Part shown: positions 1 to 64,000 of the stretch, one piece after another
Numbering within the stretch: the stretch's first letter is position 1
Layout of the letters: every line of letters begins with the position of its first letter
Assembly (NCBI GenBank): GCA_947373745.1
Contig: CANBZB010000001.1
Location: 2,230 to 66,229, forward strand
Length of the DNA: 64,000 nt
Direction: 5' to 3'
Source of the DNA: Burkholderiales bacterium
Lineage (GTDB): Bacteria; Pseudomonadota; Gammaproteobacteria; Burkholderiales; Burkholderiaceae_C
Notes under the pieces: model-generated
Seen by the model: only the letters and a program-made list of their open reading frames with translations
What the model was told of the DNA's origin: nothing
Database searches by the model: none
Position numbers and translations under genes: made by a program

Positions 1-895
1 GGTTGTACTGGCGCTTAATGAGTTCACTCACTACAAAGGTCTCAAACAGTGCGCCTCGCGATACATGGGTATCTAAGGTAACTGTGTCTCGAATTCCGAT
101 TAGCCAAGCCATCAGGCCGACATCCAAAAAATAAAGTTTTGGAGTTTTAACCAGACGTTTGCCAAAGTTTTGGTAGTACGGTTGAATGCGAGTGACTAAG
201 TAACTGGCCTCCAACACAGACAGCCATTCGCGCGCTGTGCTAGCCGATAAACCGCAATCTGCACCTAATGCGGCAAGGTTGAGTATTTGGCCGGACCTGG
301 CGGCACACATTTTGACAAAGCGTTGAAATTGCGTTAAGTCACGTACCGCAATTAGTTGGCGTACATCGCGTTCAATATATGTAGCAATATAGTTACTAAA
401 CCAGTCTTGTGGGGAAACCTGTCTGTCATAAATGCTTGGGTATCCACCCTGTAGAAGACAGGTGTTGAGTTGACTGGGTAATTGATGAGCCTGCGCAAGT
501 TCCTGAATGCTAAGCGGCAAGAGCTCGACACGTCCAACCCTACCTGCTAGGGATTGCGTGATGCCAGCAACCAATTCAAATTGCGACGAACCAGTTAAAA
601 CAAAGTCGCCCATGCGTGATCGCTCATCTACCAATCCTTGTATCCAAGAGAGCAAAGATGGGCATCGCTGAACCTCGTCCAAGATGGCGCCTTCTTTAAA
701 ACGCGCTAAAAATCTTTTGGGATCTTTTTGTGCGAATTCCAACTCTTCAGGGTTTTCCAGTGAAACATAGGTTTTGTTTGGAAACACAAGCTTGGCAAGG
801 GTGGTCTTGCCGGATTGCCTCGGTCCTGTTAACGCAATAACAGGAAATCCTTTAGCTAAACGGGTAAGCGTTGACGTAGCTAGGCGGGGGATCAT
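1..895 (-). CDS. AAA-family ATP-binding protein (AAA_14 + DUF4143 type), runs off the window start
   Basis: Hand translation from ATG at 895: MIPRLATSTLTRLAKGFPVIALTGPRQSGKTT (Walker A), ILDEVQR (Walker B), GGYP, YIATYIERDVRQL, KRLVKTPKLYFLDVG, RGALFETFVVSELIK. Frame is open to the edge; absent from the ORF track because no stop is in the window. Confidence 0.9.
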   Translation of the reverse strand, partial: MIPRLATSTLTRLAKGFPVIALTGPRQSGKTTLAKLVFPNKTYVSLENPEELEFAQKDPKRFLARFKEGAILDEVQRCPSLLSWIQGLVDERSRMGDFVLTGSSQFELVAGITQSLAGRVGRVELLPLSIQELAQAHQLPSQLNTCLLQGGYPSIYDRQVSPQDWFSNYIATYIERDVRQLIAVRDLTQFQRFVKMCAARSGQILNLAALGADCGLSASTAREWLSVLEASYLVTRIQPYYQNFGKRLVKTPKLYFLDVGLMAWLIGIRDTVTLDTHVSRGALFETFVVSELIKRQYN

Positions 896-1070
896 TTATT
901 GCAAATCGGGGATTGAAACGACGATTTGCAAATTTTAGGCGAGAACCATGTATTTCTGCAAGCGTGCGGAGTCAATATGGCTGGCACTGCTCTTGCTTAA
1001 CCCTATGCAAACCTGCCATGAAATCCTTCATTGGCGGGAACTTTTTGACACTTTTAGCAGGAGCTTTGCT

Positions 1071-1541
1071 ATGACACTTATTCAAGAATTGATGAACCAG
1101 GCCGCCGTAGGTGGATTGTTAAACGCCCAAACAATCAAGCGTTTTAGCCCTGCAGAGATTCGCGAAACCATCCAATCTTTGGTAGCTACAGACCAAATGG
1201 CATTGGCAAGCGCCTTGGGTGACGCCGGTTTGAGTATCTATCCCCAAAGCGAAGACATGTTGGCTATTGGCGGTTTGTTGGCAATGACCAACCAAGACTG
1301 GCAATTGGCTGTCGAATTGATCGAAGAACTCGTCGACATCCAAGGCGACAAAACCCCCCCGTTCACCCTGGTGATGTTGGTTCGCGCCCTGCGCTGCAAC
1401 CTCGACCCAGAGCGCGCTTTAGCTGTGGCTCGCCATGGTTTGAGCCTCTATCCCGAGCAATTGGAATTGCAAGCTGAGAAGTTGTCTTTGGACGATTTCA
1501 GCCAGTCCATGATGCCCACACCTTCAGGAATGACGCACTAA
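1071..1541 (+). CDS. TPR-like helical hypothetical protein
   Basis: ORF 948..1541; ATG at 1071 follows a GGAG RBS and is the more likely start. Helical pattern LAMTNQDWQLAVELIEEL...ALAVARHGLSLYPEQLEL resembles TPR. Confidence 0.6.
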   Translation: MTLIQELMNQAAVGGLLNAQTIKRFSPAEIRETIQSLVATDQMALASALGDAGLSIYPQSEDMLAIGGLLAMTNQDWQLAVELIEELVDIQGDKTPPFTLVMLVRALRCNLDPERALAVARHGLSLYPEQLELQAEKLSLDDFSQSMMPTPSGMTH

Positions 1542-1570
1542 GCGGCAACAAGTCGCCCACACCGGCCAAG

Positions 1571-1586
1571 CGGCAAACGCTTGCCG
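1571..1586. promoter_or_regulatory. Inverted repeat CGGCAA-N4-TTGCCG, candidate activator (enhancer) site
   Basis: Perfect 6-bp inverted repeat ~105 bp upstream of the flagellin sigma-54 promoter; another CGGCAA at 1543-1548. Confidence 0.5.
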
Positions 1587-1689
1587 ATTAAGCGACAAAA
1601 CCTTGCCACTGAGTACTTTTATGTTCAAAGAAATGTCGAAAAATTGTCAGAAAAACAGGTTTTTACCTATTCAGAAGAGCAAAACAGAG

Positions 1690-1706
1690 TTGGCACGCGT
1701 TGTGCT
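1690..1706 (+). promoter_or_regulatory. sigma-54 (-24/-12) promoter of the flagellin gene
   Basis: TTGGCACGCGTTGTGCT: TGGCAC with GG-N10-GC spacing, ~47 bp before the flagellin ATG. Confidence 0.75.
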
Positions 1707-1752
1707 TAACCAGTGGTAAGTTTATTCGACCTAGTTAGGTCAGGAGAAAAAA

Positions 1753-4700
1753 ATGGCAGTTATTAATACCAACGTCAAAGCATTGTTTTCACAGATGGCT
1801 TTAAACACATCTGGCCGTGCACAAACTGTTGCCATGCAACAGTTGTCTACGGGCAAGCGTATCAACTCGGCTAGAGATGATGCAGCCGGCATGGCAATCG
1901 CAACACGCATGACCCACCAAATTCGCAGCTTGAACCAAGCCGTGCGCAATGCGGGTGATGCGATCTCCTTGATCCAAACCGCTGAGGGTGCGACCAACGA
2001 AATCACAGACATGATGCAACGCATGCGTGAATTGGCTATCCAAGCAGTCAACGACACCAACGATCCACAACAACGTGGTTACTTGGATTTGGAATTCCAA
2101 CAACTCAAACAGCAAATTGTCCAAATTGCCGACAACACGGAGTGGAACGGGTTCCCTGTGTTGAACGGTAAAGCTGGTGAGCAAGTAGGTGAGATGCCTG
2201 TTTACAAGGCCACATCTAATAACCAGTATGGCGACGTATTGTTGAGCCCAACTACTACTCGAGTGATCGAGGGCACTGCTTCTGGTGAGCAGCAAACCAT
2301 TACTTTTGATACAACGGCTATTCCTGCAACTGCTTCAACCATAGAGACTGCGGCAGTAACTTTCCCAACAACAAGTTTGGCTGCAGGAGATTCGATCACT
2401 GTAGCTGGGTTAACTTTCACAGCGACTGCTGCAGTAACAAAATCTCAAATGGGCGATGCTTTCGCTTCACTCGCGAATGGTGCAACTACCGGAGCAAGCA
2501 CTTTAGGTACATACAGTGGAACATTCTCTGGATATACCTCAGGTACCAATACGGCAGGTGTCGTAACTTTCACCAGTGTGGCCCGTGGAAATGTGACCAA
2601 TATTGCATTGAGTGGTTCAGTAACCGCTCCTACTGCAGCCGTTACAGCAGGTGTTTCAGCCACTGGAGGATTTACCGGCACGCGAACATTTAATTTCGCT
2701 GGCGAAACGATCAATTTGCAGTGGGATGCCATTAAGAAGACAGATGAGTCAGGCGTGGATTCTGCGAAGCTGTTGGCTCAAATCAAACAGCAATTGGAAT
2801 CTACAGATAAGTTTGGTACGGGTTCAGGTCGCTCAGTCGCTATCAGCGGAACGAGCTTAGTTTTGACATATGCTGCCAAAGACCAAGATGTCGCAGCTGC
2901 TCAATTAGTAGATGCATCGAACGACGGATTTTTCAAGGTCGGTACGGTTGCTGTAAGTCGCAATGCCATTACGCAAACGGATGAAAACTTTGACAACAAC
3001 GGACGTTTCCTGCGTAGCGGAAACTTGGTTATTGAGCATACCGACACGAATAATGACGGTAGCTTGGATATCAAGGCTGTGTTTACTACCCCTGATAACA
3101 AGAGCGTCAATTTGACGGGTACTTTTGACAGCACCAAAGGCACTGTCAAATTTTTGAAACAAGACGGCATCAACAGTACGGTTATCTCAGACAACCTTAC
3201 TTATGTCATGAAAGACCCTAATGGATCTCCCTTGGATGGAGTTGCATTGGAAAAAAATCTGAATTTACGTAACTTCAAATTGTCAGTTGACGTATCAGGC
3301 AGCATACCTGCGATGCGTGCTGGAGATTTGTTGATTAACGGCGTCGAAATTGGCGGATCTTTTGCAACAGACGATCCTTATTCACCCATCAACAACGCCA
3401 ATGGTTCTGCTATTGCTAAAGCTGCGGCGATCAATCGCAAGGCTTCTGAAGGCAGCGGTCCTGTTGGTGAGTCGCAAGCCATTACCTTCTCGGGTACGCC
3501 TATCCCAGGTGTGATTACCGTGGGTGGTGTCAGCGTTGAACTCACAGCGATGGAAAACACGCCAGCTTTGGCCGTCGCAAAAATTGCAGAAACGATGCGC
3601 AACAGCGCCCAGTTTGGTCAGGGTTCCGGCCGTACGGTTAATTACGCCCCTGGAAGCACCATCATTGGTGTGGACTTTCCCGTCACGGATGGCCAAGTCA
3701 GTGCGATCGACGTGCAGCAACGCGATACCAATTTAGCCAGCGTGACCGATACAACGCGCCAATACAGCTCATCCTCTGCAGGAACTGGCGTATTTGCCAA
3801 GGTGAATGAGAACATCTTCACCGGTAAAGCTATGAGTGGCAATTCTGTTGTCTCAGGCGTTGTATTTATCAACGGTTATGCGTCAGCAAAAATTGAGACC
3901 TTGATGAACAACCCGCGTGATACCCGCGCCAATGTTGTGCGAGCTATCAACCTCATCAGTGACAAAACTGGCGTTGTTGCCGAAGACACAGGTTCAGACC
4001 AATTAGGCGTGACCTTGAAAGCGGCTGACGGCCGTAATATTGAAATTACTTTTGAAACAACCGCTATTGCAAGCGACTTCGGTAACCGAATTGGTATGCG
4101 CGAAGGTGTACAAAGTTCAACCATCTCTTTGGAATCGAAAATTCCAAACGCAGTTGTACTGTCAAGCTCTGCGGTCGGTGACATTTCTCGCGTAGGCTTA
4201 CTCGAAGGAAACTACAGTAAAAATCAAGCAGTGGTCAATTCGAAGGAACGTCCTTTGGTTGATCCATCTGTTAAACAAGTCAGTAGCGCAGCGTTTACTG
4301 GCCCAGCGTTAGTGGGTGATAAATTCACGCTTGTCGTAAACGGCACTGAACACAGCATTACTGCAACAGCTGGACAAACAACACAATCGTTACGCGACGC
4401 AATGGTGACCAAGTTTGCAGCTGACAACGATCAAAACGTCGAAGTTTTGGCAGGTAATACAGTGGGCGAATTCGTCATCCGTGCCAAAACACCAGGACGC
4501 TCTTTCACGGCTGCTACGGCCATGGTGCCCACCACTGGTTCAACTGCAACGGTTTCTTCTGTGAAGACGGTTGTTGCAAATCAGATTGCCCAATTCAAAG
4601 CCTTAGGTGCGGATGACTTAGAAATCAATGGAATAAAAATCCGTGCTACCAATAATGCAGACGATATTTACTCTAACCAAATTGCAAGCAGCAGCAATCC

Positions 4701-6216
4701 AGCGGCCAGTGCCATTGCGATGGCCAAAGCAATCAATACACACACACCAGAAACTGGTGTGCGTGCGATAGCTAATCCCGTAGTATTGAAGGGAAGTTCA
4801 ACTACAACTGGTTCAACCCAGTTGGCAACCTGGGATGCGGCGCCAAATACAGTGAAAGCTGTGAACGAGCCTGTAGGTATTCAGTCTCTCTACCTCAACG
4901 GTACGGAAATCAAGGTTGAGTTCAAAAAGGATGACACGCCCGCTGAACGCCGAATCAATTTAGTTAAAGCTGTCAACACATACAGTGGAACCCACGGCAT
5001 AGTAGCTACCGATAACGGTAAGGGACTCACGCTAGAAGCGACAGATGGTCGAAATGTTTCAGTCTGGTACGACGCCAGTATTGAAGGTTTATCGCCTGCA
5101 AGTTTCGGATTGGATGAGGGCAGTGCCCAAAGTCAAATCTCTAAAGTCAAAATCGGCGGATCATCAGTTAGCACGGGCGATACAGTGACCGTACAAATTA
5201 ACGGCACGACGATCACCACAACAGCAACTTCTGGTGTCACAACGCCAGCCGCAATGGCTACTTTGTTGATGACCGCCATCAATGCCAAGGTGTCTGCAAG
5301 TATCACTTTGGACGCAGACCCTTCTACTTTGGCATCTGCTAAGACACATATGAGCAATTTGATTGCTTATATTGACCCCAACGACTCAACTGCAGTGTTA
5401 GTGCAGTCAAAAGTTCCTGGCTCACCATTCGTCATGCTCGGTGCTTCATCCACGGATGATGCCCAAACTGTCTCCATGGGAACCGTCCAAGAAAACAGTT
5501 TTGGCAATAACCAGATCACCGGTATCGTCGGTGCAACTGAGTCATCCAGCGAAGCGCGTACGGTGTATGGCACCGTTCGCATGATTGCTGAACCGGCACA
5601 TTTGCCAGCGCTGCCTTCCACAGACGGCAAAGCACCTAATTTGACGGGTGTGTCTGGTAAACCAATCAGCATCAACGTCGGTGACGATGGTTTCAGCTCT
5701 GCTAGCAACTTCTCTGACCTAGGCTTCTCTGTGGGAACCTTTGGCGGTCGTTCAAGCTCTGAGATGGATCCACCGCGCGTCGGACGACTGGCCTTCCAAG
5801 TTGGATCATCGGCTCGCCAAATGGTGACCATCGACTTGGCCGACTTCGGTAAAGGCGGACCCATCACTGGTGAAATCACGGGCGACGTAGACAAAGCTGT
5901 TGAGAACCGTACTGTGCGTATCAATACCCGCGACGGCGCAACTGCAGTTTTGAACTTGCTCGACGAAGCGATGGACAAAGTCAACGCAACCCGTGCCACC
6001 ATGGGTGCTGTGATGAACCGTCTAGACCACGTGATCAACAACCTGACCAACGTGTCTATGAATATGTCTGCTTCACGCAGCCAGATTGAAGACGCAGACT
6101 ACGCTTCTTCTTCTACTGAATTGGCCAAAACCCAAATCATGCAGCAAGCAGCGACTGCGGTGTTGGCGCAAGCGAACACCAGCCAACAGTCAGTCTTGAA
6201 GTTGTTAGGTAACTAA
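1753..6216 (+). CDS. fliC: Giant flagellin, 1487 aa
   Basis: N-terminal MAVINTN...LSTGKRINSARDDAAG...AEGA and C-terminal RATMGAVMNRL...SRSQIEDADYA...QQAATAVLAQAN are canonical D0/D1; ~1150-aa central region with repeated 'ING' (flagellin IN-type) modules. Confidence 0.97.
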   Translation: MAVINTNVKALFSQMALNTSGRAQTVAMQQLSTGKRINSARDDAAGMAIATRMTHQIRSLNQAVRNAGDAISLIQTAEGATNEITDMMQRMRELAIQAVNDTNDPQQRGYLDLEFQQLKQQIVQIADNTEWNGFPVLNGKAGEQVGEMPVYKATSNNQYGDVLLSPTTTRVIEGTASGEQQTITFDTTAIPATASTIETAAVTFPTTSLAAGDSITVAGLTFTATAAVTKSQMGDAFASLANGATTGASTLGTYSGTFSGYTSGTNTAGVVTFTSVARGNVTNIALSGSVTAPTAAVTAGVSATGGFTGTRTFNFAGETINLQWDAIKKTDESGVDSAKLLAQIKQQLESTDKFGTGSGRSVAISGTSLVLTYAAKDQDVAAAQLVDASNDGFFKVGTVAVSRNAITQTDENFDNNGRFLRSGNLVIEHTDTNNDGSLDIKAVFTTPDNKSVNLTGTFDSTKGTVKFLKQDGINSTVISDNLTYVMKDPNGSPLDGVALEKNLNLRNFKLSVDVSGSIPAMRAGDLLINGVEIGGSFATDDPYSPINNANGSAIAKAAAINRKASEGSGPVGESQAITFSGTPIPGVITVGGVSVELTAMENTPALAVAKIAETMRNSAQFGQGSGRTVNYAPGSTIIGVDFPVTDGQVSAIDVQQRDTNLASVTDTTRQYSSSSAGTGVFAKVNENIFTGKAMSGNSVVSGVVFINGYASAKIETLMNNPRDTRANVVRAINLISDKTGVVAEDTGSDQLGVTLKAADGRNIEITFETTAIASDFGNRIGMREGVQSSTISLESKIPNAVVLSSSAVGDISRVGLLEGNYSKNQAVVNSKERPLVDPSVKQVSSAAFTGPALVGDKFTLVVNGTEHSITATAGQTTQSLRDAMVTKFAADNDQNVEVLAGNTVGEFVIRAKTPGRSFTAATAMVPTTGSTATVSSVKTVVANQIAQFKALGADDLEINGIKIRATNNADDIYSNQIASSSNPAASAIAMAKAINTHTPETGVRAIANPVVLKGSSTTTGSTQLATWDAAPNTVKAVNEPVGIQSLYLNGTEIKVEFKKDDTPAERRINLVKAVNTYSGTHGIVATDNGKGLTLEATDGRNVSVWYDASIEGLSPASFGLDEGSAQSQISKVKIGGSSVSTGDTVTVQINGTTITTTATSGVTTPAAMATLLMTAINAKVSASITLDADPSTLASAKTHMSNLIAYIDPNDSTAVLVQSKVPGSPFVMLGASSTDDAQTVSMGTVQENSFGNNQITGIVGATESSSEARTVYGTVRMIAEPAHLPALPSTDGKAPNLTGVSGKPISINVGDDGFSSASNFSDLGFSVGTFGGRSSSEMDPPRVGRLAFQVGSSARQMVTIDLADFGKGGPITGEITGDVDKAVENRTVRINTRDGATAVLNLLDEAMDKVNATRATMGAVMNRLDHVINNLTNVSMNMSASRSQIEDADYASSSTELAKTQIMQQAATAVLAQANTSQQSVLKLLGN

Positions 6217-6244
6217 TTAACTACTGGAAAGTAACGGCTAACCC

Positions 6245-6577
6245 ATGAAAGCCGCCCAAGGCCAAACGCCTCTAGCAGCAGACCATGCAGCGGGTCCCAC
6301 AAAGGGTCCCAACTGCTGGGACTGTCGCCATATGGCGATTACGTGGGACGTTCGAACTCCTTACAGCTGCAAATTGATGGGGTTTCGTTCGCGCAATATT
6401 CCCTCCATCGAGGTTTTACGCAATGACGGGCGCTTTTGTAGTGGTTTCACTGCCAAACCTGCGCCAACCGCTGCAAATACTCCCAAGCCCAAGCCAACTT
6501 TGGCTGTCGGCAAGACGACAAACCGTCGAAATACTGACCCTAGCACCCCTTTTCCGCAGATTAACTTAATCATTTAG
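6245..6577 (+). CDS. Small four-cysteine hypothetical protein (CxxC...C...C)
   Basis: CWDCRHMAITWD...PYSC...GFRS...PS.EV...G..C..F followed by a Pro/Lys/Thr tail; 28 bp after the flagellin stop. Confidence 0.7.
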   Translation: MKAAQGQTPLAADHAAGPTKGPNCWDCRHMAITWDVRTPYSCKLMGFRSRNIPSIEVLRNDGRFCSGFTAKPAPTAANTPKPKPTLAVGKTTNRRNTDPSTPFPQINLII

Positions 6578-6590
6578 GTTTCAATCGGTG

Positions 6591-6607
6591 CTGGCACGCA
6601 CTTTGCA
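6591..6607 (+). promoter_or_regulatory. sigma-54 (-24/-12) promoter of the activator-fliEFGHIJ operon
   Basis: CTGGCACGCACTTTGCA is a near-perfect match to TGGCACG-N4-TTGCW. Confidence 0.88.
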
Positions 6608-6642
6608 TAACAGTCTTACCTTAATTTCTAGGCTGTTCAAAA

Positions 6643-8097
6643 GTGATTGCTTCTTCTGTCAACGTTATTCATGCCGTGTGGTTGGACCCATTTAGTCCGA
6701 TCGACGACGCAGATCGCGCCCAGCTAGATGCCGCCGGCATCAGCTTGGAAACTGTTCGTACCCTTGGTGAGCTCACGCTGGCATTGCGCCGCGCGCACAT
6801 GTTGGTCATTCGCTTAGGCGATAGCGCCGAGTTGTTGCAAGAGGTCCAAACGCTCATCGGCCAACTCGGTAACACCGTGCCTGTGCTGTGCCGCGTAGAC
6901 CGCCGCCGTATGGAAGTCGCTGTTGACGCCATGCGTTTAGGTGCATTGCATGTGTTGCCTGCCGACGAATGGACGCCCGCTATTTGGCAAGAAGCGGTGC
7001 AAGGTTTGAATTCCCCAGAACTCACTACTAAGAGCTATGTGTTCGTAGACCCAACTAGCCAACACTTGCTGGCATTGGCACAACGCGTCGCGCAAACTGA
7101 AGTCACCGCTTTATTAGTTGGCCCAACCGGCGCTGGTAAAGAAGTCTTAGCCCGTGTGTTGCACGAATCATCTCCACGCGCCAAAGGCCCGTTTGTAGCC
7201 TTGAACTGCGCAGCGATGCCAGAGCATTTGATCGAAGACATGTTGTTCGGTCACGAGAAAGGCGCTTTTACTGGCGCTTTGAAAGAACACAAAGGTTTGT
7301 TTGAACAAGCCGAAGGTGGCACGATTTTCTTGGACGAGATTGGTGAGATGCCAATGAACTTGCAAGCCAAGTTATTGCGCGTCTTGCAAGAGAAAAAACT
7401 CAACCGTTTAGGCGGTGAGGCATTGATCGACCTGAACGTGCGTGTCATCGCTGCCACCAACAAAGATTTAAAACTGGCGATCGAGCAACGCGAATTCCGT
7501 GAAGACTTGTATTTCCGTATCAGCACATTCCGCTTACGTATTCAGCCTTTGAAAGACCGTCCAGGCGACATCATGCCTTTGGTCATTCAATCGTTGTCAC
7601 GCCACATCAAAGGGGGCTTGCCTTTCACGGTGTCACCCGAAGCCCAAGCCATGTTGGCGAGCTACCCGTGGCCCGGCAATGTGCGTGAATTAGAAAACGT
7701 GGTGCAACGCGCCGTCGTGTTGTGTGGTGGCCGTGTGGTCACTCCAGCACACGTGATGTTTGACGATGCGGGTTTAGACGACCAAGCAGGTTACGCCAGC
7801 CAAATGGAAAACCTCGCGCAAACGATGCCTGCCGTCTCATATGCGCAGCCAACGTATACACAACCCACTTACGCGCAACCCGCGTCAAGTGCACCGATTG
7901 AAATTCGCCCGACTGAAACCCCTGTGAACTTAGAGCACGCCGTGATGGTGAGCGAACAACAGGTGATCATGGCTGCGATCCAAAGTACCGACAGCCGCAT
8001 GGAAGCGGCTGCCAAGTTGGGTATCAGCCCACGCACATTGCGCTACAAGCTCGCACAACTGCGTAGCCGTGGCATGACAGAAGGAGTCGCCGCATGA
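6643..8097 (+). CDS. sigma-54-dependent flagellar activator (FleR/FlrC/FleT/LafK position) with degenerate receiver domain
   Basis: GPTGAGKE Walker A, HEKGAFTGA, FLDEIGEM Walker B, REDLYFR, WPGNVRELEN, C-terminal HTH AAAKLGISPRTLRYKL; directly upstream of fliE. Confidence 0.92.
   Translation: MIASSVNVIHAVWLDPFSPIDDADRAQLDAAGISLETVRTLGELTLALRRAHMLVIRLGDSAELLQEVQTLIGQLGNTVPVLCRVDRRRMEVAVDAMRLGALHVLPADEWTPAIWQEAVQGLNSPELTTKSYVFVDPTSQHLLALAQRVAQTEVTALLVGPTGAGKEVLARVLHESSPRAKGPFVALNCAAMPEHLIEDMLFGHEKGAFTGALKEHKGLFEQAEGGTIFLDEIGEMPMNLQAKLLRVLQEKKLNRLGGEALIDLNVRVIAATNKDLKLAIEQREFREDLYFRISTFRLRIQPLKDRPGDIMPLVIQSLSRHIKGGLPFTVSPEAQAMLASYPWPGNVRELENVVQRAVVLCGGRVVTPAHVMFDDAGLDDQAGYASQMENLAQTMPAVSYAQPTYTQPTYAQPASSAPIEIRPTETPVNLEHAVMVSEQQVIMAAIQSTDSRMEAAAKLGISPRTLRYKLAQLRSRGMTEGVAA
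7840..7881 (+). repeat. 15-bp tandem repeat encoding YAQPT-YTQPT-YAQP linker
   Basis: tatgcgcagccaacg / tatacacaacccact / tacgcgcaaccc between the AAA+ and HTH domains. Confidence 0.65.
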
Positions 8098-8435
8098 TCG
8101 ATCGAATTTCTAATGCCAACGTCCAGTCCATGCTGGAGGTTTTGCGCAGTTACCAATCCCAAGCGACGGGTGGTGCAGGTTCAACCACTGAACCAGCGGC
8201 TACCAAAGTAGGCCAACCCACGTTTTTTGACTCCGTTAAAAACGCACTCGACAAAGTCAACGACACAGACAACAAAGCTGGCGCGTTGTCGGAAGCCTAT
8301 GACCGCGGCGAAGAAGTGCCCCTCACCGAAGTGGTGTTGAGCATGCAAAAAGCTTCTCTGGCTTTTGAAGCCACCCTCCAAGTACGCAACAAAGTGATGA
8401 AGGCGTACGAGGAAATCATGAACATGCCGGTTTGA
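8094..8435 (+). CDS. fliE: Flagellar hook-basal body protein FliE
   Basis: EVVLSMQKASLAFEATLQVRNKVMKAYEEIMNMPV signature. Confidence 0.96.
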   Translation: MIDRISNANVQSMLEVLRSYQSQATGGAGSTTEPAATKVGQPTFFDSVKNALDKVNDTDNKAGALSEAYDRGEEVPLTEVVLSMQKASLAFEATLQVRNKVMKAYEEIMNMPV

Positions 8436-8455
8436 TGTTGGACTGAAAGACAGAT

Positions 8456-10546
8456 ATGGCTACAGACACTCTCAATATGAACGCGATGACCTTGCCCTCG
8501 GGCCAGGCATCTGACAACGCCGCCTCTGCTGGCGCGGGCAATGCCACCGGCACAGCTCTCAAAGTAGATGGCGCTAAATTACCCGCATGGATCAATTCCA
8601 AAGAAGGCCCTGGCGCTTTGGTGATGGATGTATTGCGCCAACCCAGCGTGCGCAAAGCATTGCCTTTTATGGTGATCTTCATGCTCTTGATGTCAGTCGC
8701 GGTGTTCTTCACCTCGATGAAGCCTACGCCTTACCGTCCTTTGGTGTTGATGCTCAATGACGCAGACAAGCAAATCGCGATTGAAACCTTGAAGACTGCA
8801 GATTTCAAGCCGGAAGTAGATCCATCCACAGGTCAGTTGTCTGTTCCCACTACCCGTTACCAAGAAGCCCGCATGTTGTTGGCTTCCAAAGGTTTGCCAC
8901 GCACAGAAGTCTCTGGCATGGACAACCTCAAAGATATGCCCGCCATGACCACCAGCCAGTTTATGGAACAGGTGCGCTATAACAATGCGATGGAGCAAGA
9001 GCTCTCACGCAGCATTGTGCAAATCGGCGGCATCAAATCTGCTCGTGTGCATTTGGCCGCGCCTAAGCAAAGTGTGTTTGTGCGTGACCGTGCACCTACC
9101 AAAGCATCGGTGATCATCACCCGCTTGCCTGGCCGCACGATTTCTGCAGCCAATGTGCAAGCGATCATTCAATTGGTCGCTTCCAGCGTGCCTTATTTGG
9201 CACCTGAGAATGTCTCTGTGGTGGATAACTTTGGCAGCTTGATGAATGAAATGTTGGTTGAGCAGCCATTAGGTTTGACTTCTGCCCAGCTCACACAAAA
9301 GCAGCAGATGGAAGACCTCTATCGCACGCGTTTGATCCAGTTGTTGGCACCTATCGTGGGTGAATCGAATGTCAGCGCACAAGTCAGCATGACTTTAGAT
9401 TTCACACAAACTGAAGTCACTACGGAAGACTTTGACTCACAAGACAAAGGTCCTAAGACCCGTTCTGAACTCTTCGTAGAAGACCGCAATACATTGCGCG
9501 ATGCGATTGGTTTGCCAGGTTCTTTGGCCAATACGCCTCCTGCGCAGAACAATCCACAAGCTACGACCCAATCGAACTCAGACCCCTTAAAAGGTGTGAG
9601 TGAAAAAGGCGTGCAAGTGACTGCGCGTAGTACCAAAAACTATGAACTCGACCGCTCGGTGCGACACACCAAAGGTGCGATGGGCACGATTACCAAAATT
9701 GGTGTGGGTGTGTTGATCAATGAGCGTCCTATTCCTGCTGGCACCAAGATTGAAAAGCCTGCCGATGGCTCTGCACCACCGACATCGGTTCCTTACACAC
9801 CTGAAGAATTAGACCGTTTGAACCAGTTGGTCAAAGGCGCTGTGGGTTTCAACGAAACACGTGGTGACGTAGTGACGGTTGTGGCAACCAAATTTGAACC
9901 CCAGTTCGATCCATCGATCGTGCCTTGGTACCGTGATGAAAACTACCAAGTGATGGTCAACGCAGGTGTAGTCGGTTCTATCTTCTTACTCGTCTTGTTG
10001 CTAGTGGTGCGTCCGATGGTGCGTCGACTCACAGCGCCTGAGGTGGACCCAGCTGCTGTAGCTGCCGCTGCTGCCGAGGCTGCAAATGCTGAAGCCAAGA
10101 TGGCGATTGAGGTGGCCACTGCAGAATCCGCTGCCGCAAAACTATCTGCCCAGCAAGCCCGTGAAGCCCACGAAGCAGAAATCGCAAGAATTGCAGAAGA
10201 AGCGATGTTGGCTGCACAAGAAGCCGCACGCTTGGCAGAAGAAGCGCGTATCGCTGCGATTGCCCAAGCCGAAGCGGAGGCCGCAGCCGCGAAAGCTGCC
10301 GCCGAAGCAGCGCTAGCCCAAGTCACTGGCGAAGGGGAAACTGAAGAAATTGAAATTCAAGAAGGCGAGTCCTTAGAAGAAGTAAAAGCCCGTATGGCCG
10401 CTATGAAACCTAAGAAACAGTCCATCTCTGCTGATTTGCTCAACACTGCAAATTCTTATGATGACAAAGTCGCTTTGATTCGTATGATTGTGGCTGAGGA
10501 CTCCACCCGCGTGGCTGGCGTTCTTAAGAACTTGATCCGTCAATAA
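8456..10546 (+). CDS. fliF: Flagellar MS-ring protein FliF with extended Ala/Glu-rich cytoplasmic tail (696 aa)
   Basis: Two TM segments; EQELSRSIVQIGGIKSARVHLAAPKQSVF, TKASV, LVASSVPYL.PENVSVVD, NYELDR, LVKGAVGFNETRGDVVTV motifs. Confidence 0.96.
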   Translation: MATDTLNMNAMTLPSGQASDNAASAGAGNATGTALKVDGAKLPAWINSKEGPGALVMDVLRQPSVRKALPFMVIFMLLMSVAVFFTSMKPTPYRPLVLMLNDADKQIAIETLKTADFKPEVDPSTGQLSVPTTRYQEARMLLASKGLPRTEVSGMDNLKDMPAMTTSQFMEQVRYNNAMEQELSRSIVQIGGIKSARVHLAAPKQSVFVRDRAPTKASVIITRLPGRTISAANVQAIIQLVASSVPYLAPENVSVVDNFGSLMNEMLVEQPLGLTSAQLTQKQQMEDLYRTRLIQLLAPIVGESNVSAQVSMTLDFTQTEVTTEDFDSQDKGPKTRSELFVEDRNTLRDAIGLPGSLANTPPAQNNPQATTQSNSDPLKGVSEKGVQVTARSTKNYELDRSVRHTKGAMGTITKIGVGVLINERPIPAGTKIEKPADGSAPPTSVPYTPEELDRLNQLVKGAVGFNETRGDVVTVVATKFEPQFDPSIVPWYRDENYQVMVNAGVVGSIFLLVLLLVVRPMVRRLTAPEVDPAAVAAAAAEAANAEAKMAIEVATAESAAAKLSAQQAREAHEAEIARIAEEAMLAAQEAARLAEEARIAAIAQAEAEAAAAKAAAEAALAQVTGEGETEEIEIQEGESLEEVKARMAAMKPKKQSISADLLNTANSYDDKVALIRMIVAEDSTRVAGVLKNLIRQ

Positions 10547-10576
10547 CACCGAATAATTTAAGTTTAGGACTACACC

Positions 10577-11611
10577 ATGGCTGATATCAATATGGGAATG
10601 ACGGAGGCACTACGTGCTGAGATGGCCAACATTACCTCTACCCAACGTGCGGCAGTTTTGATGTTGCTCTTGGGCGAAGAACAAGCGGCTGACATCATTA
10701 AATTTTTGAATCCCAAAGAAGTACAAGCTTTGGGCGCTGCGATGGTGGCTGCGGCAGACTTTTCGCAAGAAGCTGTCAACGTGGTGTTGGACGAATTTGT
10801 AGACCACTTGAAGAAGCAATCTTCTTTGAGTATGGGTAGTACCGACTATGTAGAAAACGTGATGCGCCGCGCTTTAGGCGACGACAAAGCAGCGTCTGTG
10901 TTGAACCGCATCATGCCAGGACAAGCTAGCAAAGGCTTAGAAATTTTGACGTGGATGGATGCCCGTGGCATTGCAGACATGATCAAGGCGGAACATCCAC
11001 AAGTGGTCGCCATCATCTTGTCATTATTAGAGGCCACCGTGGCAGCAGATGTTTTGAATTTTCTACCGCCCGAATCACGCGCAGAAGTGATCCAGCGTGT
11101 CGCTAGTTTAGACACCGTGCAACCTTCGGCCATGGCTGAACTAGAAGGCATCATGAAGATGCAGTTCTCTAAGAGCGCATCGTCACAGTCTTCAAGCTTT
11201 GGCGGCGTAGAAGCTGCTGCCAAGATCATGAACTTGACCAAGACCGCTTTGGAGTCCAGCATCATGAATGGTTTGAACGAGATCGACCCAGAGTTGATGC
11301 TCAAGATTCAAGACAATATGTTCACCTTCGAGAGCTTGGTAGGTGTGAACAACAAAGGTATTCAGGTACTCATGCGCACTGTTGAGCCTGACATGCTGAT
11401 GGTGGCTCTTAAAGGTGCAAGCCCAGATTGCCAAGCCCGCTTTTTTGACAACATGTCTGAACGCGCGCGTGGCATGTTCCGTGACGATATGGAAGCCAAA
11501 GGCCCACAACGCATGTCAGATGTGGAAGAAGCACAAAAGAAGATCATGCGTATGGCCAGACAGTTGTCTGACTCTGGTGAATTGGTGCTAGGTGGCGGCG
11601 ACTATGTATAA
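10577..11611 (+). CDS. fliG: Flagellar motor switch protein FliG
   Basis: QRAAVLMLLLGEEQAA, EHPQVVAIIL, MFTFESL, NMSERA...DDME...SDVEEAQKKI. Confidence 0.97.
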   Translation: MADINMGMTEALRAEMANITSTQRAAVLMLLLGEEQAADIIKFLNPKEVQALGAAMVAAADFSQEAVNVVLDEFVDHLKKQSSLSMGSTDYVENVMRRALGDDKAASVLNRIMPGQASKGLEILTWMDARGIADMIKAEHPQVVAIILSLLEATVAADVLNFLPPESRAEVIQRVASLDTVQPSAMAELEGIMKMQFSKSASSQSSSFGGVEAAAKIMNLTKTALESSIMNGLNEIDPELMLKIQDNMFTFESLVGVNNKGIQVLMRTVEPDMLMVALKGASPDCQARFFDNMSERARGMFRDDMEAKGPQRMSDVEEAQKKIMRMARQLSDSGELVLGGGDYV

Positions 11612-13040
11612 CCATGTGGTTGCAAAGCGCTCAGGCATTGCTTGGCAGCCCGGATCTCAGCTGCACTTGCGTCGTTCTGAGTTGGGGTATGACACGACTG
11701 CTTGGGGCGAAGACACGCCGCAAGAATTTTCTGATGCGCCGTATCCGGAAAATCCAGATGGCTTCGCCACCGATGCGTATACATCGGTTACGCAAACACT
11801 GACTGAACAAGCCAGGCTGTCTTTGGCCTTATTGCAAGAGCAAGAGGCACAAGCGAGTTTTGATAGCAACCTGACGCCTGCGAAAACAAGTGCATCTGTG
11901 AATGCGCATTTGCCTTTTGTGATGGACGATTACGCTGCAGCAAAACGCATCAAGGTTTTGTTAGCAAAAGGTTTACTAGATAAAACTAGCACAGGACGGT
12001 TCGTAGATGATCTGTTCGTTACAAAAACTGGTTTTAAATCGGACGGCGAAGAATTGAATACACCGCCAACGCACTTGGAGGCTACACAAGAGGCCCTAGA
12101 TGCAGTGTTGGACGACGCGGACGCGGTACCTGAGCAAACTACCGAAGAACAGCAAGAAGAGCTGGGAGTTGTTGCAGAAGTCAGTGGTATTTCTTTAGAA
12201 GAAATCGTGCAACGCGAACAAGCGCAGTTTGCCAAAGGGCTGGCCCAAGGAATGGAAGAAGGGAAGTCTTTAGGCTTTGAACAAGGTAAGACGCAAGGCA
12301 TAGAAGAGGGCAAGGCGCTAGGCTTTGAAACAGGTAAAGCGCAGGGCATTGAGGAAGGTAAGGGCCAAGGTTTAGAGGAAGCTATACAAGAGGCGTTAGA
12401 AAAAGGTAAAGCCCAAGGTCTTGAGGAAGGAATCGCCCAAGGCATAGCGCAAGGCGAACGCCAAGCCCGCGAGGCAATGGAGCAAGAAGTCGCGACGCAA
12501 TGCGAGGTGCTCTCGCAGGTGGCAGAAGGCTTGCATGACTTGCTACAAGACCCTCAACGGTTTTTTAATCCATTGAAGCGCTTGGCCATGCATATGGCGC
12601 AGCATATTGCTAAGCATGAGTTGAGTATTTCACCGCAAGCAATCGATGCGTTGGTGCAAAACTGCTTGAATGAACTAGACCACCCCATCAAAGGCGCGGT
12701 GGTAGTGGAGCTCAATCCACAAGATAAAAAATTACTAGAAACGTTGGCTACAGCTAATTTACAGGGTGTACACCTAGAAGCTGTGCCCCAATTGACGTCT
12801 GGCAGTGTGCGCGTGATTGCCAACGATATGGTGGTGGAAGACTTGATAGAAAACCGGCTTGAAGCTTTGGTCAAAAGTTTGGCGCTCCAAGAAGTCGCAC
12901 CCCGTGCAGCAACACACATAGAAGCGGAGCTTCAAAAGGAATCTACGGAATCTTCTGAAGAAATATCTTTTGAGCCGTCTTTTGAGGCCGACGAACAGAT
13001 TAAAAAAGATGATGGAGAGGTAGAAGATGTTCATTCCTGA
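11604..13040 (+). CDS. fliH: Flagellar assembly protein FliH, unusually long (~478 aa)
   Basis: GxxxG repeat tract (KGLAQGMEEGKSLGFEQGK...), C-terminal VELNPQD...LTSGSVRV; ATG at 11604 overlaps the fliG stop; lies between fliG and fliI. Confidence 0.85.
   Translation: MYNHVVAKRSGIAWQPGSQLHLRRSELGYDTTAWGEDTPQEFSDAPYPENPDGFATDAYTSVTQTLTEQARLSLALLQEQEAQASFDSNLTPAKTSASVNAHLPFVMDDYAAAKRIKVLLAKGLLDKTSTGRFVDDLFVTKTGFKSDGEELNTPPTHLEATQEALDAVLDDADAVPEQTTEEQQEELGVVAEVSGISLEEIVQREQAQFAKGLAQGMEEGKSLGFEQGKTQGIEEGKALGFETGKAQGIEEGKGQGLEEAIQEALEKGKAQGLEEGIAQGIAQGERQAREAMEQEVATQCEVLSQVAEGLHDLLQDPQRFFNPLKRLAMHMAQHIAKHELSISPQAIDALVQNCLNELDHPIKGAVVVELNPQDKKLLETLATANLQGVHLEAVPQLTSGSVRVIANDMVVEDLIENRLEALVKSLALQEVAPRAATHIEAELQKESTESSEEISFEPSFEADEQIKKDDGEVEDVHS
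12256..12360 (+). repeat. 48-bp tandem duplication within the FliH GxxxG tract
   Basis: EEGKSLGFEQGKTQGI / EEGKALGFETGKAQGI / EEGK; boundaries approximate. Confidence 0.6.
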
Positions 13041-13674
13041 CGTCATCAATACTTTATTGATGGGTTTGATTTTCATGGTCATTGTGGTGACCGTGGTACG
13101 CCCGTTTGTGCTGCACATCGTCAACGGTTCAATGTCCACGGAAGACTTGCAAAAAGAAGCGATTGAAACCGTTCAGCAAGAAATGATGCGTGTCAGTATT
13201 TTGGCTGAAGCGCAGCGCAACGAACAAATTCGCTTTCAGCAATTGCTCTTAGAAGTTCCAGAAAAACCAAAACCCAAACCAGTCCCTGAAATCGATCTGG
13301 AGGCGGAAGAAGCCAAGGCCAAAGAAGAAGCAGAGGCGCACGCACAAGCGCTGGCCGATGCGGCAGCCGCTGAAGCGCAAGCAGCAGAGGCAGTTGAAGA
13401 ATCTGCGGCTGAAGGCGAGGAATCCATCGCAGAAGGCGAAGCGGTAGAAGAAACAGCAAGCACCGAAATTGTGATGCAAGAAGGTGAGTCATTGGCTGAT
13501 GTGAAGGCGCGTATGAAGCGCGAACAAGCCAAAGCCAAGAAACCCACGATTCCGCCAGAGTTACTGAACAACGCCAACAGCTACGAAGACAAAGTAGGCG
13601 TGGTGCGCATGGTGGTGCAAAATGACCAAAGCCGCGTGGCCAGCGTGATCCGCAGCATGATCCAAACGCAATAA
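13027..13674 (+). CDS. Stand-alone paralogue of the FliF C-terminal region (TM + FliG-binding tail), 'mini-FliF'
   Basis: G.IF.....VVRP.V TM motif and the last ~62 aa align to this locus's own FliF; GGAGAGG RBS; ATG overlaps the end of fliH. Confidence 0.88.
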   Translation: MFIPDVINTLLMGLIFMVIVVTVVRPFVLHIVNGSMSTEDLQKEAIETVQQEMMRVSILAEAQRNEQIRFQQLLLEVPEKPKPKPVPEIDLEAEEAKAKEEAEAHAQALADAAAAEAQAAEAVEESAAEGEESIAEGEAVEETASTEIVMQEGESLADVKARMKREQAKAKKPTIPPELLNNANSYEDKVGVVRMVVQNDQSRVASVIRSMIQTQ

Positions 13675-13692
13675 CCAACCTATCACTTTCCC

Positions 13693-15012
13693 ATGCTTGA
13701 TTTCGCACAAGAAGTAGAGACCACGCTAGAGCAATTGCGCGTGCCAGATCCGCAACGTAGCGGCACCTTGGTGCGCTTAGTAGGTTTGACATTAGAGACC
13801 CGCGGCATCATGGCACCTTTGGGTGCGTGTTGCGAAGTGATAGGTCAACATGGCCATCGCATTGAGGCCGAGGTAGTCGGATTCAATGACCGCACTTTGT
13901 ATTTGATGCCGTTCACAGACCCTGTGGGCGTAGGTCCTGGCGACATGGTGCGCGTGATGCGCAACTCAGGCCAAGTCCGTTTGGGTGATGGCTTATTAGG
14001 CCGAGTGATTGATGGCCGTGGACAACCTTTAGATGGTCGTCCTTTGCCTGAATTACCAGACCAAATGACATTGTTTGGAAGTCCGCTCAATCCTATGGAG
14101 CGTGGCCCGATCAAATCAATTTTGGATGTAGGCGTGAAGGCCATCAACTCTGTATTAACAGTGGGTCAAGGCCAACGCATTGGTTTAGTCGCTGGCTCTG
14201 GTGTGGGTAAAAGTATTTTGCTCGGCATGTTGACCCGCTTTACCAAAGCCGACATCGTGGTGATCGGTTTGATTGGTGAGCGTGGCCGCGAAGTGCAAGC
14301 ATTTATCAGTGAATCGTTGGGAGACGAAGGTTTGGCGAAGTCTGTGGTGATTGCCGCACCTGCGAACGTTTCTCCTGTCTTGCGACTCAAAGCCACGCAC
14401 ATGACCCATGTGGTCGCAGAATATTTTCGTGACAAAGGCTTGAACGTGTTGATGCTGTGCGACAGCTTAACGCGTGTGGCCCACGCACAGCGTGAAATTG
14501 GTTTGGCGATTGGCGAACCGCCTACTGCCAAAGGTTATCCCCCATCTGTGTTTGCCTTGTTACCCAATTTGATTGAACGCGGTGGCGTTGGTAGACATGG
14601 CCACGGCTCGATCACTTCGATCTACACCGTGCTCGCCGAAGGTGATGACGCATCCGACCCCATCGTGGACATTGCCCGCGCATCTTTAGACGGACAAGTG
14701 ATGTTGTCGCGTACCCTAGCCGATCAAGCGCATTACCCCGCGATTGATTTGAATGGTTCAATTTCACGTGTGATGCAAACCTTGGTCGATAGCGAGTCAT
14801 TGCGCCAAGCCAATCGGTTTAGACGTTTATGGTCTGTCTACCAACAAAACGCCGACTTGGTACAAGTGGGTGCTTATGAAGCCGGAACCAATCCTGAGTT
14901 GGATGAAGCGATTCGCTTGCGCGAACAAATGGTGATGTTCTTGCGCCAAGACATGCACATCAGCGAAGACTACGACGTCTCCTTGAGTAACCTCAAACAC
15001 TTGATGTCATGA
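13693..15012 (+). CDS. fliI: Flagellum-specific export ATPase FliI
   Basis: AGSGVGKS Walker A, IGERGREV, DSLTRVAHAQREIGLAIGEPPTAKGYPPSV, HYPAIDL. Confidence 0.97.
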   Translation: MLDFAQEVETTLEQLRVPDPQRSGTLVRLVGLTLETRGIMAPLGACCEVIGQHGHRIEAEVVGFNDRTLYLMPFTDPVGVGPGDMVRVMRNSGQVRLGDGLLGRVIDGRGQPLDGRPLPELPDQMTLFGSPLNPMERGPIKSILDVGVKAINSVLTVGQGQRIGLVAGSGVGKSILLGMLTRFTKADIVVIGLIGERGREVQAFISESLGDEGLAKSVVIAAPANVSPVLRLKATHMTHVVAEYFRDKGLNVLMLCDSLTRVAHAQREIGLAIGEPPTAKGYPPSVFALLPNLIERGGVGRHGHGSITSIYTVLAEGDDASDPIVDIARASLDGQVMLSRTLADQAHYPAIDLNGSISRVMQTLVDSESLRQANRFRRLWSVYQQNADLVQVGAYEAGTNPELDEAIRLREQMVMFLRQDMHISEDYDVSLSNLKHLMS

Positions 15013-15446
15013 AACCCCGCGCAGCATGGCCCATCTTGGCAAAAAAAGCCAAAGAAAAGTGCGACCACGCCATGGCTGCTTTGGTCAAGGGTCGCGAAAA
15101 AATCAAAAACCTTGAACAAAGTCGCAACCGGATGGAAGCGCTTTATGCAGACTATCTGGCACGATCGATTGAAGCCGAAAAAAACTCGCTCAGCATGCAA
15201 GAGACGGTGAACTTTCGTGGATTCTTGCAACAAATACAAACTTTGATTAAACGTGTCGATGTTGACCTCCAACACGCTAAATTTGAGTTGGATGTTCTAA
15301 AAGGTAATTTGCTAGCAGCAGAGAAAAAACGCATCCAAATGGACACCTTGCAAGAGCAAGATGAGCGGCGAGTGAGAGTTGCCGCGGCTAAGCGGGAACA
15401 ACGCGCTATGGATGCTGCGGGTGTGATGCTTTTTAATATGAAGTGA
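15009..15446 (+). CDS. fliJ: Flagellar export protein FliJ
   Basis: 145-aa coiled coil after fliI with NFRGFLQQIQ and KREQRAMD; 4-bp overlap. Confidence 0.85.
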   Translation: MKPRAAWPILAKKAKEKCDHAMAALVKGREKIKNLEQSRNRMEALYADYLARSIEAEKNSLSMQETVNFRGFLQQIQTLIKRVDVDLQHAKFELDVLKGNLLAAEKKRIQMDTLQEQDERRVRVAAAKREQRAMDAAGVMLFNMK

Positions 15447-15499
15447 CCAATGCAGGGTCCTATCTAGCGCTTTACGCTGGTATGGGAACCGTTTGGGTT

Positions 15500-16252
15500 T
15501 TATCTTGGTGTTTGCCATCCCGCTTGCAACCAATGCCAATAGTGGGGTTTGAATTCCCAAGGAATGAGGGTGGTGGGCGTGTCGTCCGCAAATACGTGTG
15601 AAGTCAGGTGGTCAAACCACACGCCTTGGGCTTGCAAGCTTTGCACCAAGGTTTGGCTGTAAGTTGCTTCCATATCTTTGGGATACGCGTTTTGCCGAAC
15701 GTTTTGTATGCGTGAATCTAGTGAATGTGTCTCTAGGGTGGGACCCGACAGCAAATCATGGACGCTGCCCCAATCACGTCCTTGCAGAGTGGTTTTGAGT
15801 CCGCGCAGTTCTTTTTCTACCCGCACTTCATCGCGGATGCGGTAGCGGTGTTGCCCCAATATATTGTCAAACCAGATACTGGCTTGTGGATGTTGTGCCA
15901 GTATTTCAGGCAGATGAACTATTGCATCTAGTCGATAGTGGGTGATTTGCGTGTGACTTTTGCGCAGAGCAGCGCCATGTCGCCAATTAAATAGGTGCTG
16001 GGCTAGTGGGTCAATGTCATAAGCGGCAATGTGCGTGAATTGCGTGAGCCATTCGGTGGGCATCATCCAACCCGCACTGCAACCCATCAAAAGCAAATGC
16101 GCATGACGCGGCTGGCAACGTAATAAAAAGTTTTCAATATGTGTAACGGTGGGATGCCAACGCTTGTGGGATCGGAAGGCATGCATATGCCAGTTCAGTC
16201 CACCAGTGCCACCTGCATCTACCAAGTCTTTGAATATTTCGCGCATTCCCAT
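15500..16252 (-). CDS. Hypothetical protein, SAM-dependent methyltransferase-like fold
   Basis: LLLMGCSAGW resembles motif I and IAAYDIDP motif II; family not certain. Confidence 0.55.
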   Translation of the reverse strand: MGMREIFKDLVDAGGTGGLNWHMHAFRSHKRWHPTVTHIENFLLRCQPRHAHLLLMGCSAGWMMPTEWLTQFTHIAAYDIDPLAQHLFNWRHGAALRKSHTQITHYRLDAIVHLPEILAQHPQASIWFDNILGQHRYRIRDEVRVEKELRGLKTTLQGRDWGSVHDLLSGPTLETHSLDSRIQNVRQNAYPKDMEATYSQTLVQSLQAQGVWFDHLTSHVFADDTPTTLIPWEFKPHYWHWLQAGWQTPR

Positions 16253-16301
16253 AACTTGGAACTATATCTGTGCAAATTCCGCGCGCGGGTGCCAATTTGA
16301 C

Positions 16302-16318
16302 CTGGCATATTGATTGCA
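16302..16318 (+). promoter_or_regulatory. sigma-54 (-24/-12) promoter of fliOPQR-flhB
   Basis: CTGGCATATTGATTGCA: TGGCAT-N5-TTGCA, ~62 bp before the fliO ATG. Confidence 0.8.
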
Positions 16319-16380
16319 AAGTCTATGGAAGCAGGCACTTTAGGTGTCAATAAACCGTCATTGCGCACAGGAAATTCATC

Positions 16381-16653
16381 ATGCAAAGCTTCAATTGGGC
16401 CCAGTTCATCGCTAGTACGTTCAGTATCTTGCTGCTACTAGGCGTGGCATGGTGGTGGGTCAAGCGCAATAAAACCATGGGACTGCAAGGCAACGGCGAG
16501 CGCCGAATCCAGTTGGTAGAAGCACTTCCTTTGAGTCTGAAGCACAAGATGGTGTTGATCCAAATCGACAACCAAATGGTGTTGGCAAGTGTCAGCCCCA
16601 GCGAAGTCAAAACTCTGCACGCTTGGACCGAGGAGACATCGCATGTTGCGTAA
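16381..16653 (+). CDS. fliO: Flagellar biosynthesis protein FliO
   Basis: Single TM then IQLVEALPLSLKHKMVLIQIDNQMVLASVSPSEVKTLH; precedes fliP. Confidence 0.85.
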   Translation: MQSFNWAQFIASTFSILLLLGVAWWWVKRNKTMGLQGNGERRIQLVEALPLSLKHKMVLIQIDNQMVLASVSPSEVKTLHAWTEETSHVA

Positions 16654-17410
16654 ACAAGTTTCCTTCAAACTTACCTTCGTCTTGATGGCGTTGTTATTGA
16701 TTGCCATGTGTGTGATGCCGATGATGGCGCAAGCGCAAGGCATACCACTGGTCAATGTCAGTGGTGGCAAAGGCGGCCAACAATACAGCATGAGCCTGCA
16801 ATTGCTGGGCTTGATGACAACGCTCACGCTGTTGCCATCGATGTTGCTGATGATGACCTCGTTTGTACGCATCATCATCGTGCTATCTATCCTGCGCCAA
16901 GCTTTAGGTACCGCGCAAACACCGCCCAATACTGTCTTAGTAGGACTGGCTTTGTTTTTGACCTTCTTCATCATGTCGCCCGTCTTCGAGTCGGTCTACA
17001 AAGACGCAGTGGGCCCCTATATGAATGCCAATTTGGACTTTGACAAAGCATTGATCAAAGCGGAAGCACCTGTTCGTGATTTCATGATGAAGCAAACCCG
17101 CGAAGACGATATTGCGATGTTCATGCAAATCGCCAATCGTCGTGAGTTAGACAACTCTTCACAAGTGCCTTTCACTACGCTGATGCCTGCGTTCATCACG
17201 TCGGAGATCAAGAGCGCTTTCACGATTGGTTTCTTGATCTACATCCCTTTTGTGGTGATTGACTTGATCGTCGCCAGTGTATTGATGTCGATGGGCATGA
17301 TGATGCTCTCGCCCATGATTATTTCGATGCCAATCAAACTCATGTTGTTTGTGTTGATCGACGGGTGGACGCTCTTGATGGCGTCGCTGTCGAATAGTTT
17401 TGTTTTTTAA
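16643..17410 (+). CDS. fliP: Flagellar export pore protein FliP
   Basis: MTSFVRIIIVLSILRQALGTAQTPPN, LMPAFITSEIKSAF, IDLIVASVLMSMGMMMLSP; start chosen at ATG 16643. Confidence 0.97.
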   Translation: MLRKQVSFKLTFVLMALLLIAMCVMPMMAQAQGIPLVNVSGGKGGQQYSMSLQLLGLMTTLTLLPSMLLMMTSFVRIIIVLSILRQALGTAQTPPNTVLVGLALFLTFFIMSPVFESVYKDAVGPYMNANLDFDKALIKAEAPVRDFMMKQTREDDIAMFMQIANRRELDNSSQVPFTTLMPAFITSEIKSAFTIGFLIYIPFVVIDLIVASVLMSMGMMMLSPMIISMPIKLMLFVLIDGWTLLMASLSNSFVF

Positions 17411-17422
17411 GGAAGAAGCACC

Positions 17423-17692
17423 ATGGATTCAGCAGCTGTAGTAGATTTAGCGCGTCAAGCGCTCTGGATGACCATGCTCATCTCAGCTCCCTTGCTTTTG
17501 GTCGGCTTAGTTGTGGGTTTGGTAGTGGGTATTTTCCAAGCCGCCACCTCCATCAACGAGCAAACGCTTAGTTTTATTCCTAAAGTGTTTGCAATTGGCT
17601 TGACCATTTCCATCATGGGAGGCTGGATGATCAACACCATGGTCGACTACACCAAGTCCATCTTCACACGCATTCCTAGTTTGTTCATGTAA
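17423..17692 (+). CDS. fliQ: Flagellar export protein FliQ
   Basis: GIFQAATSINEQTLSFIPK signature. Confidence 0.97.
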   Translation: MDSAAVVDLARQALWMTMLISAPLLLVGLVVGLVVGIFQAATSINEQTLSFIPKVFAIGLTISIMGGWMINTMVDYTKSIFTRIPSLFM

Positions 17693-17701
17693 TTTTGAGC
17701 T

Positions 17702-18469
17702 ATGAATCTAGCGCTCATCGACATTCTTGAAAAGTTTTTGGTCATTGTTTGGCCGATGCTGCGCTTGTCTGCATTTTTAGCGTTCACCTCCATTTTTTCT
17801 ATCCGTGCAGTGAATCTTCGCATTCGGATGTGTCTGGGTTTTGCTTTGGCATTTTTTGTGTCGCAACAAATTGATATTCCGCGTATCGATCCACTGACTG
17901 CAGAAGGTTTGTTGGAGATATTTCGCCAAATTTTGATTGGTCTGACCATGGGTTTGGTGTTTCAAGTCGCATCTGCCACCTTGGTAGTGGCTGGTCAGGC
18001 GGTATCGGGCTCTATGGGTTTGTCGATGGCTAACATGATTGACCCTAACATGGGTAGCGTGCCTGTGTTGTCTTCACTTTTCAACATCATGGGCACCTTG
18101 ATTTTCTTAGGTATTGGTGGGCATTTGATTGTGTTTGGCTTGGTGTTGGAATCATTTAAGTTGCTACCAATTGGGCAAGAGTTTTTCTCCCAAGATATGT
18201 TGGGCAAGATGATCAACTGGAGTGCCATGATGTTCTTAGGCGCTTTATTGATTGGTTTGCCTGTGATGATGACTTTGCTTTTCATCAACATTGGCCTTGG
18301 ATTTGTAGCCCGTGCCGCACCAAGTTTGAATATTTTTACCGTTGGCTTTCCCGCCTTGATCTTGGTGGGATTTGTCATTTTGATCTTCTCAATGGGCAAC
18401 AACGTCTCGCGCATCCAATGGGTGTGGGCGCAGGCGTTTTTAGTGTTGCGATCATTTTTAGGAAGTTGA
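17702..18469 (+). CDS. fliR: Flagellar export protein FliR
   Basis: Polytopic; AGQAVSGSMGLSMANMIDP, ARAAPSLNIFTVGFP. Confidence 0.96.
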   Translation: MNLALIDILEKFLVIVWPMLRLSAFLAFTSIFSIRAVNLRIRMCLGFALAFFVSQQIDIPRIDPLTAEGLLEIFRQILIGLTMGLVFQVASATLVVAGQAVSGSMGLSMANMIDPNMGSVPVLSSLFNIMGTLIFLGIGGHLIVFGLVLESFKLLPIGQEFFSQDMLGKMINWSAMMFLGALLIGLPVMMTLLFINIGLGFVARAAPSLNIFTVGFPALILVGFVILIFSMGNNVSRIQWVWAQAFLVLRSFLGS

Positions 18470-18482
18470 TTAGGTAGCTGAT

Positions 18483-19631
18483 ATGGCAGAAGAAAGCGGC
18501 CAAGACAAAACCGAAGAACCCACGGCGCAACGATTAAGCAAAGCGCGCGAGGAAGGTCAAATTGCGCGTTCGCAAGAACTCGCGCCTGCAGCCATGATGG
18601 TGATGGCTACTTTATTTTTCACCATGATGGGGCAATACATATTCAACAGCATGGGCAATTTGTTCAAAAGCCAGTTGCAGTTTGATAGAAAAATCACCGA
18701 CAAAGCTGAGTTGCTCCCTGCAATTTTTGGCAGTGCCATCGTCGATGGGTTTGTCATCGTTTTGCCCCTCATTGCCATCATGGCAGTGATTGCCGCGCTG
18801 TCGACCACGTTGGCGGGTGGATTTATCTTTTCGCCCAAACTTGCCCTTCCTAATTTTGGCAAGCTCAATCCTATGAGTGGCTTGAAGCGTATGTTTGGCC
18901 CTGATGCATTTATTCAACTGGGTAAATCGGTCGCTAAGTTTTTAGTAGTTGGCGCCATTTTGTTGGTGTCGGTCATGAACAATTTGAATGACTTGACCAA
19001 TATTTCGCAAATGGATTTAGGCCAAGCAGTAAAAATTGCTGGCACCATCATTGTGGATTCTTGTTTTTGGTTGAGTTTGGGTTTGGTCTTGGTGGCATTG
19101 GTCGATGTGCCATTGCAGCGTCACCAATTGAACAAGAAACTCAAGATGACCAAGCAAGAGGTCAAAGACGAAATGAAGAACTCGGAAGGTAACCCCGAGG
19201 TCAAAGGTCAGATCCGCCGTCGCCAACGCGAAATTTTGAACAACAAGATGATGACCAAAGTCAAAGACGCTGACGTCGTTATCACCAACCCAACCCACTT
19301 TGCGGTGGCCTTGTCGTATGACCCCAATGGGGACGGTGCACCTATCTTGGTGGCTAAGGGCGAAGACGGATTGGCAGCACGTATTCGTGAGGAAGCAAGC
19401 AAGAATGGGGTCTATCTCTTTGAAGCACCGCTGCTAGCCCGCGCCTTATACTTCACGACTAAGTTGGATCACCCCATCCCAGAGGCGCTATACCATGCTG
19501 TGGCTCAGGTGATTGCCTTTGTGTTTAGTCTGAATCAGTCTTACGGAAGAGGCCAAGAAGTGATCAAGCCGGACCCGAAAATTCCTGACGAGATGAAATT
19601 TGATGCCAACGGTGTCTTGATGAACTCTTAA
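18483..19631 (+). CDS. flhB: Flagellar export gate protein FlhB
   Basis: DKTEEPT, KMTKQEVKDEMKNSEGNPEVK, VITNPTHFAVAL autocleavage motif. Confidence 0.97.
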   Translation: MAEESGQDKTEEPTAQRLSKAREEGQIARSQELAPAAMMVMATLFFTMMGQYIFNSMGNLFKSQLQFDRKITDKAELLPAIFGSAIVDGFVIVLPLIAIMAVIAALSTTLAGGFIFSPKLALPNFGKLNPMSGLKRMFGPDAFIQLGKSVAKFLVVGAILLVSVMNNLNDLTNISQMDLGQAVKIAGTIIVDSCFWLSLGLVLVALVDVPLQRHQLNKKLKMTKQEVKDEMKNSEGNPEVKGQIRRRQREILNNKMMTKVKDADVVITNPTHFAVALSYDPNGDGAPILVAKGEDGLAARIREEASKNGVYLFEAPLLARALYFTTKLDHPIPEALYHAVAQVIAFVFSLNQSYGRGQEVIKPDPKIPDEMKFDANGVLMNS

Positions 19632-19648
19632 TCTCCAATTAAGCCCGC

Positions 19649-21175
19649 ATGACCGATATCTTCCAAAGCCCAGGTGACCGATTACGGTTGGAAATCCTTT
19701 TGAAATCGTTGACCGAAGGCAGCATCAATTTGGCTGTCCTGAGCCAACATGATTTGATCCTGGATTTTTACGGCAACCTATTTGAAGAACGCTTGCGTGC
19801 TGCGGGTGAACAAAACATCGAGTTTTGTACCTCCACCAGCTCTGAGCAGTTGGTGCAAACCTTTAACGACATCTTGTCGGAACTCACGCTCAACCAAGCC
19901 ACAGAAAAAGAAAAAAAGTTAGCGCCACGCCGCTTCTTGGTATTTCGCGACTCCATATTGATGCAAGAGTTTGAGTTGCAACTGCTTGCAAGACTGGTCA
20001 ATGGATTTCCAGCTGGCAATATCAGCGTGATTTTGCTCATCAACAGCGCCGGCAACTACCGTAAAAAGTTAGAAGCATTTGGTAAAAACCTATTGCAATG
20101 GGAAGTAGAAACCAAAGCGGGTGAACCCAAACGTGTTTTGTCCGATTGGGTGGCTGATACACCTGATCCAGCCCCTCCATCCGAGCCACCTGTTTTGCAA
20201 CCGATGTCGGCTGAAGACTCGGAGGAAGCGCTCAAGCAACTCAATATGCCCAAGAAAACGTCTTGGCGTATTCCTGGGTTGGGCAAAAAAGCCCAGCCTC
20301 AGCCAGCCCCTGCTTCCTCAGCTGCTGCAATGCCAGCTCCGGCACCTGCATCTTCAACACCTTTCAAGCTGCCAGAAGCGGCACCCGTTGCGGCTTTTGA
20401 TGCGCAAACGCCGCGTGAGCCAATATTAGGTGCGCCAGTTCTCGGTGTGCCTGCCAGCGCCACAGTCGCTTCATCTGCACAAGCAGCAGAAGCAGATGTT
20501 TTCAAACGCGGCACAAGCAAACCACGCTGGGGTATTGTTTTATTTGTGTTGCTGATGTCTTTAGTAGTCTTTGGCTTTATGTACAAAGACATGTTGCTGG
20601 AAGAAGCCGAGCTCTTCAAGAAATATTTATTACGCGGAACTCCTGCTGCACCTGCACCCGGACCAGTAGCCAGTGCACCAGAGCCTGCTGCATCTGGCGC
20701 GGCACCAGTTGCAAGCGACGTGGCTTCCGATGCTGTTGATATGCAGGCAACGCCAGCGAGTGGCAGCATGGTTGCTGTACCTGTAGCTTCCGAGCCTCTT
20801 GTAGTTGCACCTATTAAAGAGACAGAGAAAAAAGAACCCTCTAAAAAAGAAGCTCAAACTAATACGCCTCAAGCCGATAAAGTATCGGATACAGATTGGG
20901 TAAGCCAATTGCCAGATGACGGATTCGTCTTGCAACTTGCTGCATTTGATGTGGAAGAAGAAATGCTCACCTTTAAACGCAGCCAGGCAGCGTATGCCTC
21001 TGCTCGGGTGATGCAGGTAAGAAAAAAAGATACAAACAAACGCTACTTCATTTTGTTGGCTGGCCCGTTTGAGACCAAGCCAGAGGCTGATCGATTTATG
21101 AAATCAAGCCCCTTGCTTGCAAAAGGATGGTTACGCAGCGTGAAGTCTGTCAAAGCACAACTGACCAAGGCCTAA
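19649..21175 (+). CDS. SPOR-domain membrane protein with degenerate N-terminal ATPase-like domain (DamX-like architecture)
   Basis: TM WGIVLFVLLMSLVVFGFM, Pro/Ala linkers, C-terminal FVLQLAAF...YFILLAGPFETKPEA...WLRSVKSV typical of SPOR. Confidence 0.75.
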   Translation: MTDIFQSPGDRLRLEILLKSLTEGSINLAVLSQHDLILDFYGNLFEERLRAAGEQNIEFCTSTSSEQLVQTFNDILSELTLNQATEKEKKLAPRRFLVFRDSILMQEFELQLLARLVNGFPAGNISVILLINSAGNYRKKLEAFGKNLLQWEVETKAGEPKRVLSDWVADTPDPAPPSEPPVLQPMSAEDSEEALKQLNMPKKTSWRIPGLGKKAQPQPAPASSAAAMPAPAPASSTPFKLPEAAPVAAFDAQTPREPILGAPVLGVPASATVASSAQAAEADVFKRGTSKPRWGIVLFVLLMSLVVFGFMYKDMLLEEAELFKKYLLRGTPAAPAPGPVASAPEPAASGAAPVASDVASDAVDMQATPASGSMVAVPVASEPLVVAPIKETEKKEPSKKEAQTNTPQADKVSDTDWVSQLPDDGFVLQLAAFDVEEEMLTFKRSQAAYASARVMQVRKKDTNKRYFILLAGPFETKPEADRFMKSSPLLAKGWLRSVKSVKAQLTKA

Positions 21176-21192
21176 GAGAGATAAGGATCGAC

Positions 21193-21618
21193 ATGAGTAG
21201 TACAGAAGCCGACGTTATCTCCAACAAAGGTCACGAGACCTTCGAGCCTGCTTTTGAATCAGACAAGGTGCCACGCATCCAGGTGCCCAATCTGCCTGAG
21301 GATGCGCAAGGTCTTTCCGCAAGGGAATTGGCCCAAGTCCCCACCTTGCATGAACCAGAGGCTGCACACATGCCTGAAGCGGTGAAGGTAGCTGTTCCTA
21401 CTGTCGATTCCTTAGCAACAGGCGCGGATGCACCGAGCCCTTCAGTCTTAGACGAGTTAGACGCATTGCCCATATTGGACGAAGTTCATGCTCAAGAGAT
21501 GCCTGTCCACGTCGATACATGGATAGAGGTGCTCCATAAGCGCACCGAAAAGCTAACCGAAGACATCAGGCAGCTGCATGAGCGGCTTGATGTTTTAGAA
21601 GAACAATCAAAGGGTTGA
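21193..21618 (+). CDS. Acidic hypothetical protein with C-terminal coiled coil
   Basis: ORF 21127..21618; ATG 21193 after an AAGGA RBS; IEVLHKRTEKLTEDIRQLHERLDVLEE heptads. Confidence 0.65.
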   Translation: MSSTEADVISNKGHETFEPAFESDKVPRIQVPNLPEDAQGLSARELAQVPTLHEPEAAHMPEAVKVAVPTVDSLATGADAPSPSVLDELDALPILDEVHAQEMPVHVDTWIEVLHKRTEKLTEDIRQLHERLDVLEEQSKG

Positions 21619-21620
21619 CC

Positions 21621-22886
21621 ATGGCGGAAGCGGAAAAAAACACGGAAGACACAGCGGTGCTCGAAGCGCCGGTGGATGAAGTCGAAACGACGGACGCTGT
21701 GGAGTCAGGTGAAAACACGTCTGAAGGCGATGCAGAGACTATCTTGGACGTAGATGCAACCGCTGACCGCTTGACAGATATCGCCAGCCAGTCTTTAGAC
21801 AGCAATGAGGTAGCCCGTCAGATTGAAGAATTAACTTCGGTGGTTTTAGATTCAGCCGAGGTGTCAACACGTTCCGCGTCTATTGCTGCCGATGTGAGCA
21901 GCGCCATGCGCATGGTGGTGGCAAAAATCGAAGAAACCAACCGCCGCAATGTTTTGCATTCCCGCATCATCCTCGGAGCTGTTTGCGTTAGTTTGTTGGT
22001 CGCGATGGGCTTTTTCTTTGGCATCACTTTAAAAATGACCAAGTCGATTAAAGAATTGGATGTGATGACGTATGCCATGTCTAAGCGCATGATCGAGATT
22101 GACGGAAGCATCAGTGCGATTGGTAAAACGAATTCTGATTTCTCTGAAATTACAGACAAGCAAGAAGAACTCAACACCACGCAGAAAAATGTCGCCAACC
22201 GTTTAGACGAAATTGGCCGCGTGATGTCTGGTATGCCTAACTTGGTCGCCGATCAAAACAACAAACTGATTGACGCCAAATTGCTCGCCATGAATAAATC
22301 TTTGGCTTCTATGGAAGCCAAGATTGCTGCCAACATGGACGCTGACAAATTGAAGCAGCAACCTGTGCAATTGGTGTTGACTGAAATTCAAAAATTACGT
22401 ACCGACACCAACCAAAGCTTGCAAAGCATGCGTTCTGAGATGAACCAAAGCTTGCAAACGCGGGACAAATTACAGGCTTCTGCCTATGAAGAAGCTGTGA
22501 AACGTGCTAGCAATGCTGCTGCTGCTGCACAAAAAGCAGCTGATAGTGCAGTCGCGGCTGAGAAGGCAACGGCAGCAGAGCGTCTGAATGCTCAAAAGGC
22601 GGCTGCTGAGAAAGCGGCTGCTATGCGCTTTGCACCGGCTGAAAAGCCACCAGAGCGAACCCAAGCCGATAAAGCAGCGGCTGACAAAGTTGCTGCGGAA
22701 AGAGCCGCAGTAAGAGTAGCTGCTGAAAAAGCCGCAGCCTTGGCAGCTGAGCGTGCTGCGGCAGCTGAGCGTGCCGCAGAGAAATCCCGTGCAGCTGCAG
22801 CCCAAGCTGCCGCGGCGCCACCGGCACCTCCGCCAGCACCTGTTGTGCGCGAGCGTCCTATTCAGTATCCAAGAGCGGCTGACTAA
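21621..22886 (+). CDS. Single-pass membrane coiled-coil protein with TolA-like Ala/Lys/Glu tail
   Basis: TM IILGAVCVSLLVAMGFFFGITL, long heptad region, AEKAAA repeats; start TTG 21615 or ATG 21621. Confidence 0.75.
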   Translation: MAEAEKNTEDTAVLEAPVDEVETTDAVESGENTSEGDAETILDVDATADRLTDIASQSLDSNEVARQIEELTSVVLDSAEVSTRSASIAADVSSAMRMVVAKIEETNRRNVLHSRIILGAVCVSLLVAMGFFFGITLKMTKSIKELDVMTYAMSKRMIEIDGSISAIGKTNSDFSEITDKQEELNTTQKNVANRLDEIGRVMSGMPNLVADQNNKLIDAKLLAMNKSLASMEAKIAANMDADKLKQQPVQLVLTEIQKLRTDTNQSLQSMRSEMNQSLQTRDKLQASAYEEAVKRASNAAAAAQKAADSAVAAEKATAAERLNAQKAAAEKAAAMRFAPAEKPPERTQADKAAADKVAAERAAVRVAAEKAAALAAERAAAAERAAEKSRAAAAQAAAAPPAPPPAPVVRERPIQYPRAAD

Positions 22887-24505
22887 GCGTTTAGCCCAAA
22901 TCGACTGGCACTTGCATGTGGCCAGTCTTGGTAGACCTGCGGTAATTTGCTGATATCAGTGTCTAGCAAAGCGTTGGCCGGTACGGTGTCCACCAACTCC
23001 GATAAATGCAGAACTTGTGTTTCACTCACGCGCTGCATGATGTGACGTGGAGAAAATTCACTCGGGTCTTGAAGTCCAGCAGCTTCCAATAACTCTTGCA
23101 GTGCTTCAAGCGTGTTGCGATGAAATTTCTCAACCCGCTCGGCTTTGCTAGGTACCACCAACGCCATTTGACGTTTAGGGTCTTGGGTAGTCACACCAGT
23201 AGGGCAGTTGCCCGTGTGGCAAGTCTGCGCTTGAATACAGCCTAGCGCAAACATAAAGCCACGTGCACTGTTACACCAATCGGAACCTAAAGCAAAAGCG
23301 CGGGCCATATCAAATGCGCTCACAATTTTCCCGCTAGCACCTACGCGTATGTGATCACGCAAACCTGCACCCACCAAAGTGTTGTGTACCAAACGCAAAC
23401 CTTCTTGTAATGGCATACCGATATGGTCAGAGAACTCTAAGGGGGCAGCACCTGTGCCGCCTTCAGAACCGTCGACCACGACAAAGTCTGGATAAATTTT
23501 GCTCTCAAGCATGGCTTTGACAATGCCAAACCATTCCCAAGGATGTCCGATACACAGCTTCATGCCCACTGGTTTACCGCCGCTTAAGTCGCGCAGTTGT
23601 TGCACAAATTGCATCAACTCATGCGGAGTCGAGAAGCTACTGTGGCTGGAAGGTGATACACAGTCTTCGCCAACGCCGACTCCACGTGCTTCTGCAATTT
23701 CTTCGGTGACTTTGGCACCAGGCAGAACGCCACCATGCCCAGGCTTTGCACCTTGGCTGAGTTTGATTTCTACCATTTTCACTTGGTCAGATTTCACGTT
23801 TTCAGTGAAATGTTCTGGACTGAAATTACCAGATGCATCACGACAACCAAAGTAGCCTGAGCCAATTTCCCAAATCAAATCACCACCGTGCGTGCGATGG
23901 TGGCGCGAGATCGAGCCTTCGCCTGTGTCATGCGCAAATCCACCCCGCTTAGCGCCAAGGTTCAATGCCAATATTGCATTGGCACTCAGGGCGCCAAAAC
24001 TCATGGCAGAGATATTGAATCGGCTGATGTTGTAAGGTTGTTTGCAATCGCGGCCACCAATTTGAATGCGAAAGTCATGGCTATTGAGTTTCGTCGTTGC
24101 AATCGAATGGTTGATCCATTCATACCCAACCGAACGCACATCGAGTTGTGTGCCAAAAGGCCGTTTATCGCTCTCGCCCTTCGCACGGGAGTAGACCAAA
24201 CTACGTTGTGCACGAGAAAACGGGGAAGCGTCAGTCTCTGACTCTAAGAAATATTGTCGAATTTCAGGCCGTATGTATTCGAACATGAAGCGCAAATGCC
24301 CAATGACTGGGTAGTTACGCAATATGGCGTGCTGTTCTTGTTGAAGGTCATGTAAGCCGACCAAGCTTAGACATAAAAATAAAACAGGCCACCAACCACT
24401 TAGGCCTGTTACGCCAGCACCTAGCAAGGTGAACACCAGCAAAACCACTGACCCCAAAAATGCGGTGTAGCGCACCGGATAGATTGTGTTTAATTTCTCC
24501 AGCAT
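22883..24505 (-). CDS. FMN-binding glutamate synthase family protein
   Basis: ISAMSFGALS, HDTGEGS, EIKLSQGAKPGHGGVLP, VDGSEGGTGAAP, CIQAQTCHTGNCPTGV. Confidence 0.93.
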   Translation of the reverse strand: MLEKLNTIYPVRYTAFLGSVVLLVFTLLGAGVTGLSGWWPVLFLCLSLVGLHDLQQEQHAILRNYPVIGHLRFMFEYIRPEIRQYFLESETDASPFSRAQRSLVYSRAKGESDKRPFGTQLDVRSVGYEWINHSIATTKLNSHDFRIQIGGRDCKQPYNISRFNISAMSFGALSANAILALNLGAKRGGFAHDTGEGSISRHHRTHGGDLIWEIGSGYFGCRDASGNFSPEHFTENVKSDQVKMVEIKLSQGAKPGHGGVLPGAKVTEEIAEARGVGVGEDCVSPSSHSSFSTPHELMQFVQQLRDLSGGKPVGMKLCIGHPWEWFGIVKAMLESKIYPDFVVVDGSEGGTGAAPLEFSDHIGMPLQEGLRLVHNTLVGAGLRDHIRVGASGKIVSAFDMARAFALGSDWCNSARGFMFALGCIQAQTCHTGNCPTGVTTQDPKRQMALVVPSKAERVEKFHRNTLEALQELLEAAGLQDPSEFSPRHIMQRVSETQVLHLSELVDTVPANALLDTDISKLPQVYQDWPHASASRFGLNA

Positions 24506-24534
24506 GCAGCTAACTCCTTTGGCGGTGGGAAAGA

Positions 24535-25065
24535 CTATCTTCTTTGATTGAGCTTTGCCGCTAGTTTAGTTTGAGCCAGGGCTGAGACTTCAGATCGCAG
24601 ACGCGCAGAAGTGAGTTGTTGGTCGGCTACGTTTTGCACATCTTTGAGGTGCGACATGATGGACGAACGAAGATCGACTAGATCAACTTCTAACTTACGC
24701 GCGCGCTCTTGCAATTCGCGTTGCAAGGCCATGCGTTGAGTCAATAAATTGACTTCGGCAGCAATCGTGCGCCAAGTTTGGGTGAGCTCATCCGACGGTG
24801 CAACCCGGAGTTGGTCAAACAATTCGCTGATCAAGGGATCAAACATAGGTGAGCCAGTGTCTTGCGATTGCATGGGCTCTTGCATCTCCGTCAATGTTGG
24901 CACTTTCTCAGGCGCATAGTTGTACTGAGGAGAAGGCGGTGCTTCAGCAGGTGCAGCCGCAGCACGGGCATGCGATTGCAGCAAGGCATTGACCTGTCCC
25001 CAGCCGTCGTCAGGTGAATACTGCTTGAGGCCCTTGAATGACAAAAATTGTGGTTCGGTACTCAT
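24535..25065 (-). CDS. Hypothetical coiled-coil protein coupled to the ParA gene
   Basis: 176-aa ORF overlapping the upstream gene's stop by 4 bp; C-terminal heptads. Confidence 0.65.
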   Translation of the reverse strand: MSTEPQFLSFKGLKQYSPDDGWGQVNALLQSHARAAAAPAEAPPSPQYNYAPEKVPTLTEMQEPMQSQDTGSPMFDPLISELFDQLRVAPSDELTQTWRTIAAEVNLLTQRMALQRELQERARKLEVDLVDLRSSIMSHLKDVQNVADQQLTSARLRSEVSALAQTKLAAKLNQRR

Positions 25066-26060
25066 TTGCTCAATATGCCCATAGACATGCGTTTAAGGAA
25101 TTGAGGAATCCCCATGGAGGATATGCTGTTGGTCTCTTCAGTCGCTGGTTGCGCACTAGGCGTCGTGGGTCGTGCCACTGTGTTTGTCTGCGTAGCTGTG
25201 TCAGTGCTTGGTGCGCTTTCACCGACTTTATGCAAACGATGGCGACCTAATACAGAGTACTGGTTTGACAAAGTACTTGTGCGCGCCAACAAGTTTTTGG
25301 GCGGTGCGTTTAGCGTATTGGATTGGTGGGTGCTTCGAACGCCATTGAGGGCATTGATGCGCGTGGATGCAGTCGTTTGACGCATACCTTGTGCGCTGGC
25401 ACGCATTTCACGTGCAGTGCAAACAGCTTTACCGAACTCAATGAAAGATGTCCCGCATTCGTCGGGCAAGTCCATTAAATAACCACGCTCAAACATTTCG
25501 CGCGCGCTTTGCGCTTCCAACACAGGTGGCGACAACATAAAGCTGACAGGAAAGCGTTGCTTAGTGAAGGTATCGCTTTGCATTTGTTCATTGTGAACGC
25601 GCGTAGGACAGACCAGCAGAGTAGGCGGTGTATGGATGGCGGAATCAAATACCCAGCGGTGGCGACTCAAAAAACCTGCAGTGGCGGCCAGTTCAATTTC
25701 TGAAACCGATGTCGGCACGATGACCAAGTCGTATTCAAACATCAACTCACCCGCAATCGAGTCTGTCCATGTCAAATCGCAAATCACAACGTCAGAGCTG
25801 CTGGCGGCACGCCGTAAGTGCAGACGGGCGTCAAGAATAGGACGATTGCCACCTTGGTCCAGGGGCAAGATATGGTGCTGCACCACGATACCAATATTAG
25901 GTGCCCGGTTCAGCCATGTGCTGGAGGAGCCGTGGGTGTCAAAGTCAACCAAGGTGACACTTTGACCTTGACGGCGTAGGTAAGCGGCCAAGTTGGCAGA
26001 CACGGTACTCTTGCCGACGCCACCCTTTTGACTGGTGACCAAAATTTTGAAAGTAGACAT
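25062..26060 (-). CDS. ParA/MinD-family ATPase with low-complexity C-terminal extension
   Basis: SQKGGVGKST deviant Walker A, LVDFDTHGSS, VICDL, LVIVPTSVSEIE. Confidence 0.9.
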   Translation of the reverse strand: MSTFKILVTSQKGGVGKSTVSANLAAYLRRQGQSVTLVDFDTHGSSSTWLNRAPNIGIVVQHHILPLDQGGNRPILDARLHLRRAASSSDVVICDLTWTDSIAGELMFEYDLVIVPTSVSEIELAATAGFLSRHRWVFDSAIHTPPTLLVCPTRVHNEQMQSDTFTKQRFPVSFMLSPPVLEAQSAREMFERGYLMDLPDECGTSFIEFGKAVCTAREMRASAQGMRQTTASTRINALNGVRSTHQSNTLNAPPKNLLARTSTLSNQYSVLGRHRLHKVGESAPSTDTATQTNTVARPTTPSAQPATEETNSISSMGIPQFLKRMSMGILSK

Positions 26061-26400
26061 TCACTAACTCCAGATTCGATAGCTACTGCTTTACGGGATA
26101 AAAAACAGAAGCGGGGAATGGAATTTAATAGCTAGATGGAATACCGTCAACATTGATAATTTTGTGATTAAGTCGTCTAAAACGACAAAAATATCACTTT
26201 GAAGTATCCATTAGTATTCAAAAAATTTGAAAAAGAAACTAAATGAAGAATAATTGCTATGTTGTTGATTCATAATGTTTTTTAAATAAGTGTCAAAAAA
26301 AACAACACTTTTACCCTTTCATAGATGTTTACCCTGTCACAAGGCATGCAAAACCCTCCAGTAAACTCATCAGGTCTAAACCTTTTGAGTTCCTATAAAC

Positions 26401-26931
26401 ATGTCTTCTAAACACCTCAACCGAATTGCCGTTGCGTTAGCAGCCTTGGTGCTTGCCGCTTGCAGCTCTACCAAGCTTGCTGAAACCGGTGATGTCACTG
26501 GCAAAGCGGTAACAGCGGCTCCTGCCAACCCCGCCCCAGCGCAATCCGCAGTGGCTCCTGTGGTGGCTGACCACTTGAACCCCAGCAGCTTGATTTCTAA
26601 AGAGCGAAGCGTCTACTTTGACTTTGACCAATTTGTCATCAAAGCCAACGACGGCCCCTTGATCGAGCGTCAAGGTAAATATTTAGCCAGTAAGCCAAGT
26701 TTGGCAATCCGCGTGGAAGGCAATGCCGATGAGCGCGGTGGTCGTGAATACAACTTGGCGTTGGGACAAAAGCGCGCTGACGCTGTTGTGCGTGCATTGA
26801 AAGTCTATGGCGTTGGCGATAAGCAGCTCGAAGCAGTGAGCTTTGGTAGCGAGAAACCAGCAGCCCAGGGACACGACGAATCCGCATGGGCACAAAATCG
26901 CCGTGTTGATTTAGCCTATCCCAACAAGTAA
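26401..26931 (+). CDS. pal: Peptidoglycan-associated lipoprotein (Pal/OmpA family)
   Basis: Lipobox LAAC, VYFDFD, EGNADERGGREYNLALGQKRADAV, QNRRV. Confidence 0.88.
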   Translation: MSSKHLNRIAVALAALVLAACSSTKLAETGDVTGKAVTAAPANPAPAQSAVAPVVADHLNPSSLISKERSVYFDFDQFVIKANDGPLIERQGKYLASKPSLAIRVEGNADERGGREYNLALGQKRADAVVRALKVYGVGDKQLEAVSFGSEKPAAQGHDESAWAQNRRVDLAYPNK

Positions 26932-26972
26932 ATCTTGCACCTAATGACCAACCGTAGCTGTTGCATCTTCTG

Positions 26973-27884
26973 ATGCAACTCAATAGCGAAGTTATCACCA
27001 CACCACCGCGTGCTTCGGCCACGGTGGTGTTGTTACGTGATGCCCCACAAAAAGGGTTAGAGGTATTTCTGTTGCGCCGCCATACCGACTCAGCTGTACT
27101 GGGCGGTGCCTACGTTTTTCCTGGTGGCAAATTAGATGAAGCAGACAGCAGCGAACATGTATTGCGTCATTTGGACAGAGACCCACACGACTTGCACCTT
27201 TCATTGGCTGAACCAGAAATTCAAACCCAAATGGCAGCAGGCCTGTATGTCGCCGCAATTCGTGAGGCCTTGGAAGAGTGTGGTGTGTTGTATGCCCGCG
27301 CACGCAATAGCGAAGCTTTGGCGCACGATAAGTTGCAACGCGCGCAATGGCAACAGCGATTACATGCTGGAGAAACTTTTGCAGATGTTTTGGCTTCTGG
27401 AGATTTGCAACTAGACACCCAGCATTTGGCGCCATGGTCTAGGTGGATCACACCGCGCATGCCTTCAGTCACCAGCAAGCGATTCGACACACGGTTTTTT
27501 GTGGCGGTGTTGCCACCCAACCAAACACCCATACACGACGATGTCGAGGCGGTTGACAGCATTTGGTTGACACCACGAGACGCGTTGTTGCGGTATTGGG
27601 ACCGTGGCATCAGCATGGCTCCACCGCAAATCATGACCTTGGTAAATTTACTGCCTTACAGCGATTGCGCGAGCGTATTACGTGCAGCGTTGGCAAGAAA
27701 ACCTTCTGCCGTGATGCCGGAAACATTCGACGCAGATGGACTCCGTCACATTTGCTATCCGGGAGATCCTCAGCACTCTATCCCAGAAAAAGCCATGCTC
27801 GGGCCTACGCGTTTGCGTTTCATAGAGGGACGCTTTGAGCCGAAAGATGGGGTGGGAGCATTTTTAGACCCTGAAGGGATCTAA
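26973..27884 (+). CDS. NUDIX hydrolase
   Basis: ASATVVLLRD, YVFPGGKLD, AAIREALEECG, WITP...KRFDTRFF. Confidence 0.9.
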   Translation: MQLNSEVITTPPRASATVVLLRDAPQKGLEVFLLRRHTDSAVLGGAYVFPGGKLDEADSSEHVLRHLDRDPHDLHLSLAEPEIQTQMAAGLYVAAIREALEECGVLYARARNSEALAHDKLQRAQWQQRLHAGETFADVLASGDLQLDTQHLAPWSRWITPRMPSVTSKRFDTRFFVAVLPPNQTPIHDDVEAVDSIWLTPRDALLRYWDRGISMAPPQIMTLVNLLPYSDCASVLRAALARKPSAVMPETFDADGLRHICYPGDPQHSIPEKAMLGPTRLRFIEGRFEPKDGVGAFLDPEGI

Positions 27885-27890
27885 AGAATT

Positions 27891-27967
27891 TGGTGGCGCT
27901 TCACGGATTCGAACCGCGGACCTGTGGATTATGATTCCATCGCTCTAACCGACTGAGCTAAAGCGCC
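27891..27967 (-). tRNA. tRNA with CAT anticodon (most likely elongator tRNA-Met)
   Basis: GGCGCTTTAGCTCAGTCGGTTAGAGCG-ATGGAATCATAATCCAC-AGGTCCGCGGTTCGAATCCGTGAAGCGCCACCA folds as a 77-nt cloverleaf with encoded CCA; Ile2 not formally excluded. Confidence 0.95.
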
Positions 27968-28031
27968 GAGCCGCAAATTATAGCGAGACTGCGGCGAGAG
28001 TTTTAAAGGGGTGTGGCAAATTTGCCGCTAT

Positions 28032-28220
28032 TCAAGTATTCACAGCGCTTTGCATAGCGCCAGACATCCTGTCGAAGTAAGTGTTAGCGGCTTTTGTGGG
28101 AACTAAAAACTTGGTATGGCGGTTTTTACCTTCAAAAGTCTGTTCAATATCTTGAATGGTATTTTTTCGACCGTCCAATGTTTGAACTATACGAAGGAAA
28201 CGCAAATATAAATCGTTCAT
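28032..28220 (-). pseudogene. Short ORF, probable internally deleted winged-helix regulator
   Basis: 62 aa; N-terminal LYLRFL and C-terminal IEQTFEGKNRHTKFLVPT resemble the ends of recalled ~110-aa MarR-like proteins found beside MASE1 genes; the middle appears absent. Confidence 0.4.
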
Positions 28221-28789
28221 AAATGGAGTGTCTTCATTCTTGAGGTGAGTAACCTTATGGCGGTGAGTACCAAAGTCGTACCGAGTAGATTGCCTAGCGC
28301 CATAACTAGCAGGCTTTGCAAAAATGCATCAGATTTTCCGTTGAAGAAAAACCAAAGTTGGTGAAGTGTTGCGCTGATCAATGCGAAAACTACAGACATT
28401 TGCAAAATGGCTTTTGGGGTGATTTTGATAAGTTCTTTATCGATGCTTAAAAAGTCAATACAAATCTTGCGCGCAAGCAAAGGGGAACCACCGGATATCA
28501 AGGCAGTAATAAGCGTGCGAGCAACTGAATCTAGATAGTAGATCTCAAGTCCAATGATGAAAGAGGCCAAAGCGATCCCGATTGCCCCGTCAACGATAGC
28601 TGTTAAAACGAGAAGAAGTTGAAAACCGCTGGGAATAAAAATCCAGTTAACACCGTATGAGAACTCATAAGTATCAAACAGCAGTTTATTAAAATAAAAA
28701 ACCAAATAGTAAAAGATCGCGCAAGCTAAAACGAGAGCAGTTCTTTTTGTGAATGTCATGTAAATTATTTTAAGCCAGGTGCTTTTCAC
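28217..28789 (-). CDS. MASE1-like membrane protein
   Basis: About five TM helices with GVNWIFIPSG and ALGNLLGT motifs. Confidence 0.65.
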   Translation of the reverse strand: MKSTWLKIIYMTFTKRTALVLACAIFYYLVFYFNKLLFDTYEFSYGVNWIFIPSGFQLLLVLTAIVDGAIGIALASFIIGLEIYYLDSVARTLITALISGGSPLLARKICIDFLSIDKELIKITPKAILQMSVVFALISATLHQLWFFFNGKSDAFLQSLLVMALGNLLGTTLVLTAIRLLTSRMKTLHL

Positions 28790-28861
28790 GGGCTACTGAG
28801 ATAATAAGCCATGCATTAATTTTGTTTTGCAAATGCATGTCTTGTCTGGATGGAGCTGTAA

Positions 28862-29305
28862 TTGAAACACAAACAATATTCTGTGCCGCAAACTGCAAGC
28901 GTGCGCATTGCGCTGAACCTCATGGTTGTGGCGACCAGCGGTTTGCTCATGATGGGACCTGCTATTGCCCAGAACAAAGATGCACAAGTTTGTAATGTGG
29001 CTGATTTCAAAATGCTTGCGCTTGCAACCAATGACGAGCAAGCGCGTGAAAAATCTGTCGGTGATTGGTTGATGAAATTCGGTAAAGCTTGTGCGGCAGA
29101 TCAGATTGGTTACATACGAACCAATTTGGCGCCTTGGTTAGGTACGGCAAATACCTTGAAGATTAATCAAAGTATTGAGAGTCTTTTGGCTGAGAAAAAA
29201 GCTACACAGAAAAATTACGATGCGGATACCAGCGAGTTAGAGAAAAACAAAAACAACCCGCTTGCCAATAAACCGCAAGCAGAGACAGTGTCTACCAGAC
29301 GCTAG
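28862..29305 (+). CDS. Hypothetical exported protein
   Basis: Signal-like segment ending PAIAQ, two Cys; start uncertain. Confidence 0.55.
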   Translation: MKHKQYSVPQTASVRIALNLMVVATSGLLMMGPAIAQNKDAQVCNVADFKMLALATNDEQAREKSVGDWLMKFGKACAADQIGYIRTNLAPWLGTANTLKINQSIESLLAEKKATQKNYDADTSELEKNKNNPLANKPQAETVSTRR

Positions 29306-29322
29306 CCCCCATCCTTCAACCT

Positions 29323-30114
29323 TCACTTTGCGCCAAAGCGTTGATTGAAAACCACTGTTGCATTGGTTTGCGTTTTTCTGTCGAGCAAGGGACTGTTCAT
29401 CAATAAACCCGTGGCACTCGATTTACCCACGCCAATCACGACGTCAATGTCTTGGGTGACCGCCACCATAGCGCCCCACAACGTATTGCTGTAGAGCGTG
29501 CCAGAGGTGGTGGGCGTGTAGGTGCTGTAGGTGTTGGAAGACCCAGCTTGCGCACTACTTACACCATAGTAGGTCTGCAAATATCTTTGATTAGCCCAAT
29601 AACGCGACACATCAATAAATGCATTGACTCGGCTGACAACGGGGATGCCCAAGGTCACGCCCCATTGCGCTAAGGCACCGTTGGTGGCTCGCAAAGCACT
29701 GCTGTAATTGCCATACACCGTGACAGCGTCTTTGATGGGTTGCCATTCGCCCCATGCATAGGCGGCGGTTGAACCTGCCACATTGCCCATACCGTTGTAT
29801 CTTGTATCGGCGGAAGCGTAGCGCCCCATCATGTAGTTGATGGAATAACCTACCTTGACTTGCTCGTTACGCACCAACCACAAGCCAAGGCCGTTTTGAA
29901 CACTGGCAAACCCTTTTGCAGTTTCGTAAGTCACGTTGATCGTTGGATCGTTTTTATAGGTCACCAGCACGCCGTTCAACAAAGATTGGTTGGAGCGGTT
30001 GATGCCGTAGGTGACTTCGAATTTATCCGCAACGCCAGTCTCTTGGGCCCACGCAAGGGGCAGAGAAAAAACTACGAGCGCGGATGCAACTAAATGTATG
30101 GTTGCAATGGACAT
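29323..30114 (-). CDS. MipA/OmpV-family outer membrane protein
   Basis: Signal peptide, alternating beta strands, YLQTYYGVSSAQA motif, VFNQRF terminus. Confidence 0.75.
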   Translation of the reverse strand: MSIATIHLVASALVVFSLPLAWAQETGVADKFEVTYGINRSNQSLLNGVLVTYKNDPTINVTYETAKGFASVQNGLGLWLVRNEQVKVGYSINYMMGRYASADTRYNGMGNVAGSTAAYAWGEWQPIKDAVTVYGNYSSALRATNGALAQWGVTLGIPVVSRVNAFIDVSRYWANQRYLQTYYGVSSAQAGSSNTYSTYTPTTSGTLYSNTLWGAMVAVTQDIDVVIGVGKSSATGLLMNSPLLDRKTQTNATVVFNQRFGAK

Positions 30115-30150
30115 AGGTCAGTAGGGCAGGGGACAACTTTGCATCGTCAA

Positions 30151-30930
30151 TTATTTGTTAGTGAAAGCAGCGGCGCGCTTATTGACAAACGCATCCATCC
30201 CCTCTTTTTGGTCTTGGGTTGCAAACAAGGCGTGGAACAAACGACGCTCAAACATCACACCGTCAGACAGCCCGCTTTCAAAGGCGCGGTTAACGGATTC
30301 TTTAGCGGCACGCGTAGCAACTTGCGAATAGCCGCAAATCATCAAGGCGGCGCCCAAGGTTTCTTCCATCAGTTTGTCTAGTGGCACCACGCGACTTACC
30401 AAGCCAGATTTTTCTGCCTCCACAGCGTCCATCATTCGGCCGGTGAGTGCTAAATCCATAGCTTTGGCTTTGCCTACGGCACGTGGCAAGCGTTGCGTGC
30501 CACCCGCGCCTGGGATGATGCCGAGTTTGATTTCGGGTTGGCCAAATTTGGCGTTGTCTGCAGCGATGATGAAGTCACACATCATGGCCAATTCACATCC
30601 ACCACCCAAGGCAAAACCGCTGACTGCCGCGATGACGGGTTTACGCACAGAGCGAATAATTTCCCAATTGCGGGTGATGTAGTCATTCACATATACATCT
30701 GCAAAGCTGTAAGTGGCCATGGCACCAATATCGGCGCCGGCGGCAAACGCTTTTTCGCTGCCTGTGATGACCATGCAACCGATAGCGGGGTTGTCGTCGA
30801 ATGCTTTGAGTGCGGCACCCAACTCGGTCATGAGTTGCTCGTTAAGTGCATTCAATTGTTTAGGACGGTTAAGGGTGACGACGCCCACTTTGTCAGCATC
30901 GATGCGGGTTTGAATCATTTCGTAGGTCAT
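30151..30930 (-). CDS. paaF: Enoyl-CoA hydratase (PaaF-like)
   Basis: [40 protein letters not shown]; start ATG 30930. Confidence 0.85.
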
Positions 30931-30970
30931 GAAAATTCTCTGGTAGTGGAAGTGGAGTTGAAAAAAGCCA

Positions 30971-32569
30971 TCAAGGCACGTAATGAAACACAGCATACCC
31001 AAAGGCCAATGGCTGAGGAAAACGCCAGCCTTGGCGTGTCAGGTCGTAAACAATGGGCGTGGTGTCTTGTTTTTGCGCCTGCATCCATTGCATGGTGTTT
31101 TGGACGCAAGCGTTAGAAAGCAACTGCGCTTCAGTCGGATGCCCCTTGCCGAGGTCGCAAACGATCACGCCGCCTTTTGACTGCCAACCTATGACAGGCG
31201 ATACAGAAGCCTCCCTGCTATCAGGTAAGTTGGGTAATGCTTGTATTTTTGGATCAGCATAAAAGCCCACCATTGCGTTCAAGCCCCAGTCGCCAGCGGA
31301 CCATTGCAAGGGCACATCAGGATGGCGCTTTTGCCAATCTGAAGCGAGCTTATGGCTGGCTATTTCAATCGGACGGTAATACTCTTCATGGCCCTCGTTG
31401 GCCCAGTAGACCGTGAGTGCCGAACCCAAGACTGCTAATACGACCAAGCCCTTAATCGTCCAAATATGCATAGTTGACAACACTTGGTCTAGCGTCGAAT
31501 TCGTTGACTGGAGAGACAAATTTCGCAGCCACATCAAGCTAAAAGCAAAACCAAGCGGTATCGCCCAAGGTGCTTCTGGAGTCACCACATCGCACACACC
31601 AAACAGGACTGTGGTGAGTACAGGAACCCACGAGAACCAAAACAATGCGTCGTCCCAACCATTAGGACGCAGGGCGACGAAGAGATTTTTTCCAAACTGA
31701 GCAAGCCGAATCCCCTTTGCAGCAGGGTTAGCCCAGGCAAACAGAGCCGCACTAGCCAACCAAGCAGGAGAAACATAGAGCAAAGGCATGAAGCAAAATT
31801 TCAAAATACGCATCCACAAAATGGACTCATCCGATTGCTCGCTGGCGTAAATAAATGTGGCAAAGTCGTGAGCGGCCAGCCATTGGTAGTGTGGATACAT
31901 TCCAAATGCAAAAACTACCAGGGCTATGTACGGCCAAGGTGTGAATAGCCATTGACGCCCCTCGCGTCGAAATAAGGCAACCACCAGCAAGGACAGTAAA
32001 AAAACGCCGCTGTAATACTTACTCAGCATGCAAGCGGCAGAGAGTGCGCCTAATGCCACAGCCATGAACAAAGCGCGTAAACCTTGCGCAGTCAATGCGC
32101 GCAAAAAGATGACTGCTGCCCAAGGCCAAAGCGATAAGAGTTGTGCATTGGCATTGAACTTCGCGGCCAAGGTTGTGTAAGGAAAACTCAGCAACAACAA
32201 AAATACAGCGGCATGGCTTAAGCGTGACAGTCCTAGTTGACGCGCCAAAGCTGCCACGCCGGCCAAGCCGACTGCCACATTGGCATAAGCCAGCGCTTTG
32301 TAAGACAAATCTGAAATCGGAAAAACCTTGAACCAAGCGCCTACCACCCAAGCAAAAAAAGGTGGGTGTTTGAAAGTTCCCCAGGCCATAGCCTGTGACC
32401 AACCGTAGTTTTCCAGCATGTCGTAATAGCTGTCTAGGTTGGGCTCAGACAGCCATTGCAAAAAGGTCCACAGCATGCAATAGGCAAGGATGACTGGCCC
32501 CGTACGATAGGGCGAAGGGGAGTTCAATGCGATTCGGTTTGACAACAGTGGGTCCAGTGAGCGATTCAT
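30971..32569 (-). CDS. GT-C fold glycosyltransferase (ArnT/PMT_2-like)
   Basis: YYDMLENY.W...[15 protein letters not shown], many TM helices, periplasmic C-terminal domain. Confidence 0.85.
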
Positions 32570-32682
32570 AAATGCGTAAACCGCGTGGGCTAGGCTGCCA
32601 CGCGCACAAATCCCGCCAATCTTACTGGCTGGGTGATACCATGCCCGCCATTCTTGCTCCTATTTCCCTACGCGCACACACC

Positions 32683-33813
32683 ATGAGTTCTACCCACGAG
32701 CAGCCCAAGAGCCCCGACCATGGGATGACTTTGGCGGTCGTCATTCCCACCTTCAACGAATCGCTCAATGTGGGCGTGCTGATCGAGCGCTTGCACACTA
32801 CCTTGCAAGGGGTGTCATGGGAGGCGGTCTTTGTGGATGACGATTCGCCGGACGGCACGGTGCAGCGTTTGCGTGAATTAGCCGCTACCGATCCGCATGT
32901 GCGCTGCATTCGACGTGTAGGCAGACGTGGTCTCTCGAGCGCGTGTGTGGAAGGCATGCTTTCCACCAGCGCCCCTTACATCGCGGTGATGGACGCTGAT
33001 CTGCAACATGACGAAACCTTGTTGCCCACCATGCTGGCCGCTTTGCGCGATGAGCCCTATGACCTCGCGATTGGCACCCGCTATATGGAAGGCGGTAGCG
33101 TGGGTGACTGGGATGACAGTCGCCGAAACACCAGCCTATTTGCGACCACTTTGAGCCAACGCTTATTAGGCTTGACGATCAAAGACCCGATGAGCGGGTT
33201 TTTTATGCTGCGCCGCCATGTGATCGAAGACGCGGTTTATAACCTCTCGAGCATGGGATTCAAAATTTTGGTGGATGTAGTGGTCTCTTCACCTAAGACT
33301 TTGCGGATTAAAGAAATTCCATTTCGCTTTGGCCTGCGGGTAGCCGGTGAGAGCAAACTAGACAACCGCGTGGCATGGGATTACCTCATGCTCTTGGCCG
33401 ACAAAACCGTCGGTCGTTACGTGCCTGTGCAATTGCTGTCGTTTGCCAGTGTGGGTGCGCTGGGGGTATTGGTGCACTTGAGTATTTTGTGGACGGGCAT
33501 GAGTTTGCTGGCTTTGCCGTTTGTTGTTGCGCAAACCTCGGCGGTGTTGATTTCTATGGTGTTCAACTTCTTTCTGAATAACGCATTAACTTACCGTGAC
33601 AAACAACTACACGGATGGGCATGGTGGGGTGGTTTGGTCAAGTTCATGCTGGCCTGCGGCATGGGTGCAGCCTCAAATGTCGGCGTTGCCTCCTACATAT
33701 ACAGCGACTGGGGTTATTGGCTGTTCTCGGGCTTAGCTGGCATTTTGGTGGGGTTGATGTGGAACTACGTGACCACCTCACTTTTTGTTTGGCCACAAAA
33801 ACGTAAAGGCTGA
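32683..33813 (+). CDS. GT2 polyprenol-phosphate-sugar synthase fused to GtrA-like flippase
   Basis: VVIPTFNE, VDDDSPDGT, MDADLQH, DPMSGFF, GESKL; C-terminal FNFFLNNALTYRD...WNYV GtrA domain. Confidence 0.92.
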   Translation: MSSTHEQPKSPDHGMTLAVVIPTFNESLNVGVLIERLHTTLQGVSWEAVFVDDDSPDGTVQRLRELAATDPHVRCIRRVGRRGLSSACVEGMLSTSAPYIAVMDADLQHDETLLPTMLAALRDEPYDLAIGTRYMEGGSVGDWDDSRRNTSLFATTLSQRLLGLTIKDPMSGFFMLRRHVIEDAVYNLSSMGFKILVDVVVSSPKTLRIKEIPFRFGLRVAGESKLDNRVAWDYLMLLADKTVGRYVPVQLLSFASVGALGVLVHLSILWTGMSLLALPFVVAQTSAVLISMVFNFFLNNALTYRDKQLHGWAWWGGLVKFMLACGMGAASNVGVASYIYSDWGYWLFSGLAGILVGLMWNYVTTSLFVWPQKRKG

Positions 33814-35338
33814 TGTGACGCGTTGGTCCCCCAGAGTTTTGATGGGTGTTGGTTTAGGTGTTGTCGTGCACCTTTTAATGGGTGCGTTCATCGATCTATC
33901 GCCAGATGAAGCGCATTACGCGCTTTATGCGTCTCACTTGGACTGGAGTTATTACGATCACCCTCCCTTGGTAGGTTGGTTGCAGTGGGTTTTTTTGCAG
34001 ACCGGCGGAGCAAATATAGCGATGCGTGTAGTGCCAATGCTGGCATGGGTGCTAACTGCTTGGGGTGTGATGCGTTTGAGTGACGCGTTGTATCCGCAAA
34101 TCGCCCAGAGCTCTGTGTTGGGTTTGCGAATGGATTTGTTGTTGCTGTTGCTAAGCCCCATCCCGCATTTGTTGGGATTCGCCTTAACACCAGATACTTT
34201 GCTCATGCCCCTCACTTGTTGGGTGATGTGGCTAACTTGGCAACTGTGTCAGCCGGATGCGGTGCCATCCCCAAAACCTGCTCAAAGGCACTCCAATAAG
34301 CATGTAGATATCCATTCGAATCGGCTAATGACGTGGCTTTTGTTGGGCCTTGCCTTAGGGCTAGCAGGCTTGGCCAAATACACCGCAGTACTTTTGGCTT
34401 TAGGCGTGGTGTTGGTCTTATGTCGCTACAGGGGTTGGCGTTGGTTGTTACAACTGGGCCCTTGGCTGGCTTTTGCACTGGCTTTTCTGTGTGTGATGCC
34501 GGTCCTTTACTGGAACGCGATCCACGATTGGGCATCGTTTGTTTACCAAGCGAATCATGCAGCAGGTACGCAAGCATGGCAGGCGCGCAAGCTCTTGCTT
34601 TATGTTGTAGTGGTTGTCATTTCATTTGGTTTGCTAGTCCCCTGGGCTTTGCGGCATGTTGCGCCCCGTTTCTTTGTGGCATCTTTTGGGCTTCCCGGTG
34701 TTTTGCTGTTGTTCTACCTATCCGGTAGAGGAAGTACTTTGCCGCACTGGATAGCACCTTTCTTTGTAGCTATGTTGCCTATGGTTGCCGCAGGCGCGGT
34801 GGTGTTGGTTGCCAAGCATTCGCGTACCGTGCGACTTGTACTGGTTGTACAAGCTTTGATTTGTATGGCAATGTTCGCCTTGATGTTGGCAGGGGGATTC
34901 GCATCTGAAAGCGACAAACAATCCCGCACAGCCCCTGGGGTTGGTGTCGACGAAGCCCCCAAAAATCCATTTGCAGATTTGCATGGGTGGTCGCAAGCGG
35001 CAGAGCGCGGCATGCATTGGGCCAAAGAAAAAAATGTATCCACTTTGGCCGTGACCAATTGGACACTGGCCAGCCGCATTGCGTGGTACGCCCGTCCCAT
35101 ACCCGTAAAAGTTGTAAATGCCCACGGCGACCAATTCGATATTTGGTTTGGTCGATTTGCAGCGCATGAAGATGCGATTTGGATCGATTGGTCTTTGATG
35201 AGCTTTACGCCGCCAGTCAGCGATAAGCAGTTTGCCCGCTGTGATGTGCTGGAGAACTTATCTGTGCAGGTTGCTGGTCGTCAGATTGCGCACTTCAACC
35301 TATCGCATTGTCAAGATTGGCAAGGGCCTAGCGAATGA
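33785..35338 (+). CDS. GT-C fold glycosyltransferase (ArnT/PMT_2-like)
   Basis: DEAHY...LDWSYYDHPPLVGW, TPD, GLAKYTA; start may be GTG 33815. Confidence 0.88.
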   Translation: MFGHKNVKADVTRWSPRVLMGVGLGVVVHLLMGAFIDLSPDEAHYALYASHLDWSYYDHPPLVGWLQWVFLQTGGANIAMRVVPMLAWVLTAWGVMRLSDALYPQIAQSSVLGLRMDLLLLLLSPIPHLLGFALTPDTLLMPLTCWVMWLTWQLCQPDAVPSPKPAQRHSNKHVDIHSNRLMTWLLLGLALGLAGLAKYTAVLLALGVVLVLCRYRGWRWLLQLGPWLAFALAFLCVMPVLYWNAIHDWASFVYQANHAAGTQAWQARKLLLYVVVVVISFGLLVPWALRHVAPRFFVASFGLPGVLLLFYLSGRGSTLPHWIAPFFVAMLPMVAAGAVVLVAKHSRTVRLVLVVQALICMAMFALMLAGGFASESDKQSRTAPGVGVDEAPKNPFADLHGWSQAAERGMHWAKEKNVSTLAVTNWTLASRIAWYARPIPVKVVNAHGDQFDIWFGRFAAHEDAIWIDWSLMSFTPPVSDKQFARCDVLENLSVQVAGRQIAHFNLSHCQDWQGPSE

Positions 35339-36159
35339 GTGCGGTAGTCGCTGGCATTGGGCTTTTGCTTGCAATTATTTTGCAAGTCAACAAGGTGCAA
35401 CAAGCGGCGATATTTTTGGCCTTCAATGCTGCCACAGTTGACAACCCGCAGCTATGGGCAGGTCTAACTTTTTTAGGCGATACCGCAGTCATGTTGTGTG
35501 TGATGGCACCTGTATTGCTGATGCGGCCTAGCATTTGGGTTGCTATCTTGTGCGCCATTCCAGCAGGAGGACTCACTTCTCTGACACTGAAATGGTTTTT
35601 TGATGCGCCACGTCCTGCCGATGTATTGGCGTTGACAGACTTTCATGTTGTTGGTTCTGTGTTGCGTGGTCACAGTTTCCCATCTGGGCACACTATCACC
35701 GCGTTTGCAGCGGCTGGTGTAGTGTGGGCTTGCGTATGGTTTGTGCAAAGAAAAAACTTAACAAATCAGAGCTCTGCGGCTATTCAAGAAAGCAATTCAA
35801 ATTTGCATGTGTTGGCATGGTCAGCGCTAGCTCTGGTGTTTCTTATCGCTGTTTTAGTGGGTGTATCGCGTATAGCTGTGGGCGCACATTGGCCATTTGA
35901 TGTGTTGGCTGGCGCATGTGTAGGTTGGTTAGCTGGACTCCATGGTGCTTACATCGCGCACCGTTGGCACAGTGCTTGGCACACCACCAAGAGCATTTGG
36001 TTATTGCATTTCTTATGTTGCGCCCTTAGTTTGGATCTGCTCAATAGAACCTTTGAAGAACCTGTCGGCGTTTATATGCTGTGGCTGGGCGTTGTCTTCG
36101 CATGGGGTGCACTGACGGTGAAATGTTTGCAAGCAATAATTTCTGCGGGTAAACATTAA
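35335..36159 (+). CDS. PAP2-family phosphatase
   Basis: K..FDAPRP, SFPSGH, SRIAVGAHWPFDVLAG catalytic motifs. Confidence 0.92.
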   Translation: MSAVVAGIGLLLAIILQVNKVQQAAIFLAFNAATVDNPQLWAGLTFLGDTAVMLCVMAPVLLMRPSIWVAILCAIPAGGLTSLTLKWFFDAPRPADVLALTDFHVVGSVLRGHSFPSGHTITAFAAAGVVWACVWFVQRKNLTNQSSAAIQESNSNLHVLAWSALALVFLIAVLVGVSRIAVGAHWPFDVLAGACVGWLAGLHGAYIAHRWHSAWHTTKSIWLLHFLCCALSLDLLNRTFEEPVGVYMLWLGVVFAWGALTVKCLQAIISAGKH

Positions 36160-36228
36160 CCAACCGATTGGTCGGTGAATGGTAAATTCACTAGCCTCCC
36201 CCATCTTGCAAGCCAGCATCTATTCACT

Positions 36229-37056
36229 ATGACAGACACTAAATCTTCTGACACAGCAAACAGTCACGCGCGCAGCGTTTTATATGAAGCCCGAGGTGCA
36301 GTGGCCTTGGTTACGCTGAATAGACCACAGTCACTCAACAGCTTCACGCGCCAAATGCACCACGACTTGTGGGCCGCCTTAGACCTTGCAGAGTCTGATG
36401 AAAAAATTCGCACACTGGTGATAACTGGCGCCGGTCGCGGTTTTTGTGCGGGCGCTGATTTGTCCGAATTCGATTTCACGCCAGGCCCTGATTTAGTTAA
36501 ACGTGCAGACCCGGGCCCTGTCATTGACCAAGCCTTCAACCCGACCGCACGCCGCTTACAAAATTTGCGTATGCCGACGATCGCTGCCATCAATGGTGTG
36601 GCAGCCGGCGCAGGCGCATCATTGGCGATGTGCTGCGACATAGCGATTGCAGTGCCAAATGCTAGTTTTATCCAAGCGTTTAGCAAAATCGGTTTGATTC
36701 CGGACGCGGGTGGCAGTTGGTTGTTGGTGGAGCGTTTAGGCATGGCACGCGCCATGGCTTTGGCATTGACCGGTGACAAACTGTCTGCTGACAAAGCCAA
36801 AGAATGGGGGCTGATTTGGGAGGTGGCGGAAGACAGCGTAGCCTCAGCATTGGAATTGGCCGAGCGTTTGGCTGTGATGCCAACCAAAGCCTTAGTGGCA
36901 ACGCGTCATTTGTTGCGCGAAGCAGGCACGCGCACCTTCAGCCAGCACCTTGACGTTGAGCGCGATACCCAATCCGAGATGGGCCGTACACACGATTACA
37001 TCGAAGGCGTCAACGCGTTTTTGCAAAAGCGTGCCCCCATATTTAAAGGCGAGTAA
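36229..37056 (+). CDS. paaG: 2-(1,2-epoxy-1,2-dihydrophenyl)acetyl-CoA isomerase
   Basis: Crotonase fold, GRGFCAGADL, GLIPDAGG; precedes paaI and paaK. Confidence 0.85.
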   Translation: MTDTKSSDTANSHARSVLYEARGAVALVTLNRPQSLNSFTRQMHHDLWAALDLAESDEKIRTLVITGAGRGFCAGADLSEFDFTPGPDLVKRADPGPVIDQAFNPTARRLQNLRMPTIAAINGVAAGAGASLAMCCDIAIAVPNASFIQAFSKIGLIPDAGGSWLLVERLGMARAMALALTGDKLSADKAKEWGLIWEVAEDSVASALELAERLAVMPTKALVATRHLLREAGTRTFSQHLDVERDTQSEMGRTHDYIEGVNAFLQKRAPIFKGE

Positions 37057-37061
37057 GCGAG

Positions 37062-37496
37062 ATGGATGCACAAGCCCAAACACTCGCCGAACAAGTTGGC
37101 AAAACCATGTACGCGGTTGATACCGCCACCAAAGACACCATGGGTATTACGCTGCAAGAGTGCGCGCCCGGCCGCGCGACCATGCGTATGGAGGTCAAGC
37201 CCTTGCATTTGAATGGCCATCAAATTTGCCATGGTGGTTTTATTTTTACCTTGGCGGATTCCACATTTGCATTTGCTTGTAACAGTTACAACAAAGTTGC
37301 AGTGGCCGCTGGTTGCAGCATTGAATTTTTAAAACCTGCACATGTGGGTGATGTATTGACTTGCGTAGGTATTGAACAAACCTTGTCTGGCAGACACGGC
37401 ATTTACGATATGCGTGTAACTAACCAACATGGTGACACCATCGCGATGTTTCGCGGAAAGAGTGCGCAAATTCAAGGTACGGTGATTCCAGCATGA
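37062..37496 (+). CDS. paaI: Hydroxyphenylacetyl-CoA thioesterase
   Basis: HLNGHQICHGGFIFTLADSTFAFACNS. Confidence 0.93.
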   Translation: MDAQAQTLAEQVGKTMYAVDTATKDTMGITLQECAPGRATMRMEVKPLHLNGHQICHGGFIFTLADSTFAFACNSYNKVAVAAGCSIEFLKPAHVGDVLTCVGIEQTLSGRHGIYDMRVTNQHGDTIAMFRGKSAQIQGTVIPA

Positions 37497-38791
37497 GCCC
37501 CACATCATTTCCCTTAGAGCCAATAGAAAAGTCCAGCATCGATGAGTTGCGTGGCTTGCAACTCAAGCGGTTGCAAGCTACTTTGCAGCATGCCTACGCG
37601 AACTCACCTGCATACCGCGCTAAATTTGACGCAGCTGGCGTGCATCCAGACGATTGCAAAAGCCTGCAAGACCTAGCGAAGTTTCCTTTCACCACCAAAG
37701 CCGACTTACGCGATAACTATCCGTTTGGCATGTTGGCCGTGCCACGCGCGCAATGTGTGCGCATCCATGCGTCTAGTGGTACCACGGGCAAACCTACAGT
37801 TGTTGCCTATACGCAAAACGACGTGGATATGTGGGCCAATATGGTGGCACGCAGCATTCGCGCCGCAGGGGCTAAGCCCGGTGACATGGTGCATGTGAGT
37901 TATGGCTATGGACTATTTACTGGAGGACTGGGTGCGCATTACGGTGCAGAGCGTTTAGGTTTGACCGTAGTGCCTTTTGGCGGAGGACAAACCGAACGCC
38001 AAGTGCAGTTGCTACAAGATTTCAAGCCCAACTTGATCATGGTCACGCCTAGTTATATGTTGGCGATAGCCGATGAATTTGAGCGACAAGGTTTGAACCC
38101 TGCAGAGTCGAGTTTGCGTTTGGGTATTTTTGGCGCGGAGCCCTGGACCAACGATATGCGGCGTGCCATTGAAGTGCGATGTGGCATTGATGCGGTAGAC
38201 ATTTATGGTTTGTCGGAGGTGATAGGGCCTGGAGTGGCGAGCGAATGCGTAGAAACCAAAGACGGCCCTACGATTTGGGAAGACCATTTTTATCCTGAAA
38301 TCATCCACCCCGAAACAGGTGAGCCTGTAGCAGATGGCGAAATGGGTGAGCTGGTATTTACCAGCCTCACCAAAGAAGCCTTGCCCATCATCCGTTACCG
38401 CACACGCGACCTCACGCGTTTGTTGCCAGGTACTGCCCGCACCATGCGCCGTATGGAAAAAATCACAGGCCGTAGTGACGACATGATGATCGTGCGCGGC
38501 GTCAATGTCTTTCCCTCGCAAATTGAAGAATATATTTTGAAGCGGGTAGAGCTCGCACCGCATTACCAATGTGTTTTGACGCGTGAGGGGCCGATGGATA
38601 ACTTGTCCGTCTTGGTGGAGACGCGGCCAGGCATCGATCCTGCAAGTGCGCAAGCGGTAGCTGCCGCTAAACAACTCCAACATGATGTCAAAACTTTTGT
38701 GGGAACCAGTATTTCCGTGGAACTTAAGGCAGAAGGTGGCGTAGAGAGAAGCCTAGGCAAAGCAAAACGTGTGGTGGATTTACGAAAATGA
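37493..38791 (+). CDS. paaK: Phenylacetate-CoA ligase
   Basis: HASSGTTGKPT, YGLFTGGLG, YGLSEVIGPGV, YRTRDLT, GRSDDM. Confidence 0.95.
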   Translation: MSPTSFPLEPIEKSSIDELRGLQLKRLQATLQHAYANSPAYRAKFDAAGVHPDDCKSLQDLAKFPFTTKADLRDNYPFGMLAVPRAQCVRIHASSGTTGKPTVVAYTQNDVDMWANMVARSIRAAGAKPGDMVHVSYGYGLFTGGLGAHYGAERLGLTVVPFGGGQTERQVQLLQDFKPNLIMVTPSYMLAIADEFERQGLNPAESSLRLGIFGAEPWTNDMRRAIEVRCGIDAVDIYGLSEVIGPGVASECVETKDGPTIWEDHFYPEIIHPETGEPVADGEMGELVFTSLTKEALPIIRYRTRDLTRLLPGTARTMRRMEKITGRSDDMMIVRGVNVFPSQIEEYILKRVELAPHYQCVLTREGPMDNLSVLVETRPGIDPASAQAVAAAKQLQHDVKTFVGTSISVELKAEGGVERSLGKAKRVVDLRK

Positions 38792-39026
38792 AAGTGCTGC
38801 TTTAACTTTTTTTCTTTTCTCGCGAAGAAACGAGAATCCACAATTTGCAGAATTCCCTTGGTTCAAGGACGTCAGCATTGAGCAACTCTCCAAAGTGGAG
38901 TTGCCAAGCGACAACCATTTGTATTGGCCGCAATTAGATATTGATATTTGTGTGGATTCCATCAGGAATCCAAAAGCTTTCCCATTGATCTCAAAGATCA
39001 GCAGTAAACCTAAGCATAAGACTTAG
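38788..39026 (+). pseudogene. Collapsed DUF4160/DUF2442 toxin-antitoxin-like remnant
   Basis: One frame reads MKVLL*LFFFSREETRIH (DUF4160-like start); another continues FAEFPWFKD...HLYWPQLDIDI (DUF2442-like C-half). Confidence 0.6.
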
Positions 39027-40810
39027 TTCAACCAGGCTTTCACTTTATTAGCCTCGTCAATAGCCAACCGCCAAGTAGTATGTTCTTTGGCTTTCGGCAA
39101 GGTAATAGGAAGCCGCAAAATTTGGCGATCGCGACTGATCAAGGCGGTTACCTTTTTGCCCCATCCAGCGTAGAGCAATACATCGTCTAATTTTTGTAAG
39201 CGCCAGAGAGAGTTGTTGATTTCGACGCCTAGCCACTCATCTGCTGGCGCAAATCCTGCGGCATGCGCAGGGGATCCATTTAGTACCTGCTTGATGACCA
39301 CGCCACGCTCTTCCACAACGCGCAACCCTAAAGCTTGTGCCAGTTGGGCGGGGTCATGATGAATGGTGACACCGTGTGCCGTCAAAAGTTTTTCAAGCGG
39401 CAATTCGCGTGTGCTGTGCACCCAGGCATGGAGATCGTTTCGCCAAGAGCGCCCCGTTAGCCCTTTCAGTACTTCCAACAAATCAGCTTCTTGCATTGGC
39501 CCAGCTTTGCAGCGTTTCCATAAGTCGCGCATCACATGGTCCAAGGTGATGCTGTGGTTGCGCACGCCATGCTGGCGCAAACTCAAATCAAAGCAAAGCG
39601 CTACCAAAGCACCTTTGGTGTAGTAACTGACCGTGAGGTTGGGGCTATTGGCGTCTTGCAAGTAATACTTGGTCCACGCCTCAAAACTCGATTGCGCCAC
39701 GGTATGCACTTTACGCCCAGGGGTTTGTAGCACTTGGTTGATAGTTTTGTTCAGCAAACGCAGATACTGGGCATCATCAATCAAGCCCGAACGGCGTAGC
39801 AATTTGTCGTCAAAGTAACTGGTAAAGCCCTCAAAAAACCATAGCAACTCTGTGTAGTTTTCTTTTGCGTAGTTGTAGTGCGTGAATTCGGCAGGACGTA
39901 AGCGTTTGACATTCCAAGTGTGGAAGTACTCGTGGCTGATAAGGCCTAAAAGGGTGGTGTAGCCATCGTTAGATTTTGCAACTGCTCCATCATTTGATAA
40001 GCGCGGCAAATCGCTTCGCTGACAAATAAGCGCTGTAGAGTTGTGGTGCTCTAGGCCGCCATACCCTTCACCTACCGCATTGAGCATAAAAACATAGCGT
40101 TCAAAAGGAATGTGTGAGCGCTTATTGCCGTGCCAAAAACTGCAAATGGTTTCGCAAATGGCTTGGGCGTCACTCACTAAACGCGCTCCATCAAAAGTGG
40201 GAGGTGCGCCTGCTACGACAAATTGGTGCTCAACGCCCATCACTTTGAAATGACCAGACCAAAAGGTACCCATCTCGACAGGTGTGTCAGCCAAGACATC
40301 GTAATTGGGTGCGGAGTAAGTTCCAAAGCCCTTGCGATCTACTTTCACAGGCGTGAGACCTGTTGCGACCTTCCAATCACTGGCGTGCTTAGGAGGTTGA
40401 AGCTCCAAAATATGCGACGCACTGTATTGGCCATCCACTTGCAAACATAAGCTCGTTGCATTGAAGAAGCCCCGGTCCGTGTTTAGCCATGCAGTACGCA
40501 CAGAATTGTCGTAGGCATGCACTTGATACTGCAGGGTAAGTGCTTGTGATGTATCGCAATCAAATTGCCAAGTGCTTTTGTCCAGTTGTGAAATAGAAAT
40601 ATTTCGCTTGCCTTGCTGGGCACGAATACCCATCAGTTGTTTAGAAAATTCGCGCACCATGTAACTGCCGACAATCCACACGGGCAGCGACACACGTTGT
40701 AGTGCGGCAGGATGTGTAATAGTTAGTGTCACACCATAAATATGGGCATGCACATCCACCGCTTCTATGCGGTAGTGCAATGCAGGCGGTATTTTTTTAC
40801 TTACTGGCAT
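39023..40810 (-). CDS. M61-family metallopeptidase with PDZ domain
   Basis: GGLEHHNST, HEYFHTWNVKRLRP, LWFFEGFTSY, YYTKG, C-terminal PDZ. Confidence 0.93.
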   Translation of the reverse strand: MPVSKKIPPALHYRIEAVDVHAHIYGVTLTITHPAALQRVSLPVWIVGSYMVREFSKQLMGIRAQQGKRNISISQLDKSTWQFDCDTSQALTLQYQVHAYDNSVRTAWLNTDRGFFNATSLCLQVDGQYSASHILELQPPKHASDWKVATGLTPVKVDRKGFGTYSAPNYDVLADTPVEMGTFWSGHFKVMGVEHQFVVAGAPPTFDGARLVSDAQAICETICSFWHGNKRSHIPFERYVFMLNAVGEGYGGLEHHNSTALICQRSDLPRLSNDGAVAKSNDGYTTLLGLISHEYFHTWNVKRLRPAEFTHYNYAKENYTELLWFFEGFTSYFDDKLLRRSGLIDDAQYLRLLNKTINQVLQTPGRKVHTVAQSSFEAWTKYYLQDANSPNLTVSYYTKGALVALCFDLSLRQHGVRNHSITLDHVMRDLWKRCKAGPMQEADLLEVLKGLTGRSWRNDLHAWVHSTRELPLEKLLTAHGVTIHHDPAQLAQALGLRVVEERGVVIKQVLNGSPAHAAGFAPADEWLGVEINNSLWRLQKLDDVLLYAGWGKKVTALISRDRQILRLPITLPKAKEHTTWRLAIDEANKVKAWLN

Positions 40811-41540
40811 CTAACAGCATTTTTTCAATTTGCATGGTGTTGATGGCGCCAGGCACTCTGGAACCGTCTTGGGCAATCAAAGTGGGCGTGCCTGTGATTT
40901 TGAATTTACGGCCAAACTCGACGTTGCGTTCAATCGCAGCGGTGCTGCAATTTGCGTTGGCTATTGGCTGATCTTTGCCCATGATCTGAGTCCATGCACC
41001 AATCGGATCCTTAGAGCACCAGACATTGCGTGACTTGGCCACAGAGTCATCTCCCAAGATGGGATACAAAAACAAATAAATCGTCACGTTATCTACTTTC
41101 GCTAGATCTCGCTCAAACCGTTTGCAATAACCACAGTTGGGGTCTTCAAACACCGCAAGTTTGCGTTTGCCATTACCACGAACAATGGTGATGGCGTCTT
41201 TGAAGGGCAGGCTGGCGAAGTCAATGGTGCTGAGTTTGGCTTCGCGCTCTTCGGTCAAATTGCGTTTACTTTTGGTGTCGATCAAGCTACCTTGGATTAA
41301 AAAATTACCTTCTGCATCGCTGTAATAAATCTCATTGGTGCTTAAGCGAATTTCGTACAGACCAGCCATGGGACTGCGGGTGATTTCTTCGATGCGCGGA
41401 ATTTGTGGAATGCGTTCGCTCAAATTTTTACGAATTGTGGCTTCATGGCCTTGTGCCCATGTGTTGGGTCCAAGTCCCGTCGCCATGAGTAATATGCAAA
41501 CTTGTATGGCTAGGAAAATATTTTTAAGAAGGCGGTTCAT
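40797..41540 (-). CDS. dsbC: DsbC-family thiol:disulfide isomerase
   Basis: FEDPNCGYCKR, GTPTL; signal peptide from ATG 41540. Confidence 0.9.
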   Translation of the reverse strand: MNRLLKNIFLAIQVCILLMATGLGPNTWAQGHEATIRKNLSERIPQIPRIEEITRSPMAGLYEIRLSTNEIYYSDAEGNFLIQGSLIDTKSKRNLTEEREAKLSTIDFASLPFKDAITIVRGNGKRKLAVFEDPNCGYCKRFERDLAKVDNVTIYLFLYPILGDDSVAKSRNVWCSKDPIGAWTQIMGKDQPIANANCSTAAIERNVEFGRKFKITGTPTLIAQDGSRVPGAINTMQIEKMLLDASK

Positions 41541-41585
41541 AAAAGCGTTGTGTAAAAAGTAAAACAAAGCGTCGCACGCATACAT

Positions 41586-42707
41586 TCAGCGCATGGCCTG
41601 CTGCATCGTCCAATGCTTCACTGGGGCGAGGGCATCAAAACTATTCATTCCCCAATTTCGCAGTGCTTGCACACTGGTGTTGGGATGATCAAACAAACGT
41701 TGCAAACCATCGCAGGCGGCCCACGCAGGCAATATGCCAGCTTTACGGGCACGCTCGTAGCGCCGCATCAAATGGCGGTCGCCCACACTTCGCCAATAGT
41801 CACTGCCTTGGCGGGCTTGCAGTACGTGCGCTAATTCCACTGCATCTGCGATACCGAGGTTCAAACCTAAGCCCGCGAGGGGATGGATGGAATGTGCGGC
41901 ATCTCCGGCCAGCACCCACGCATGTCCATCAGCAAATGTGCCCGCCCACTGTTTAACGTGCGCCAACTGCAATGGCCAACTGGCGCGCTCACCGATCAAT
42001 GCAAAGTTGCCGGCCGCACCATGGCTTGCGTCATGCAGGATAGATGTAAAGTTTTCAGAATCCAGAGCCAACACTTCTTGCGCGCGTACTGGGGGGAGAG
42101 ACCACACCACGCCGTAGCTATCGCCTTTCGCGCCGCCTAGGGGTAAGAGGGCCAAAATTTCTAGGCCATGGCTTTGGTGTGCAAACCATTGCATTGCTTT
42201 TTGTCCATGTGGTGTGCTTGCACGGATGCGTGTTGCAACTGCCGTTTGTTGGTAGGGCAAGACTTCGGTCTCAACTTGCAAGCCGTGGCGTGTTTGGCTG
42301 TTGCGTCCTTCGCACACCACGGTGAGTTGCGCAGCATGGGGTGCATCGATCAAGGTAATGTTGTGTTGGTAGCGCAGAGCCTCACCCAATTGCGCTTCTA
42401 GAACAGGGACATCCACTATCCATGTCAGTCCATCTGGGGTCGGGCTTTCAAAATGCACGCTGCCACCCTCGTCGCCCCACACCTGCATATCCATCACAGG
42501 TGTGGCATGCAAGGCATCAGGCCAACAACGCACGCTACTTAAGGCATCTCTGGATGCGCTATTGAGAGAGTAAGCCCTGACATCCGCTTTTGGGTTGTTG
42601 GCTTGTGTCACCAAGCCAACTTGCAAATGTTGTCGCGCCAAGAGAAGGGCAAGCGTGCGCCCAACAATGCCGTCACCACGAATACAAATATCAAATGTTT
42701 GCGCCAT
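41586..42707 (-). CDS. FAD-dependent monooxygenase, UbiH/UbiF/VisC family
   Basis: [14 protein letters not shown] site, [20 protein letters not shown]; true start ATG 42707. Confidence 0.9.
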
Positions 42708-42815
42708 AGCGACGATTGTAGGAGCGCATCTGTAAAACCCGTGCTCGTTACAATGATGCCCTTTGCGCTTCACGTCTTCACCTCTTTGCGCAGGAGGTGT
42801 TTCCGAGGAATTTCC

Positions 42816-43907
42816 ATGAGTTTGAAATGCGGCATCGTGGGCTTGCCCAACGTTGGCAAATCCACCCTGTTCAACGCCCTGACCAAAGCCGGTATTGCGG
42901 CCGAAAATTACCCGTTTTGCACAATCGAACCCAACGTGGGTGTCGTGGAAGTGCCTGACCCCCGTTTGCAGCAACTCGCAGAGATTGTGGTGCCTGAGCG
43001 CACACTTCCTGCCATTGTGGAGTTTGTCGATATTGCAGGCTTGGTCGCGGGCGCAAGCACGGGCGAAGGTTTGGGCAATAAGTTTCTGGCGCATATCCGT
43101 GAAACCGATGCCACGGTGAACGTGGTGCGTTGCTTTGAAGACGACAACGTGATCCACGTAGCTGGCAAGGTCGACCCGATTTCCGATATCGAAGTGATCC
43201 AAACCGAGTTGTGTCTCGCCGATTTATCTGCAGTAGAAAAAGCACTGCACCGTGTCACCAAGACCGCACGCTCGGGCGACAAAGAGTCTGCCAAATTGGT
43301 CGCAATTTTGGAGAAATGCCAAACCGCATTGAATAACACGCAGCCTGTTCGCACCATTGACTTCAGCAAAGAAGAATTGCCTTTGCTCAAGCAGTTCTTC
43401 TTGATCACTGCCAAGCCCGCCATGTTTGTAGCGAACGTGGCAGAGGACGGCTTCGAGAACAACCCATTGCTTGATCGACTCAAAGAATATGCCGCCGCAC
43501 AAAAAGCGCCAGTGGTTGCCATCTGCGCCAAGTTAGAGGCCGAAATGAGCGAGATGAGCGACGAAGACCGTCAGATGTTTTTAGAAGAGTTGGGGCAAAC
43601 CGAGCCAGGCTTGAACCGTTTGATTCGCTCTGCTTACAGCCTGTTGGGATTGCAAACCTATTTCACTGCCGGCGTTAAAGAAGTGCGTGCTTGGACCATC
43701 CACGTGGGCGATACCGGCCCACAAGCAGCGGGTGTCATCCACACAGACTTTGAAAAAGGCTATATCCGCGCGCAGACGATTGCGTTTGACGACTTTATCG
43801 CTTTCAAAGGCGAGCAAGGCGCGAAAGACGCGGGCAAGATGCGCGCCGAAGGCAAAGAGTATGTGGTGAAAGACGGCGACGTGATGAACTTCTTGTTCTC
43901 GTCTTAG
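42816..43907 (+). CDS. ychF: Redox-regulated ATPase YchF
   Basis: [36 protein letters not shown]; 363 aa. Confidence 0.98.
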
Positions 43908-44401
43908 TTTCCAATCACCCAGTGGGCTGGAAACACGGTCAGCAATCCCGCTAAAAATATGGCGTAACGTAGAAATTTACCAACGCACATATAGGCTACG
44001 CACGGCCAAAACGGTAGTTTGATCCACCCAGCCAAGATGCACATGGGGTCACCTACGATAGGTAACCAACTCAATAAGCATGCTTTGGGTCCAAAGCTGT
44101 GCAACCAGTTCAAGATGCGTGCATCATGGCCAGAGGTTTCTTTTTTGGTGAGGGTGTCGCGTAATTTATGGGCGGCATGGCCTGTCCACCATCCAAATGC
44201 ACCGCCTAGCGTGTTACCTACCGTAGCGATCAAAATCGTGGGCCAAAACAACTCTGGGCTGACCTTCAGCAAACCAAACATGATGGGCTCAGAACCTATG
44301 GGTACCAAGGTCGCTGAAATAAAAGACATGACGAACACCGCCGACAAGCCGTATTCAGGCAAGGCGAAGGTTGTTAACAGCGATGTGAACCATTCATGCA
44401 T
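43904..44401 (-). CDS. YqaA/DedA-family membrane protein
   Basis: [29 protein letters not shown]. Confidence 0.9.
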
Positions 44402-44503
44402 GTCAGCAGTGTAGGTTCACCATATGACATTTGCTGAAATTTTGAGCATGTAGAATCGTGCCTCCTTTTTCAGCAAACCCTCTTTTTAACGTCTATCCAC
44501 TCC

Positions 44504-45544
44504 ATGCGTATCGGTTCTTATGAATTAGCAAACCCTGTGTTTGTCGCGCCCATGGCTGGAGTGACCGATCGTCCCTTTCGTATGTTGTGCAAACAACTCG
44601 GTGCAGGCTATGCCGTGAGTGAAATGGTGACTTCACGCCCTGACTTGTTTAAGAGCCTCAAAACCTCACTTCGGGTAGACCATACGGGTGAAAGCGGCCC
44701 TATCGCCGTGCAAATCGCTGGCACCGATGCGCCCATGATGGCCGACGCTGCACGCTACAACATTGACCACGGCGCGCAGATCATCGATATCAATATGGGC
44801 TGCCCTGCCAAAAAAGTGTGTAACAAATGGGCGGGCTCTGCTTTGATGCAAGACGAAGCCTTAGCAGTGTCCATCGTGCAAGCGGTCGTTGACGCTGCGC
44901 AGCCTCTAGGCGTGCCAGTGACGCTCAAGATGCGCACAGGTTGGTGCCAGCAGCATAAAAATGCATCCACGCTTGCACGTAGGTTTGAAGACGTCGGTGT
45001 GCAAATGCTGACAGTGCATGGCCGTACCCGCGAGCAAGGCTATAGCGGACAAGCGGAATACGACACGATCGCGGCTGTTAAACAAGCGGTAAAGATTCCC
45101 GTAGTTGCCAATGGCGATATTGATTCCCCCGAAAAAGCCCAAGCCGTGTTGCTCTACACCGGTGCTGATGCTGTGATGGTTGGCCGTGCAGCGCAAGGGC
45201 GGCCTTGGATATTCAGAGAAATCACCCACTACCTTGCTACGGGCGAGCACTTGGCTCAGCCGTTGGTGATGGAAGTACGTCGCCTGTTGTTAGAACATTT
45301 GCAAGACCACTATGCTTTGTATGGCGAAGTCAGTGGCGTACGTAGTGCGCGCAAACATATTGGCTGGTATGTGCACCAATTGCCACAAGGGGATGCATTT
45401 CGCCGCCACATGAATACCTTAGAAAATGCCCAAGCACAGCACCAAGCCGTCGCAGAATTTTTTGATGCATTGGCCGCGCAGTTTGAGCGTTTACCCCATC
45501 CCCTCGTTTCTAGTGAACCGTTAGCCTTATCTCCCCATGAGTAA
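44504..45544 (+). CDS. dusB: tRNA-dihydrouridine synthase B
   Basis: APMAGVTD, DINMGCP, HGRTR, ANGDI; upstream of fis. Confidence 0.95.
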   Translation: MRIGSYELANPVFVAPMAGVTDRPFRMLCKQLGAGYAVSEMVTSRPDLFKSLKTSLRVDHTGESGPIAVQIAGTDAPMMADAARYNIDHGAQIIDINMGCPAKKVCNKWAGSALMQDEALAVSIVQAVVDAAQPLGVPVTLKMRTGWCQQHKNASTLARRFEDVGVQMLTVHGRTREQGYSGQAEYDTIAAVKQAVKIPVVANGDIDSPEKAQAVLLYTGADAVMVGRAAQGRPWIFREITHYLATGEHLAQPLVMEVRRLLLEHLQDHYALYGEVSGVRSARKHIGWYVHQLPQGDAFRRHMNTLENAQAQHQAVAEFFDALAAQFERLPHPLVSSEPLALSPHE

Positions 45545-45773
45545 AAAACATATTGAAGATGCTGTGCGATCCAGCATGCAGTCCTATTTCGATGACCTGA
45601 GTGGTACTGAACCCAACAACCTGCACGAACTCGTCATTCGCGTGGTGGAAAAACCCTTGTTAGAAGTCGTGATGCAACACGCCGACCACAACCAGTCGCG
45701 CGCCGCTGATTGGCTTGGACTCAATCGCAATACCTTGCGTAAAAAATTGCTCGAACACAAACTCATCAAATAA
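45537..45773 (+). CDS. fis: Fis family DNA-binding protein
   Basis: [23 protein letters not shown]. Confidence 0.93.
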
Positions 45774-45781
45774 GAATCGCC

Positions 45782-47359
45782 ATGCAAGCACTCATCTCTG
45801 TATCTGACAAAACCGGCATTGTGGAATTGGCCCAAGCCTTGCACGACCTGGGCATTGGATTGATTTCCACAGGAGGTACTGCCAAGTTATTGGCTGAAAA
45901 GGGTTTGCCCGTCAAAGAGGTTGCCGAAGTCACAGGTTTTCCTGAAATGCTCGATGGCCGTGTCAAAACCTTGCACCCCAAAGTACACGGTGGTTTGTTA
46001 GCACGACGTGATGTGCCTCAGCACATGGCCGCACTTGCTGCCCACGACATCGACACCATTGATTTGCTGGTGGTCAACCTCTATCCATTCGTTGCCACGG
46101 TAGCCAAGCCGGACTGCACCTTAGAAGACGCCATTGAGAACATCGATATCGGGGGGCCTGCGATGGTGCGCAGTGCAGCCAAGAACTGGAAAGATGTGGC
46201 GGTACTAACCGACGCTGGCCAGTACCCCACAGTGTTGACAGAACTCAAAGCGCATGGCAAGTTGTCTGACACCACACGTTTCGCCTTGGCAGTAGCGGCG
46301 TTCAATGCCATTAGCAATTACGACGCAGCCATCAGTGACTATTTATCGTCCATCAATTTAGAAGATGGCACTCGTGCACGCTTTTCTGCCCAAGCCAATG
46401 CGAGTTTCATCAAGTTGCAAGACTTGCGTTATGGCGAGAATCCGCACCAGCAAGCTGCGTTTTATCGCGACTTGTACCCGGCACCAGGCTCCTTGGTGAC
46501 TGGCGAACAATTACAAGGCAAAGAACTCTCTTACAACAATATTGCGGACGCTGATGCAGCGTGGGAATGTGTGAAGAGCTTCGATACTCCTGCATGCGTC
46601 ATCGTGAAGCACGCCAATCCTTGTGGCGTTGCATTAGGGAAAGATGCTTTCGCCGCTTACCAAAAAGCATTCCAAACCGACCCTACTTCTGCGTTTGGCG
46701 GCATCATCGCTTTCAATTGCGAAGTCGACCATGTAGCCGCCGAGGCTGTTGGAAAACAGTTTGTCGAAGTGTTGATGGCCCCAAGCTTTAGCGCCAAAGC
46801 GCAAGAAGTTTTAAAAGGTAAACCCAATGTGCGCGTGTTGCATATTCCAATGCCTGCCCCCACTGGAAACTCTGCATGGGACCGTGGACAAAACGTTGTT
46901 GACGTTAAGCGCATTGGCTCTGGTCTGTTGATGCAAACTGCCGATAACCATGAGTTGCAACTCTCTGATCTCAAAGTCGTTACCCAGAAGCAACCAACTG
47001 CTGAACAATTGCAAGACCTCTTGTTTGCATGGAAAGTCGCAAAGTACGTCAAGAGTAATGCGATTGTGTTTTGTGCCAACGGACAAACGCGTGGCGTGGG
47101 GGCTGGCCAGATGAGCCGTCTTGATTCCGCACGCATCGCCAGTATCAAAGCGGAGCATGCAGGCTTGTCTTTGCAAGGCACGGTGGTCGCAAGCGATGCC
47201 TTCTTCCCCTTCCGTGATGGACTCGATGTGGTGGTCGATGCAGGCGCCACCTGCGTCATTCAACCCGGCGGCTCGATGCGCGACCAAGAGGTGATTGATG
47301 CCGCCAACGAGCGCGGCGTTGCGATGGTGTTTAGTGGTGTACGCCACTTCCGCCATTAA
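45782..47359 (+). CDS. purH: Bifunctional AICAR transformylase/IMP cyclohydrolase
   Basis: [35 protein letters not shown]. Confidence 0.98.
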
Positions 47360-47369
47360 GTAGCCTCCA

Positions 47370-48668
47370 TTGACATTTGCTTCACTGGGCTTGTCGCCCA
47401 ACCTCTGCCTAGCCGCTGAGCGCGCGGGGTGGACTCAACCTACACCTATCCAAGAACAAGGTATTCCCCCCATCTTGGAAGGACAGGATGTTTTGGCAAC
47501 TGCAGCTACGGGGTCTGGCAAGACCGCGGCTTATGGTTTGGGGTTGTTGCAAGTGTTGCAAGCTGTGCAATCCAGTGCGTCAATCTCTCCAAGCGCGTCT
47601 CATATTTCAGCGCAAAAGAAAACAGCACCGCATTCACCGCGAATAAGTGCGCGTGTTTTGGTCATCGTGCCAACGCGCGAATTGGCTGTGCAAGTGGGAC
47701 AAGTTTTCAAAGAACTGGCGTCTGATGCGCTTCGCATCGCCACAGTGTTTGGAGGCGTATCCATCAATCCACAGATGCTGGCATTGCGCGGGGGGGCAGA
47801 TATTGTTGTAGCCACTCCAGGTCGCTTATTAGATTTGGTAGACCACAACGCATTGCAGCTCGATAGCGTTGCGCATCTTGTCTTAGACGAAGTAGACCGC
47901 TTGCTTGATTTAGGTTTCATGGAAGAGTTAAACCGCGTGTTGGCTCTACTTCCCAGCAAAAGACAAAACCTGTGGTTTTCCGCTACTTTCGATGCATCAC
48001 TACAACCCTTGGCTGGCAGCATGTTGCGACAACCGGTTCGTATTGAAATCGCGGGTTCGGCAACCACACAGCATCTGGAACCTGCAATACACCAACGTGC
48101 CATCGCCATAGATGAAAAAAAGCGAACTTTATTGCTGCGCTATCTCTTCACACAAGAAAAATGGAAACAGGTGCTGGTGTTTGTAGCCACACGCTATGCG
48201 AGTGAGCATGTGGCTAACAAACTCTACCAAGCCGGTATTTACGCGACGGCCTTGCATGGCGAGATGAGTCAAGGCGCCAGACAAACCGTGTTGCAAGAGT
48301 TCAAAGATGCGCGCTGGGAAGTGTTAGTCACCACCGATCTTGCGGCGCGTGGTATTGATATTGCCAAATTACCGACAGTGGTGAATTACGACTTGCCTCG
48401 CTCGGCGACCGACTACATCCACCGGATGGGCCGAACAGGACGCGCAGGTGAAAAGGGGGAGGTGTTGAGTTTCGTGACGGCTGCTGCGCTAGCGCACTGG
48501 AATGTGATTCAAAAGCGTCAAGTTACTCCGTTAGCACTAGAAGTGATAGAAGGCTTCGAGCCTACAGACACGCCACCGCCAGCCCTCAAGTTGAACGACG
48601 GCACTGGCGGCATCAAAGGCCGCCGTCCCAGCAAGAAAGATAAGCTGCGCGGCCTTAAGGGCCTTTAG
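47370..48668 (+). CDS. DEAD-box RNA helicase
   Basis: TGSGKT, PTRELA, LDEVD, SAT, ARGID, HRMGRTGR; TTG start. Confidence 0.94.
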   Translation: MTFASLGLSPNLCLAAERAGWTQPTPIQEQGIPPILEGQDVLATAATGSGKTAAYGLGLLQVLQAVQSSASISPSASHISAQKKTAPHSPRISARVLVIVPTRELAVQVGQVFKELASDALRIATVFGGVSINPQMLALRGGADIVVATPGRLLDLVDHNALQLDSVAHLVLDEVDRLLDLGFMEELNRVLALLPSKRQNLWFSATFDASLQPLAGSMLRQPVRIEIAGSATTQHLEPAIHQRAIAIDEKKRTLLLRYLFTQEKWKQVLVFVATRYASEHVANKLYQAGIYATALHGEMSQGARQTVLQEFKDARWEVLVTTDLAARGIDIAKLPTVVNYDLPRSATDYIHRMGRTGRAGEKGEVLSFVTAAALAHWNVIQKRQVTPLALEVIEGFEPTDTPPPALKLNDGTGGIKGRRPSKKDKLRGLKGL

Positions 48669-49018
48669 TCGTTGGCTTCTTCGTGGCTGTGTGGCGCTGT
48701 ATCGCGTTCGTGCAACGCACGTTCAGTATCTTTGGCGCGTGGCACGCGGATACCGTGCTTGGCGAGAATTTCTACATAACAAGCAGGGGCAGCTTCTTTG
48801 GCAGCGGCGTCAATGCATTCGATCAGAGTCGCCAAATGCACCACTTCCGCGCTTGCTTCGCTTAAACCAAACTTGCAATCGAAGTCCCAGAAATCGACGC
48901 CTTCCGGCAGATCACGCCTACGCTCGCGTTTGAGGTATTTGCGAATTTCGTGTTTGGTGGCGTCTAACACCCGATCAGGGTTCTTGCCTTCTGGGCGCAG
49001 TTGGAATGTTTTTTTCAC
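48665..49018 (-). CDS. Conserved hypothetical protein (DUF6172-like)
   Basis: MKKTF...[26 protein letters not shown]...YVEILAK pattern recalled for this family. Confidence 0.7.
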
Positions 49019-50319
49019 GATTGACCTAAAGTAGCAAAGACCTCAGAAGCCGCTTGTACGGTTTCTGCAATATCGGCCTCGCTGTGCGCTGCGCTGACAA
49101 AACCTGCTTCATACAAAGCAGGCGCAATATAGACGCCACGATCTAGCAAGCCATGGAAGAGCTTGTTAAACCGCGGGCTGTCGCTCGTCATCACCTTGGC
49201 GTAGTTTTGTGGCAACTCAGGCAATAAAAAGAATCCAAACATACCGCCTTGGCAGTCTGCGCTAAATGGTATGCCGGCCTTCTTGGCGGCTGCACTCAAA
49301 CCATCGACCAAGCTTTGGGTGCGTTTGGACAAAGCGTCCCAAAAACCAGGTTTACAAAGTTCATTCAAGGTGGCCAGTCCGCAGGCGGTAGCCACTGGGT
49401 TGCCACTCAAAGTACCTGCTTGGTACACAGGGCCTGTGGGTGCGAGTTGTTGCATGATTTCGCGCGGTCCGCCAAATGCCGCTAGTGGCATGCCGCCGCC
49501 AATCACTTTGCCTAGCACCGTCATATCGGGTTTGAAGCCAGGGATTGCTTTGGCATAGACACTTTGTGCGCTGCCCAAAGCTACGCGAAAGCCGGTCATG
49601 ACTTCGTCAAATACTAGTAAGGCGCCGTATTGGGTGCACAGCTCGCGACAACGCTTCATAAACGGCACGCTGGCGCGCACAAAGTTCATATTGCCAGCGA
49701 TGGGTTCGATCATCAAACATGCGAGTTCTTTGCCGTGCAACGCAAATGCTTCTTCGAGCTGGGGAATATTGTTGTATTCCAAGACCAAAGTGTGTTGCAC
49801 GACTTCTGGGGGCACGCCCGCGCTGGTGGGGTTGCCGAATGTGGCGAGGCCCGAGCCTGCTTTGACCAACAGCGCATCGGCGTGGCCGTGGTAGCAGCCT
49901 TCAAATTTGATGATCTTGCTGCGCCCTGTCGCGCCGCGGGCTAAGCGCAATGCGCTCATGCCTGCTTCGGTGCCAGAGCTGACCAAACGCACCATGTCCA
50001 TGGAGGGCACTTGCGCCAATATGGCTTCGGCCAATTCAATTTCGCGCTCTGTTGGGGCGCCAAATGAAAAGCCATCGACGGCTGCTTTTTGAACCGCTTC
50101 CAAAACTGCAGGGTGGCCATGTCCCAAAATCATCGGACCCCATGAGCCGATGTAATCGATATAGCGTTTGCCGTTGGCGTCCCAAAAATAAGCGCCTTGC
50201 GCGCGTTGCACAAAACGCGGGGTGCCACCAACTGCACGAAATGCGCGCACGGGCGAGTTGACGCCACCAGGAATGACTTTGGCGGCGCGTTCAAATAAGG
50301 TTTGGTTAAGGTCTGTCAT
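49015..50319 (-). CDS. hemL: Glutamate-1-semialdehyde 2,1-aminomutase
   Basis: [36 protein letters not shown]. Confidence 0.98.
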
Positions 50320-50331
50320 AGCGGTTTTGTC

Positions 50332-51273
50332 TCAATGCTTGGTTTCATGACGGGGGAGGGAGAAATCTTCGGCGGTGGCCATGCGGTCATCGCTGTCTGC
50401 GGGGGGTTCGGTGCCATCTTCGAGTTCAGCCCAAAACAAACGGTCGGGCAAGATGTGGCCCATGCCTGGTCGGTAACCACTGTTGAGGCATTGGTCTAAA
50501 AACGCCAAGCCTTCGCGGGTGGCAGCTTCTAGATCGGTACCAGATGCGAGCAAGGCTGCCAAAGTTGCGCTTAACGTGTCGCCTGCACCAGAGAAAACAG
50601 CGTCAAACCGTTCGAACTTCTCGGTTACCAGAACGGTGTGCGGTGTGGCCAACACATTTTCTACTTGCTGGTCGGGGTGGCTGATGCCAGTAACTAATAC
50701 ATAAGGTACGCCCACTTCAGCGGCGGCGCGCGCCAAGTCGCGTGGGCCAGGGCTTTTCTCGTTACTCCAATCGGGCAGTAACCAGCGCCACAAAGTGTTG
50801 TGGTTGCCGACCAACAACGTGGTTTGCGGCAAGATCAATTCGCGAAACGCGTCTAAGTAGGTGTCGATAGCTTCGTCACTCCACCAAGACAAATTAGGCA
50901 TATAGGCCACCACAGGCACTTCTGCGTAGTCGGTTGCCACTTCGGCAATGACGCTGAGGTTTTCTGGGTTGCCACAAAAACCGACTTTGATGACTTGCAC
51001 ACTCACGTCTTCCAGCACGCTACGCGCTTGTTCTGCCACGGCTTCTTCGTCAAACGCTACGTGGTCAAAGATTTCGGCTGTATCGCGCATGTAGGCACCT
51101 GTGACGACGGGTAAGGCGTGTGCCCCGACCGAAGCACTGGCCAAAACGTCCGCACCAATTCCACCCGCACCGCTCGGATCGTTGGCGTTGAAGATCAACA
51201 CGCAAGGAGGCGCCGCTGAACTCTCATCGCTGAGGTCGTGGGGGTGGAGGGCGGGGGTGTTTTCTGAAGACAT
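50332..51273 (-). CDS. thiD: Hydroxymethylpyrimidine/phosphomethylpyrimidine kinase-like protein
   Basis: NDPSGAGGIGAD, GAGDTLSA; between hemL and rubredoxin. Confidence 0.8.
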   Translation of the reverse strand: MSSENTPALHPHDLSDESSAAPPCVLIFNANDPSGAGGIGADVLASASVGAHALPVVTGAYMRDTAEIFDHVAFDEEAVAEQARSVLEDVSVQVIKVGFCGNPENLSVIAEVATDYAEVPVVAYMPNLSWWSDEAIDTYLDAFRELILPQTTLLVGNHNTLWRWLLPDWSNEKSPGPRDLARAAAEVGVPYVLVTGISHPDQQVENVLATPHTVLVTEKFERFDAVFSGAGDTLSATLAALLASGTDLEAATREGLAFLDQCLNSGYRPGMGHILPDRLFWAELEDGTEPPADSDDRMATAEDFSLPRHETKH

Positions 51274-51324
51274 GGGGCGGTCGATACAATGCAATTCATT
51301 CTATGCGTTGAAGAAAGCAGTGCC

Positions 51325-51492
51325 GTGGCAAAAACTTGGATGTGTCTCATTTGTGGTTGGATTTATGACGAAGCTGCGGGAGATCCCGAGCACGGTATTG
51401 CCCCAGGAACCCCTTGGGACCAAGTGCCGATGAACTGGACGTGTCCCGAATGCGCGGCCCGCAAAGAAGACTTTGAAATGGTGCAAATCTAA
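51325..51492 (+). CDS. Rubredoxin
   Basis: CLICGWIYDEAAG...WTCPEC; GTG start inferred. Confidence 0.95.
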   Translation: MAKTWMCLICGWIYDEAAGDPEHGIAPGTPWDQVPMNWTCPECAARKEDFEMVQI

Positions 51493-51506
51493 GGCGCCGC
51501 CCAAAT

Positions 51507-52154
51507 ATGCAAGTTCGCCATGCATTTGAATCTCCAATGCTGGCCTTGCTGCGCCACCGGCCGCAAATCTATTTGCCTGCGGCACAACAGTTGTTGGCCC
51601 TGTGTCAACACCAAATGGCGCAAGAAACTTTCCCCGGTTGGATGACGTTTTGGTCTTTGGCCGCACATTACTTCAGCGGCCTGTGCCAAGCCAGTGACCG
51701 CGAACTTACCTTGCAAGAAGTCAGCGCTTCCAGCCAAATCATGAGCGGCTTGTTGTTACGCCAAAGCTTTGATCCTGGCCAAGAAACGTCGCTCGAAGGC
51801 TTGGACTTGATCAACCATCTCTTGTTTTTAGAACAAGCCGATGTGATTACCCAGCGCTTGGTCGGCATCTTGGATGAATGCTCGCAAGAACAACAACCCC
51901 AAGTGCCTGAGGCCTTGCAATTGGACGCCCACCATATGGCCCAGTTGGCGCAAGAGGTGTCTTTGAGTTCGGTGCACCAAGTGGCGGACGCGTTGGCTTC
52001 GCAGCTCGCCAGACTGCGCACCACGCGCATCGTCTCCGATATCCAAACCAGCTTACAAGGCGCCCAAGAAGTCAGCCGCCTGTTGCACCAATTCGCTGTG
52101 GGCAATGTGCGGGCACCGCAAGAGTCTGTGCTGGCCGCTTTGCGCGGCGATTAA
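51507..52154 (+). CDS. Hypothetical helical protein resembling fused ChpA/PilL fragments (Hpt-like)
   Basis: FWSLAAHYF, HLLFLEQA, DAHHMA, RLLHQFAVG resemble recalled ChpA segments; no kinase domain. Confidence 0.5.
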   Translation: MQVRHAFESPMLALLRHRPQIYLPAAQQLLALCQHQMAQETFPGWMTFWSLAAHYFSGLCQASDRELTLQEVSASSQIMSGLLLRQSFDPGQETSLEGLDLINHLLFLEQADVITQRLVGILDECSQEQQPQVPEALQLDAHHMAQLAQEVSLSSVHQVADALASQLARLRTTRIVSDIQTSLQGAQEVSRLLHQFAVGNVRAPQESVLAALRGD

Positions 52155-53638
52155 GCCGTTTTTTTCACGACCGCATAACGCGCCAAGGTCTCAGCTCGGG
52201 CTTGGGCGTGGTCGACGATAGGCTCTGGGTAGTTTTTTCCAATTTCCACACCGGCGGCTTGCAATGCGATGGGCTTGGCTAGCCATGGCGCATGGATATC
52301 TTTGTTGTTGAGCCCTGCCAAGGCGGGCACATAGCGGCGGATAAATTTACCTTCGGCATCAAACTTTTCGCTTTGGCTGGTCGGGTTGAAGATGCGAAAG
52401 TAGGGCTGTGCATCGCAGCCACTAGAACTCGCCCATTGCCAACCACCGTTGTTAGCGGCCAAATCAAAGTCGTTCAAGTGCATCGCGAAGTACTGTTCGC
52501 CCCAGCGCCAATCAATCCCTAAGTCTTTCACCAAAAAGCTCGCCACGACCATACGCAAGCGGTTGTGCATATAGCCCGTCTGGTTGATCTGGGCCATGGC
52601 GGCGTCGACCAGCGGATATCCGGTGCGGCCTTCGCACCACGCAGCAAAACGTTGCTTGGCCAACTTACCGTGTTCCCAGGCTATAGCGTCGTATTCGCGC
52701 TTAAAAGCAGACTTCACGACATGCGGATGGTGGTGCAAGATCTGGTGATAAAACTCCCGCCAAATCAATTCCGACAGCCACACTTCTGCACCTTTGGAGC
52801 CAGCCAACATGCGTTGGTGTCCCACGCCCGCCAGTTCGCGGATAGAGACAGTGCCAAAGCGCAAATGCACGCCTAAATAGCTGGGGCCTTTGACGGCAGG
52901 AAAGTTGCGGGCTTCGTCGTAACGGTCCATGCGGTCAAAAAAATCTTCAAACAACATCTGACCGCCGGCGCTGCCAGTGGGAACTGCCAACTGCTTTAAG
53001 TTGGTTGTCTCAAAACCAATGTCTGCCAAGCTGGGTACAGGAAGTTGCAAATGCTTAGGCCGAGGTGCCAAGGCCTTGGCTAGTGTTTGTATGGCGTAGC
53101 TCTCTAAATGCGCAGGCGTCAACTTTTGCAACCAAGCATTTTTATAAGGGGTGAAAACTCCGTAGGGCTTGCCCATTTGGGTCAGTACTTCGCTGCGCTC
53201 AAAAATCACATGGTCTTTGTAGGTTTGTAAGCCGATGCCTGCATCAGCCAGGGCACCACGCACTTTGGCATCGCGTTCAATGGCGGCGGGCTCATAGTCG
53301 TGGTTGGCAAATACTTCTTGCACATGGAGTTCTTGGGCGAGGCGGGCGATTTCTTCCACCGCTTTGCCATGACGCACGATCAAACCAACGCCTTGTTGGG
53401 TGCAGAGGGCTTGTAAGTCCGCGTCCAAAGCCACCAAGGACTCGCGGATGAACTCCACGCGGCGGTCTGCTTTGGGCAAAGGCCCCAAGATATCGCTGTC
53501 AAACACAAATACGCAGTGCACTTGCTTGCATTGGCTCAAGGCGTGGTGCAGGGCAGCGTTGTCAAAAGCGCGCAGGTCGCGCCGAAACCACATCAGGCCA
53601 GCGTCAACTTGCTGGGTGGGGTGTGGGGAGCGGGTCAT
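52151..53638 (-). CDS. phrB: Deoxyribodipyrimidine photolyase (cryptochrome/photolyase family)
   Basis: WFRRDLRAFDN, ELIWREFY, TGYPLVDAAM, MHNRLRM, NNGGWQW. Confidence 0.93.
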   Translation of the reverse strand: MTRSPHPTQQVDAGLMWFRRDLRAFDNAALHHALSQCKQVHCVFVFDSDILGPLPKADRRVEFIRESLVALDADLQALCTQQGVGLIVRHGKAVEEIARLAQELHVQEVFANHDYEPAAIERDAKVRGALADAGIGLQTYKDHVIFERSEVLTQMGKPYGVFTPYKNAWLQKLTPAHLESYAIQTLAKALAPRPKHLQLPVPSLADIGFETTNLKQLAVPTGSAGGQMLFEDFFDRMDRYDEARNFPAVKGPSYLGVHLRFGTVSIRELAGVGHQRMLAGSKGAEVWLSELIWREFYHQILHHHPHVVKSAFKREYDAIAWEHGKLAKQRFAAWCEGRTGYPLVDAAMAQINQTGYMHNRLRMVVASFLVKDLGIDWRWGEQYFAMHLNDFDLAANNGGWQWASSSGCDAQPYFRIFNPTSQSEKFDAEGKFIRRYVPALAGLNNKDIHAPWLAKPIALQAAGVEIGKNYPEPIVDHAQARAETLARYAVVKKTA

Positions 53639-53660
53639 GTTCAGCCTTTAAAATCACGGT

Positions 53661-54362
53661 ATGACCGCAGATTCTGCCTCCATCAACCTGACGCATCACT
53701 TTTTGATCGCAATGCCCGGGCTGGAGGACGCGTCTTTTGCCAAAAGCGTGGTCTATTTGTGCGAACACAGCGAGCGCGGCGCCTTAGGTTTGGTGATCAA
53801 CAAGCCCAGCGACTTGTCGATGCGCAGCTTGTTTGAAAAAGTCGAACTCCCCCTGCACCGAGAAGATTTGGTGGACGCGCCTGTATTAAAGGGTGGTCCC
53901 GTGCATACCGAACGCGGCTTTGTGCTGCACGAGGCCATGTTTGCCGATCCACAAAGCGGCTCTTTCCCCCTGCAAGACGGTGCGAACCCAGTGCAAGGTA
54001 CTTTGGATCTTGGCCTGACCGGTCCTGGAGGTTCAGCCAAAGATGCAGTCAACCCTTTAAAGACCGAGTCGGTCTACGCCTCCACCATGATGATTCCCGG
54101 CGGCTTGGAGATGACGACATCCAAAGATGTTTTAGAAGCCCTCTCCACCGGCGCCGGTCCGCGCAATGTGTTGATTTCGCTAGGCTACTCGGCTTGGGGC
54201 GAAGGCCAGTTGGAGTCTGAGTTGGCTGAGAACAGTTGGCTCACAGTCGGTGCCGATGCCGAAGTTATTTTTAACACCCCCATCGAAGAGCGCTACGAGC
54301 GTGCGATGGGATTGTTGGGTTTGCAGTCTTGGATGCTGTCCTCCGAGGCGGGCCACGCATGA
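53661..54362 (+). CDS. yqgE: YqgE/AlgH family protein
   Basis: HFLIAMPGL, GALGLVINKP, GGPV, LGYSAWGEGQLESE. Confidence 0.94.
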   Translation: MTADSASINLTHHFLIAMPGLEDASFAKSVVYLCEHSERGALGLVINKPSDLSMRSLFEKVELPLHREDLVDAPVLKGGPVHTERGFVLHEAMFADPQSGSFPLQDGANPVQGTLDLGLTGPGGSAKDAVNPLKTESVYASTMMIPGGLEMTTSKDVLEALSTGAGPRNVLISLGYSAWGEGQLESELAENSWLTVGADAEVIFNTPIEERYERAMGLLGLQSWMLSSEAGHA

Positions 54363-54775
54363 GCAACGCCACGGCGCTCTCGGTGTCGGCCCAGTTGCAA
54401 TCGTTTTTGGCTTTTGATTTTGGGACCCAACGCACAGGCGTGGCGTTTGGTAGCCGCGTATTGCGCCAAGCCCAACCTCTTCCTACTGTCAACGCCCAAG
54501 GCGATGCGCGCTGGCGCGAAATCGATGCGCGCATCCAAGAGTGGCAACCCGATGCCTTAGTCATTGGGGTGCCCTTTCACCCCGATGGCGCTGAACACGA
54601 AAACACCTTGCGCGCCCGTAAATTTGGTCGCCAACTGCATGGCAGATTTAATTTGCAGGTGTTCGAAGTCGACGAGCGCTACAGCACCACCGAAGCCTTA
54701 AGCCAAGGCGCTAAAGATGCAGACGCTGCGTCGGCGTGCATCATCTTGAATCAATTTTTTGCGGAGTTGCCATGA
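54359..54775 (+). CDS. ruvX: YqgF/RuvX family nuclease
   Basis: LAFDFGTQRTGVA, VDERYST, DAASACIIL. Confidence 0.93.
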   Translation: MSNATALSVSAQLQSFLAFDFGTQRTGVAFGSRVLRQAQPLPTVNAQGDARWREIDARIQEWQPDALVIGVPFHPDGAEHENTLRARKFGRQLHGRFNLQVFEVDERYSTTEALSQGAKDADAASACIILNQFFAELP

Positions 54776-55269
54776 GCGGACGCCTATCTTTAGACGCTGA
54801 GAGTCTGTACCAAACCCTGTGCAAGGGGGTAGGCGCTATGTTGACCCCAACGAGTCGGCTTGTGGGTATCACCTCAGGTGGTGCTTGGTTAGCAACCCGC
54901 TTGCAAAAAGACTTGAACCTCTCAGGTGAGGCTGGCAGCATTTCTTCCGCTATGCACCGCGACGACTTTGCCAAGCGCGGTTTGGCAGACGGCGGGCAAA
55001 CCAAACTGCCGTTTGAAGTGAACGGCGCGCATGTGATCGTGCTCGACGATGTGCTCTACACCGGACGCACCATCCGAGCGGTGCTCAATGAACTGTTTGA
55101 CTATGGCCGACCCGCCAGCGTGCAGCTAGCGGTCTTGGTCGACCGTGGTGGGCGCGAGTTGCCTGTGCAAGCCGACTTTGCGGCGGCGCGTATCGCGCTA
55201 GCCCCAGACCAGTTGCTGGCGCTTGCCAAAGCGCCTGATGGACGATTTAGTTTCTCGGTGGAAGGCTGA
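54772..55269 (+). CDS. pyrR: Pyrimidine regulatory protein/uracil phosphoribosyltransferase
   Basis: [23 protein letters not shown]. Confidence 0.93.
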
Positions 55270-55270
55270 C

Positions 55271-56233
55271 ATGCTCTACAAGCGTAATCCGCAACTCAAC
55301 AAAAACGGCGAGCTCATCCATTTGCTCTCCACCGAAGGACTGTCGCGCGACATCCTCACCCATATCTTGGACCACGCAGCCAATTTCGTATCGGTCAACG
55401 ACCGCGAAGTTAAAAAAGTCCCTTTGTTGCGCGGCAAAAGCGTTTTCAATCTGTTCTTTGAGAACAGCACGCGAACCCGCACCACGTTTGAGATCGCCGC
55501 CAAGCGTTTGTCGGCTGACGTGTTTAACCTCGACATTGCGCGCTCTTCCGCTAGCAAAGGCGAGTCTTTGCTCGACACCATCGCCAACCTGAGTGCGATG
55601 GCTGCCGATATTTTTGTAGTGCGACACAGCGAGTCAGGCGCACCACATCTCATTTCTGAACATGTCGCACCGCATGTGCATGTGATCAATGCAGGCGACG
55701 GTCGTCATGCACATCCGACGCAGGGCTTGCTCGACATGTACACCATTCGCCACTACAAAAAAGACTTCAGCAATTTGACGGTGGCTATTGTGGGTGACGT
55801 CTTGCACTCACGCGTGGCGCGATCCGACATCCATGCGCTGACCACCTTAGGTTGTGCCGAGGTGCGGGTGGTGGGCCCCAAAACCTTGGTGCCTAACGAT
55901 CTGTCGCAAATGGGTGTGCGTGTGTTCAATACTTTGGAAGAAGGTATCAAAGGCTGCGATGTCATCATCATGTTGCGTTTACAAAACGAACGGATGAGCG
56001 GTGCTTTGCTACCTTCGAGCCAAGAGTATTTCAAGGCCTTCGGTTTGACGCCGCACAAATTACAACTCGCCAAACCTGATGCCATCGTGATGCATCCGGG
56101 CCCGATCAACCGAGGCGTCGAGATTGACTCGGCAGTCGTGGATGGTCCGCAAAGTGTGATCTTGTCGCAAGTCACTTTTGGCATTGCAGTACGTATGGCG
56201 GTGATGTCGATCGTCGCGGGGAATGACGCATGA
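55271..56233 (+). CDS. pyrB: Aspartate carbamoyltransferase catalytic subunit
   Basis: [24 protein letters not shown]. Confidence 0.97.
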
Positions 56234-57531
56234 AGACACTGATTCAAAACGGACGCGTCATCGACCCGGCTTCGGGCTTGGACGAGTTGGCGGATATTGC
56301 GATCGCTGCCGGGAAAATCCAAGCGATCGTTAAAAAAGGCGAACCGCTTCCAGCTGGCTTTCAAGCAGAAAAAACTTTCGACGCCAAAGGCTGCATCGTG
56401 GCACCCGGCTTGGTGGACTTGCAAGCGCGCTTGCGTGAGCCAGGCTATGAACACGAAGGCATGTTGGAGTCTGAACTCAAAGCGGCGGTTGCAGGCGGCG
56501 TCACGAGTTTGGTGTGTCCTCCAGACACCGATCCCGTCTTAGATGAGCCCGGCTTGGTAGAGATGCTCACCTTCCGCGCAGAAAAACTCCATCGCTCACG
56601 CGTATTTCCATTGGGCGCATTGACGCGCGGCTTGCAAGGCGCGGTGTTGACCGAAATGGCGGAACTCACAGAAGCAGGATGTATTGGTTTTAGTCAAGCA
56701 GAGGTGCCGATTGCTGACACCCAAGTCTTGCAACGCGCACTGCAATATGCATCGACCTATGGCTACACCGTATGGCTGCGCCCACAAGATTTGCATTTGG
56801 GCAAAGGCGTTGCTGCCAGTGGCGCATTGGCCACACGATTGGGGTTGAGCGGTGTGCCTGTAGCGGCGGAGACGATTGCTTTGCACACCATCTTTGCTTT
56901 GATGCGATCGACCCAAGCGCGTGTGCACCTGTGTCGTATCTCCAGTGCAGAAGGCGTCGCTCTAATCCGCGCTGCTAAACAAGAAGGTTTGAAAGTTACT
57001 GCGGATGTGAGTATCAACTCCTTGCATTTGAGCGAACTCGATATTGGCTACTTCGATAGTTGCGCAAGATTGACACCGGTGTTGCGTCAAGCGCGCGATC
57101 GCGATGCATTGCGCGAGGGGTTGAAAGACGGCACCTTAGATGCGTTGGTGTCGGACCATTCGCCAGTCGATGAAGACGCGAAAGCATTGCCGTTTGCCGA
57201 AGCCGAGCCTGGGGCTACAGGCTTGGAGTTATTGCTTAGTCTCGCGCTCAAATGGGCGGATGAAACAGGCGTGCCATTAATGCGAGCTTTAGATGTGGTG
57301 ACAGCGCAACCAGCGCGCATCTTGGGTCAAGACAAAAGCTTTGGCCATTTGCAAGTGGGTGGCGTTGCAGATGTAGTGGTGTTTGATCCACAAGACCCAT
57401 GGCAAGTTACTTCAGAGGGTTTGCACAGCCAAGGTAAACACACGCCGTTTGGTTTTGCACGCAGTGGCATGGCCTTGCCCGGACGTGTCAAAGCCACGTG
57501 GGTGAATGGACATTTGGCTTTCTCAGCCTAA
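56230..57531 (+). CDS. pyrC: Dihydroorotase-like protein (PyrC' type)
   Basis: PGLVDL, AGGVTS, SDHSP; DLQAR in place of the usual His pair suggests the structural pseudo-DHOase type. Confidence 0.88.
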
Positions 57532-57542
57532 GCCTTTGTTAA

Positions 57543-58274
57543 ATGCAGACCCTGCGTGCATTCGTTAAATTTATGCGCATGCTGATGTGGGTGGTGTATG
57601 GCTATTGGCGCATTCGCACGGTATTCCACAAGTTAGAGCCCCAAGACCATGCCACGGCCGTTGAAGAATGGGCCCAAGGCATGTTGTCGATTTTGGGCAT
57701 CACGGTTCGCGTGCAGGGCGAACCCAGCAAGGGGCCGGTATTGATGGCTGCCAACCATATTTCATGGTTAGATATTTTGGTGATGCACGCAGCCTGCCAT
57801 TGCCGCTTTGTTGCGAAGTCTGAAATACGTGCATGGCCTTTGCTAGGTGTGTTGACAGCGGGAGGTGGATCGTTGTTCATAGAGCGCACATCTAACCGCG
57901 ATGCAATGCGTGTGGTGCACCAAATGGCAGACGCATTGTCAAAAGGGCAATTGCTTGCAGTGTTTCCAGAGGGTGGAACAGGTGACGGCAAAACCTTGTT
58001 GCCTTTTCACGGTAACTTGTTGCAAGCGGCTATCGTGGCGCATGCTCCGATTCAACCTATTGGCTTGCAATTTTTAGAGGCCCAAAGCGGTGCGAAAAGT
58101 TTTGCGCCTTGCTACCACGCAAATGACACCCTCTTGGGTTCTGTTTGGCGCACTTTGTGTGCGCCCCCTTTGTTGGCCGTGGTGCATTACGGTACGAATG
58201 AAATGGCGCACGGTCGCAGTCGTCGTGAATGGGCTGTGGATTTGCGCGACAGCATTCACAGCTTGATAGATTAA
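57543..58274 (+). CDS. Lysophospholipid acyltransferase
   Basis: NHISWLD, FVAKSE, FPEG motifs. Confidence 0.92.
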   Translation: MQTLRAFVKFMRMLMWVVYGYWRIRTVFHKLEPQDHATAVEEWAQGMLSILGITVRVQGEPSKGPVLMAANHISWLDILVMHAACHCRFVAKSEIRAWPLLGVLTAGGGSLFIERTSNRDAMRVVHQMADALSKGQLLAVFPEGGTGDGKTLLPFHGNLLQAAIVAHAPIQPIGLQFLEAQSGAKSFAPCYHANDTLLGSVWRTLCAPPLLAVVHYGTNEMAHGRSRREWAVDLRDSIHSLID

Positions 58275-58362
58275 GCTACATGGCCAATTATTCAGCTTTG
58301 GTGGATTGATTTGAATGTCAGTTCAAGCAAATAAACGTTAACGTTGTAGAAATTTCAAGCAT

Positions 58363-58755
58363 ATGGCCACCAAGAAAATTCCAAAAGTAAAGCCCACTAA
58401 GTTCGGCGACAAGACCATTAAGAAGAAAGTCAGTTCTAAAAAATCATCCGATTCTATGGACGCAATGTTTGCGTTAGCAGCTGAAACGTTTCGAGTCATG
58501 TCAGCACCTATGCGACTGAAGATCATCAATTGCTTGTGTGATGAAGAAAAAAATGTTGGGCAACTATTAGAGGAAATAGACACCACCCAGCCCAATATGT
58601 CGCAGCATTTAAATACCCTGTTTAAAGCCAAAATCTTAGGTCGTAGGCGTGAAGGGGTGCAAATTTACTACCGCATCATTAATGAGCGCGTCGTCACTTT
58701 GTGTCGGGCTGTTTGTACGCAGATCGCTATCGATAGTGATATCTCACACCTTTAA
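58363..58755 (+). CDS. ArsR/SmtB-family regulator (SoxR/BigR-like)
   Basis: RLKIINCL, SQHL, IYYRI, C-terminal Cys residues; next to sox genes. Confidence 0.88.
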   Translation: MATKKIPKVKPTKFGDKTIKKKVSSKKSSDSMDAMFALAAETFRVMSAPMRLKIINCLCDEEKNVGQLLEEIDTTQPNMSQHLNTLFKAKILGRRREGVQIYYRIINERVVTLCRAVCTQIAIDSDISHL

Positions 58756-58767
58756 ATATTTCGAGGT

Positions 58768-58797
58768 AAAAAAAAGGCCGCAGTTGCGACCTTTTTT
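58768..58797. terminator. Bidirectional intrinsic terminator
   Basis: AAAAAAAAGGCCGCA-GT-TGCGACCTTTTTT hairpin with A and T tracts between convergent genes. Confidence 0.8.
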
Positions 58798-58810
58798 AAT
58801 TATGTGAGAT

Positions 58811-59242
58811 TTAGGGCTTTAGATAAACATGGCCTTCTTTAGCCTGTAAACGCGCTACCTCAGCTACGCCAGAAGGAACAATTTTGGCCTCCATCGCGAC
58901 TTTACTGGGGTCGATGTTGCGCGTCATCAAGGTGTTGTTACACACACGAAACTGAACACCCTTGGCAGCCAAGTCAGCCACCACACCACTGAATTCACGG
59001 CCTTTGTTATCTTTGGCGCCCTCTAATAGAAAGTCGATACCAGGGCCGTGTGTCACTAGCGTTATTTTGGTTTTAGGGTCTGCATTTAGATGGTTACGGA
59101 CATTGCCCAAAATGGCAGATGCGGTGTTGACATCTGTATTGACGTGGTAGACGACTTTGGTGTCTTGTGCCTGTGCAAATAGGCAAGTAAAAACCATCAA
59201 TACGGGGGCGATAACGTGTAAAAAAACTTTAGATATCTTCAT
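58811..59242 (-). CDS. DsrE-family exported protein
   Basis: KVVYHVN, VTHGPG, FRVCNNTL, VPSGVAEVARLQ; signal peptide. Confidence 0.88.
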   Translation of the reverse strand: MKISKVFLHVIAPVLMVFTCLFAQAQDTKVVYHVNTDVNTASAILGNVRNHLNADPKTKITLVTHGPGIDFLLEGAKDNKGREFSGVVADLAAKGVQFRVCNNTLMTRNIDPSKVAMEAKIVPSGVAEVARLQAKEGHVYLKP

Positions 59243-59362
59243 ATTTTGATGATGCGTCAGGTGACGTAAATTAAAAGCTGTACATAAGCATAGCATCGAT
59301 GATAAGGTTGTCTAACTAGTCGAGAACTAAAAATCCCCGTAAGATTTAAACGTATTCAAGGA

Positions 59363-60346
59363 GTGGATTTGTACAAGCGGATATTTCAACATTGCCTGAT
59401 ATTTTTGTTCCTATGCTCTGTTAGCTGGGGATGCATTGCGCAAGCTCAGGCAATCAACAAAACTGCCAATACCAAACCGCTGATGCAGGCTAAATCGATT
59501 GACCCTGATGTTTTTTATGTGCAAGGCGTCTCTGAAATGGGCTCGTCTGCTAACCAAAACTTTATATCTAATGCTGGATTTATTGTGACCCCCGTTGGCG
59601 TTGTGGTGGTTGATGCTTTGGGTTCTCCTGCGCTTGCAAGAAGACTGTTGGTTGAGATTAGAAAAATAACCAATAAACCCATACACACAGTGGTGTTGAC
59701 GCATTACCACGCCGACCATATTTATGGGCTGCAGGTTTTCAAAGATGCTGGCGCACGTATTGTGGCGCATACCGCTGCGCGTGAATACCTATTTTCAGAT
59801 ACAGCCCAGTTGCGACTTGAAGTCTCCCGTCAGGAATTGTGGCCATGGATTGACGAAAAAACACGGCTTGTTCCCGCAGACGTTTGGTTGACCGGACCGC
59901 AGACCCTCCATATAGGCGGCATACGCTTGGATATTCAACCAGTAGGACCTTCACACACCGCGGAAGACTTGGTGGTGTATCTGCCGCAGAAAAAAATATT
60001 ATTCGTGGGCGACTTGGTCTTTAGAAACCGTATTCCGTATGTGGGGCAGGCAGATAGCAAGCATTGGATTGCAGCTTTACAAAATTTACTCACATTTGAC
60101 ACCCAATGGATCATTCCAGGCCACGGTGCTATCTCTAGTGATCCTAAAGGCGACATGACATTGACGCGAGACTATCTCATTTACTTAAGAGAATCCATGG
60201 GGCGCGCAGCAAACGATATGGAGCCCTTTGAGAGCGCTTATACCAATACCGATTGGTCTAAGTTTGAGAAAATGCCCCTCTTTAAGCCAGCTAATCGAAT
60301 GAACGCCTACAACACCTATTTGCTGATGGAACAAGAATCCAAATGA
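59363..60346 (+). CDS. MBL-fold metallo-hydrolase (SoxH-like)
   Basis: NAGFIVT, THYHADH, HTAED, GDL, PGHG; signal peptide. Confidence 0.85.
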   Translation: MDLYKRIFQHCLIFLFLCSVSWGCIAQAQAINKTANTKPLMQAKSIDPDVFYVQGVSEMGSSANQNFISNAGFIVTPVGVVVVDALGSPALARRLLVEIRKITNKPIHTVVLTHYHADHIYGLQVFKDAGARIVAHTAAREYLFSDTAQLRLEVSRQELWPWIDEKTRLVPADVWLTGPQTLHIGGIRLDIQPVGPSHTAEDLVVYLPQKKILFVGDLVFRNRIPYVGQADSKHWIAALQNLLTFDTQWIIPGHGAISSDPKGDMTLTRDYLIYLRESMGRAANDMEPFESAYTNTDWSKFEKMPLFKPANRMNAYNTYLLMEQESK

Positions 60347-60837
60347 AGCCCGTGATGCGACGCCGTATTTTTGTACAAAGGCTCTCCGTGGGGCTGGTCA
60401 TGACGGGTGTTGCTAGTAGTTCTTTGGCAGCACCAATCACTTTACCGGTGACAGATTCATTGCCCAGCGCTTTGGTGATTGCTTTGCAAGCTAAGCAGCC
60501 ATTGGTCGTTATGGTGAGTTTGCAGGGCTGTCCCTTTTGTAAAGTGGTGCGCGAAAACTATTTGCATCCCTTGCGCGATACAGGCTTACATATCGTGCAA
60601 ATCGATATGCGTGATAACAGGCAGATCGTTGACTTCGATGGATCTTCCAGTACACAGGATGCATGGATCCGAAAATACGGGATCAAGCTTGCACCAACGG
60701 TCCTATTTTTCGGAAGCCAAGGCCGTGAGGTTGCTGCGCGATTAAAGGGCGCATATTTGCCCGATTTCTATGGCGCCTATTTGGATGAGCAACTGCTTAT
60801 TGCACGCCAAGTTCTTGCAACGCACAAACAAAGTTAA
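60343..60837 (+). CDS. Thioredoxin-fold protein (SoxW/SoxS-like)
   Basis: RRR leader, GCPFC motif, APTVLFF. Confidence 0.8.
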   Translation: MKPVMRRRIFVQRLSVGLVMTGVASSSLAAPITLPVTDSLPSALVIALQAKQPLVVMVSLQGCPFCKVVRENYLHPLRDTGLHIVQIDMRDNRQIVDFDGSSSTQDAWIRKYGIKLAPTVLFFGSQGREVAARLKGAYLPDFYGAYLDEQLLIARQVLATHKQS

Positions 60838-60900
60838 TCAAAAATGAAGTTTTTGAGAGGAACGGTTACGCCTACTGGCTTATTCATTAGGATGTCATCC

Positions 60901-61221
60901 ATGAAGAAATTTTTCATGTCTGCAGTTGTCATGTCGATGGGATTCGTCCAGGCTGAGCAGCATCCTCTGTTCAAGGGTGCAGACATACCCTTAGGTGAAA
61001 AGTTAATTGCAGAAAACAGCTGTAATGAATGTCATATTCGTCGTGTCGGAGGTAATGGAAATAGTATTTATAAACCGACTGGCCGCATCAACACAGCTGG
61101 TGCACTGCGTGGTATGGTCGAATATTGCAATACGGAGCTGAATTTAGGATTCTTCCCCGAGGACACCAACGCTGTAGCTGCTGTTTTGAATTTAAAACAC
61201 TACAAGTTCCGTCAACACTGA
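60901..61221 (+). CDS. Small c-type cytochrome
   Basis: Signal peptide and CNECH haem-binding motif. Confidence 0.85.
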   Translation: MKKFFMSAVVMSMGFVQAEQHPLFKGADIPLGEKLIAENSCNECHIRRVGGNGNSIYKPTGRINTAGALRGMVEYCNTELNLGFFPEDTNAVAAVLNLKHYKFRQH

Positions 61222-61297
61222 CCTATCCACCTTGGTAAACCCGAGGCTTCATACATTCTGCTTCGTTTATATTAGCGTATATTGATATATAAATCAA

Positions 61298-62683
61298 ATG
61301 GAAGGAACGTCTGTGCCTGCTTCAGCTAGAACGCTATCGGGACGAATTCAAAAAGCCCCTGAAAACTTCTTAGATCGCGACGGAATTCGTGCTGTCATTG
61401 CGGAGAGCAAAAGCGGTCGTCGAAACTTCATACGGCAAGCATTTGCTGCTGCAGCCACAGGTGCGGCACTACCCCTAGCCAATGCACAAAGTAACCCTGT
61501 GCCTAGCGAAGGCGGGGATCCTTATATATTGAATTTGCCAGACCACGCGAAAGGCCTGGGACAAGGCGTTGCTGCTGAAGGTGGCTACGGTAAGCCTTCG
61601 CAATACGAAATCAATGTGCAGCGGAGACAAAGTCCTGGGCTTACCCAAACAACGCAGGCATCTGTTTCCTTTGCGCCATTGCAGTCCTTGTTCGGCATCG
61701 TGACGCCAAGTGGTTTGCATTTTGAGCGTCACCACCAAGGCTGGTGGGACATCGACCCGTCCAAACATCGTTTCATGATCAACGGCTTAGTGAAAACGCC
61801 GATGGTATTGACCATGGATGAAATCATGCGCTTGCCGTCTGTATCACGTTTCCACTTTATTGAATGCGGCGCTAATACGGCCGTGGAGTGGGGTAACGTC
61901 GCTGTACCTACTGTGCAATACACCCACGGCATGCTGTCTTGCAGCGAGTTCACCGGTGTGCCACTGATTACATTGCTTGAATTGGCTGGTGCTGATCTCA
62001 AAAATGGAAAATTCGTTTTAGCCGAAGGGGGTGATGGTTCATCCATGACGCGCACCATTCCAATAAGCCTGATTACTTCTGGTGAGGTGCTGGTGGCTTA
62101 CGGGCAAAACGGTGAAATGCTCAGACCTGAGAATGGCTACCCCTTGCGCTTGGTGGTCCCTGGTATTCAAGGCGTTAGTTGGGTTAAATACTTAAGGCGT
62201 GTTGAAGTGGGAGACATGCCTTATGCAGCGAAAGACGAAGCAGTTCATTACATGGACCTCATGCCCAATGGCCAGCATCGCCAGTACACCAATATTCAAG
62301 AATGCAAGAGTGTTGTGACATCCCCTTCAGGGGGACAAGTTTTATTGGACAAAGGTTTTTACAACATCACCGGTCTCGCATGGTCGGGCCGCGGCAGGGT
62401 GAAAAAGGTAGATGTCAGCGTGGATGGAGGACGCAATTGGAAGCAGGCGCGTCTAGAGACCCCTGTGCTGAGTAAAGCATTGACCCGTTTCAATATTGAT
62501 TGGGTGTGGAATGGAAAGCCCGCCATCATCCAAAGTCGTGCTACAGACGATACAGGTTTTGTGCAACCCACTTACCAGCAGTTACGTGCAGTGCGTGATA
62601 CCCGATCCATCTATCACAACAATGCCATTCAGTCCTGGTTGGTACAAGAAAACGGCGAGGTCAAAAATGTACAAGTGTCATAA
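61298..62683 (+). CDS. soxC: Sulfane dehydrogenase molybdopterin subunit SoxC
   Basis: Tat RRNF, TPSGLHFERHH, ECGAN, ENGYPLRL, GLAWSG. Confidence 0.95.
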   Translation: MEGTSVPASARTLSGRIQKAPENFLDRDGIRAVIAESKSGRRNFIRQAFAAAATGAALPLANAQSNPVPSEGGDPYILNLPDHAKGLGQGVAAEGGYGKPSQYEINVQRRQSPGLTQTTQASVSFAPLQSLFGIVTPSGLHFERHHQGWWDIDPSKHRFMINGLVKTPMVLTMDEIMRLPSVSRFHFIECGANTAVEWGNVAVPTVQYTHGMLSCSEFTGVPLITLLELAGADLKNGKFVLAEGGDGSSMTRTIPISLITSGEVLVAYGQNGEMLRPENGYPLRLVVPGIQGVSWVKYLRRVEVGDMPYAAKDEAVHYMDLMPNGQHRQYTNIQECKSVVTSPSGGQVLLDKGFYNITGLAWSGRGRVKKVDVSVDGGRNWKQARLETPVLSKALTRFNIDWVWNGKPAIIQSRATDDTGFVQPTYQQLRAVRDTRSIYHNNAIQSWLVQENGEVKNVQVS

Positions 62684-63743
62684 AGTCATTTTGACGGCCG
62701 TCTTACTTTTTGCAACTGTTGGTGCATTTGCCCAGTCTGTGGCGTATCCGGGCATTGGTCGACCAGCCACCACCAAAGAAGTCGCCGCGTGGGATATTGA
62801 TGTACGTCCTGATTTCAAGGGGCTTCCTGCTGGGTCTGGCTCGGTGTCACAAGGCCAAGATGTGTGGGAGTTGAAGTGTGCACAGTGCCATGGTGTTTTT
62901 GGTGAATCTAACGAAGTGTTCAGTCCGTTGATAGGTGGCACCACTAACGACGACATCAAAAATGGACGCGTCGCCAGTCTCACCAGACGCGACTTCCCTG
63001 GCAGAACCACCATGATGAAAGTGGCGACGGTTTCTACCTTGTGGGACTACATCAACCGCGCCATGCCTTGGACTGCACCTAAATCACTAAAAACCGATGA
63101 GGTGTATGCAGTGACAGCGTACATGTTGAACTTGGCTTACGTTGTACCAGACGATTTTGTTTTATCTGATAAAAATATCGCAGAGGTACAAAAGCGTATG
63201 CCTAACCGCAATGGCATGTCTACACAGCACAACCTATGGCCAGGTAAAGAATTCAACGGAACGGCCAAACCGGATACAGGCAACGTGGCCTGCATGACAG
63301 ACTGCACGCCTGAAATAAAAGTTTCTTCTATGTTGCCCGATTACGCACGCAATGCGCACGGAAACTTGGCTGAACAAAACCGCATAGTTGGTCAACAAAA
63401 AGGCGCTGACACGTTGCAGCCGGAGAGAAAACCTGGGATGAGTGCTAGTGCGTCAGCACCTTCATCGCCTAACATCAAACCTGTAGCCAAGACTGTAGAT
63501 CTGGCTATAGCGCTCCTAGCAAAACACAATTGCAACACCTGCCACGCACAAGACCGAAAAGTTGTTGGCCCAAGTTTTAATGACATTGCGAAAAAATATT
63601 CTGGCAAAGTAGACTACTTGGCTGGGAAAATAAAATCTGGTGGAGCAGGCGTTTGGGGACCCATACCCATGCCAGCGCAAAGTGCACCAGAAGCAGACAT
63701 CAAAACCATCGCGGGCTGGTTAGCCGGTGGTGGGGCAAAATAA
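62667..63743 (+). CDS. soxD: Di-haem cytochrome c SoxD
   Basis: WDIDVRPD, CAQCH, YINRAMP, second haem site CNTCH; overlaps the soxC stop. Confidence 0.92.
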   Translation: MYKCHKVILTAVLLFATVGAFAQSVAYPGIGRPATTKEVAAWDIDVRPDFKGLPAGSGSVSQGQDVWELKCAQCHGVFGESNEVFSPLIGGTTNDDIKNGRVASLTRRDFPGRTTMMKVATVSTLWDYINRAMPWTAPKSLKTDEVYAVTAYMLNLAYVVPDDFVLSDKNIAEVQKRMPNRNGMSTQHNLWPGKEFNGTAKPDTGNVACMTDCTPEIKVSSMLPDYARNAHGNLAEQNRIVGQQKGADTLQPERKPGMSASASAPSSPNIKPVAKTVDLAIALLAKHNCNTCHAQDRKVVGPSFNDIAKKYSGKVDYLAGKIKSGGAGVWGPIPMPAQSAPEADIKTIAGWLAGGGAK

Positions 63744-63771
63744 CACACAAATATTCAATAGGAGCACATCC

Positions 63772-64000
63772 ATGCAAACTCGACGCGAGACCCTCAAGCA
63801 CAGCGCTGCTGTCGCCAGCCTATTGGCGGCTACAGGCCTGTTTCCTCACTATGTACAAGCTTTTGAAAAAGCTGCATTTGAAGCCAAGACCATCAACGAG
63901 GCAATCAAAGCAATGGGTGGTGCAGTCCCAGTAGAGAGCAAAGATGTCACTATCACTGGTCCAGATATCGCAGAAAACGGCGCTGTAGTTCCTTTTGGCG
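63772..64000 (+). CDS. soxY: Thiosulfate carrier SoxY (truncated by the window end)
   Basis: MQTRRETLK Tat leader ... GPDIAENGAVVP; follows soxD; not in the ORF track because there is no stop. Confidence 0.92.
   Translation, partial: MQTRRETLKHSAAVASLLAATGLFPHYVQAFEKAAFEAKTINEAIKAMGGAVPVESKDVTITGPDIAENGAVVPFG

Follow-up and report, generated by a model that had tools for sequence, protein, structure and literature searches.

A sigma-54-controlled flagellar gene cluster with enlarged components, probably of a distinct evolutionary type, in Limnohabitans

Introduction

A flagellar gene cluster that begins with a giant flagellin gene raises the question of whether it belongs to an ordinary flagellum of its bacterial family and, if it does not, what kind of system it encodes and how it arose. 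The cluster lies in a 64,000-nucleotide stretch of Burkholderiales DNA (the window) that belongs to a MAG which is 90% complete and lacks flgE. The initial annotation proposed a Comamonadaceae host, a sigma-54-driven system with enlarged parts and a lateral origin. The records closest to the cluster that carry a name are Limnohabitans/Comamonadaceae MAGs and the isolate Limnohabitans sp. Jir61, which confirms the proposed Comamonadaceae host and places it in the genus Limnohabitans.

The cluster and its distribution

The features of the cluster are listed in Table 1. Gene order and right flank are the same in about 20 related loci, including those of isolate Jir61 and of a complete genome, and the cluster is matched in 85 of 121 Limnohabitans species genomes (46 of the 57 high-quality ones); the system type is core to the genus. 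Core flagellar proteins are 80–98% identical between species, and all structural genes found are intact, motA, motB, fliG, fliM and fliN included. FliI identity is 85% within the genus, 70–76% in seven other genomes and at most 60% in all remaining genomes of the family-, order-, class- and phylum-level samples (53–60% against ordinary Burkholderiales FliI). A few other freshwater Burkholderiales lineages share the system type in a simpler form. This region probably makes up the middle portion of a complete flagellar system, one of a separate evolutionary type that few lineages have.

Table 1. Features of the flagellar cluster, with positions in the window.
Feature	Position	Strand	Remark
TPR-like protein, 5' of flagellin	948..1541	+	weak TPR_14 match
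fliC sigma-54 promoter, TGGCACGCGTTGTGC	1691..1705	+	62 nt upstream of start
FliC, giant flagellin, 1487 aa	1753..6216	+	Flagellin_N 4-140, Flagellin_C 1401-1485
orf110, 110 aa, four cysteines	6245..6577	+	between flagellin and activator
Sigma-54 promoter, activator-fliEFGH-miniF-fliIJ operon	6592..6606	+	perfect TGGCAC-N5-TTGC, 51 nt before start
Sigma-54 activator, 484 aa	6643..8097	+	Pfam Sigma54_activat E 3.9e-67, HTH_8
fliE	8094..8435	+	Pfam FliE
fliF, 696 aa	8456..10546	+	Pfam
fliG	10577..11611	+	FliG_N, FliG_M, FliG_C
fliH, 482 aa	11592..13040	+	FliH domain at residues 324-425 only
mini-FliF, 215 aa	13027..13674	+	FliF C-terminus match; 14-nt overlap with fliH stop
fliI, fliJ	13693..15446	+	Pfam; fliI 13693-15012, fliJ 15009-15446
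orf250, 250 aa, divergently transcribed	15500..16252	-	no Pfam match
Sigma-54 promoter, fliOPQR-flhB and three downstream genes	16303..16317	+	78 nt before fliO
fliO, fliP, fliQ, fliR, flhB	16381..19631	+	Pfam
SPOR protein, 508 aa	19649..21175	+	SPOR the sole Pfam domain
163-aa acidic protein	21127..21618	+	no family match
423-aa membrane-anchored coiled-coil protein	21615..22886	+	Ala/Glu/Lys-rich tail; no family match

Transcriptional control

Sigma-54 promoters had been predicted, three in number; their presence stands, and the count rises to four elements of the -24/-12 type (positions 982, 1691, 6592 and 16303). Raw matches to this pattern in the window are not above chance (128 found, 118 expected), and positional conservation rests on three sites, those 5' of the activator, fliO and fliC, which keep fixed distances (-51, -78 and -62) across 12–16 divergent loci while the spacer letters vary. 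The activator-operon element reaches the full 10/10 in 12 other loci (at -50 to -54) and in genome G130 (at -79), and 9/10 in locus L019, again with varying spacers; the fliO element scores 9–10/10 at -76 to -78 in 16 loci, and the complete genome G119 has the identical fliC element at -61. Elements of this kind also precede the TPR gene and flhA in the same genome. No sigma-28 consensus was found upstream of the flagellin gene; an RpoN-type promoter on a flagellin gene is also found in Vibrio cholerae (flaA).

An enhancer-binding protein does head the fliE operon, its stop overlapping the fliE start. Its N-domain resembles a degenerate receiver and is followed by an AAA+ domain and a Fis-type HTH; its best partial NCBIfam matches (NifA, FlbD, NtrC) all fall below cut-off. 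Response_reg gave no match in it at E<=1; aligned with NtrC of the same genome, the phospho-Asp falls in a gap, T is replaced by R and K by A, and no histidine kinase gene lies beside it. A second activator, which adjoins motAB, has AAA+ and HTH domains only and is likewise kinase-less. The genome encodes three sigma-54 activators only, with the RpoN box on contig C99, and no FleQ-domain protein was detected among the three.

A genome search of the kind suggested with the initial annotation recovered RpoN, FliA, FlhF and FlhG. FlhC was found neither in this genome nor in any of the seven single-system genomes of this type, and is present in four ordinary genomes of the same family, a pattern that upholds the view that this is not an ordinary FlhDC-type Comamonadaceae flagellum. 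The accompanying generalization that betaproteobacterial flagella are usually FlhDC controlled proved too broad, since a sigma-54 activator adjoins fliE in 7 of 8 loci sampled from other Burkholderiales families. The activator-fliEFGHIJ order, together with FlhF, FlhG, FliA and RpoN, fits polar sigma-54 logic, and transcription follows a sigma-54/sigma-28 scheme without FlhDC.

Enlarged components

The giant FliC is the sole flagellin of the genome, the only other match being FlgL. Its D0/D1 ends match solved flagellins; the centre of about 1,100 aa has no match to any known fold or family and no repeats detectable by self-BLAST. FliC measures about 1300–1490 aa across the Limnohabitans branch and roughly 270–290 aa in the sister genera sharing the system type. 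In FliF, TM2 and the FliG-binding tail are set apart by an Ala/Glu-rich spacer some 110 residues long, and the N-terminal extension of FliH is acidic, with GxxxG-type repeats and a Yae1_N repeat match. Among 40 other loci used for length comparison these sizes are unusual, FliH of ordinary Burkholderiales and gammaproteobacterial loci having 215–281 aa and FliF 538–639 aa.

Enlargement thus confirmed for FliC, FliF and FliH extends further than had been claimed, since FlgE and FlgK are large as well: FlgK has 1133 aa in this genome and 1297 aa in a complete Limnohabitans genome, in which FlgE has 1271 aa. Hook size (FlgE about 1150–1270 aa) is taken from relatives because the MAG has no flgE. 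On the Limnohabitans branch the surface-exposed axial proteins FliC, FlgE and FlgK (about 1130–1300 aa) grew about 2- to 3-fold, FliF gained its long cytoplasmic spacer and FliH its N-terminal extension. The genes predict a polar flagellum whose hook and filament would be thick; the high-torque motor with scaffold proteins of its own that the initial annotation put forward is conjectural.

A separate copy of the FliF C-terminus

The predicted mini-FliF is indeed a copy of the FliF C-terminus (51% identity over 59 aa, E 1e-14). A TM helix like TM2 of FliF and a conserved helix are joined by a variable acidic/Pro linker to a FliF-type C-terminal tail, and the protein is under strong purifying selection (dN/dS 0.01–0.09). 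It occurs in each of the 21 Limnohabitans-clade loci inspected across fliH-fliI and in none of seven sister-lineage loci; as far as the sequences surveyed tell, it is confined to Limnohabitans and seen nowhere else. It is rare: a set of 1.84 billion proteins contains about 15 full-length clusters at 50% identity, and among the 120 matches listed all named ones are hypothetical or bear a generic automatic label. The gene arose by duplication of the 3' third of fliF, from TM2 through the spacer to the FliG-binding tail, and stands by itself between fliH and fliI.

FliF binds FliG_N through its last ~40 residues in a one-to-one ratio, and the complex of the FliF C-terminal peptide with FliG_N has been solved for Thermotoga and Helicobacter. 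Every FliF in the comparison has a two-helix motif at its extreme C-terminus, and mini-FliF ends in the same motif. Mini-FliF shares the tail motif NSY[DE]DK..(L/V)VRM.V..D..RVA..(L/I)+..I with the FliF of its own lineage; it differs from FliF in being a separate product with one TM helix and without the periplasmic ring-building domains. It may bind the FliG N-domain at the membrane, and could there add FliG anchoring sites, chaperone FliG or hold it back. FliG binding is read from position because the conserved Trp of other FliF proteins is replaced by L or M and the tail has no sequence match to the solved FliF-FliG structures. The same replacement would suit a partner other than FliG, for example FlhA or the FliH-FliI ATPase complex of the export machinery, in which case mini-FliF would tether the export apparatus to the membrane; its translational coupling to fliH, its place directly 5' of fliI and the extension of FliH in the same lineage point that way. 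We regard this as quite unlikely, since mini-FliF keeps the two-helix motif of the lineage's own FliF, which likewise lacks the Trp, and whole FliF C-terminal thirds align with it end to end (residues 6–214).

Accessory genes

The three genes after flhB, announced as novel, carry no flagellar annotation, one of them having a SPOR domain. In this SPOR protein a TM helix separates a cytoplasmic, degenerate AAA+-like domain, which has no Walker A, from a Pro/Ala linker and the periplasmic SPOR domain; AF2 modelling and Foldseek return Cdc6/ORC/clamp-loader folds (E 6e-4 to 1e-2) and the SPOR domains of RlpA and DedD. Homologues occur in all genomes of the system type and in none of the FlhDC-type genomes, and the modelled protein might couple the basal body, or the way it is positioned, to peptidoglycan at the septum or pole. 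The acidic and coiled-coil proteins that follow are 34–72% and 50–86% identical, respectively, across the Limnohabitans clade.

Orf110, without Pfam or NCBIfam match, is kept at the same position in every lineage of the type (tblastn: L003-L021, L023, L031, L032). Orf250 is also kept in the system type, G135 included; its AF2 model (pLDDT 70–93, residues 45–130) has a Rossmann core with Dot1L and COMT as best Foldseek matches (E 4e-3), a weak resemblance to class I SAM methyltransferases. The TPR-like protein has homologues at this position, 70% identical in G119 and 38% identical in G130; given the perfect sigma-54 -24/-12 element at 982–996, its start is probably M41 (position 1068).

Origin and function

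In FliI and FliG trees the system type is united with 100/100 support on a branch 1.0–1.25 long, and ordinary Burkholderiales flagella, those of the same family included, form a separate 100/100 clade excluding it; neither protein branches with its ordinary Burkholderiales counterparts. Lateral acquisition as such is plausible rather than shown, because monophyly of all Burkholderiales systems is rejected only marginally by the AU test (p 0.157 for FliI, 0.0455 for FliI+FliG), with a long branch that may distort placement; besides, no donor above 60% FliI identity was found in about 1,400 genomes and, judged from sequence comparison, the cluster is inherited vertically within Limnohabitans, with its flank conserved. 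The system would go back to an ancient lateral transfer or to an ancient paralogue. The missing donor, the AU values, the conserved flank, the activator beside fliE in other families and a cluster GC content like that of the rest of the window would also suit vertical descent of the ordinary Burkholderiales flagellum, with very rapid evolution in a handful of streamlined freshwater lineages that lost FlhDC and retained or elaborated sigma-54 control. This reading is unlikely, given the separate clade of ordinary systems, the occurrence of the type in three families (f1, f16, f24) when just 4 of the 150 genera sampled from its own family have it, genome G317, which carries both flagellar types, and the accessory genes orf110, orf250 and that of the SPOR protein, which travel with the system.

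Limnohabitans cultures were all reported to be non-motile (bioRxiv 10.1101/839407), and CheW is absent from this genome, from the complete G119 and from G058, G230 and G323. A silent relic, or a structure put to a new use, for example secretion or adhesion or protection by a thick appendage, would explain both, and the huge surface domains without known fold or family are in keeping with it. That the system is not mainly a swimming organelle is nonetheless rather improbable: the structural genes found, those of motor and switch named above among them, are intact, promoters are conserved, purifying selection is strong, core proteins stay highly similar between species, and CheW is present in G130, G135 and G406, which have the same system type.

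Comparison with known systems

The polar regulons of Pseudomonas and Vibrio (FleQ/FlrA, FleSR/FlrBC, FliA, FlhF, FleN/FlhG) share with this cluster the activator-fliEFGHIJ order, RpoN-type promoters (that of flagellin included), a flhA-flhF-flhG-fliA block and the lack of FlhDC. Unlike them, the present system has an activator with a degenerate receiver and no adjacent histidine kinase, no detected FleQ-domain protein among its three activators, a FliI that is 53–58% identical and on its own long branch, fliOPQR-flhB directly 3' of fliJ with an inverted gene between, and additional genes, among them orf110, mini-FliF and that of the SPOR protein. Rhodobacter sphaeroides Fla1, regarded as laterally acquired, has two kinase-less sigma-54 activators, FleQ and FleT, one of them first in the fliEFGHIJ operon; the likeness is one of arrangement, and both activators here carry HTH_8 whereas FleT lacks a DNA-binding domain. 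Campylobacter and Helicobacter motors also combine an enlarged hook protein with sigma-54-driven hook, rod and flagellin genes, and a LPP20/FlgP-like lipoprotein is encoded beside motAB on contig C148 (24.1 bits, below the Pfam cut-off of 25.9). Their FlgE, however, has roughly 700–860 aa, well short of the Limnohabitans range, the FlgRS kinase pair is missing here, and no further scaffold protein was found among those sought.

A parallel for the filament is offered by Bermanella marisrubri and Oleibacter marinus, whose sole flagellin exceeds 1000 aa and whose giant flagellins assemble into filaments with a thickness of about 30 nm (Thomson et al., 2018, PMC6248924). A sole flagellin above 1000 aa with normal D0/D1 ends in a polar-type system is common to both. 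The present system differs in its betaproteobacterial host lineage, which that survey (PMC6248924) does not name, and in a flagellin centre without repeats detectable by self-BLAST. In Limnohabitans FlgE, FlgK, FliF and FliH are enlarged too, and such co-enlargement is the question that the same study (PMC6248924) left open.

Organization and conservation of the gene cluster

The divergent flagellar system of this Limnohabitans genome represents a separate variant of the polar sigma-54 flagellum that is restricted to certain lineages; its axial and basal proteins are enlarged in co-ordination, and one of its genes is truly unusual. ORF listing and Pfam scans of the window show a single run of genes on the same strand, one inverted gene excepted, and contain every feature listed in the initial annotation, including its giant flagellin, lengthened FliF, roughly double-length FliH and "mini-FliF". 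The observation is confirmed and its interpretation supported in part; lateral origin, thick filament, high torque and scaffold roles are to be regarded as hypotheses. Within the run the activator stop overlaps the fliE start and the mini-FliF ORF overlaps the fliH stop.

Features of the cluster, its flanks and related contigs (window coordinates unless a contig is named; contigs belong to the genome under study unless prefixed by that of a compared genome)
Feature	Location	Remarks
AAA_14/DUF4143 ATPase gene	2-895	left edge
TPR-like gene	948-1541	first in run
Near-consensus sigma-54 -24/-12 elements	982, 1691, 6592, 16303	
fliC	1753-6216	1487 aa
orf110	6245-6577	between fliC and activator
sigma-54 enhancer-binding protein (activator)	6643-8097	
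fliE, fliF, fliG, fliH		in that order behind activator; FliF 696 aa, FliH 482 aa
mini-FliF	13027-13674	215 aa, between fliH and fliI
fliI, fliJ		after mini-FliF
250-aa gene		inverted, between fliJ and fliO
fliO, fliP, fliQ, fliR, flhB		after inverted gene
Three genes without flagellar annotation	19649-22886	after flhB
GltB-like FMN-domain gene, 176-aa gene, 332-aa ParA-like ATPase gene	22883-26060	right flank, minus strand; same flank in G119
fliS, fliA, flhG, flhF, flhA	C74	one strand
fliK, fliL, fliM, fliN	C74	opposite strand
flgI, flgK, flgL	C126	flgK at 1386-4787, 1133 aa
motA, motB, activator gene, LPP20-like lipoprotein gene	C148:176-4602	activator 383 aa, AAA+ and HTH
flgE	G119 C1:441512-449496	interval given for FlgE (open frame, 1271 aa) and FlgK (1297 aa) together
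flgE	G230 C5:258181-265557	interval given for FlgE (open frame, 1153 aa) and FlgK (1076 aa) together

The gene order, with the giant flagellin at one end and the coiled-coil gene at the other, is kept in every locus of sufficient length and in the complete genome of the same genus (G119), as assessed by tblastn, and the GltB-like gene is the common right neighbor of the cluster in those loci. The mini-FliF or FliF tail was matched in 85 of 121 species genomes of the genus (46 of 57 among those of high quality), and three high-quality genomes in which FliF alone seemed to match proved to have mini-FliF in that position as well, in a more divergent form. On account of the conserved order, flank and genus-wide matches the cluster is considered a trait that is close to core in the genus and is passed on vertically, in agreement with the report that flagellar genes are core in Limnohabitans (bioRxiv 10.1101/839407), the only, and general, statement found in the literature on Limnohabitans flagella or Polynucleobacter flagellar islands. 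In Limnohabitans sp. EUL_153 the fliI match (L003:10649-12120) is broken into one part covering residues 1-217 and another covering residues 200-439, with about 100 nt between them; a frameshift, an insertion or misassembly could account for this. Three paralogues of the ATPase gene from the left edge, with 32-36% identity, occur on contigs C170, C92, and C133 of this small genome.

Host genome and remaining flagellar genes

The genome (a MAG of 2.26 Mb in 199 contigs, 90% complete) contains no 16S rRNA gene in its assembled part. When species-representative genomes were searched with the 215-aa protein, 18 loci were recovered, every one of them in a record titled Limnohabitans, Comamonadaceae or Burkholderiales; they include the isolate Limnohabitans sp. 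Jir61, so that the apparent Comamonadaceae host proposed initially is correct.

The remainder of the regulon is spread over several contigs (see table). FliA on C74 scores 227 bits, above the cut-off, and RpoN, with its RpoN box ARRTVAKYR, is encoded on C99. Only three sigma-54 activators occur in this 90% complete genome, namely that of the cluster, an NtrC-like protein and the protein encoded next to motAB; the latter, a second flagellar activator, consists of AAA+ and HTH_8 domains with no N-terminal regulatory domain. The LPP20/FlgP-like lipoprotein on C148 (24.1 bits) falls just below the Pfam cut-off and is accompanied by a 365-aa secreted protein without family, for which a FlgT-like identity was rejected (no Pfam match). 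Contig C20 (1745-5146) encodes an 1133-aa protein composed almost entirely of short T/S-x-Q-I/L-x-A-L-type repeats, with a 9/10 sigma-54-like element upstream and no evident flagellar link.

Regulation

Since the window-wide count of sigma-54-like matches is no higher than in shuffled sequences, the case for the promoters rests on positional conservation, which is decisive: in 12-16 related loci the element is fixed at 50-54 nt before the activator, 76-78 before fliO and 61-62 before fliC, with differing spacer letters. A perfect element also precedes flhA on C74, and no sigma-28 consensus was found upstream of fliC. The longest ORF of the TPR-like gene encloses the perfect element at 982-996; translation probably begins further in, at the Met at 1068, which yields a 157-aa protein. 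Conserved counterparts of this protein are encoded ahead of the flagellin in G119 and in the sister-genus genome G130.

Several traits are shared with the polar sigma-54 hierarchy of Pseudomonas and Vibrio, including RpoN and -24/-12 promoters on flagellar operons, the flhA-flhF-flhG-fliA block (FHIPEP, SRP54-type GTPase, MinD/ParA ATPase, and FliA) and an activator placed directly before fliEFGHIJ, as in the gammaproteobacterial loci L043-L050 (no fliE detected in L048). In contrast, no FleSR/FlrBC-like pair of kinase and phosphorylatable regulator was found at this locus. The upstream neighbor of the activator is a 110-aa Cys protein and no kinase gene is adjacent; the N-domain of the activator has no Response_reg match at E<=1, and its alignment to the NtrC of the same genome (contig C47) lacks the acceptor Asp, the Thr and the Lys. 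No FleQ domain was detected by Pfam scans in any of the three activators of this 90% complete genome. The Cys protein (orf110) shows a CxxC...C...C pattern; wherever this system type occurs, its gene stands between those of the flagellin and the activator, and it might have a regulatory role. An activator beside fliE also occurs in many other Burkholderiales families, thus sigma-54 control is not in itself exotic in the order.

Enlarged axial and basal proteins

Giant flagellins are known and form thicker filaments, and it has been asked whether other flagellar parts are correspondingly large (PMC6248924); at the gene level the answer here is yes, as FlgE, FlgK, FliF, and FliH are enlarged along with the flagellin (see table below).

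Lengths (aa) of flagellar proteins in systems of this and of ordinary type
Protein	Ordinary	Sister genera	f24 (another Burkholderiales family)	Limnohabitans clade
FliH	215-281 (Burkholderiales/gamma)	284-322	369-461	442-530
FliF	538-639 (Burkholderiales/gamma)	about 612	687-695	675-738
FlgE	453 (family genome)	799 (G130)	1153 (G230)	1271 (G119)
FlgK	691 (family genome)	831	1076 (G230)	1133-1297 (1297 in G119)
Flagellin		about 280	991	about 1330-1487

FliC, the sole flagellin of the genome, bears Flagellin_N and Flagellin_C and, like its homolog of about 1330 aa in G119, exceeds 1000 aa. Solved flagellins match it at both ends, but nothing matches the centre of about 1,100 aa; self-BLAST detected no internal repeats at E<=1e-3, and Pfam gave only a sub-threshold Flagellin_IN trace in the centre. 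No contig with flgE was found in the 90% complete genome.

A paralogue of the FliF tail

The truly unusual gene is that of mini-FliF, whose sequence marks it as a paralogue of FliF restricted to the C-terminal third of that protein. A TM helix like FliF TM2 (VVRPF/VVRPM) is followed by a conserved helix and then by a variable acidic/Pro linker, and the protein ends in a conserved tail (about 60 aa) that is 51% identical to the tail of the FliF of the same genome (E 1e-14) and contains the two-helix motif that ends every FliF type compared. In several genomes the C-terminal third of FliF aligns whole to residues 6-214. The possibility that this protein is itself a FliF was rejected, as it consists of TM helix, linker and tail only and has no periplasmic ring domains; the ring-building domains YscJ_FliF and YscJ_FliF_C give no Pfam match even at E<=1. 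Both conserved ends show dN/dS of 0.01-0.09, and the gene lies between fliH and fliI in all 21 examined Limnohabitans-clade loci spanning this interval and in none of seven from sister lineages.

Public data hold 1,313 mini-FliF clusters at 90% identity, and every named one among the 120 matches listed is "hypothetical" or bears a generic automatic label; at 50% identity about 15 full-length clusters occur among 1.84 billion representatives. The searchable literature yielded no description of such a FliF-tail paralogue, nor of a membrane-anchored FliG-binding tail without a ring domain. From its position and the FliG_N-binding motif of its tail we infer that mini-FliF would bind FliG. Neither the mini-FliF profile nor the FliF tail had a sequence match among solved structures. 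The joint between FliF and FliG sets rotor assembly and stoichiometry, and mini-FliF represents a natural experiment on it.

Other accessory proteins

The 508-aa product encoded after flhB accompanies this system type in all lineages and is predicted with moderate confidence (pLDDT about 65-80 in folded parts) to contain a degenerate AAA+-like domain, a TM segment and a SPOR domain. The model of the inverted 250-aa gene product suggests, with low confidence, a Rossmann core weakly like class I methyltransferases. No family was detectable for orf110, orf163 (21127-21618) or the 423-aa coiled-coil protein.

Relation to other flagella and origin

A FliI survey of about 1,400 genomes sampled at family, order, class and phylum level gave identities of 85% within the genus, 71-76% in three other genera of the family, 70-71% in one genus of family f24 (three genomes of 1.6-2.1 Mb) and 71% in one genome of a third family, f16. 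All other FliI sequences sampled at these levels are at 60% or less, hence no lateral donor appears outside the clade. The FliI of f24 was matched only on freshwater-metagenome contigs. The arrangement flagellin-orf110-activator-fliEFGHIJ and homologs of the SPOR protein are common to the sister lineages. Maximum-likelihood trees of FliI, FliG and both joined unite this type with 100/100 support on a branch 1.0-1.25 substitutions per site long, and place every other Burkholderiales system in a second 100/100 clade that lies among the polar systems of gammaproteobacteria; the core proteins, therefore, do not branch with ordinary Burkholderiales flagella, in line with the non-canonical character initially proposed.

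A flagellum of the FlhDC-controlled type, as in enteric bacteria and ordinary Comamonadaceae, is ruled out by these trees, by the lack of FlhC and by the co-directional fliE. FlhC (PF05280) has no match in this genome, which is 90% complete, nor in G119, whose genome is complete, nor in G130, G058, G135, G230, G406, and G323; the domain scores about 270 bits in four ordinary genomes of the family and in the E. coli control, and it is missing from every examined genome having this system type alone. Here fliE follows the activator on the same strand, whereas it is on the opposite strand in the ordinary loci L027-L030, ordinary family genomes having an enteric-like layout with fliE divergent from fliF. 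The lateral acquisition initially suggested is not demonstrated, because no donor was seen in the genomes sampled and support for the deep placement is weak. FliI scores slightly higher against gammaproteobacterial sequences (up to 508 bits) than against ordinary family sequences (up to 447 bits), but the type sits on its own long branch, the attachment of which is unsupported. In the AU test, a single Burkholderiales clade has p values of 0.157 (FliI) and 0.0455 (FliI+FliG). Composition gives no signal of a genomic island: GC of the cluster (48-52%) is like that of the remainder of the window. The occurrence of both flagellar types in one compared genome (G317) and the patchy spread of this type, found in three families yet in four of 150 sampled genera of its own family, favor a mobile or anciently paralogous module.

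Motility and biological significance

Limnohabitans belongs to the most abundant bacterioplankton of fresh waters and serves protists as a major prey. No CheW-domain gene was found in the genome studied, the complete G119, G058, G230 or G323, so that these genomes combine a flagellar system with the lack of a chemotaxis pathway; CheW is present in some genomes with the same system type. FliM still begins with an LSDEELAAL motif, like the CheY-binding peptide. A far-reaching reading, which we consider unlikely, is that the Limnohabitans flagellum would constitute a structurally new class whose whole external axis (hook, junction, and filament) is thick, whose rotor includes, or is governed by, an additional membrane protein presenting FliG-binding tails without an MS ring, altering the FliF:FliG ratio or acting as a clutch or reservoir, and which runs without a chemotaxis pathway.

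An intact, selected flagellar system is kept by a genus whose cultures are all described as non-motile (bioRxiv 10.1101/839407), and the missing chemotaxis genes together with these non-motile cultures make its biological role a testable question. The patchy spread of the system among unrelated freshwater Burkholderiales is relevant to the question of how complete flagellar systems move between, or are retained in, the streamlined genomes of planktonic bacteria.

Follow-up and report, generated by a model that had tools for sequence, protein, structure and literature searches.

The window analysed here, a single stretch of 64,000 nucleotides from a Limnohabitans-like freshwater betaproteobacterium, a lake bacterium, encodes a flagellin of 1487 aa, which raises the questions of how so large a subunit was put together and what part of a filament it would build. 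A preliminary description had proposed that its variable region contains at least four paired modules (A to D) and that one domain is inserted inside another. The following features were assigned to the gene:

1753..6216, plus strand: giant flagellin gene, 1487 aa, 153.9 kDa, pI 4.99, no Cys
1753..2184, plus strand: N-terminal D0/D1 helical region, aa 1-144 (Pfam Flagellin_N)
2341..2649, plus strand: module R, aa 197-299, Ser+Thr content 33%, tandem copy number 0-5 among family members
2683..2964, plus strand: module A1, aa 311-404, motif FGTGSGRSV (hhalign against A2, E 2e-13)
2965..3309, plus strand: module X, aa 405-519, beta-rich (module HMM, E 1e-47; AF2 secondary structure)
3310..3462, plus strand: B1, aa 520-570, N-terminal half of DE region 1 (DE HMM; profile-profile comparison)
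3463..3795, plus strand: A2, aa ~571-681, copy of module A nested in DE region 1 (junction alignment; split DE HMM match)
3796..4260, plus strand: C1, aa 682-836, C-terminal half of DE region 1 with its tail (repeat alignment; DE HMM)
4261..4587, plus strand: module D1, aa 837-945, between DE1 and DE2 (hhalign against D2, E 1e-10; module HMM)
4588..5118, plus strand: B2-C2, aa 946-1122, uninterrupted DE region 2 (DE HMM)
5119..5502, plus strand: module D2, aa 1123-1250, Ser+Thr content 30%, more variable than any other module (hhalign; module HMM; dN/dS)
5503..5772, plus strand: module Y, aa 1251-1340, conserved, leading back into the D1 helical region (module HMM)
5773..6216, plus strand: C-terminal D1/D0 helical region, aa 1341-1487, with stop codon (Pfam Flagellin_C)

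The N- and C-terminal helical regions are intact: Flagellin_N (PF00669) matched aa 4-140 (E 2.7e-37, 128.4 bits, cut-off 26.6) and Flagellin_C (PF00700) matched aa 1401-1485 (E 1.7e-23, 83.2 bits, cut-off 23). The top matches in a PDB sequence search were flagellins, aligned across D0/D1 only, and no solved structure was detectable by sequence search outside these domains. Two other identities were rejected. The score for FlgL (TIGR02550, 115.3 bits) fell below the cut-off of 127.2, the true FlgL of the source genome being encoded at a separate locus (267.8 bits), and a flagellinolysin (enzymatic flagellin) was discarded after fragment searches returned no peptidase family even at E <=10 and no HExxH was found in the translation.

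The modules follow each other in the order D0/D1 - R - A1 - X - B1 - [A2] - C1 - D1 - B2 - C2 - D2 - Y - D1/D0. When the module pairs were aligned locally as single sequences and scored against shuffles, the z values were 12.9 for C (672-792 vs 1015-1130; score 116, p ~2e-8, 32% identity), 6.0 for B (520-566 vs 950-1000), 4.4 for D (842-886 vs 1128-1170) and 4.2 for A (338-382 vs 605-651). Profile-profile comparison (hhalign) of slices of the 55-sequence family alignment gave E values of 2e-13 for A (311-404 vs 586-670), 7.5e-10 for B (520-569 vs 950-1003), 7e-11 to 3e-14 for C (673-770 vs 996-1109) and 1e-10 for D (837-944 vs 1123-1249). The four pairs are thus real and lie where they had been proposed. 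Profile-profile comparison also revealed a weaker mutual similarity among the B, C and D modules, which had been overlooked, as had module R, an additional N-proximal unit. B1 combines the hairpin DLLINGVEI with the helix SAIAKAAAIN, C1 is recognizable by the landmarks TGVFAKV, FINGY and LKAADGRNIEI, and module Y is also present in short B-C-B-C-Y relatives.

Thomson et al. (2018; PMC6248924) reported that giant flagellins of Oceanospirillales carry DE regions in tandem. An HMM built from 15 sequences of the S4 alignment of that work matched the 1487-aa protein with an overall E value of 2.2e-55, its positions 6-50 falling in B1 (domain hit aa 517-617, E 1.9e-17), positions 50-143 in C1 (aa 673-769, E 1.3e-22) and positions 8-140 in B2-C2 (aa 949-1105, E 4.2e-29), which was covered end to end. 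This sequence comparison identifies B-C with the DE region already described, an identity missed previously, and the protein contains two of them in tandem: DE1, formed by B1 and C1 and split by A2, and DE2, formed by B2-C2. The tandem-duplicated core was therefore already known, since it corresponds to that described for the Oceanospirillales giants, and the architecture matches a characterised family in this part; however, the nested A2 insert and the D, R, A1 and X modules are new.

The proposal that B1-C1 is interrupted by A2 whereas B2-C2 is contiguous was borne out by the junction alignment. About 110 aa (~571-681) separate '...AAAINRKASE' from 'TGVFAKVNEN...', placing the insertion point in the first B-C unit, after its helix and before the strand that comes next, and the match of the DE-region HMM is broken exactly there. 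The insert is absent from the second B-C unit of the same protein, from shorter relatives (L057, L039, L047, L054 and P0170) and from B-C-D-B-C-D forms (P0125, P0132 and P0140). In the AF2 model A2 is a compact beta-beta-alpha-beta-beta-beta unit (pLDDT ~84-90), and sequence together with predicted secondary structure suggests that it would be nested in three dimensions as well. The module pairs and the junction alignment together uphold the description of a giant flagellin made of duplicated modules, one of them (A2) nested in another unit.

AF2 predictions reached a pLDDT of 78 for aa 145-1340 and of 81 for the B2-C2-D2 piece. Foldseek searches with the models returned only local matches, spanning ~110-145 residues (E 3e-5 to 4e-2; sequence identity 8-23%), to outer domains of flagellins (Pseudomonas aeruginosa, Helicobacter pylori, Sphingomonas), FliD and phage sheath decoration domains. 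Local fold likeness had a probability of ~1.0 for the sheath of cyanophage A-1(L) (8kee), Sphingomonas p5 (2zbi/3k8v) and H. pylori FlaA (FlaA/FlaB structures 9ygu/9yh1 are among the matches), and of 0.80-0.94 for P. aeruginosa PAO1 FliC D2/D3 (8erm/8sug) and H. pylori FliD (6iwy). No solved flagellin has as many domains or the same arrangement of them; among reported flagellin structures the largest, from Geovibrio thiophilus (PMC11532411), is a chain of 793 aa (9au6). The '...INGxxI ... AIN ... TGVxA' pattern of the flagellin hook IN motif (Pfam Flagellin_IN, PF07196) recurs in B, C and D, and the B-C-D profile strongly matches clear members of PF07196 (P0221, P0164 and P0172; E 1e-61 to 3e-23). 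Direct membership of the giant flagellin was rejected, its best match reaching 14.5 bits (E 0.042; residues 12-37 of fragment 4291-4530, aa ~858-883) against a gathering threshold of 22.7, and the next one 9.8 bits. These profile matches thus support a relation of the B, C and D modules to PF07196 through intermediates only.

The preliminary description was also accurate in recalling giant flagellins of marine gammaproteobacteria (PMC6248924). Like the 1487-aa protein, those of Bermanella marisrubri (Q1N2Y3) and Oleibacter marinus exceed 1000 aa, and the Oceanospirillales giants likewise have two tandem DE regions with extra sequence between them and evolved by duplication followed by insertion (PMC6248924). 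Their hosts are marine gammaproteobacteria whereas the present one is a freshwater betaproteobacterium, whose flagellin is 300-450 aa longer, has a D module behind each DE region as well as R, A1 and X modules near the N terminus in variable copy number, and displays, in the domain nested in DE1, a second type of event. Module D1 sits where the Oceanospirillales giants have the DX insert, between DE1 and DE2, a likeness of position; DX homologues were found only among Oceanospirillales flagellins (PMC6248924). The 2018 survey names no betaproteobacterial giants in its text, and the betaproteobacterial entries among the matches listed from its table have at most 945 aa (PMC6248924).

New, too, is the extent of the family, which comprises at least 550 protein clusters with intact ORF in freshwater Burkholderiales. 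An architecture census of 172 family proteins assigned 106 to the A-X-B-A-C-D-B-C-D-Y type; short relatives have the B-C-B-C arrangement, and intermediates have B-C-D-B-C-D and lack A. Module copy number does vary within the giant-flagellin family, R units ranging from 0 to 5 in other census members (4 in P0006, none in the 1389-aa forms). A tree of C modules set those of position 1 apart from those of position 2 (support 97/93), and each side included short as well as giant forms. Together with the architectures of the relatives, this tree suggests a history of four steps, in which the DE region (B-C), itself two 'IN-motif'-like hairpin-helix-strand units, would have been duplicated in tandem before the short and giant forms of the family split; D modules would then have been acquired behind each DE region, a copy of module A inserted in DE1 between the helix and the next strand, and finally the N-proximal R, A1 and X modules gained, R with variable copy number. 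All modules are under strong purifying selection, with dN/dS values of 0.012-0.079 (N-terminal D0/D1, 0.032; X, 0.014; A2, 0.018; D2, 0.079) and 0.047 overall.

Flagellins are usually transcribed from a sigma-28 (FliA) promoter. Promoters were recognized here as motif matches only, the sigma-54 motif being the -24/-12 element GG-N10-GC, and the region around the giant flagellin gene contains:

1691..1706, plus strand: TGGCACGCGTTGTGCT, a -24/-12 promoter element of the sigma-54 type, preceding the flagellin ATG by 62 nt (motif match)
6245..6577, plus strand: conserved ORF of 110 aa with four Cys, 29 nt downstream of the flagellin gene
6592..6607, plus strand: another sigma-54 promoter element, in front of the activator gene
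6643..8097, plus strand: sigma-54-dependent activator (AAA+ domain and Fis-type HTH)

The window has four matches to the sigma-54 element, against 0.57 expected. The element was conserved in 38 of the 41 giant-type orthologues, 59-65 or 89-91 nt upstream of the gene, a further new feature of the family, and none of the 41 had a sigma-28 motif. Four mid-size B-C-B-C paralogues, linked to fliD or nearby in relatives, had only a sigma-28-type motif, TCAAG/TAAAG...CCGA(A/T)(A/T). Sigma-54 control is not confined to the giants, because some short orthologues and adjacent paralogues (B-C-B-C, ~740-830 aa) share the motif. The 110-aa ORF, which has no match in Pfam or NCBIfam, lies directly 3' of the flagellin gene in 49 fetched loci (50-94% identity) and is probably co-transcribed with it. 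The giant flagellin heads a flagellar cluster in which the activator gene is followed by fliE, fliF, fliG, fliH, a 215-aa ORF (13027-13674), fliI, fliJ ... fliR and flhB. From this context it seems likely that the gene depends on sigma-54; it would be transcribed from this promoter rather than from a sigma-28 one, presumably via the activator encoded just downstream.

The giant protein is very probably a functional filament subunit, whose conserved D0/D1 termini would polymerise into the filament core while the ~1200 residues between them would make up some eleven small modules, alpha/beta and beta-rich, forming a thick outer coat. Vibrio cholerae FlaA and Campylobacter/Helicobacter FlaB are sigma-54-dependent early flagellins. 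In Shewanella, sequential production puts the FliA-independent flagellin next to the hook, and the FliA-independent promoter alone yields only short filament stubs (PMC6299084). As with Shewanella putrefaciens FlaA (PMC6299084), one flagellin has a sigma-54-type promoter motif here, the sigma-28 paralogues being seen in related genomes, and a further likeness to early-flagellin systems is the sigma-54 activator encoded next to it. Paired flagellins in those systems are nearly equal in size, whereas the sigma-54 one is here about twice as large as the sigma-28 ones and has 600-700 extra surface residues. By analogy with Shewanella FlaA and other polar flagellates, the giant would be made before hook completion and exported first, giving a thick hook-proximal segment where sigma-28-driven mid-size DE-DE flagellins coexist and the entire filament where it is the sole flagellin.

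Which of these arrangements applies depends on the other flagellins of the cell. In the source genome (~90% complete) the giant is the only flagellin found, the other Flagellin_N match being FlgL, and no fragments of mid-size flagellins were detected in its assembly. A filament uniformly thick throughout, with the giant as sole or major flagellin, would have precedents in B. marisrubri and O. marinus: giants of 1020 and 1190 aa, each the sole annotated flagellin in its own genome, form filaments with a width of 30 nm or more, the reference being the 24 nm of Salmonella (PMC6248924). We nevertheless regard this as doubtful, given that the contig with flgK-flgL-fliD ends inside fliD, exactly where relatives have their mid-size flagellin genes, that most same-genus genomes with a giant also have other flagellins, and that stubs were all that the Shewanella FliA-independent promoter produced by itself. 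FliA and FliS are present in the source genome. In a complete genome of the same genus (G008), flgL-fliD-fliC(724 aa)-fliC(703 aa) lie on one contig and the giant on another; this genome and two other relatives (L018 and L037) combine a giant with one or more sigma-28-driven flagellins.

All cultured Limnohabitans were scored non-motile (bioRxiv 10.1101/839407), so that no member of the genus has ever been observed with a filament. This report, and the size of the protein, very large for an export channel of ~2 nm, could point to a non-filament exoprotein using the flagellar export apparatus or to a relic of a non-swimming lineage. We consider either highly improbable in view of the dN/dS values of 0.02-0.03 on the D0/D1 polymerisation domains and of 0.047 overall, the ORF intact in at least 550 clusters, the conserved promoter, downstream ORF and flagellar context, and the giant flagellins of ~1000-1200 aa that are proven filament subunits (PMC6248924). 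The enlarged surface might, at any filament position, serve as an adaptive coat that acts as an adhesin or shields against flagellotropic phages or grazing protists. D and B/C modules recur in giant surface proteins other than flagellins, such as P0229, which has Cadherin_5/Big_9 domains in addition to 20 D units, and P0221, a 4566-aa IN-motif protein of Bdellovibrionota; structural matches include phage sheath and baseplate decoration domains; R copy number differs between close relatives; and R and D2, with 30-33% Ser+Thr, are therefore possible glycosylation surfaces. Avoidance through sequence variation, however, fits poorly with dN/dS values of 0.01-0.08 across all outer modules, domain searches of the giant flagellin revealed neither a lectin or enzyme domain nor a known adhesin domain, and no glycosylation genes were found in the annotated part of the window. 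Such a coat, which seems unlikely on this evidence, is a claim about benefit rather than mechanism and is compatible with a subunit of either a proximal segment or a whole filament.

Taken as a whole, the evidence somewhat favours a filament subunit that is produced early and does not depend on FliA. A proximal position in this particular organism, suggested by analogy with the polar flagellates, is a tentative assignment; the giant flagellin would probably form either a thick hook-proximal segment or, if it is the sole flagellin, the entire filament.

The open reading frame at 1753-6216 (+) runs through 1487 codons without interruption and encodes a flagellin of 153.9 kDa (pI 4.99) with 21% Ser+Thr and zero cysteine. 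Pfam recognised Flagellin_N (residues 4-140, E 2.7e-37) and Flagellin_C (1401-1485, E 1.7e-23) in the full protein and no domain between them, and the matches of the NCBIfam flagellin models were confined to the same two ends. Searching six fragments against Pfam at E values up to 10 returned only sub-threshold Flagellin_IN and noise, and an enzymatic domain (flagellinolysin or other) was sought and not found. A map was then derived with module HMMs built on the family alignment.

Module map of the giant flagellin (amino acid positions; gene on the + strand; all rows from the module HMM map)
1-144, N-terminal helical core regions D0/D1
197-299, module R
311-404, module A, first copy (A1)
405-519, module X
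520-570, module B, first copy (B1)
about 571-681, module A, second copy (A2)
682-836, module C, first copy (C1)
837-945, module D, first copy (D1 module)
946-1012, module B, second copy (B2)
1013-1122, module C, second copy (C2)
1123-1250, module D, second copy (D2)
1251-1340, module Y
1341-1487, C-terminal helical core regions D1/D0

The preliminary description had proposed that modules A to D each occur twice. Self-BLASTP printed no off-diagonal HSPs. Windowed Smith-Waterman comparison within the single sequence, scored against shuffles, gave z 12.9 (p about 2e-8) for pair C, z 6.0 for B and z 4.2-4.4 for A and D. Profile-profile comparison with hhalign, in which slices were run against the whole 55-member family alignment, recovered pair A (311-404 vs 586-670, E 2e-13), pair B (520-569 vs 950-1003, E 7.5e-10), pair C (673-770 vs 996-1109, E 7e-11 to 3e-14) and pair D (837-944 vs 1123-1249, E 1e-10), along with weaker B2/C2 and B2/D2 cross-matches of about 75% probability. 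Both approaches thus placed the four pairs where they had been proposed, far beyond chance.

The same description had also inferred that one domain is inserted within another, and the junction alignment bore this out. About 110 residues lie between '...AAAINRKASE' and 'TGVFAKVNEN...' in all giants that contain module A, and this insert is missing from the protein's own second unit, from the 825-1130-aa relatives at loci L057, L039, L047 and L054, from a 730-aa B-C-B-C flagellin (P0170) and from three B-C-D-B-C-D proteins (P0125, P0132 and P0140). Since the insert is placed exactly at the junction and has no counterpart in the second unit or in these relatives, A2 lies within another structural unit. 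With the family alignment as input, AlphaFold2 modelled residues 145-1340 usably, at a mean pLDDT of 78 and with a single low-confidence linker at 797-825; the pTM of 0.46 is what would be expected for modules strung like beads. B2-C2-D2 modelled alone reached pLDDT 81 and pTM 0.64. In these models B, C and D are each an alpha/beta unit of the hairpin-helix-strand type. The helix of unit 2 (987-1001) runs directly into the strand VRAIA (1003-1007), and in unit 1 a compact beta-beta-alpha-beta-beta-beta domain, corresponding to A2, parts the helix 553-565 from the strand VFAKV (680-684). From sequence and predicted secondary structure we infer that A2 is probably nested in three dimensions as well.

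By fold, the modules resembled the outer domains of P. aeruginosa FliC (D2/D3), H. pylori FlaA/FlaB, Sphingomonas p5 and FliD, and also phage sheath and baseplate decoration domains; the similarity is confined to local matches with 8-23% identity. Searches of PDB sequences with the family profile and the B-C-D profile detected no solved structure outside D0/D1. Direct Pfam Flagellin_IN matches to the protein were sub-threshold; PF07196 membership is clear for the proteins that the B-C-D profile matches strongly.

Giant flagellins of more than 1000 aa are known sporadically across phyla, those of Bermanella and Oleibacter form filaments at least 30 nm wide, and those of Oceanospirillales carry a tandemly duplicated 'DE region' and a later 'DX' insert (Thomson et al. 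2018, PMC6248924). An HMM built on 15 of the DE sequences in the S4 alignment of that study matched our protein with an overall E of 2.2e-55, spanning B2-C2 in full (949-1105, E 4e-29) and unit 1 in two pieces (517-617 and 673-769) with the break at A2. The core of the protein is therefore the tandem-DE architecture already described, which it shares with the published giants. The architecture given in the preliminary description stands; its claim of novelty, however, was too strong, as the repeated core matches a characterised family. Duplication plus insertion is a route published in 2018, and nothing is overturned here. What differs is the domain nested inside a DE region and the D, R, A and X modules, none of them in PMC6248924, and the taxonomic range: the text of that study lists no betaproteobacterial giants, and among the matches listed in its table the betaproteobacterial entries reach at most 945 aa and include a 755-aa Limnohabitans entry, whereas the present family is betaproteobacterial. 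Two further proposals, that Y is a displaced DE2 tail and that D2 is nested in DE2, were unsupported, full-length DE HMMs ending at about residue 1157.

A word-indexed search queried with the variable part found at least 550 clusters, defined at 90% identity; the flagellins in them are 1300-1890 aa long and 93% down to 47% identical to the query. The few named sources were Oxalobacteraceae or Burkholderiaceae, and the genome contigs with family members came from freshwater Burkholderiales MAGs and from two isolates, Limnohabitans sp. Jir61 with a 1330-aa form at locus L025 and JirII-31 with a 1432-aa form at L033; the closest by identity was a Limnohabitans MAG (93%). Among 172 proteins mapped with the module HMMs, 106 had the architecture A-X-B-A-C-D-B-C-D-Y, and 13 shared that of the window protein, with one R unit; other mapped proteins had up to five R units, and the 1389-aa forms zero. 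Searched exhaustively as a profile, B2-C2-D2 matched 846 clusters (50% identity level), 145 of them with E values of 1e-30 or lower. The best matches most often had the architecture n-B-C-B-C-c, in proteins 700-1000 aa long. In the C-module tree position-1 and position-2 copies split with 97/93 support, and each side holds both short and giant forms, which indicates that the B-C duplication is older than the insertion of A and the additions of D. In a joint tree of gamma first-half and second-half units with beta position-1 and position-2 units, built to see if both classes share the tandem duplication, the gamma halves interleave. Giant proteins other than flagellins are also built from these modules: P0229 (2906 aa), labelled 'phage tail sheath gpL-like' at JGI, has 20 tandem D units behind a Cadherin_5/Big_9 domain, and P0221 (4566 aa), a Bdellovibrionota 'flagellin hook IN motif-containing protein', has many B/C (Flagellin_IN) units without flagellin termini.

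Computed against one 93%-identical orthologue, dN/dS was 0.047 overall and 0.012-0.079 per module, and A2 (0.018), B1 (0.012) and X (0.014) were as constrained as D0/D1. The variable part is not a classical hypervariable region; the protein is a functional one, and its surface domains are under structural or functional constraint. The series of intermediates is unusually complete, from DE-DE through DE-D-DE-D and a domain nested in DE1 to zero to five R units, and all of them are strongly constrained. Flagellin outer domains illustrate in nature how surface modules can be added to a self-assembling protein that still polymerises.

Every promoter assignment made here is a motif match. A predicted sigma-54 -24/-12 element, TGGCACGCGTTGTGCT, lies at 1691-1706 with the start codon 62 nt downstream; the element is kept in 38 of 41 giant-type genes, 59-65 or 89-91 nt upstream, and a sigma-28 motif was found in none of the 41. 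The sigma-54 pattern TGGCAC-N5-KTGCW has two more exact matches, one at 982-997 (+) within the TPR ORF that precedes the flagellin gene and one far downstream at 35504-35519 (+). A sigma-54 activator gene (6643-8097) with a predicted sigma-54 promoter of its own follows the flagellin. Between them, starting 29 nt past the flagellin stop, a 110-aa ORF (6245-6577, +) with four Cys (CWDC...SCK...FCSG) has no family in Pfam or NCBIfam; it is kept directly 3' of sigma-54 flagellins at 49 fetched loci (50-94% identity) and may act as a partner or regulator specific to the flagellin. A 215-aa ORF between fliH and fliI (13027-13674, +) likewise had no family match.

The genome that the window comes from is in 199 contigs and 90% complete, and its only Flagellin_N carriers are this flagellin and FlgL. 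The flgK-flgL contig stops inside fliD, where relatives have mid-size flagellin genes, so a sole flagellin cannot be claimed. FliD itself is not absent: its N-terminus (1-390, -, of locus L002) stands at the start of that contig, C126, cut by the contig end, and the apparent absence of FliD_C is hence an assembly artefact. FliA and FliS are both present. In a complete genome of the same genus (G008) the giant flagellin and flgL-fliD lie on separate contigs, and flgL-fliD is followed by two B-C-B-C flagellins of 724 and 703 aa with a sigma-28-type promoter motif upstream, TCAAGTTT-N11-ACCGAAT. At loci L044, L047 and L049 two flagellin genes adjoin on opposite strands, one encoding about 736 aa (B-C-B-C-Y) and the other about 1360 aa (R-R-R-R-B-C-B-C), with sigma-54 motifs on both and a sigma-28-like motif additionally on two of the 736-aa genes, so that regulation of the paralogues is not uniform in that clade. 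A second flagellin gene of the giant type is present in the closest relative (L076, G005:C9:46000-52634, from about 4546, +), where it is broken by an N run (scaffold gap) and the contig end and preceded by a sigma-54-like TGGAATAGATATTGCT element; two giant copies in one genome are thus possible.

Cultured Limnohabitans have been scored non-motile, yet their core genome has flagellar genes (bioRxiv 10.1101/839407). In Shewanella, a FliA-independent flagellin accumulates ahead of hook completion and builds the hook-proximal segment (PMC6299084), and by analogy, in genomes that also encode mid-size paralogues, the giant flagellin would be made early and sit next to the hook. A speculative and on balance rather unlikely extension is that Limnohabitans and related freshwater Burkholderiales build a two-part filament of very different thickness, in which the sigma-54-driven 1300-1900-aa flagellin would form a massive, strongly conserved hook-proximal 'collar' and DE-DE flagellins of some 700 aa, driven by sigma-28, a thinner distal propeller. 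If true, these would be the first spatially ordered flagellins with a roughly twofold mass difference, and a flagellum would be revealed in an abundant lake genus so far scored non-motile in culture. Judged from sequence, these giant flagellins form a large, conserved family of freshwater betaproteobacteria that has a nested domain, additional kinds of module and putative sigma-54 control (motif matches). Giant flagellins are thereby extended to freshwater betaproteobacteria, including Limnohabitans, a key bacterioplankton genus never yet seen to be motile, and the pairing of sigma-54 giants with sigma-28 mid-size paralogues provides a testable hypothesis, that their filaments may differ along their length.

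Follow-up and report, generated by a model that had tools for sequence, protein, structure and literature searches.

The window analysed here, a 64,000-nucleotide stretch of a Burkholderiales genome (contig CANBZB010000001.1), contains a run of flagellar genes on the forward strand: fliF (8456–10546) and fliG (10577–11611), both identified with Pfam and NCBIfam, followed by fliH (11592–13040) and fliI (13693–15012; PF00006 and PF18269). Between the last two lies a gene, here called X (13027–13674 including the stop codon, forward strand), whose reading frame and translation give a 215-aa partial paralogue of FliF consisting of a TM2-like helix, a linker and a tail of the FliG-binding type. The start of X overlaps the end of fliH by 14 nt (the fliH stop codon is at 13038–13040), a Shine-Dalgarno-like GGAGAGG (13014–13020, forward strand) lies inside the 3′ end of fliH, 6 nt before the X ATG, and 18 nt separate the X stop from the start of fliI. 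The translationally coupled 215-aa gene reported in the preliminary description is thus confirmed. An ATG with an upstream motif of the GGAG/GAGG type was found in all 20 X orthologues checked; since all of them start from an ATG and a Shine-Dalgarno sequence of their own, a FliH-X frameshift fusion is unnecessary and was dismissed. The operon position of X, together with the start/stop overlap, implies co-expression with early structural genes. The coupling of X translation, however, is to fliH and not to fliF or fliG, and it says nothing about rotor stoichiometry. The neighboring FliH (482 aa) has a long N-terminal extension, its Pfam and NCBIfam FliH matches falling at residues 254–433. It had also been stated that canonical operons have no gene between fliH and fliI. 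Indeed, fliH abuts or overlaps fliI in 15 of 15 loci whose FliF tail is of this type, nine of them from Cellvibrionales and six from five sister genera.

X matches over its whole length the parent region of FliF (residues 495–696; 9938–10546, forward strand), in which translation reveals TM2, an Ala/Glu linker of about 110 aa and the FliG-binding tail. Residues 1–33 of X (13027–13125, forward strand) form a transmembrane helix homologous to FliF TM2. The MAFFT alignment of the two proteins has 9 of 33 identities over this block, and the spacing between an Asn and the Arg-Pro at the end of the helix (N-x16-RP) is equal, with N8 and R25-P26 of X corresponding to VN and VVRP of FliF. The suggestion that the X helix mirrors TM2 is therefore borne out, the N...RP register being kept. 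In the alignments of X, N8, L11 and P26 are invariant and R25 is nearly so, and AlphaFold2 places a helix at residues 3–33 with pLDDT above 90. The next segment, residues 38–75 (13138–13251, forward strand), is a membrane-proximal helix specific to X (AlphaFold2 pLDDT 92–96), for which BLASTP found no similarity to FliF and which has no counterpart in the FliF linker. The linker of X itself, residues 76–147 (13252–13467, forward strand), was delimited by composition: a Pro-rich PEKPKPKPVP is followed by an acidic Ala/Glu-rich stretch. It carries a net charge of about −21, has low pLDDT and is of variable length, with an alignment rich in indels.

The closest resemblance to FliF is found in the tail, residues 148–215 (13468–13671, forward strand), which reads EGESL...KKPTIPPELL..NSYEDKVGVVRMVV..RVASVIRSMI. 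BLASTP aligned X 155–213 with residues 639–695 of the FliF encoded in the window at 30/59 identities (51%, E=1e-14), and MAFFT gave 34/66 identities in the tail; both come close to the 34/62 counted earlier by hand. AlphaFold2 predicts tail helices at 156–170, 177–182 and 186–214. The X and FliF tails share twenty conserved positions and are diagnostically different at seven. The fixed differences, FliF to X, include IS to IP, YDDK to YEDK, AL to G/M-V and AEDS to Q-DQ. All the hydrophobic positions of the FliF terminal helices (YxDKVxxxRMxV...RVAxVxxxMI) are hydrophobic in X too. Neither the X profile nor the FliF tail retrieved a FliF or FliG entry from the PDB sequences. A weak, sub-threshold alignment of the X tail region with the C-terminal helices of Vibrio FliF, the part that wraps FliG D1 (PMC11087270, PMC6079021), was obtained via the longer C-terminal half of FliF.

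No Pfam or NCBIfam match was found for X, whether to the YscJ_FliF ring-building domain or, at E<=0.1, to models of the FliL, FliO or FliH type. By contrast, the ring-building domains YscJ_FliF and YscJ_FliF_C (PF01514, PF08345) are recognized in the FliF of the window with E-values of 9.4e-51 and 1.6e-33. Of the features that define FliF (TIGR00206; PF01514 plus PF08345), X thus lacks the ring-building domains, as the earlier reading of its sequence had it, and in place of the two transmembrane helices that flank the periplasmic part of FliF it has a single N-terminal one (3–33), the homologue of TM2. What it does possess is the C-terminal two-helix tail homologous to the segment that binds FliG-N. 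Having neither TM1 nor the periplasmic RBM1-3, X cannot belong to the MS-ring proper. Alignment, phylogeny and domain searches together support the "mini-FliF" proposed at the outset, that is, a stand-alone FliF TM2 and FliG-binding-type tail without the MS-ring domains.

X is a regular constituent of the flagellar locus in Limnohabitans, a dominant genus of freshwater bacterioplankton. In 71 of 71 Limnohabitans-type loci it lies between fliH and fliI, so that the neighborhood survey proposed for this arrangement found it throughout, and every flagellated Limnohabitans-type relative examined has it. In the 15 loci of the five sister genera and Cellvibrionales X is absent despite the same type of FliF tail, and FliF there has a short linker (about 615 aa). 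Phylogenetic analysis recovered X as monophyletic (SH-aLRT 100) within a clade of X and Limnohabitans FliF (also 100). This nesting points to the 3′ end of fliF having been duplicated once, in the ancestor of the genus, and the monophyly of X inside that clade argues against recurrent gene conversion. The stem branch of X is long (2.08 substitutions per site), which together with the fixed differences from FliF means that its specificity could have changed. X has since been under purifying selection, with dN/dS of 0.09 for the transmembrane helix, 0.095 for the proximal helix, 0.12 for the tail and 0.16 for the linker; the value for the FliF tail is 0.05. All 1313 short homologues of X are unnamed or "hypothetical". 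No described equivalent turned up in Pfam, NCBIfam, the names of the homologues or the literature searched, in agreement with what had been said of X at first.

The length of X tracks the length of FliF from TM2 to its end across species (r=0.70 on raw values, r=0.76 on independent contrasts); 28 contrasts agree in sign and 8 are opposite. The two lengths are often identical in one genome (203/203, 205/205, 214/214, 215/215), though the match is loose in some clades (e.g. 215 vs 175). The changes are parallel indels, and the linker sequences of X and FliF are unlike each other. Tethers whose tails have to extend to one and the same ring would be expected to covary in this way. Mirror-tree partial correlations, with overall divergence controlled, are 0.73 between the X and FliF tails and 0.83 between the X transmembrane helix and TM2, but phylogeny and saturation confound these values and make them weak evidence.

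Taken together, these observations suggest that X may give FliG a second type of membrane anchor, binding FliG-N where the MS- and C-rings join, beside the FliF tails, a reading to which we assign a probability of roughly 0.55. Such a second kind of FliG anchor is probably previously undescribed. X would enter the inner membrane through its TM2-type helix, with the N-terminus out and the C-terminus in, and an acidic tether of about 120 residues would hold its two-helix FliF-C tail out in the cytoplasm. There this tail, like that of FliF, could co-fold with the N-terminal domain of the only FliG in the cell (presumed partner of both tails; residues 1–105, 10577–10891, forward strand; PF14842, 8.2e-36). 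The genome encodes one FliG_N and one FliF, so there is no alternative FliG-like partner. With some FliG held by X, the FliG:FliF ratio could exceed 1; alternatively, X might stabilize a C-ring whose FliF tethers are exceptionally long. That X binds FliG, sits in the rotor or influences ring size is our inference. A structural model of the FliF tail with FliG, built on the natural in-frame read-through (FliF tail, 11 codons, FliG) from 27 paired rows plus FliG rows, had low confidence, with a mean pLDDT of 61.6.

A second freshwater Burkholderiales genus (g270) offers a parallel. In nearly every flagellated genome, its FliF (688–797 aa) is accompanied by a stand-alone FliF-tail protein, Y (P0256, P0237, P0223). 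Like X, Y is membrane-anchored, ends in a FliF-type tail and is conserved genus-wide alongside an elongated FliF. Unlike X, it has four transmembrane helices unrelated to TM2 and is encoded away from the flagellar genes, and its linker bears the GPDGxP repeats of the genus's own FliF. For a common origin of X and Y, the tail-only tree gave an AU p of 0.58. Five further short proteins combining unrelated N-termini with a FliF tail (P0139, P0195, P0251, P0255, P0269) were left out of account as likely assembly chimeras. The FliF-C tail may well be a FliG-docking module that is portable, with one recruitment at least and probably two.

We favor the structural extra anchor over a chaperone or a sink because the tether lengths of X and FliF covary, and because a second genus pairs an elongated FliF with a different stand-alone tail protein. 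That X is instead an assembly chaperone or holdase, co-folding new FliG-N at the membrane until MS-rings become available and staying outside the finished rotor, seems unlikely, even though the folding of FliG-N requires the FliF tail, FliF and FliG stabilize each other in C. jejuni (PMC3760246) and FliG aids the formation of the MS-ring in Vibrio (PMC10941966). Co-transcription with early genes, as the operon layout implies, would suit such a function, and the conserved membrane-proximal helix of X could bind another assembly factor. However, it is not evident why a holdase that acts transiently should require a tether following the FliF tether in length, or a transmembrane helix conserved in the TM2 register. 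Handing FliG over between equivalent tails brings no clear gain, and the sister genera do without X.

Since X and FliF share a binding module and there is a single FliG, X might also act as a decoy, clutch or regulator. As a rival of FliF for FliG-N it would restrict how many flagella are made or disconnect the C-ring from the MS-ring, and the diagnostic tail substitutions could tune affinity. The core genome of Limnohabitans includes flagellar genes, but all cultured members of the genus have been reported non-motile (10.1101/839407), which might fit such a role and in any case means that X bears on the nature of this apparatus and on the time of its use. But X belongs constitutively to a structural operon, within which its translation is coupled, rather than being separately controlled, a decoy would need neither a TM2-type anchor nor a length-matched tether, and the strong purifying selection on all flagellar genes argues for a working organelle; we regard a decoy as quite improbable. 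Slightly less likely still is the idea that the tail has been repurposed, keeping the helical scaffold alone and binding a partner other than FliG-N, such as the lineage-specific N-terminal extension of FliH, FlhA or a polar landmark. The long stem branch, the fixed differences from FliF, the conserved proximal helix of X and its position next to fliH, which in the same genus has an enlarged N-terminus, are in line with this idea. On the other hand, the hydrophobic pattern is retained in both tail helices, the genome has no other FliG-like domain, and the distances of the X and FliF tails covary, although the latter (partial r=0.73) is weak evidence. Finally, a functionless remnant of tandem duplication, or the decaying duplicate with raised dN/dS envisaged in the preliminary description, can practically be discounted: although X corresponds to part of a larger gene and matches no annotated family, its reading frame is intact with ATG and Shine-Dalgarno in every species, and its dN/dS stays at 0.09–0.16 across a genus in which FliG has diverged to 70% identity.

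Returning to the extra-anchor reading, its appeal lies in a continuing debate on what sets the size of the C-ring and how it is attached to the MS-ring. Published counts for Salmonella are 33 or 34 FliF against 34 FliG, and in high-torque motors a wider MS-ring goes with a wider C-ring (PMC11087270, PMC12222027). X represents a natural, conserved test case of whether FliG subunits can be held by something besides the MS-ring. More tentatively, and with more doubt than belief, one may picture a Limnohabitans rotor in which a single kind of FliG is anchored both by FliF and by a free-standing FliF-tail protein, on long and length-matched tethers, with the second freshwater genus arriving at the same arrangement through a different anchor. 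If true, such a two-anchor rotor would violate the one-to-one templating of FliG by FliF, and the C-ring could outsize what the MS-ring templates. This might be linked to the giant flagellins of both genera; the link is imperfect, however, because genus g206 has giant flagellins and neither X nor Y.

Among known systems, the nearest to X is FliF's own C-terminal region, TM2 and the FliF-C tail, seen bound to FliG-N in the T. maritima structure 5TDY and in cryo-EM structures of the Salmonella C-ring. X has a homologous transmembrane helix and two-helix tail in the identical order of helix, linker and tail, but it is a separate 215-aa polypeptide without TM1 and the periplasmic RBM1-3 (no PF01514 or PF08345), with a proximal helix of its own and fixed substitutions in the tail. 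FlgV of Campylobacterota is a small membrane protein of 104–127 aa, encoded between flhG and fliA, that forms a ring at the MS/C-ring junction as seen by cryo-ET (PMC10655999). Both FlgV and X, if the role proposed here is right, are small, lineage-specific accessory proteins of the rotor in the inner membrane, encoded in flagellar operons. FlgV has been located at the junction by cryo-ET, whereas for X that place is inferred. Published size and gene context also set FlgV apart: it has no FliF tail and is probably unrelated to X by descent, whereas X is 215 aa long, FliF-derived and encoded between fliH and fliI. A third case, FlhX (HP1575) of Helicobacter pylori, is a stand-alone copy of the C-terminal domain of FlhB. 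It belongs to another family, has a role in the export switch and lacks a membrane anchor of the parental type. Nevertheless, it provides a precedent for X, in that the cytoplasmic C-terminal module of a flagellar membrane protein exists also as a separate paralogous gene.

The 215-aa open reading frame at 13027-13674 (+), here called X, is a partial paralogue of FliF within a polar-type flagellar cluster. The cluster runs from a sigma-54 activator (6643-8097) through fliE (8094-8435), fliF (8456-10546; 696 aa), fliG (10577-11611) and fliH (11592-13040; 482 aa) to X, fliI (13693-15012) and fliJ (15009-15446), with fliOPQR and flhB further along the window. The ATG of X lies 6 nt downstream of GGAGAGG; there is a 14-nt overlap with the end of fliH, stop codon included, and an 18-nt gap separates X from fliI. 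By BLASTP against the window's FliF, residues 155-213 match FliF 639-695 with 30/59 identities (E=1e-14); MAFFT gives 34/66 for the tail and 9/33 for the membrane helix. FliF TM2 and the N-terminal helix of X align in register, each with a conserved Asn 17 residues before the helix-closing Arg-Pro, and in whole-genome searches X 6-213 matched the last ~200 residues of FliF. On these matches, X is the counterpart of the part of FliF that begins at the periplasmic edge of TM2 and runs to the C-terminal end. It has no Pfam or NCBIfam family and no ring-building domains, and the preliminary description of a free-standing FliF TM2 and tail holds.

Twenty positions that are at least 80% conserved have the same residue in X and Limnohabitans FliF, the common positions being N and VRP of the TM helix and L, KK, I, LL, NSY, DK, R, RVA and I of the tail. 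Seven others are conserved in both proteins yet differ between them (IS to IP, D to E twice, AL to G/M-V, I to V, S to Q). In the two terminal helices all hydrophobic positions of FliF are still hydrophobic in X, and the end of Vibrio FliF (...VLKAVRALVANEPELAAQVVKNW) aligns weakly to this stretch. An AF2 model built with 66 orthologues (mean pLDDT 71.7) predicts a TM helix at residues 3-33 (pLDDT >90), a confident X-specific helix at 38-75 (pLDDT 92-96), a coil rich in Pro (PEKPKPKPVP), an acidic stretch of Ala and Glu modelled at low confidence (net charge ~-21), and tail helices at 156-170, 177-182 and 186-214, the last at pLDDT ~82-84.

Contigs related to the window are labelled Limnohabitans, Comamonadaceae or Burkholderiales and are mostly freshwater MAGs. 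X lies between fliH and fliI in 71/71 Limnohabitans-type loci; the other nine of the 80 loci fetched are from Porticoccaceae/Cellvibrionales, matched via full-length FliF tails alone, and have fliH followed directly by fliI. The order fliE-F-G-H-X-I-J was found in 20/20 clusters examined closely. An X HMM was run across the window's GTDB family (401 genomes, 201 genera), and FliF was paired with a short protein only in X's own genus; most genomes there that match FliF match X too (neither in 5/36 sampled, just one in 6/36). In five other genera a similar tail belongs to a FliF of 613-624 aa; the HMM survey found no X in them, and fliH abuts fliI in 6/6 loci checked. From 1.84 billion representative proteins, a profile search returned only 305 matches, which were FliFs, fragments and roughly 15-20 clusters of full-length X, and 1313 short homologues from a larger collection are unnamed, "hypothetical" or spuriously labelled VirB10-like. 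Several short library proteins (P0139, P0195, P0251, P0255, P0269) join unrelated N-termini, including dihydrolipoamide-dehydrogenase-like, TatB-like and Ldh_2-like pieces, to a FliF or X tail. Chimeric assembly or faulty gene calling is the probable cause; P0195, the one whose source was looked up, comes from a single 749-bp contig.

In a maximum-likelihood tree of the TM block and tail, all X sequences form one clade (SH-aLRT 100) on a long stem (2.08 substitutions per site). This clade is nested within a clade of X and Limnohabitans FliF (100), FliFs of the sister genera and Cellvibrionales fall outside, and branching within X broadly parallels that of FliF. This topology indicates that the 3' end of fliF was duplicated once, when the genus arose or close to that time, and that X then went through a burst of change before descending vertically with no recurrent gene conversion. 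Pairwise Nei-Gojobori dN/dS over 146 species pairs is 0.09 for the X TM helix, 0.095 for its proximal segment, 0.12 for its tail and 0.16 for its linker, compared with 0.05 for the FliF tail and 0.04 for FliG. X is clearly constrained, although its rate of evolution is about double that of the FliF tail. These low values, together with the ATG and Shine-Dalgarno motif kept in every orthologue and the presence of X in relatives, rule out a recent, decaying duplicate.

Limnohabitans FliF reaches ~700 aa because of ~110 Ala/Glu-rich residues between TM2 and the tail (window 10040-10330, FliF ~529-625). This long spacer is specific to Limnohabitans, whereas in the sister genera and Cellvibrionales FliF has ~615 aa and a spacer of ~45 residues. 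The X linker is comparable in length to the FliF spacer and unrelated in sequence. Across 47 species, X measures 193-235 aa and FliF from TM2 to its end 175-250 aa (raw r=0.70). The two are often equal in one genome (203/203, 205/205, 214/214, 215/215) or nearly so (235/236), and the match is loose in some clades, e.g. 215 vs 175. One clade shows an 11-residue indel in the Ala/Glu helix of FliF, and the same lineages have an indel of ~11 residues in the X segment rich in Pro and Ser; one species has a further deletion in both proteins. Phylogenetically independent contrasts on a FliF(N-terminal)+FliG tree gave r=0.76 (28 same-sign vs 8 opposite), a value reached in 0/10,000 permutations. Gene conversion is an unlikely cause, since the linkers differ in sequence. 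Most simply, selection would have kept the two tethers matched in length, in which case both tails must reach one and the same structure from a shared membrane.

The profile search also yielded complete 248-346-aa proteins, termed Y, in which a linker joins four TM helices to a FliF-type tail (P0256, P0237, P0223). P0256 occurs on several independent contigs in a non-flagellar neighbourhood, and the P0223 cluster has 16 members labelled Burkholderiaceae or Pseudomonadota. In the genome collection, Y belongs to one genus of another family in the same order (g270; genomes of 1.0-2.5 Mb), in which 25/30 genomes match and ~19 of these 25 carry both a long-frame FliF-type match and Y. FliF is elongated here too (688-797 aa; FliF-type open frames mostly 690-800 aa). 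Y loci (L126, at G606:C1:957801-958592, and L123-L125) lie away from flagellar genes, and no X was found at the g270 fliH-fliI junction. The Y linker has the GPDGxP repeats of g270's own FliF, and the RFLVSED motif is common to both tails, which points to a recruitment separate from that of X; a 66-column tail tree does not reject a common origin (AU p=0.58). In both Limnohabitans and g270, FliF has an elongated cytoplasmic spacer and occurs together with a separate FliF tail on its own membrane anchor. X residues 172-180 (window 13540-13566) and Y tails read KKP-x-I-x-x-E-L-L, and FliFs of the same genera KK(S/Q)SIS-x-D-(L/M)L; the former may be a convergent or common signature setting free tails apart from FliF tails.

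FliH has a long N-terminal extension (window 11592-12460) with EEGKxLGFExGKxQG repeats (~12234-12460; weak Yae1_N match), its open frames spanning 395-536 aa in Limnohabitans vs ~290-400 aa in sister genera; this extension has the same lineage of origin as X. The genes fliF and fliG share one reading frame across a 30-nt gap with three stops (TAA, TAA, TAG; window 10544-10576), as in 27 related loci, which is handy for modelling natural FliF-FliG read-through fusions; a single-chain model of such a FliF-tail~FliG read-through had low confidence. In Pseudomonas-type clusters, fliK/L/M/N occupy the interval between fliJ and fliO. Here it holds a 250-aa ORF (15500-16252, - strand) without a Pfam match, and FliM is encoded on another contig (G000:C74:9544-10092, listed with this ORF). 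The flagellin encoded at 1753-6216 is a giant of 1487 aa, with N- and C-terminal flagellin domains of the ordinary kind. Flagellins of at least 1000 aa also occur in other Limnohabitans, in g270 and in a further genus, g206; the association with tail paralogues is imperfect, because g206 has neither X nor Y.

What might X do? Salmonella FliF 514-560 wraps FliG domain 1 (PMC11087270), and the last 36 residues of FliF form a co-folding "stud" in FliG-N (PMC6079021). The genome (90% complete) encodes one FliG_N-containing protein, one FliF and a FliM; hence, if tail binding is kept, X and FliF would have one FliG in common. With a probability of roughly 0.55, X would bind FliG-N in the manner of the FliF tails and sit beside them at the MS/C junction, as an extra membrane anchor independent of the MS-ring. 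A chaperone is an unlikely alternative, since it accounts less well than an extra anchor for the TM2-type membrane helix, the place of X in the operon and the coupled lengths. The same three features count against X as a decoy or clutch, which appears improbable, and against a repurposed tail, the least probable of these three.

The extra-anchor reading has a stronger version, which we consider doubtful: FliG subunits would outnumber FliF subunits, and the C-ring would exceed the size set by the MS-ring. In the prevailing view FliF tails template the size of the C-ring 1:1, and C. jejuni achieves a wider C-ring through a wider MS-ring (PMC12222027); for Salmonella, FliF and FliG have been proposed to mismatch at 33:34 (PMC11087270). 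Limnohabitans cultures have all been reported as non-motile, yet flagellar genes belong to the core genome (10.1101/839407). We found no description of a stand-alone FliF tail in the literature, in line with the initial impression that X has no described equivalent; a known docking module is here newly seen in a separately encoded, membrane-anchored form. The closest functional analogue of X would be FlgV of Campylobacterota (PMC10655999), a small membrane protein that is unrelated to X and forms a ring at the MS/C junction.
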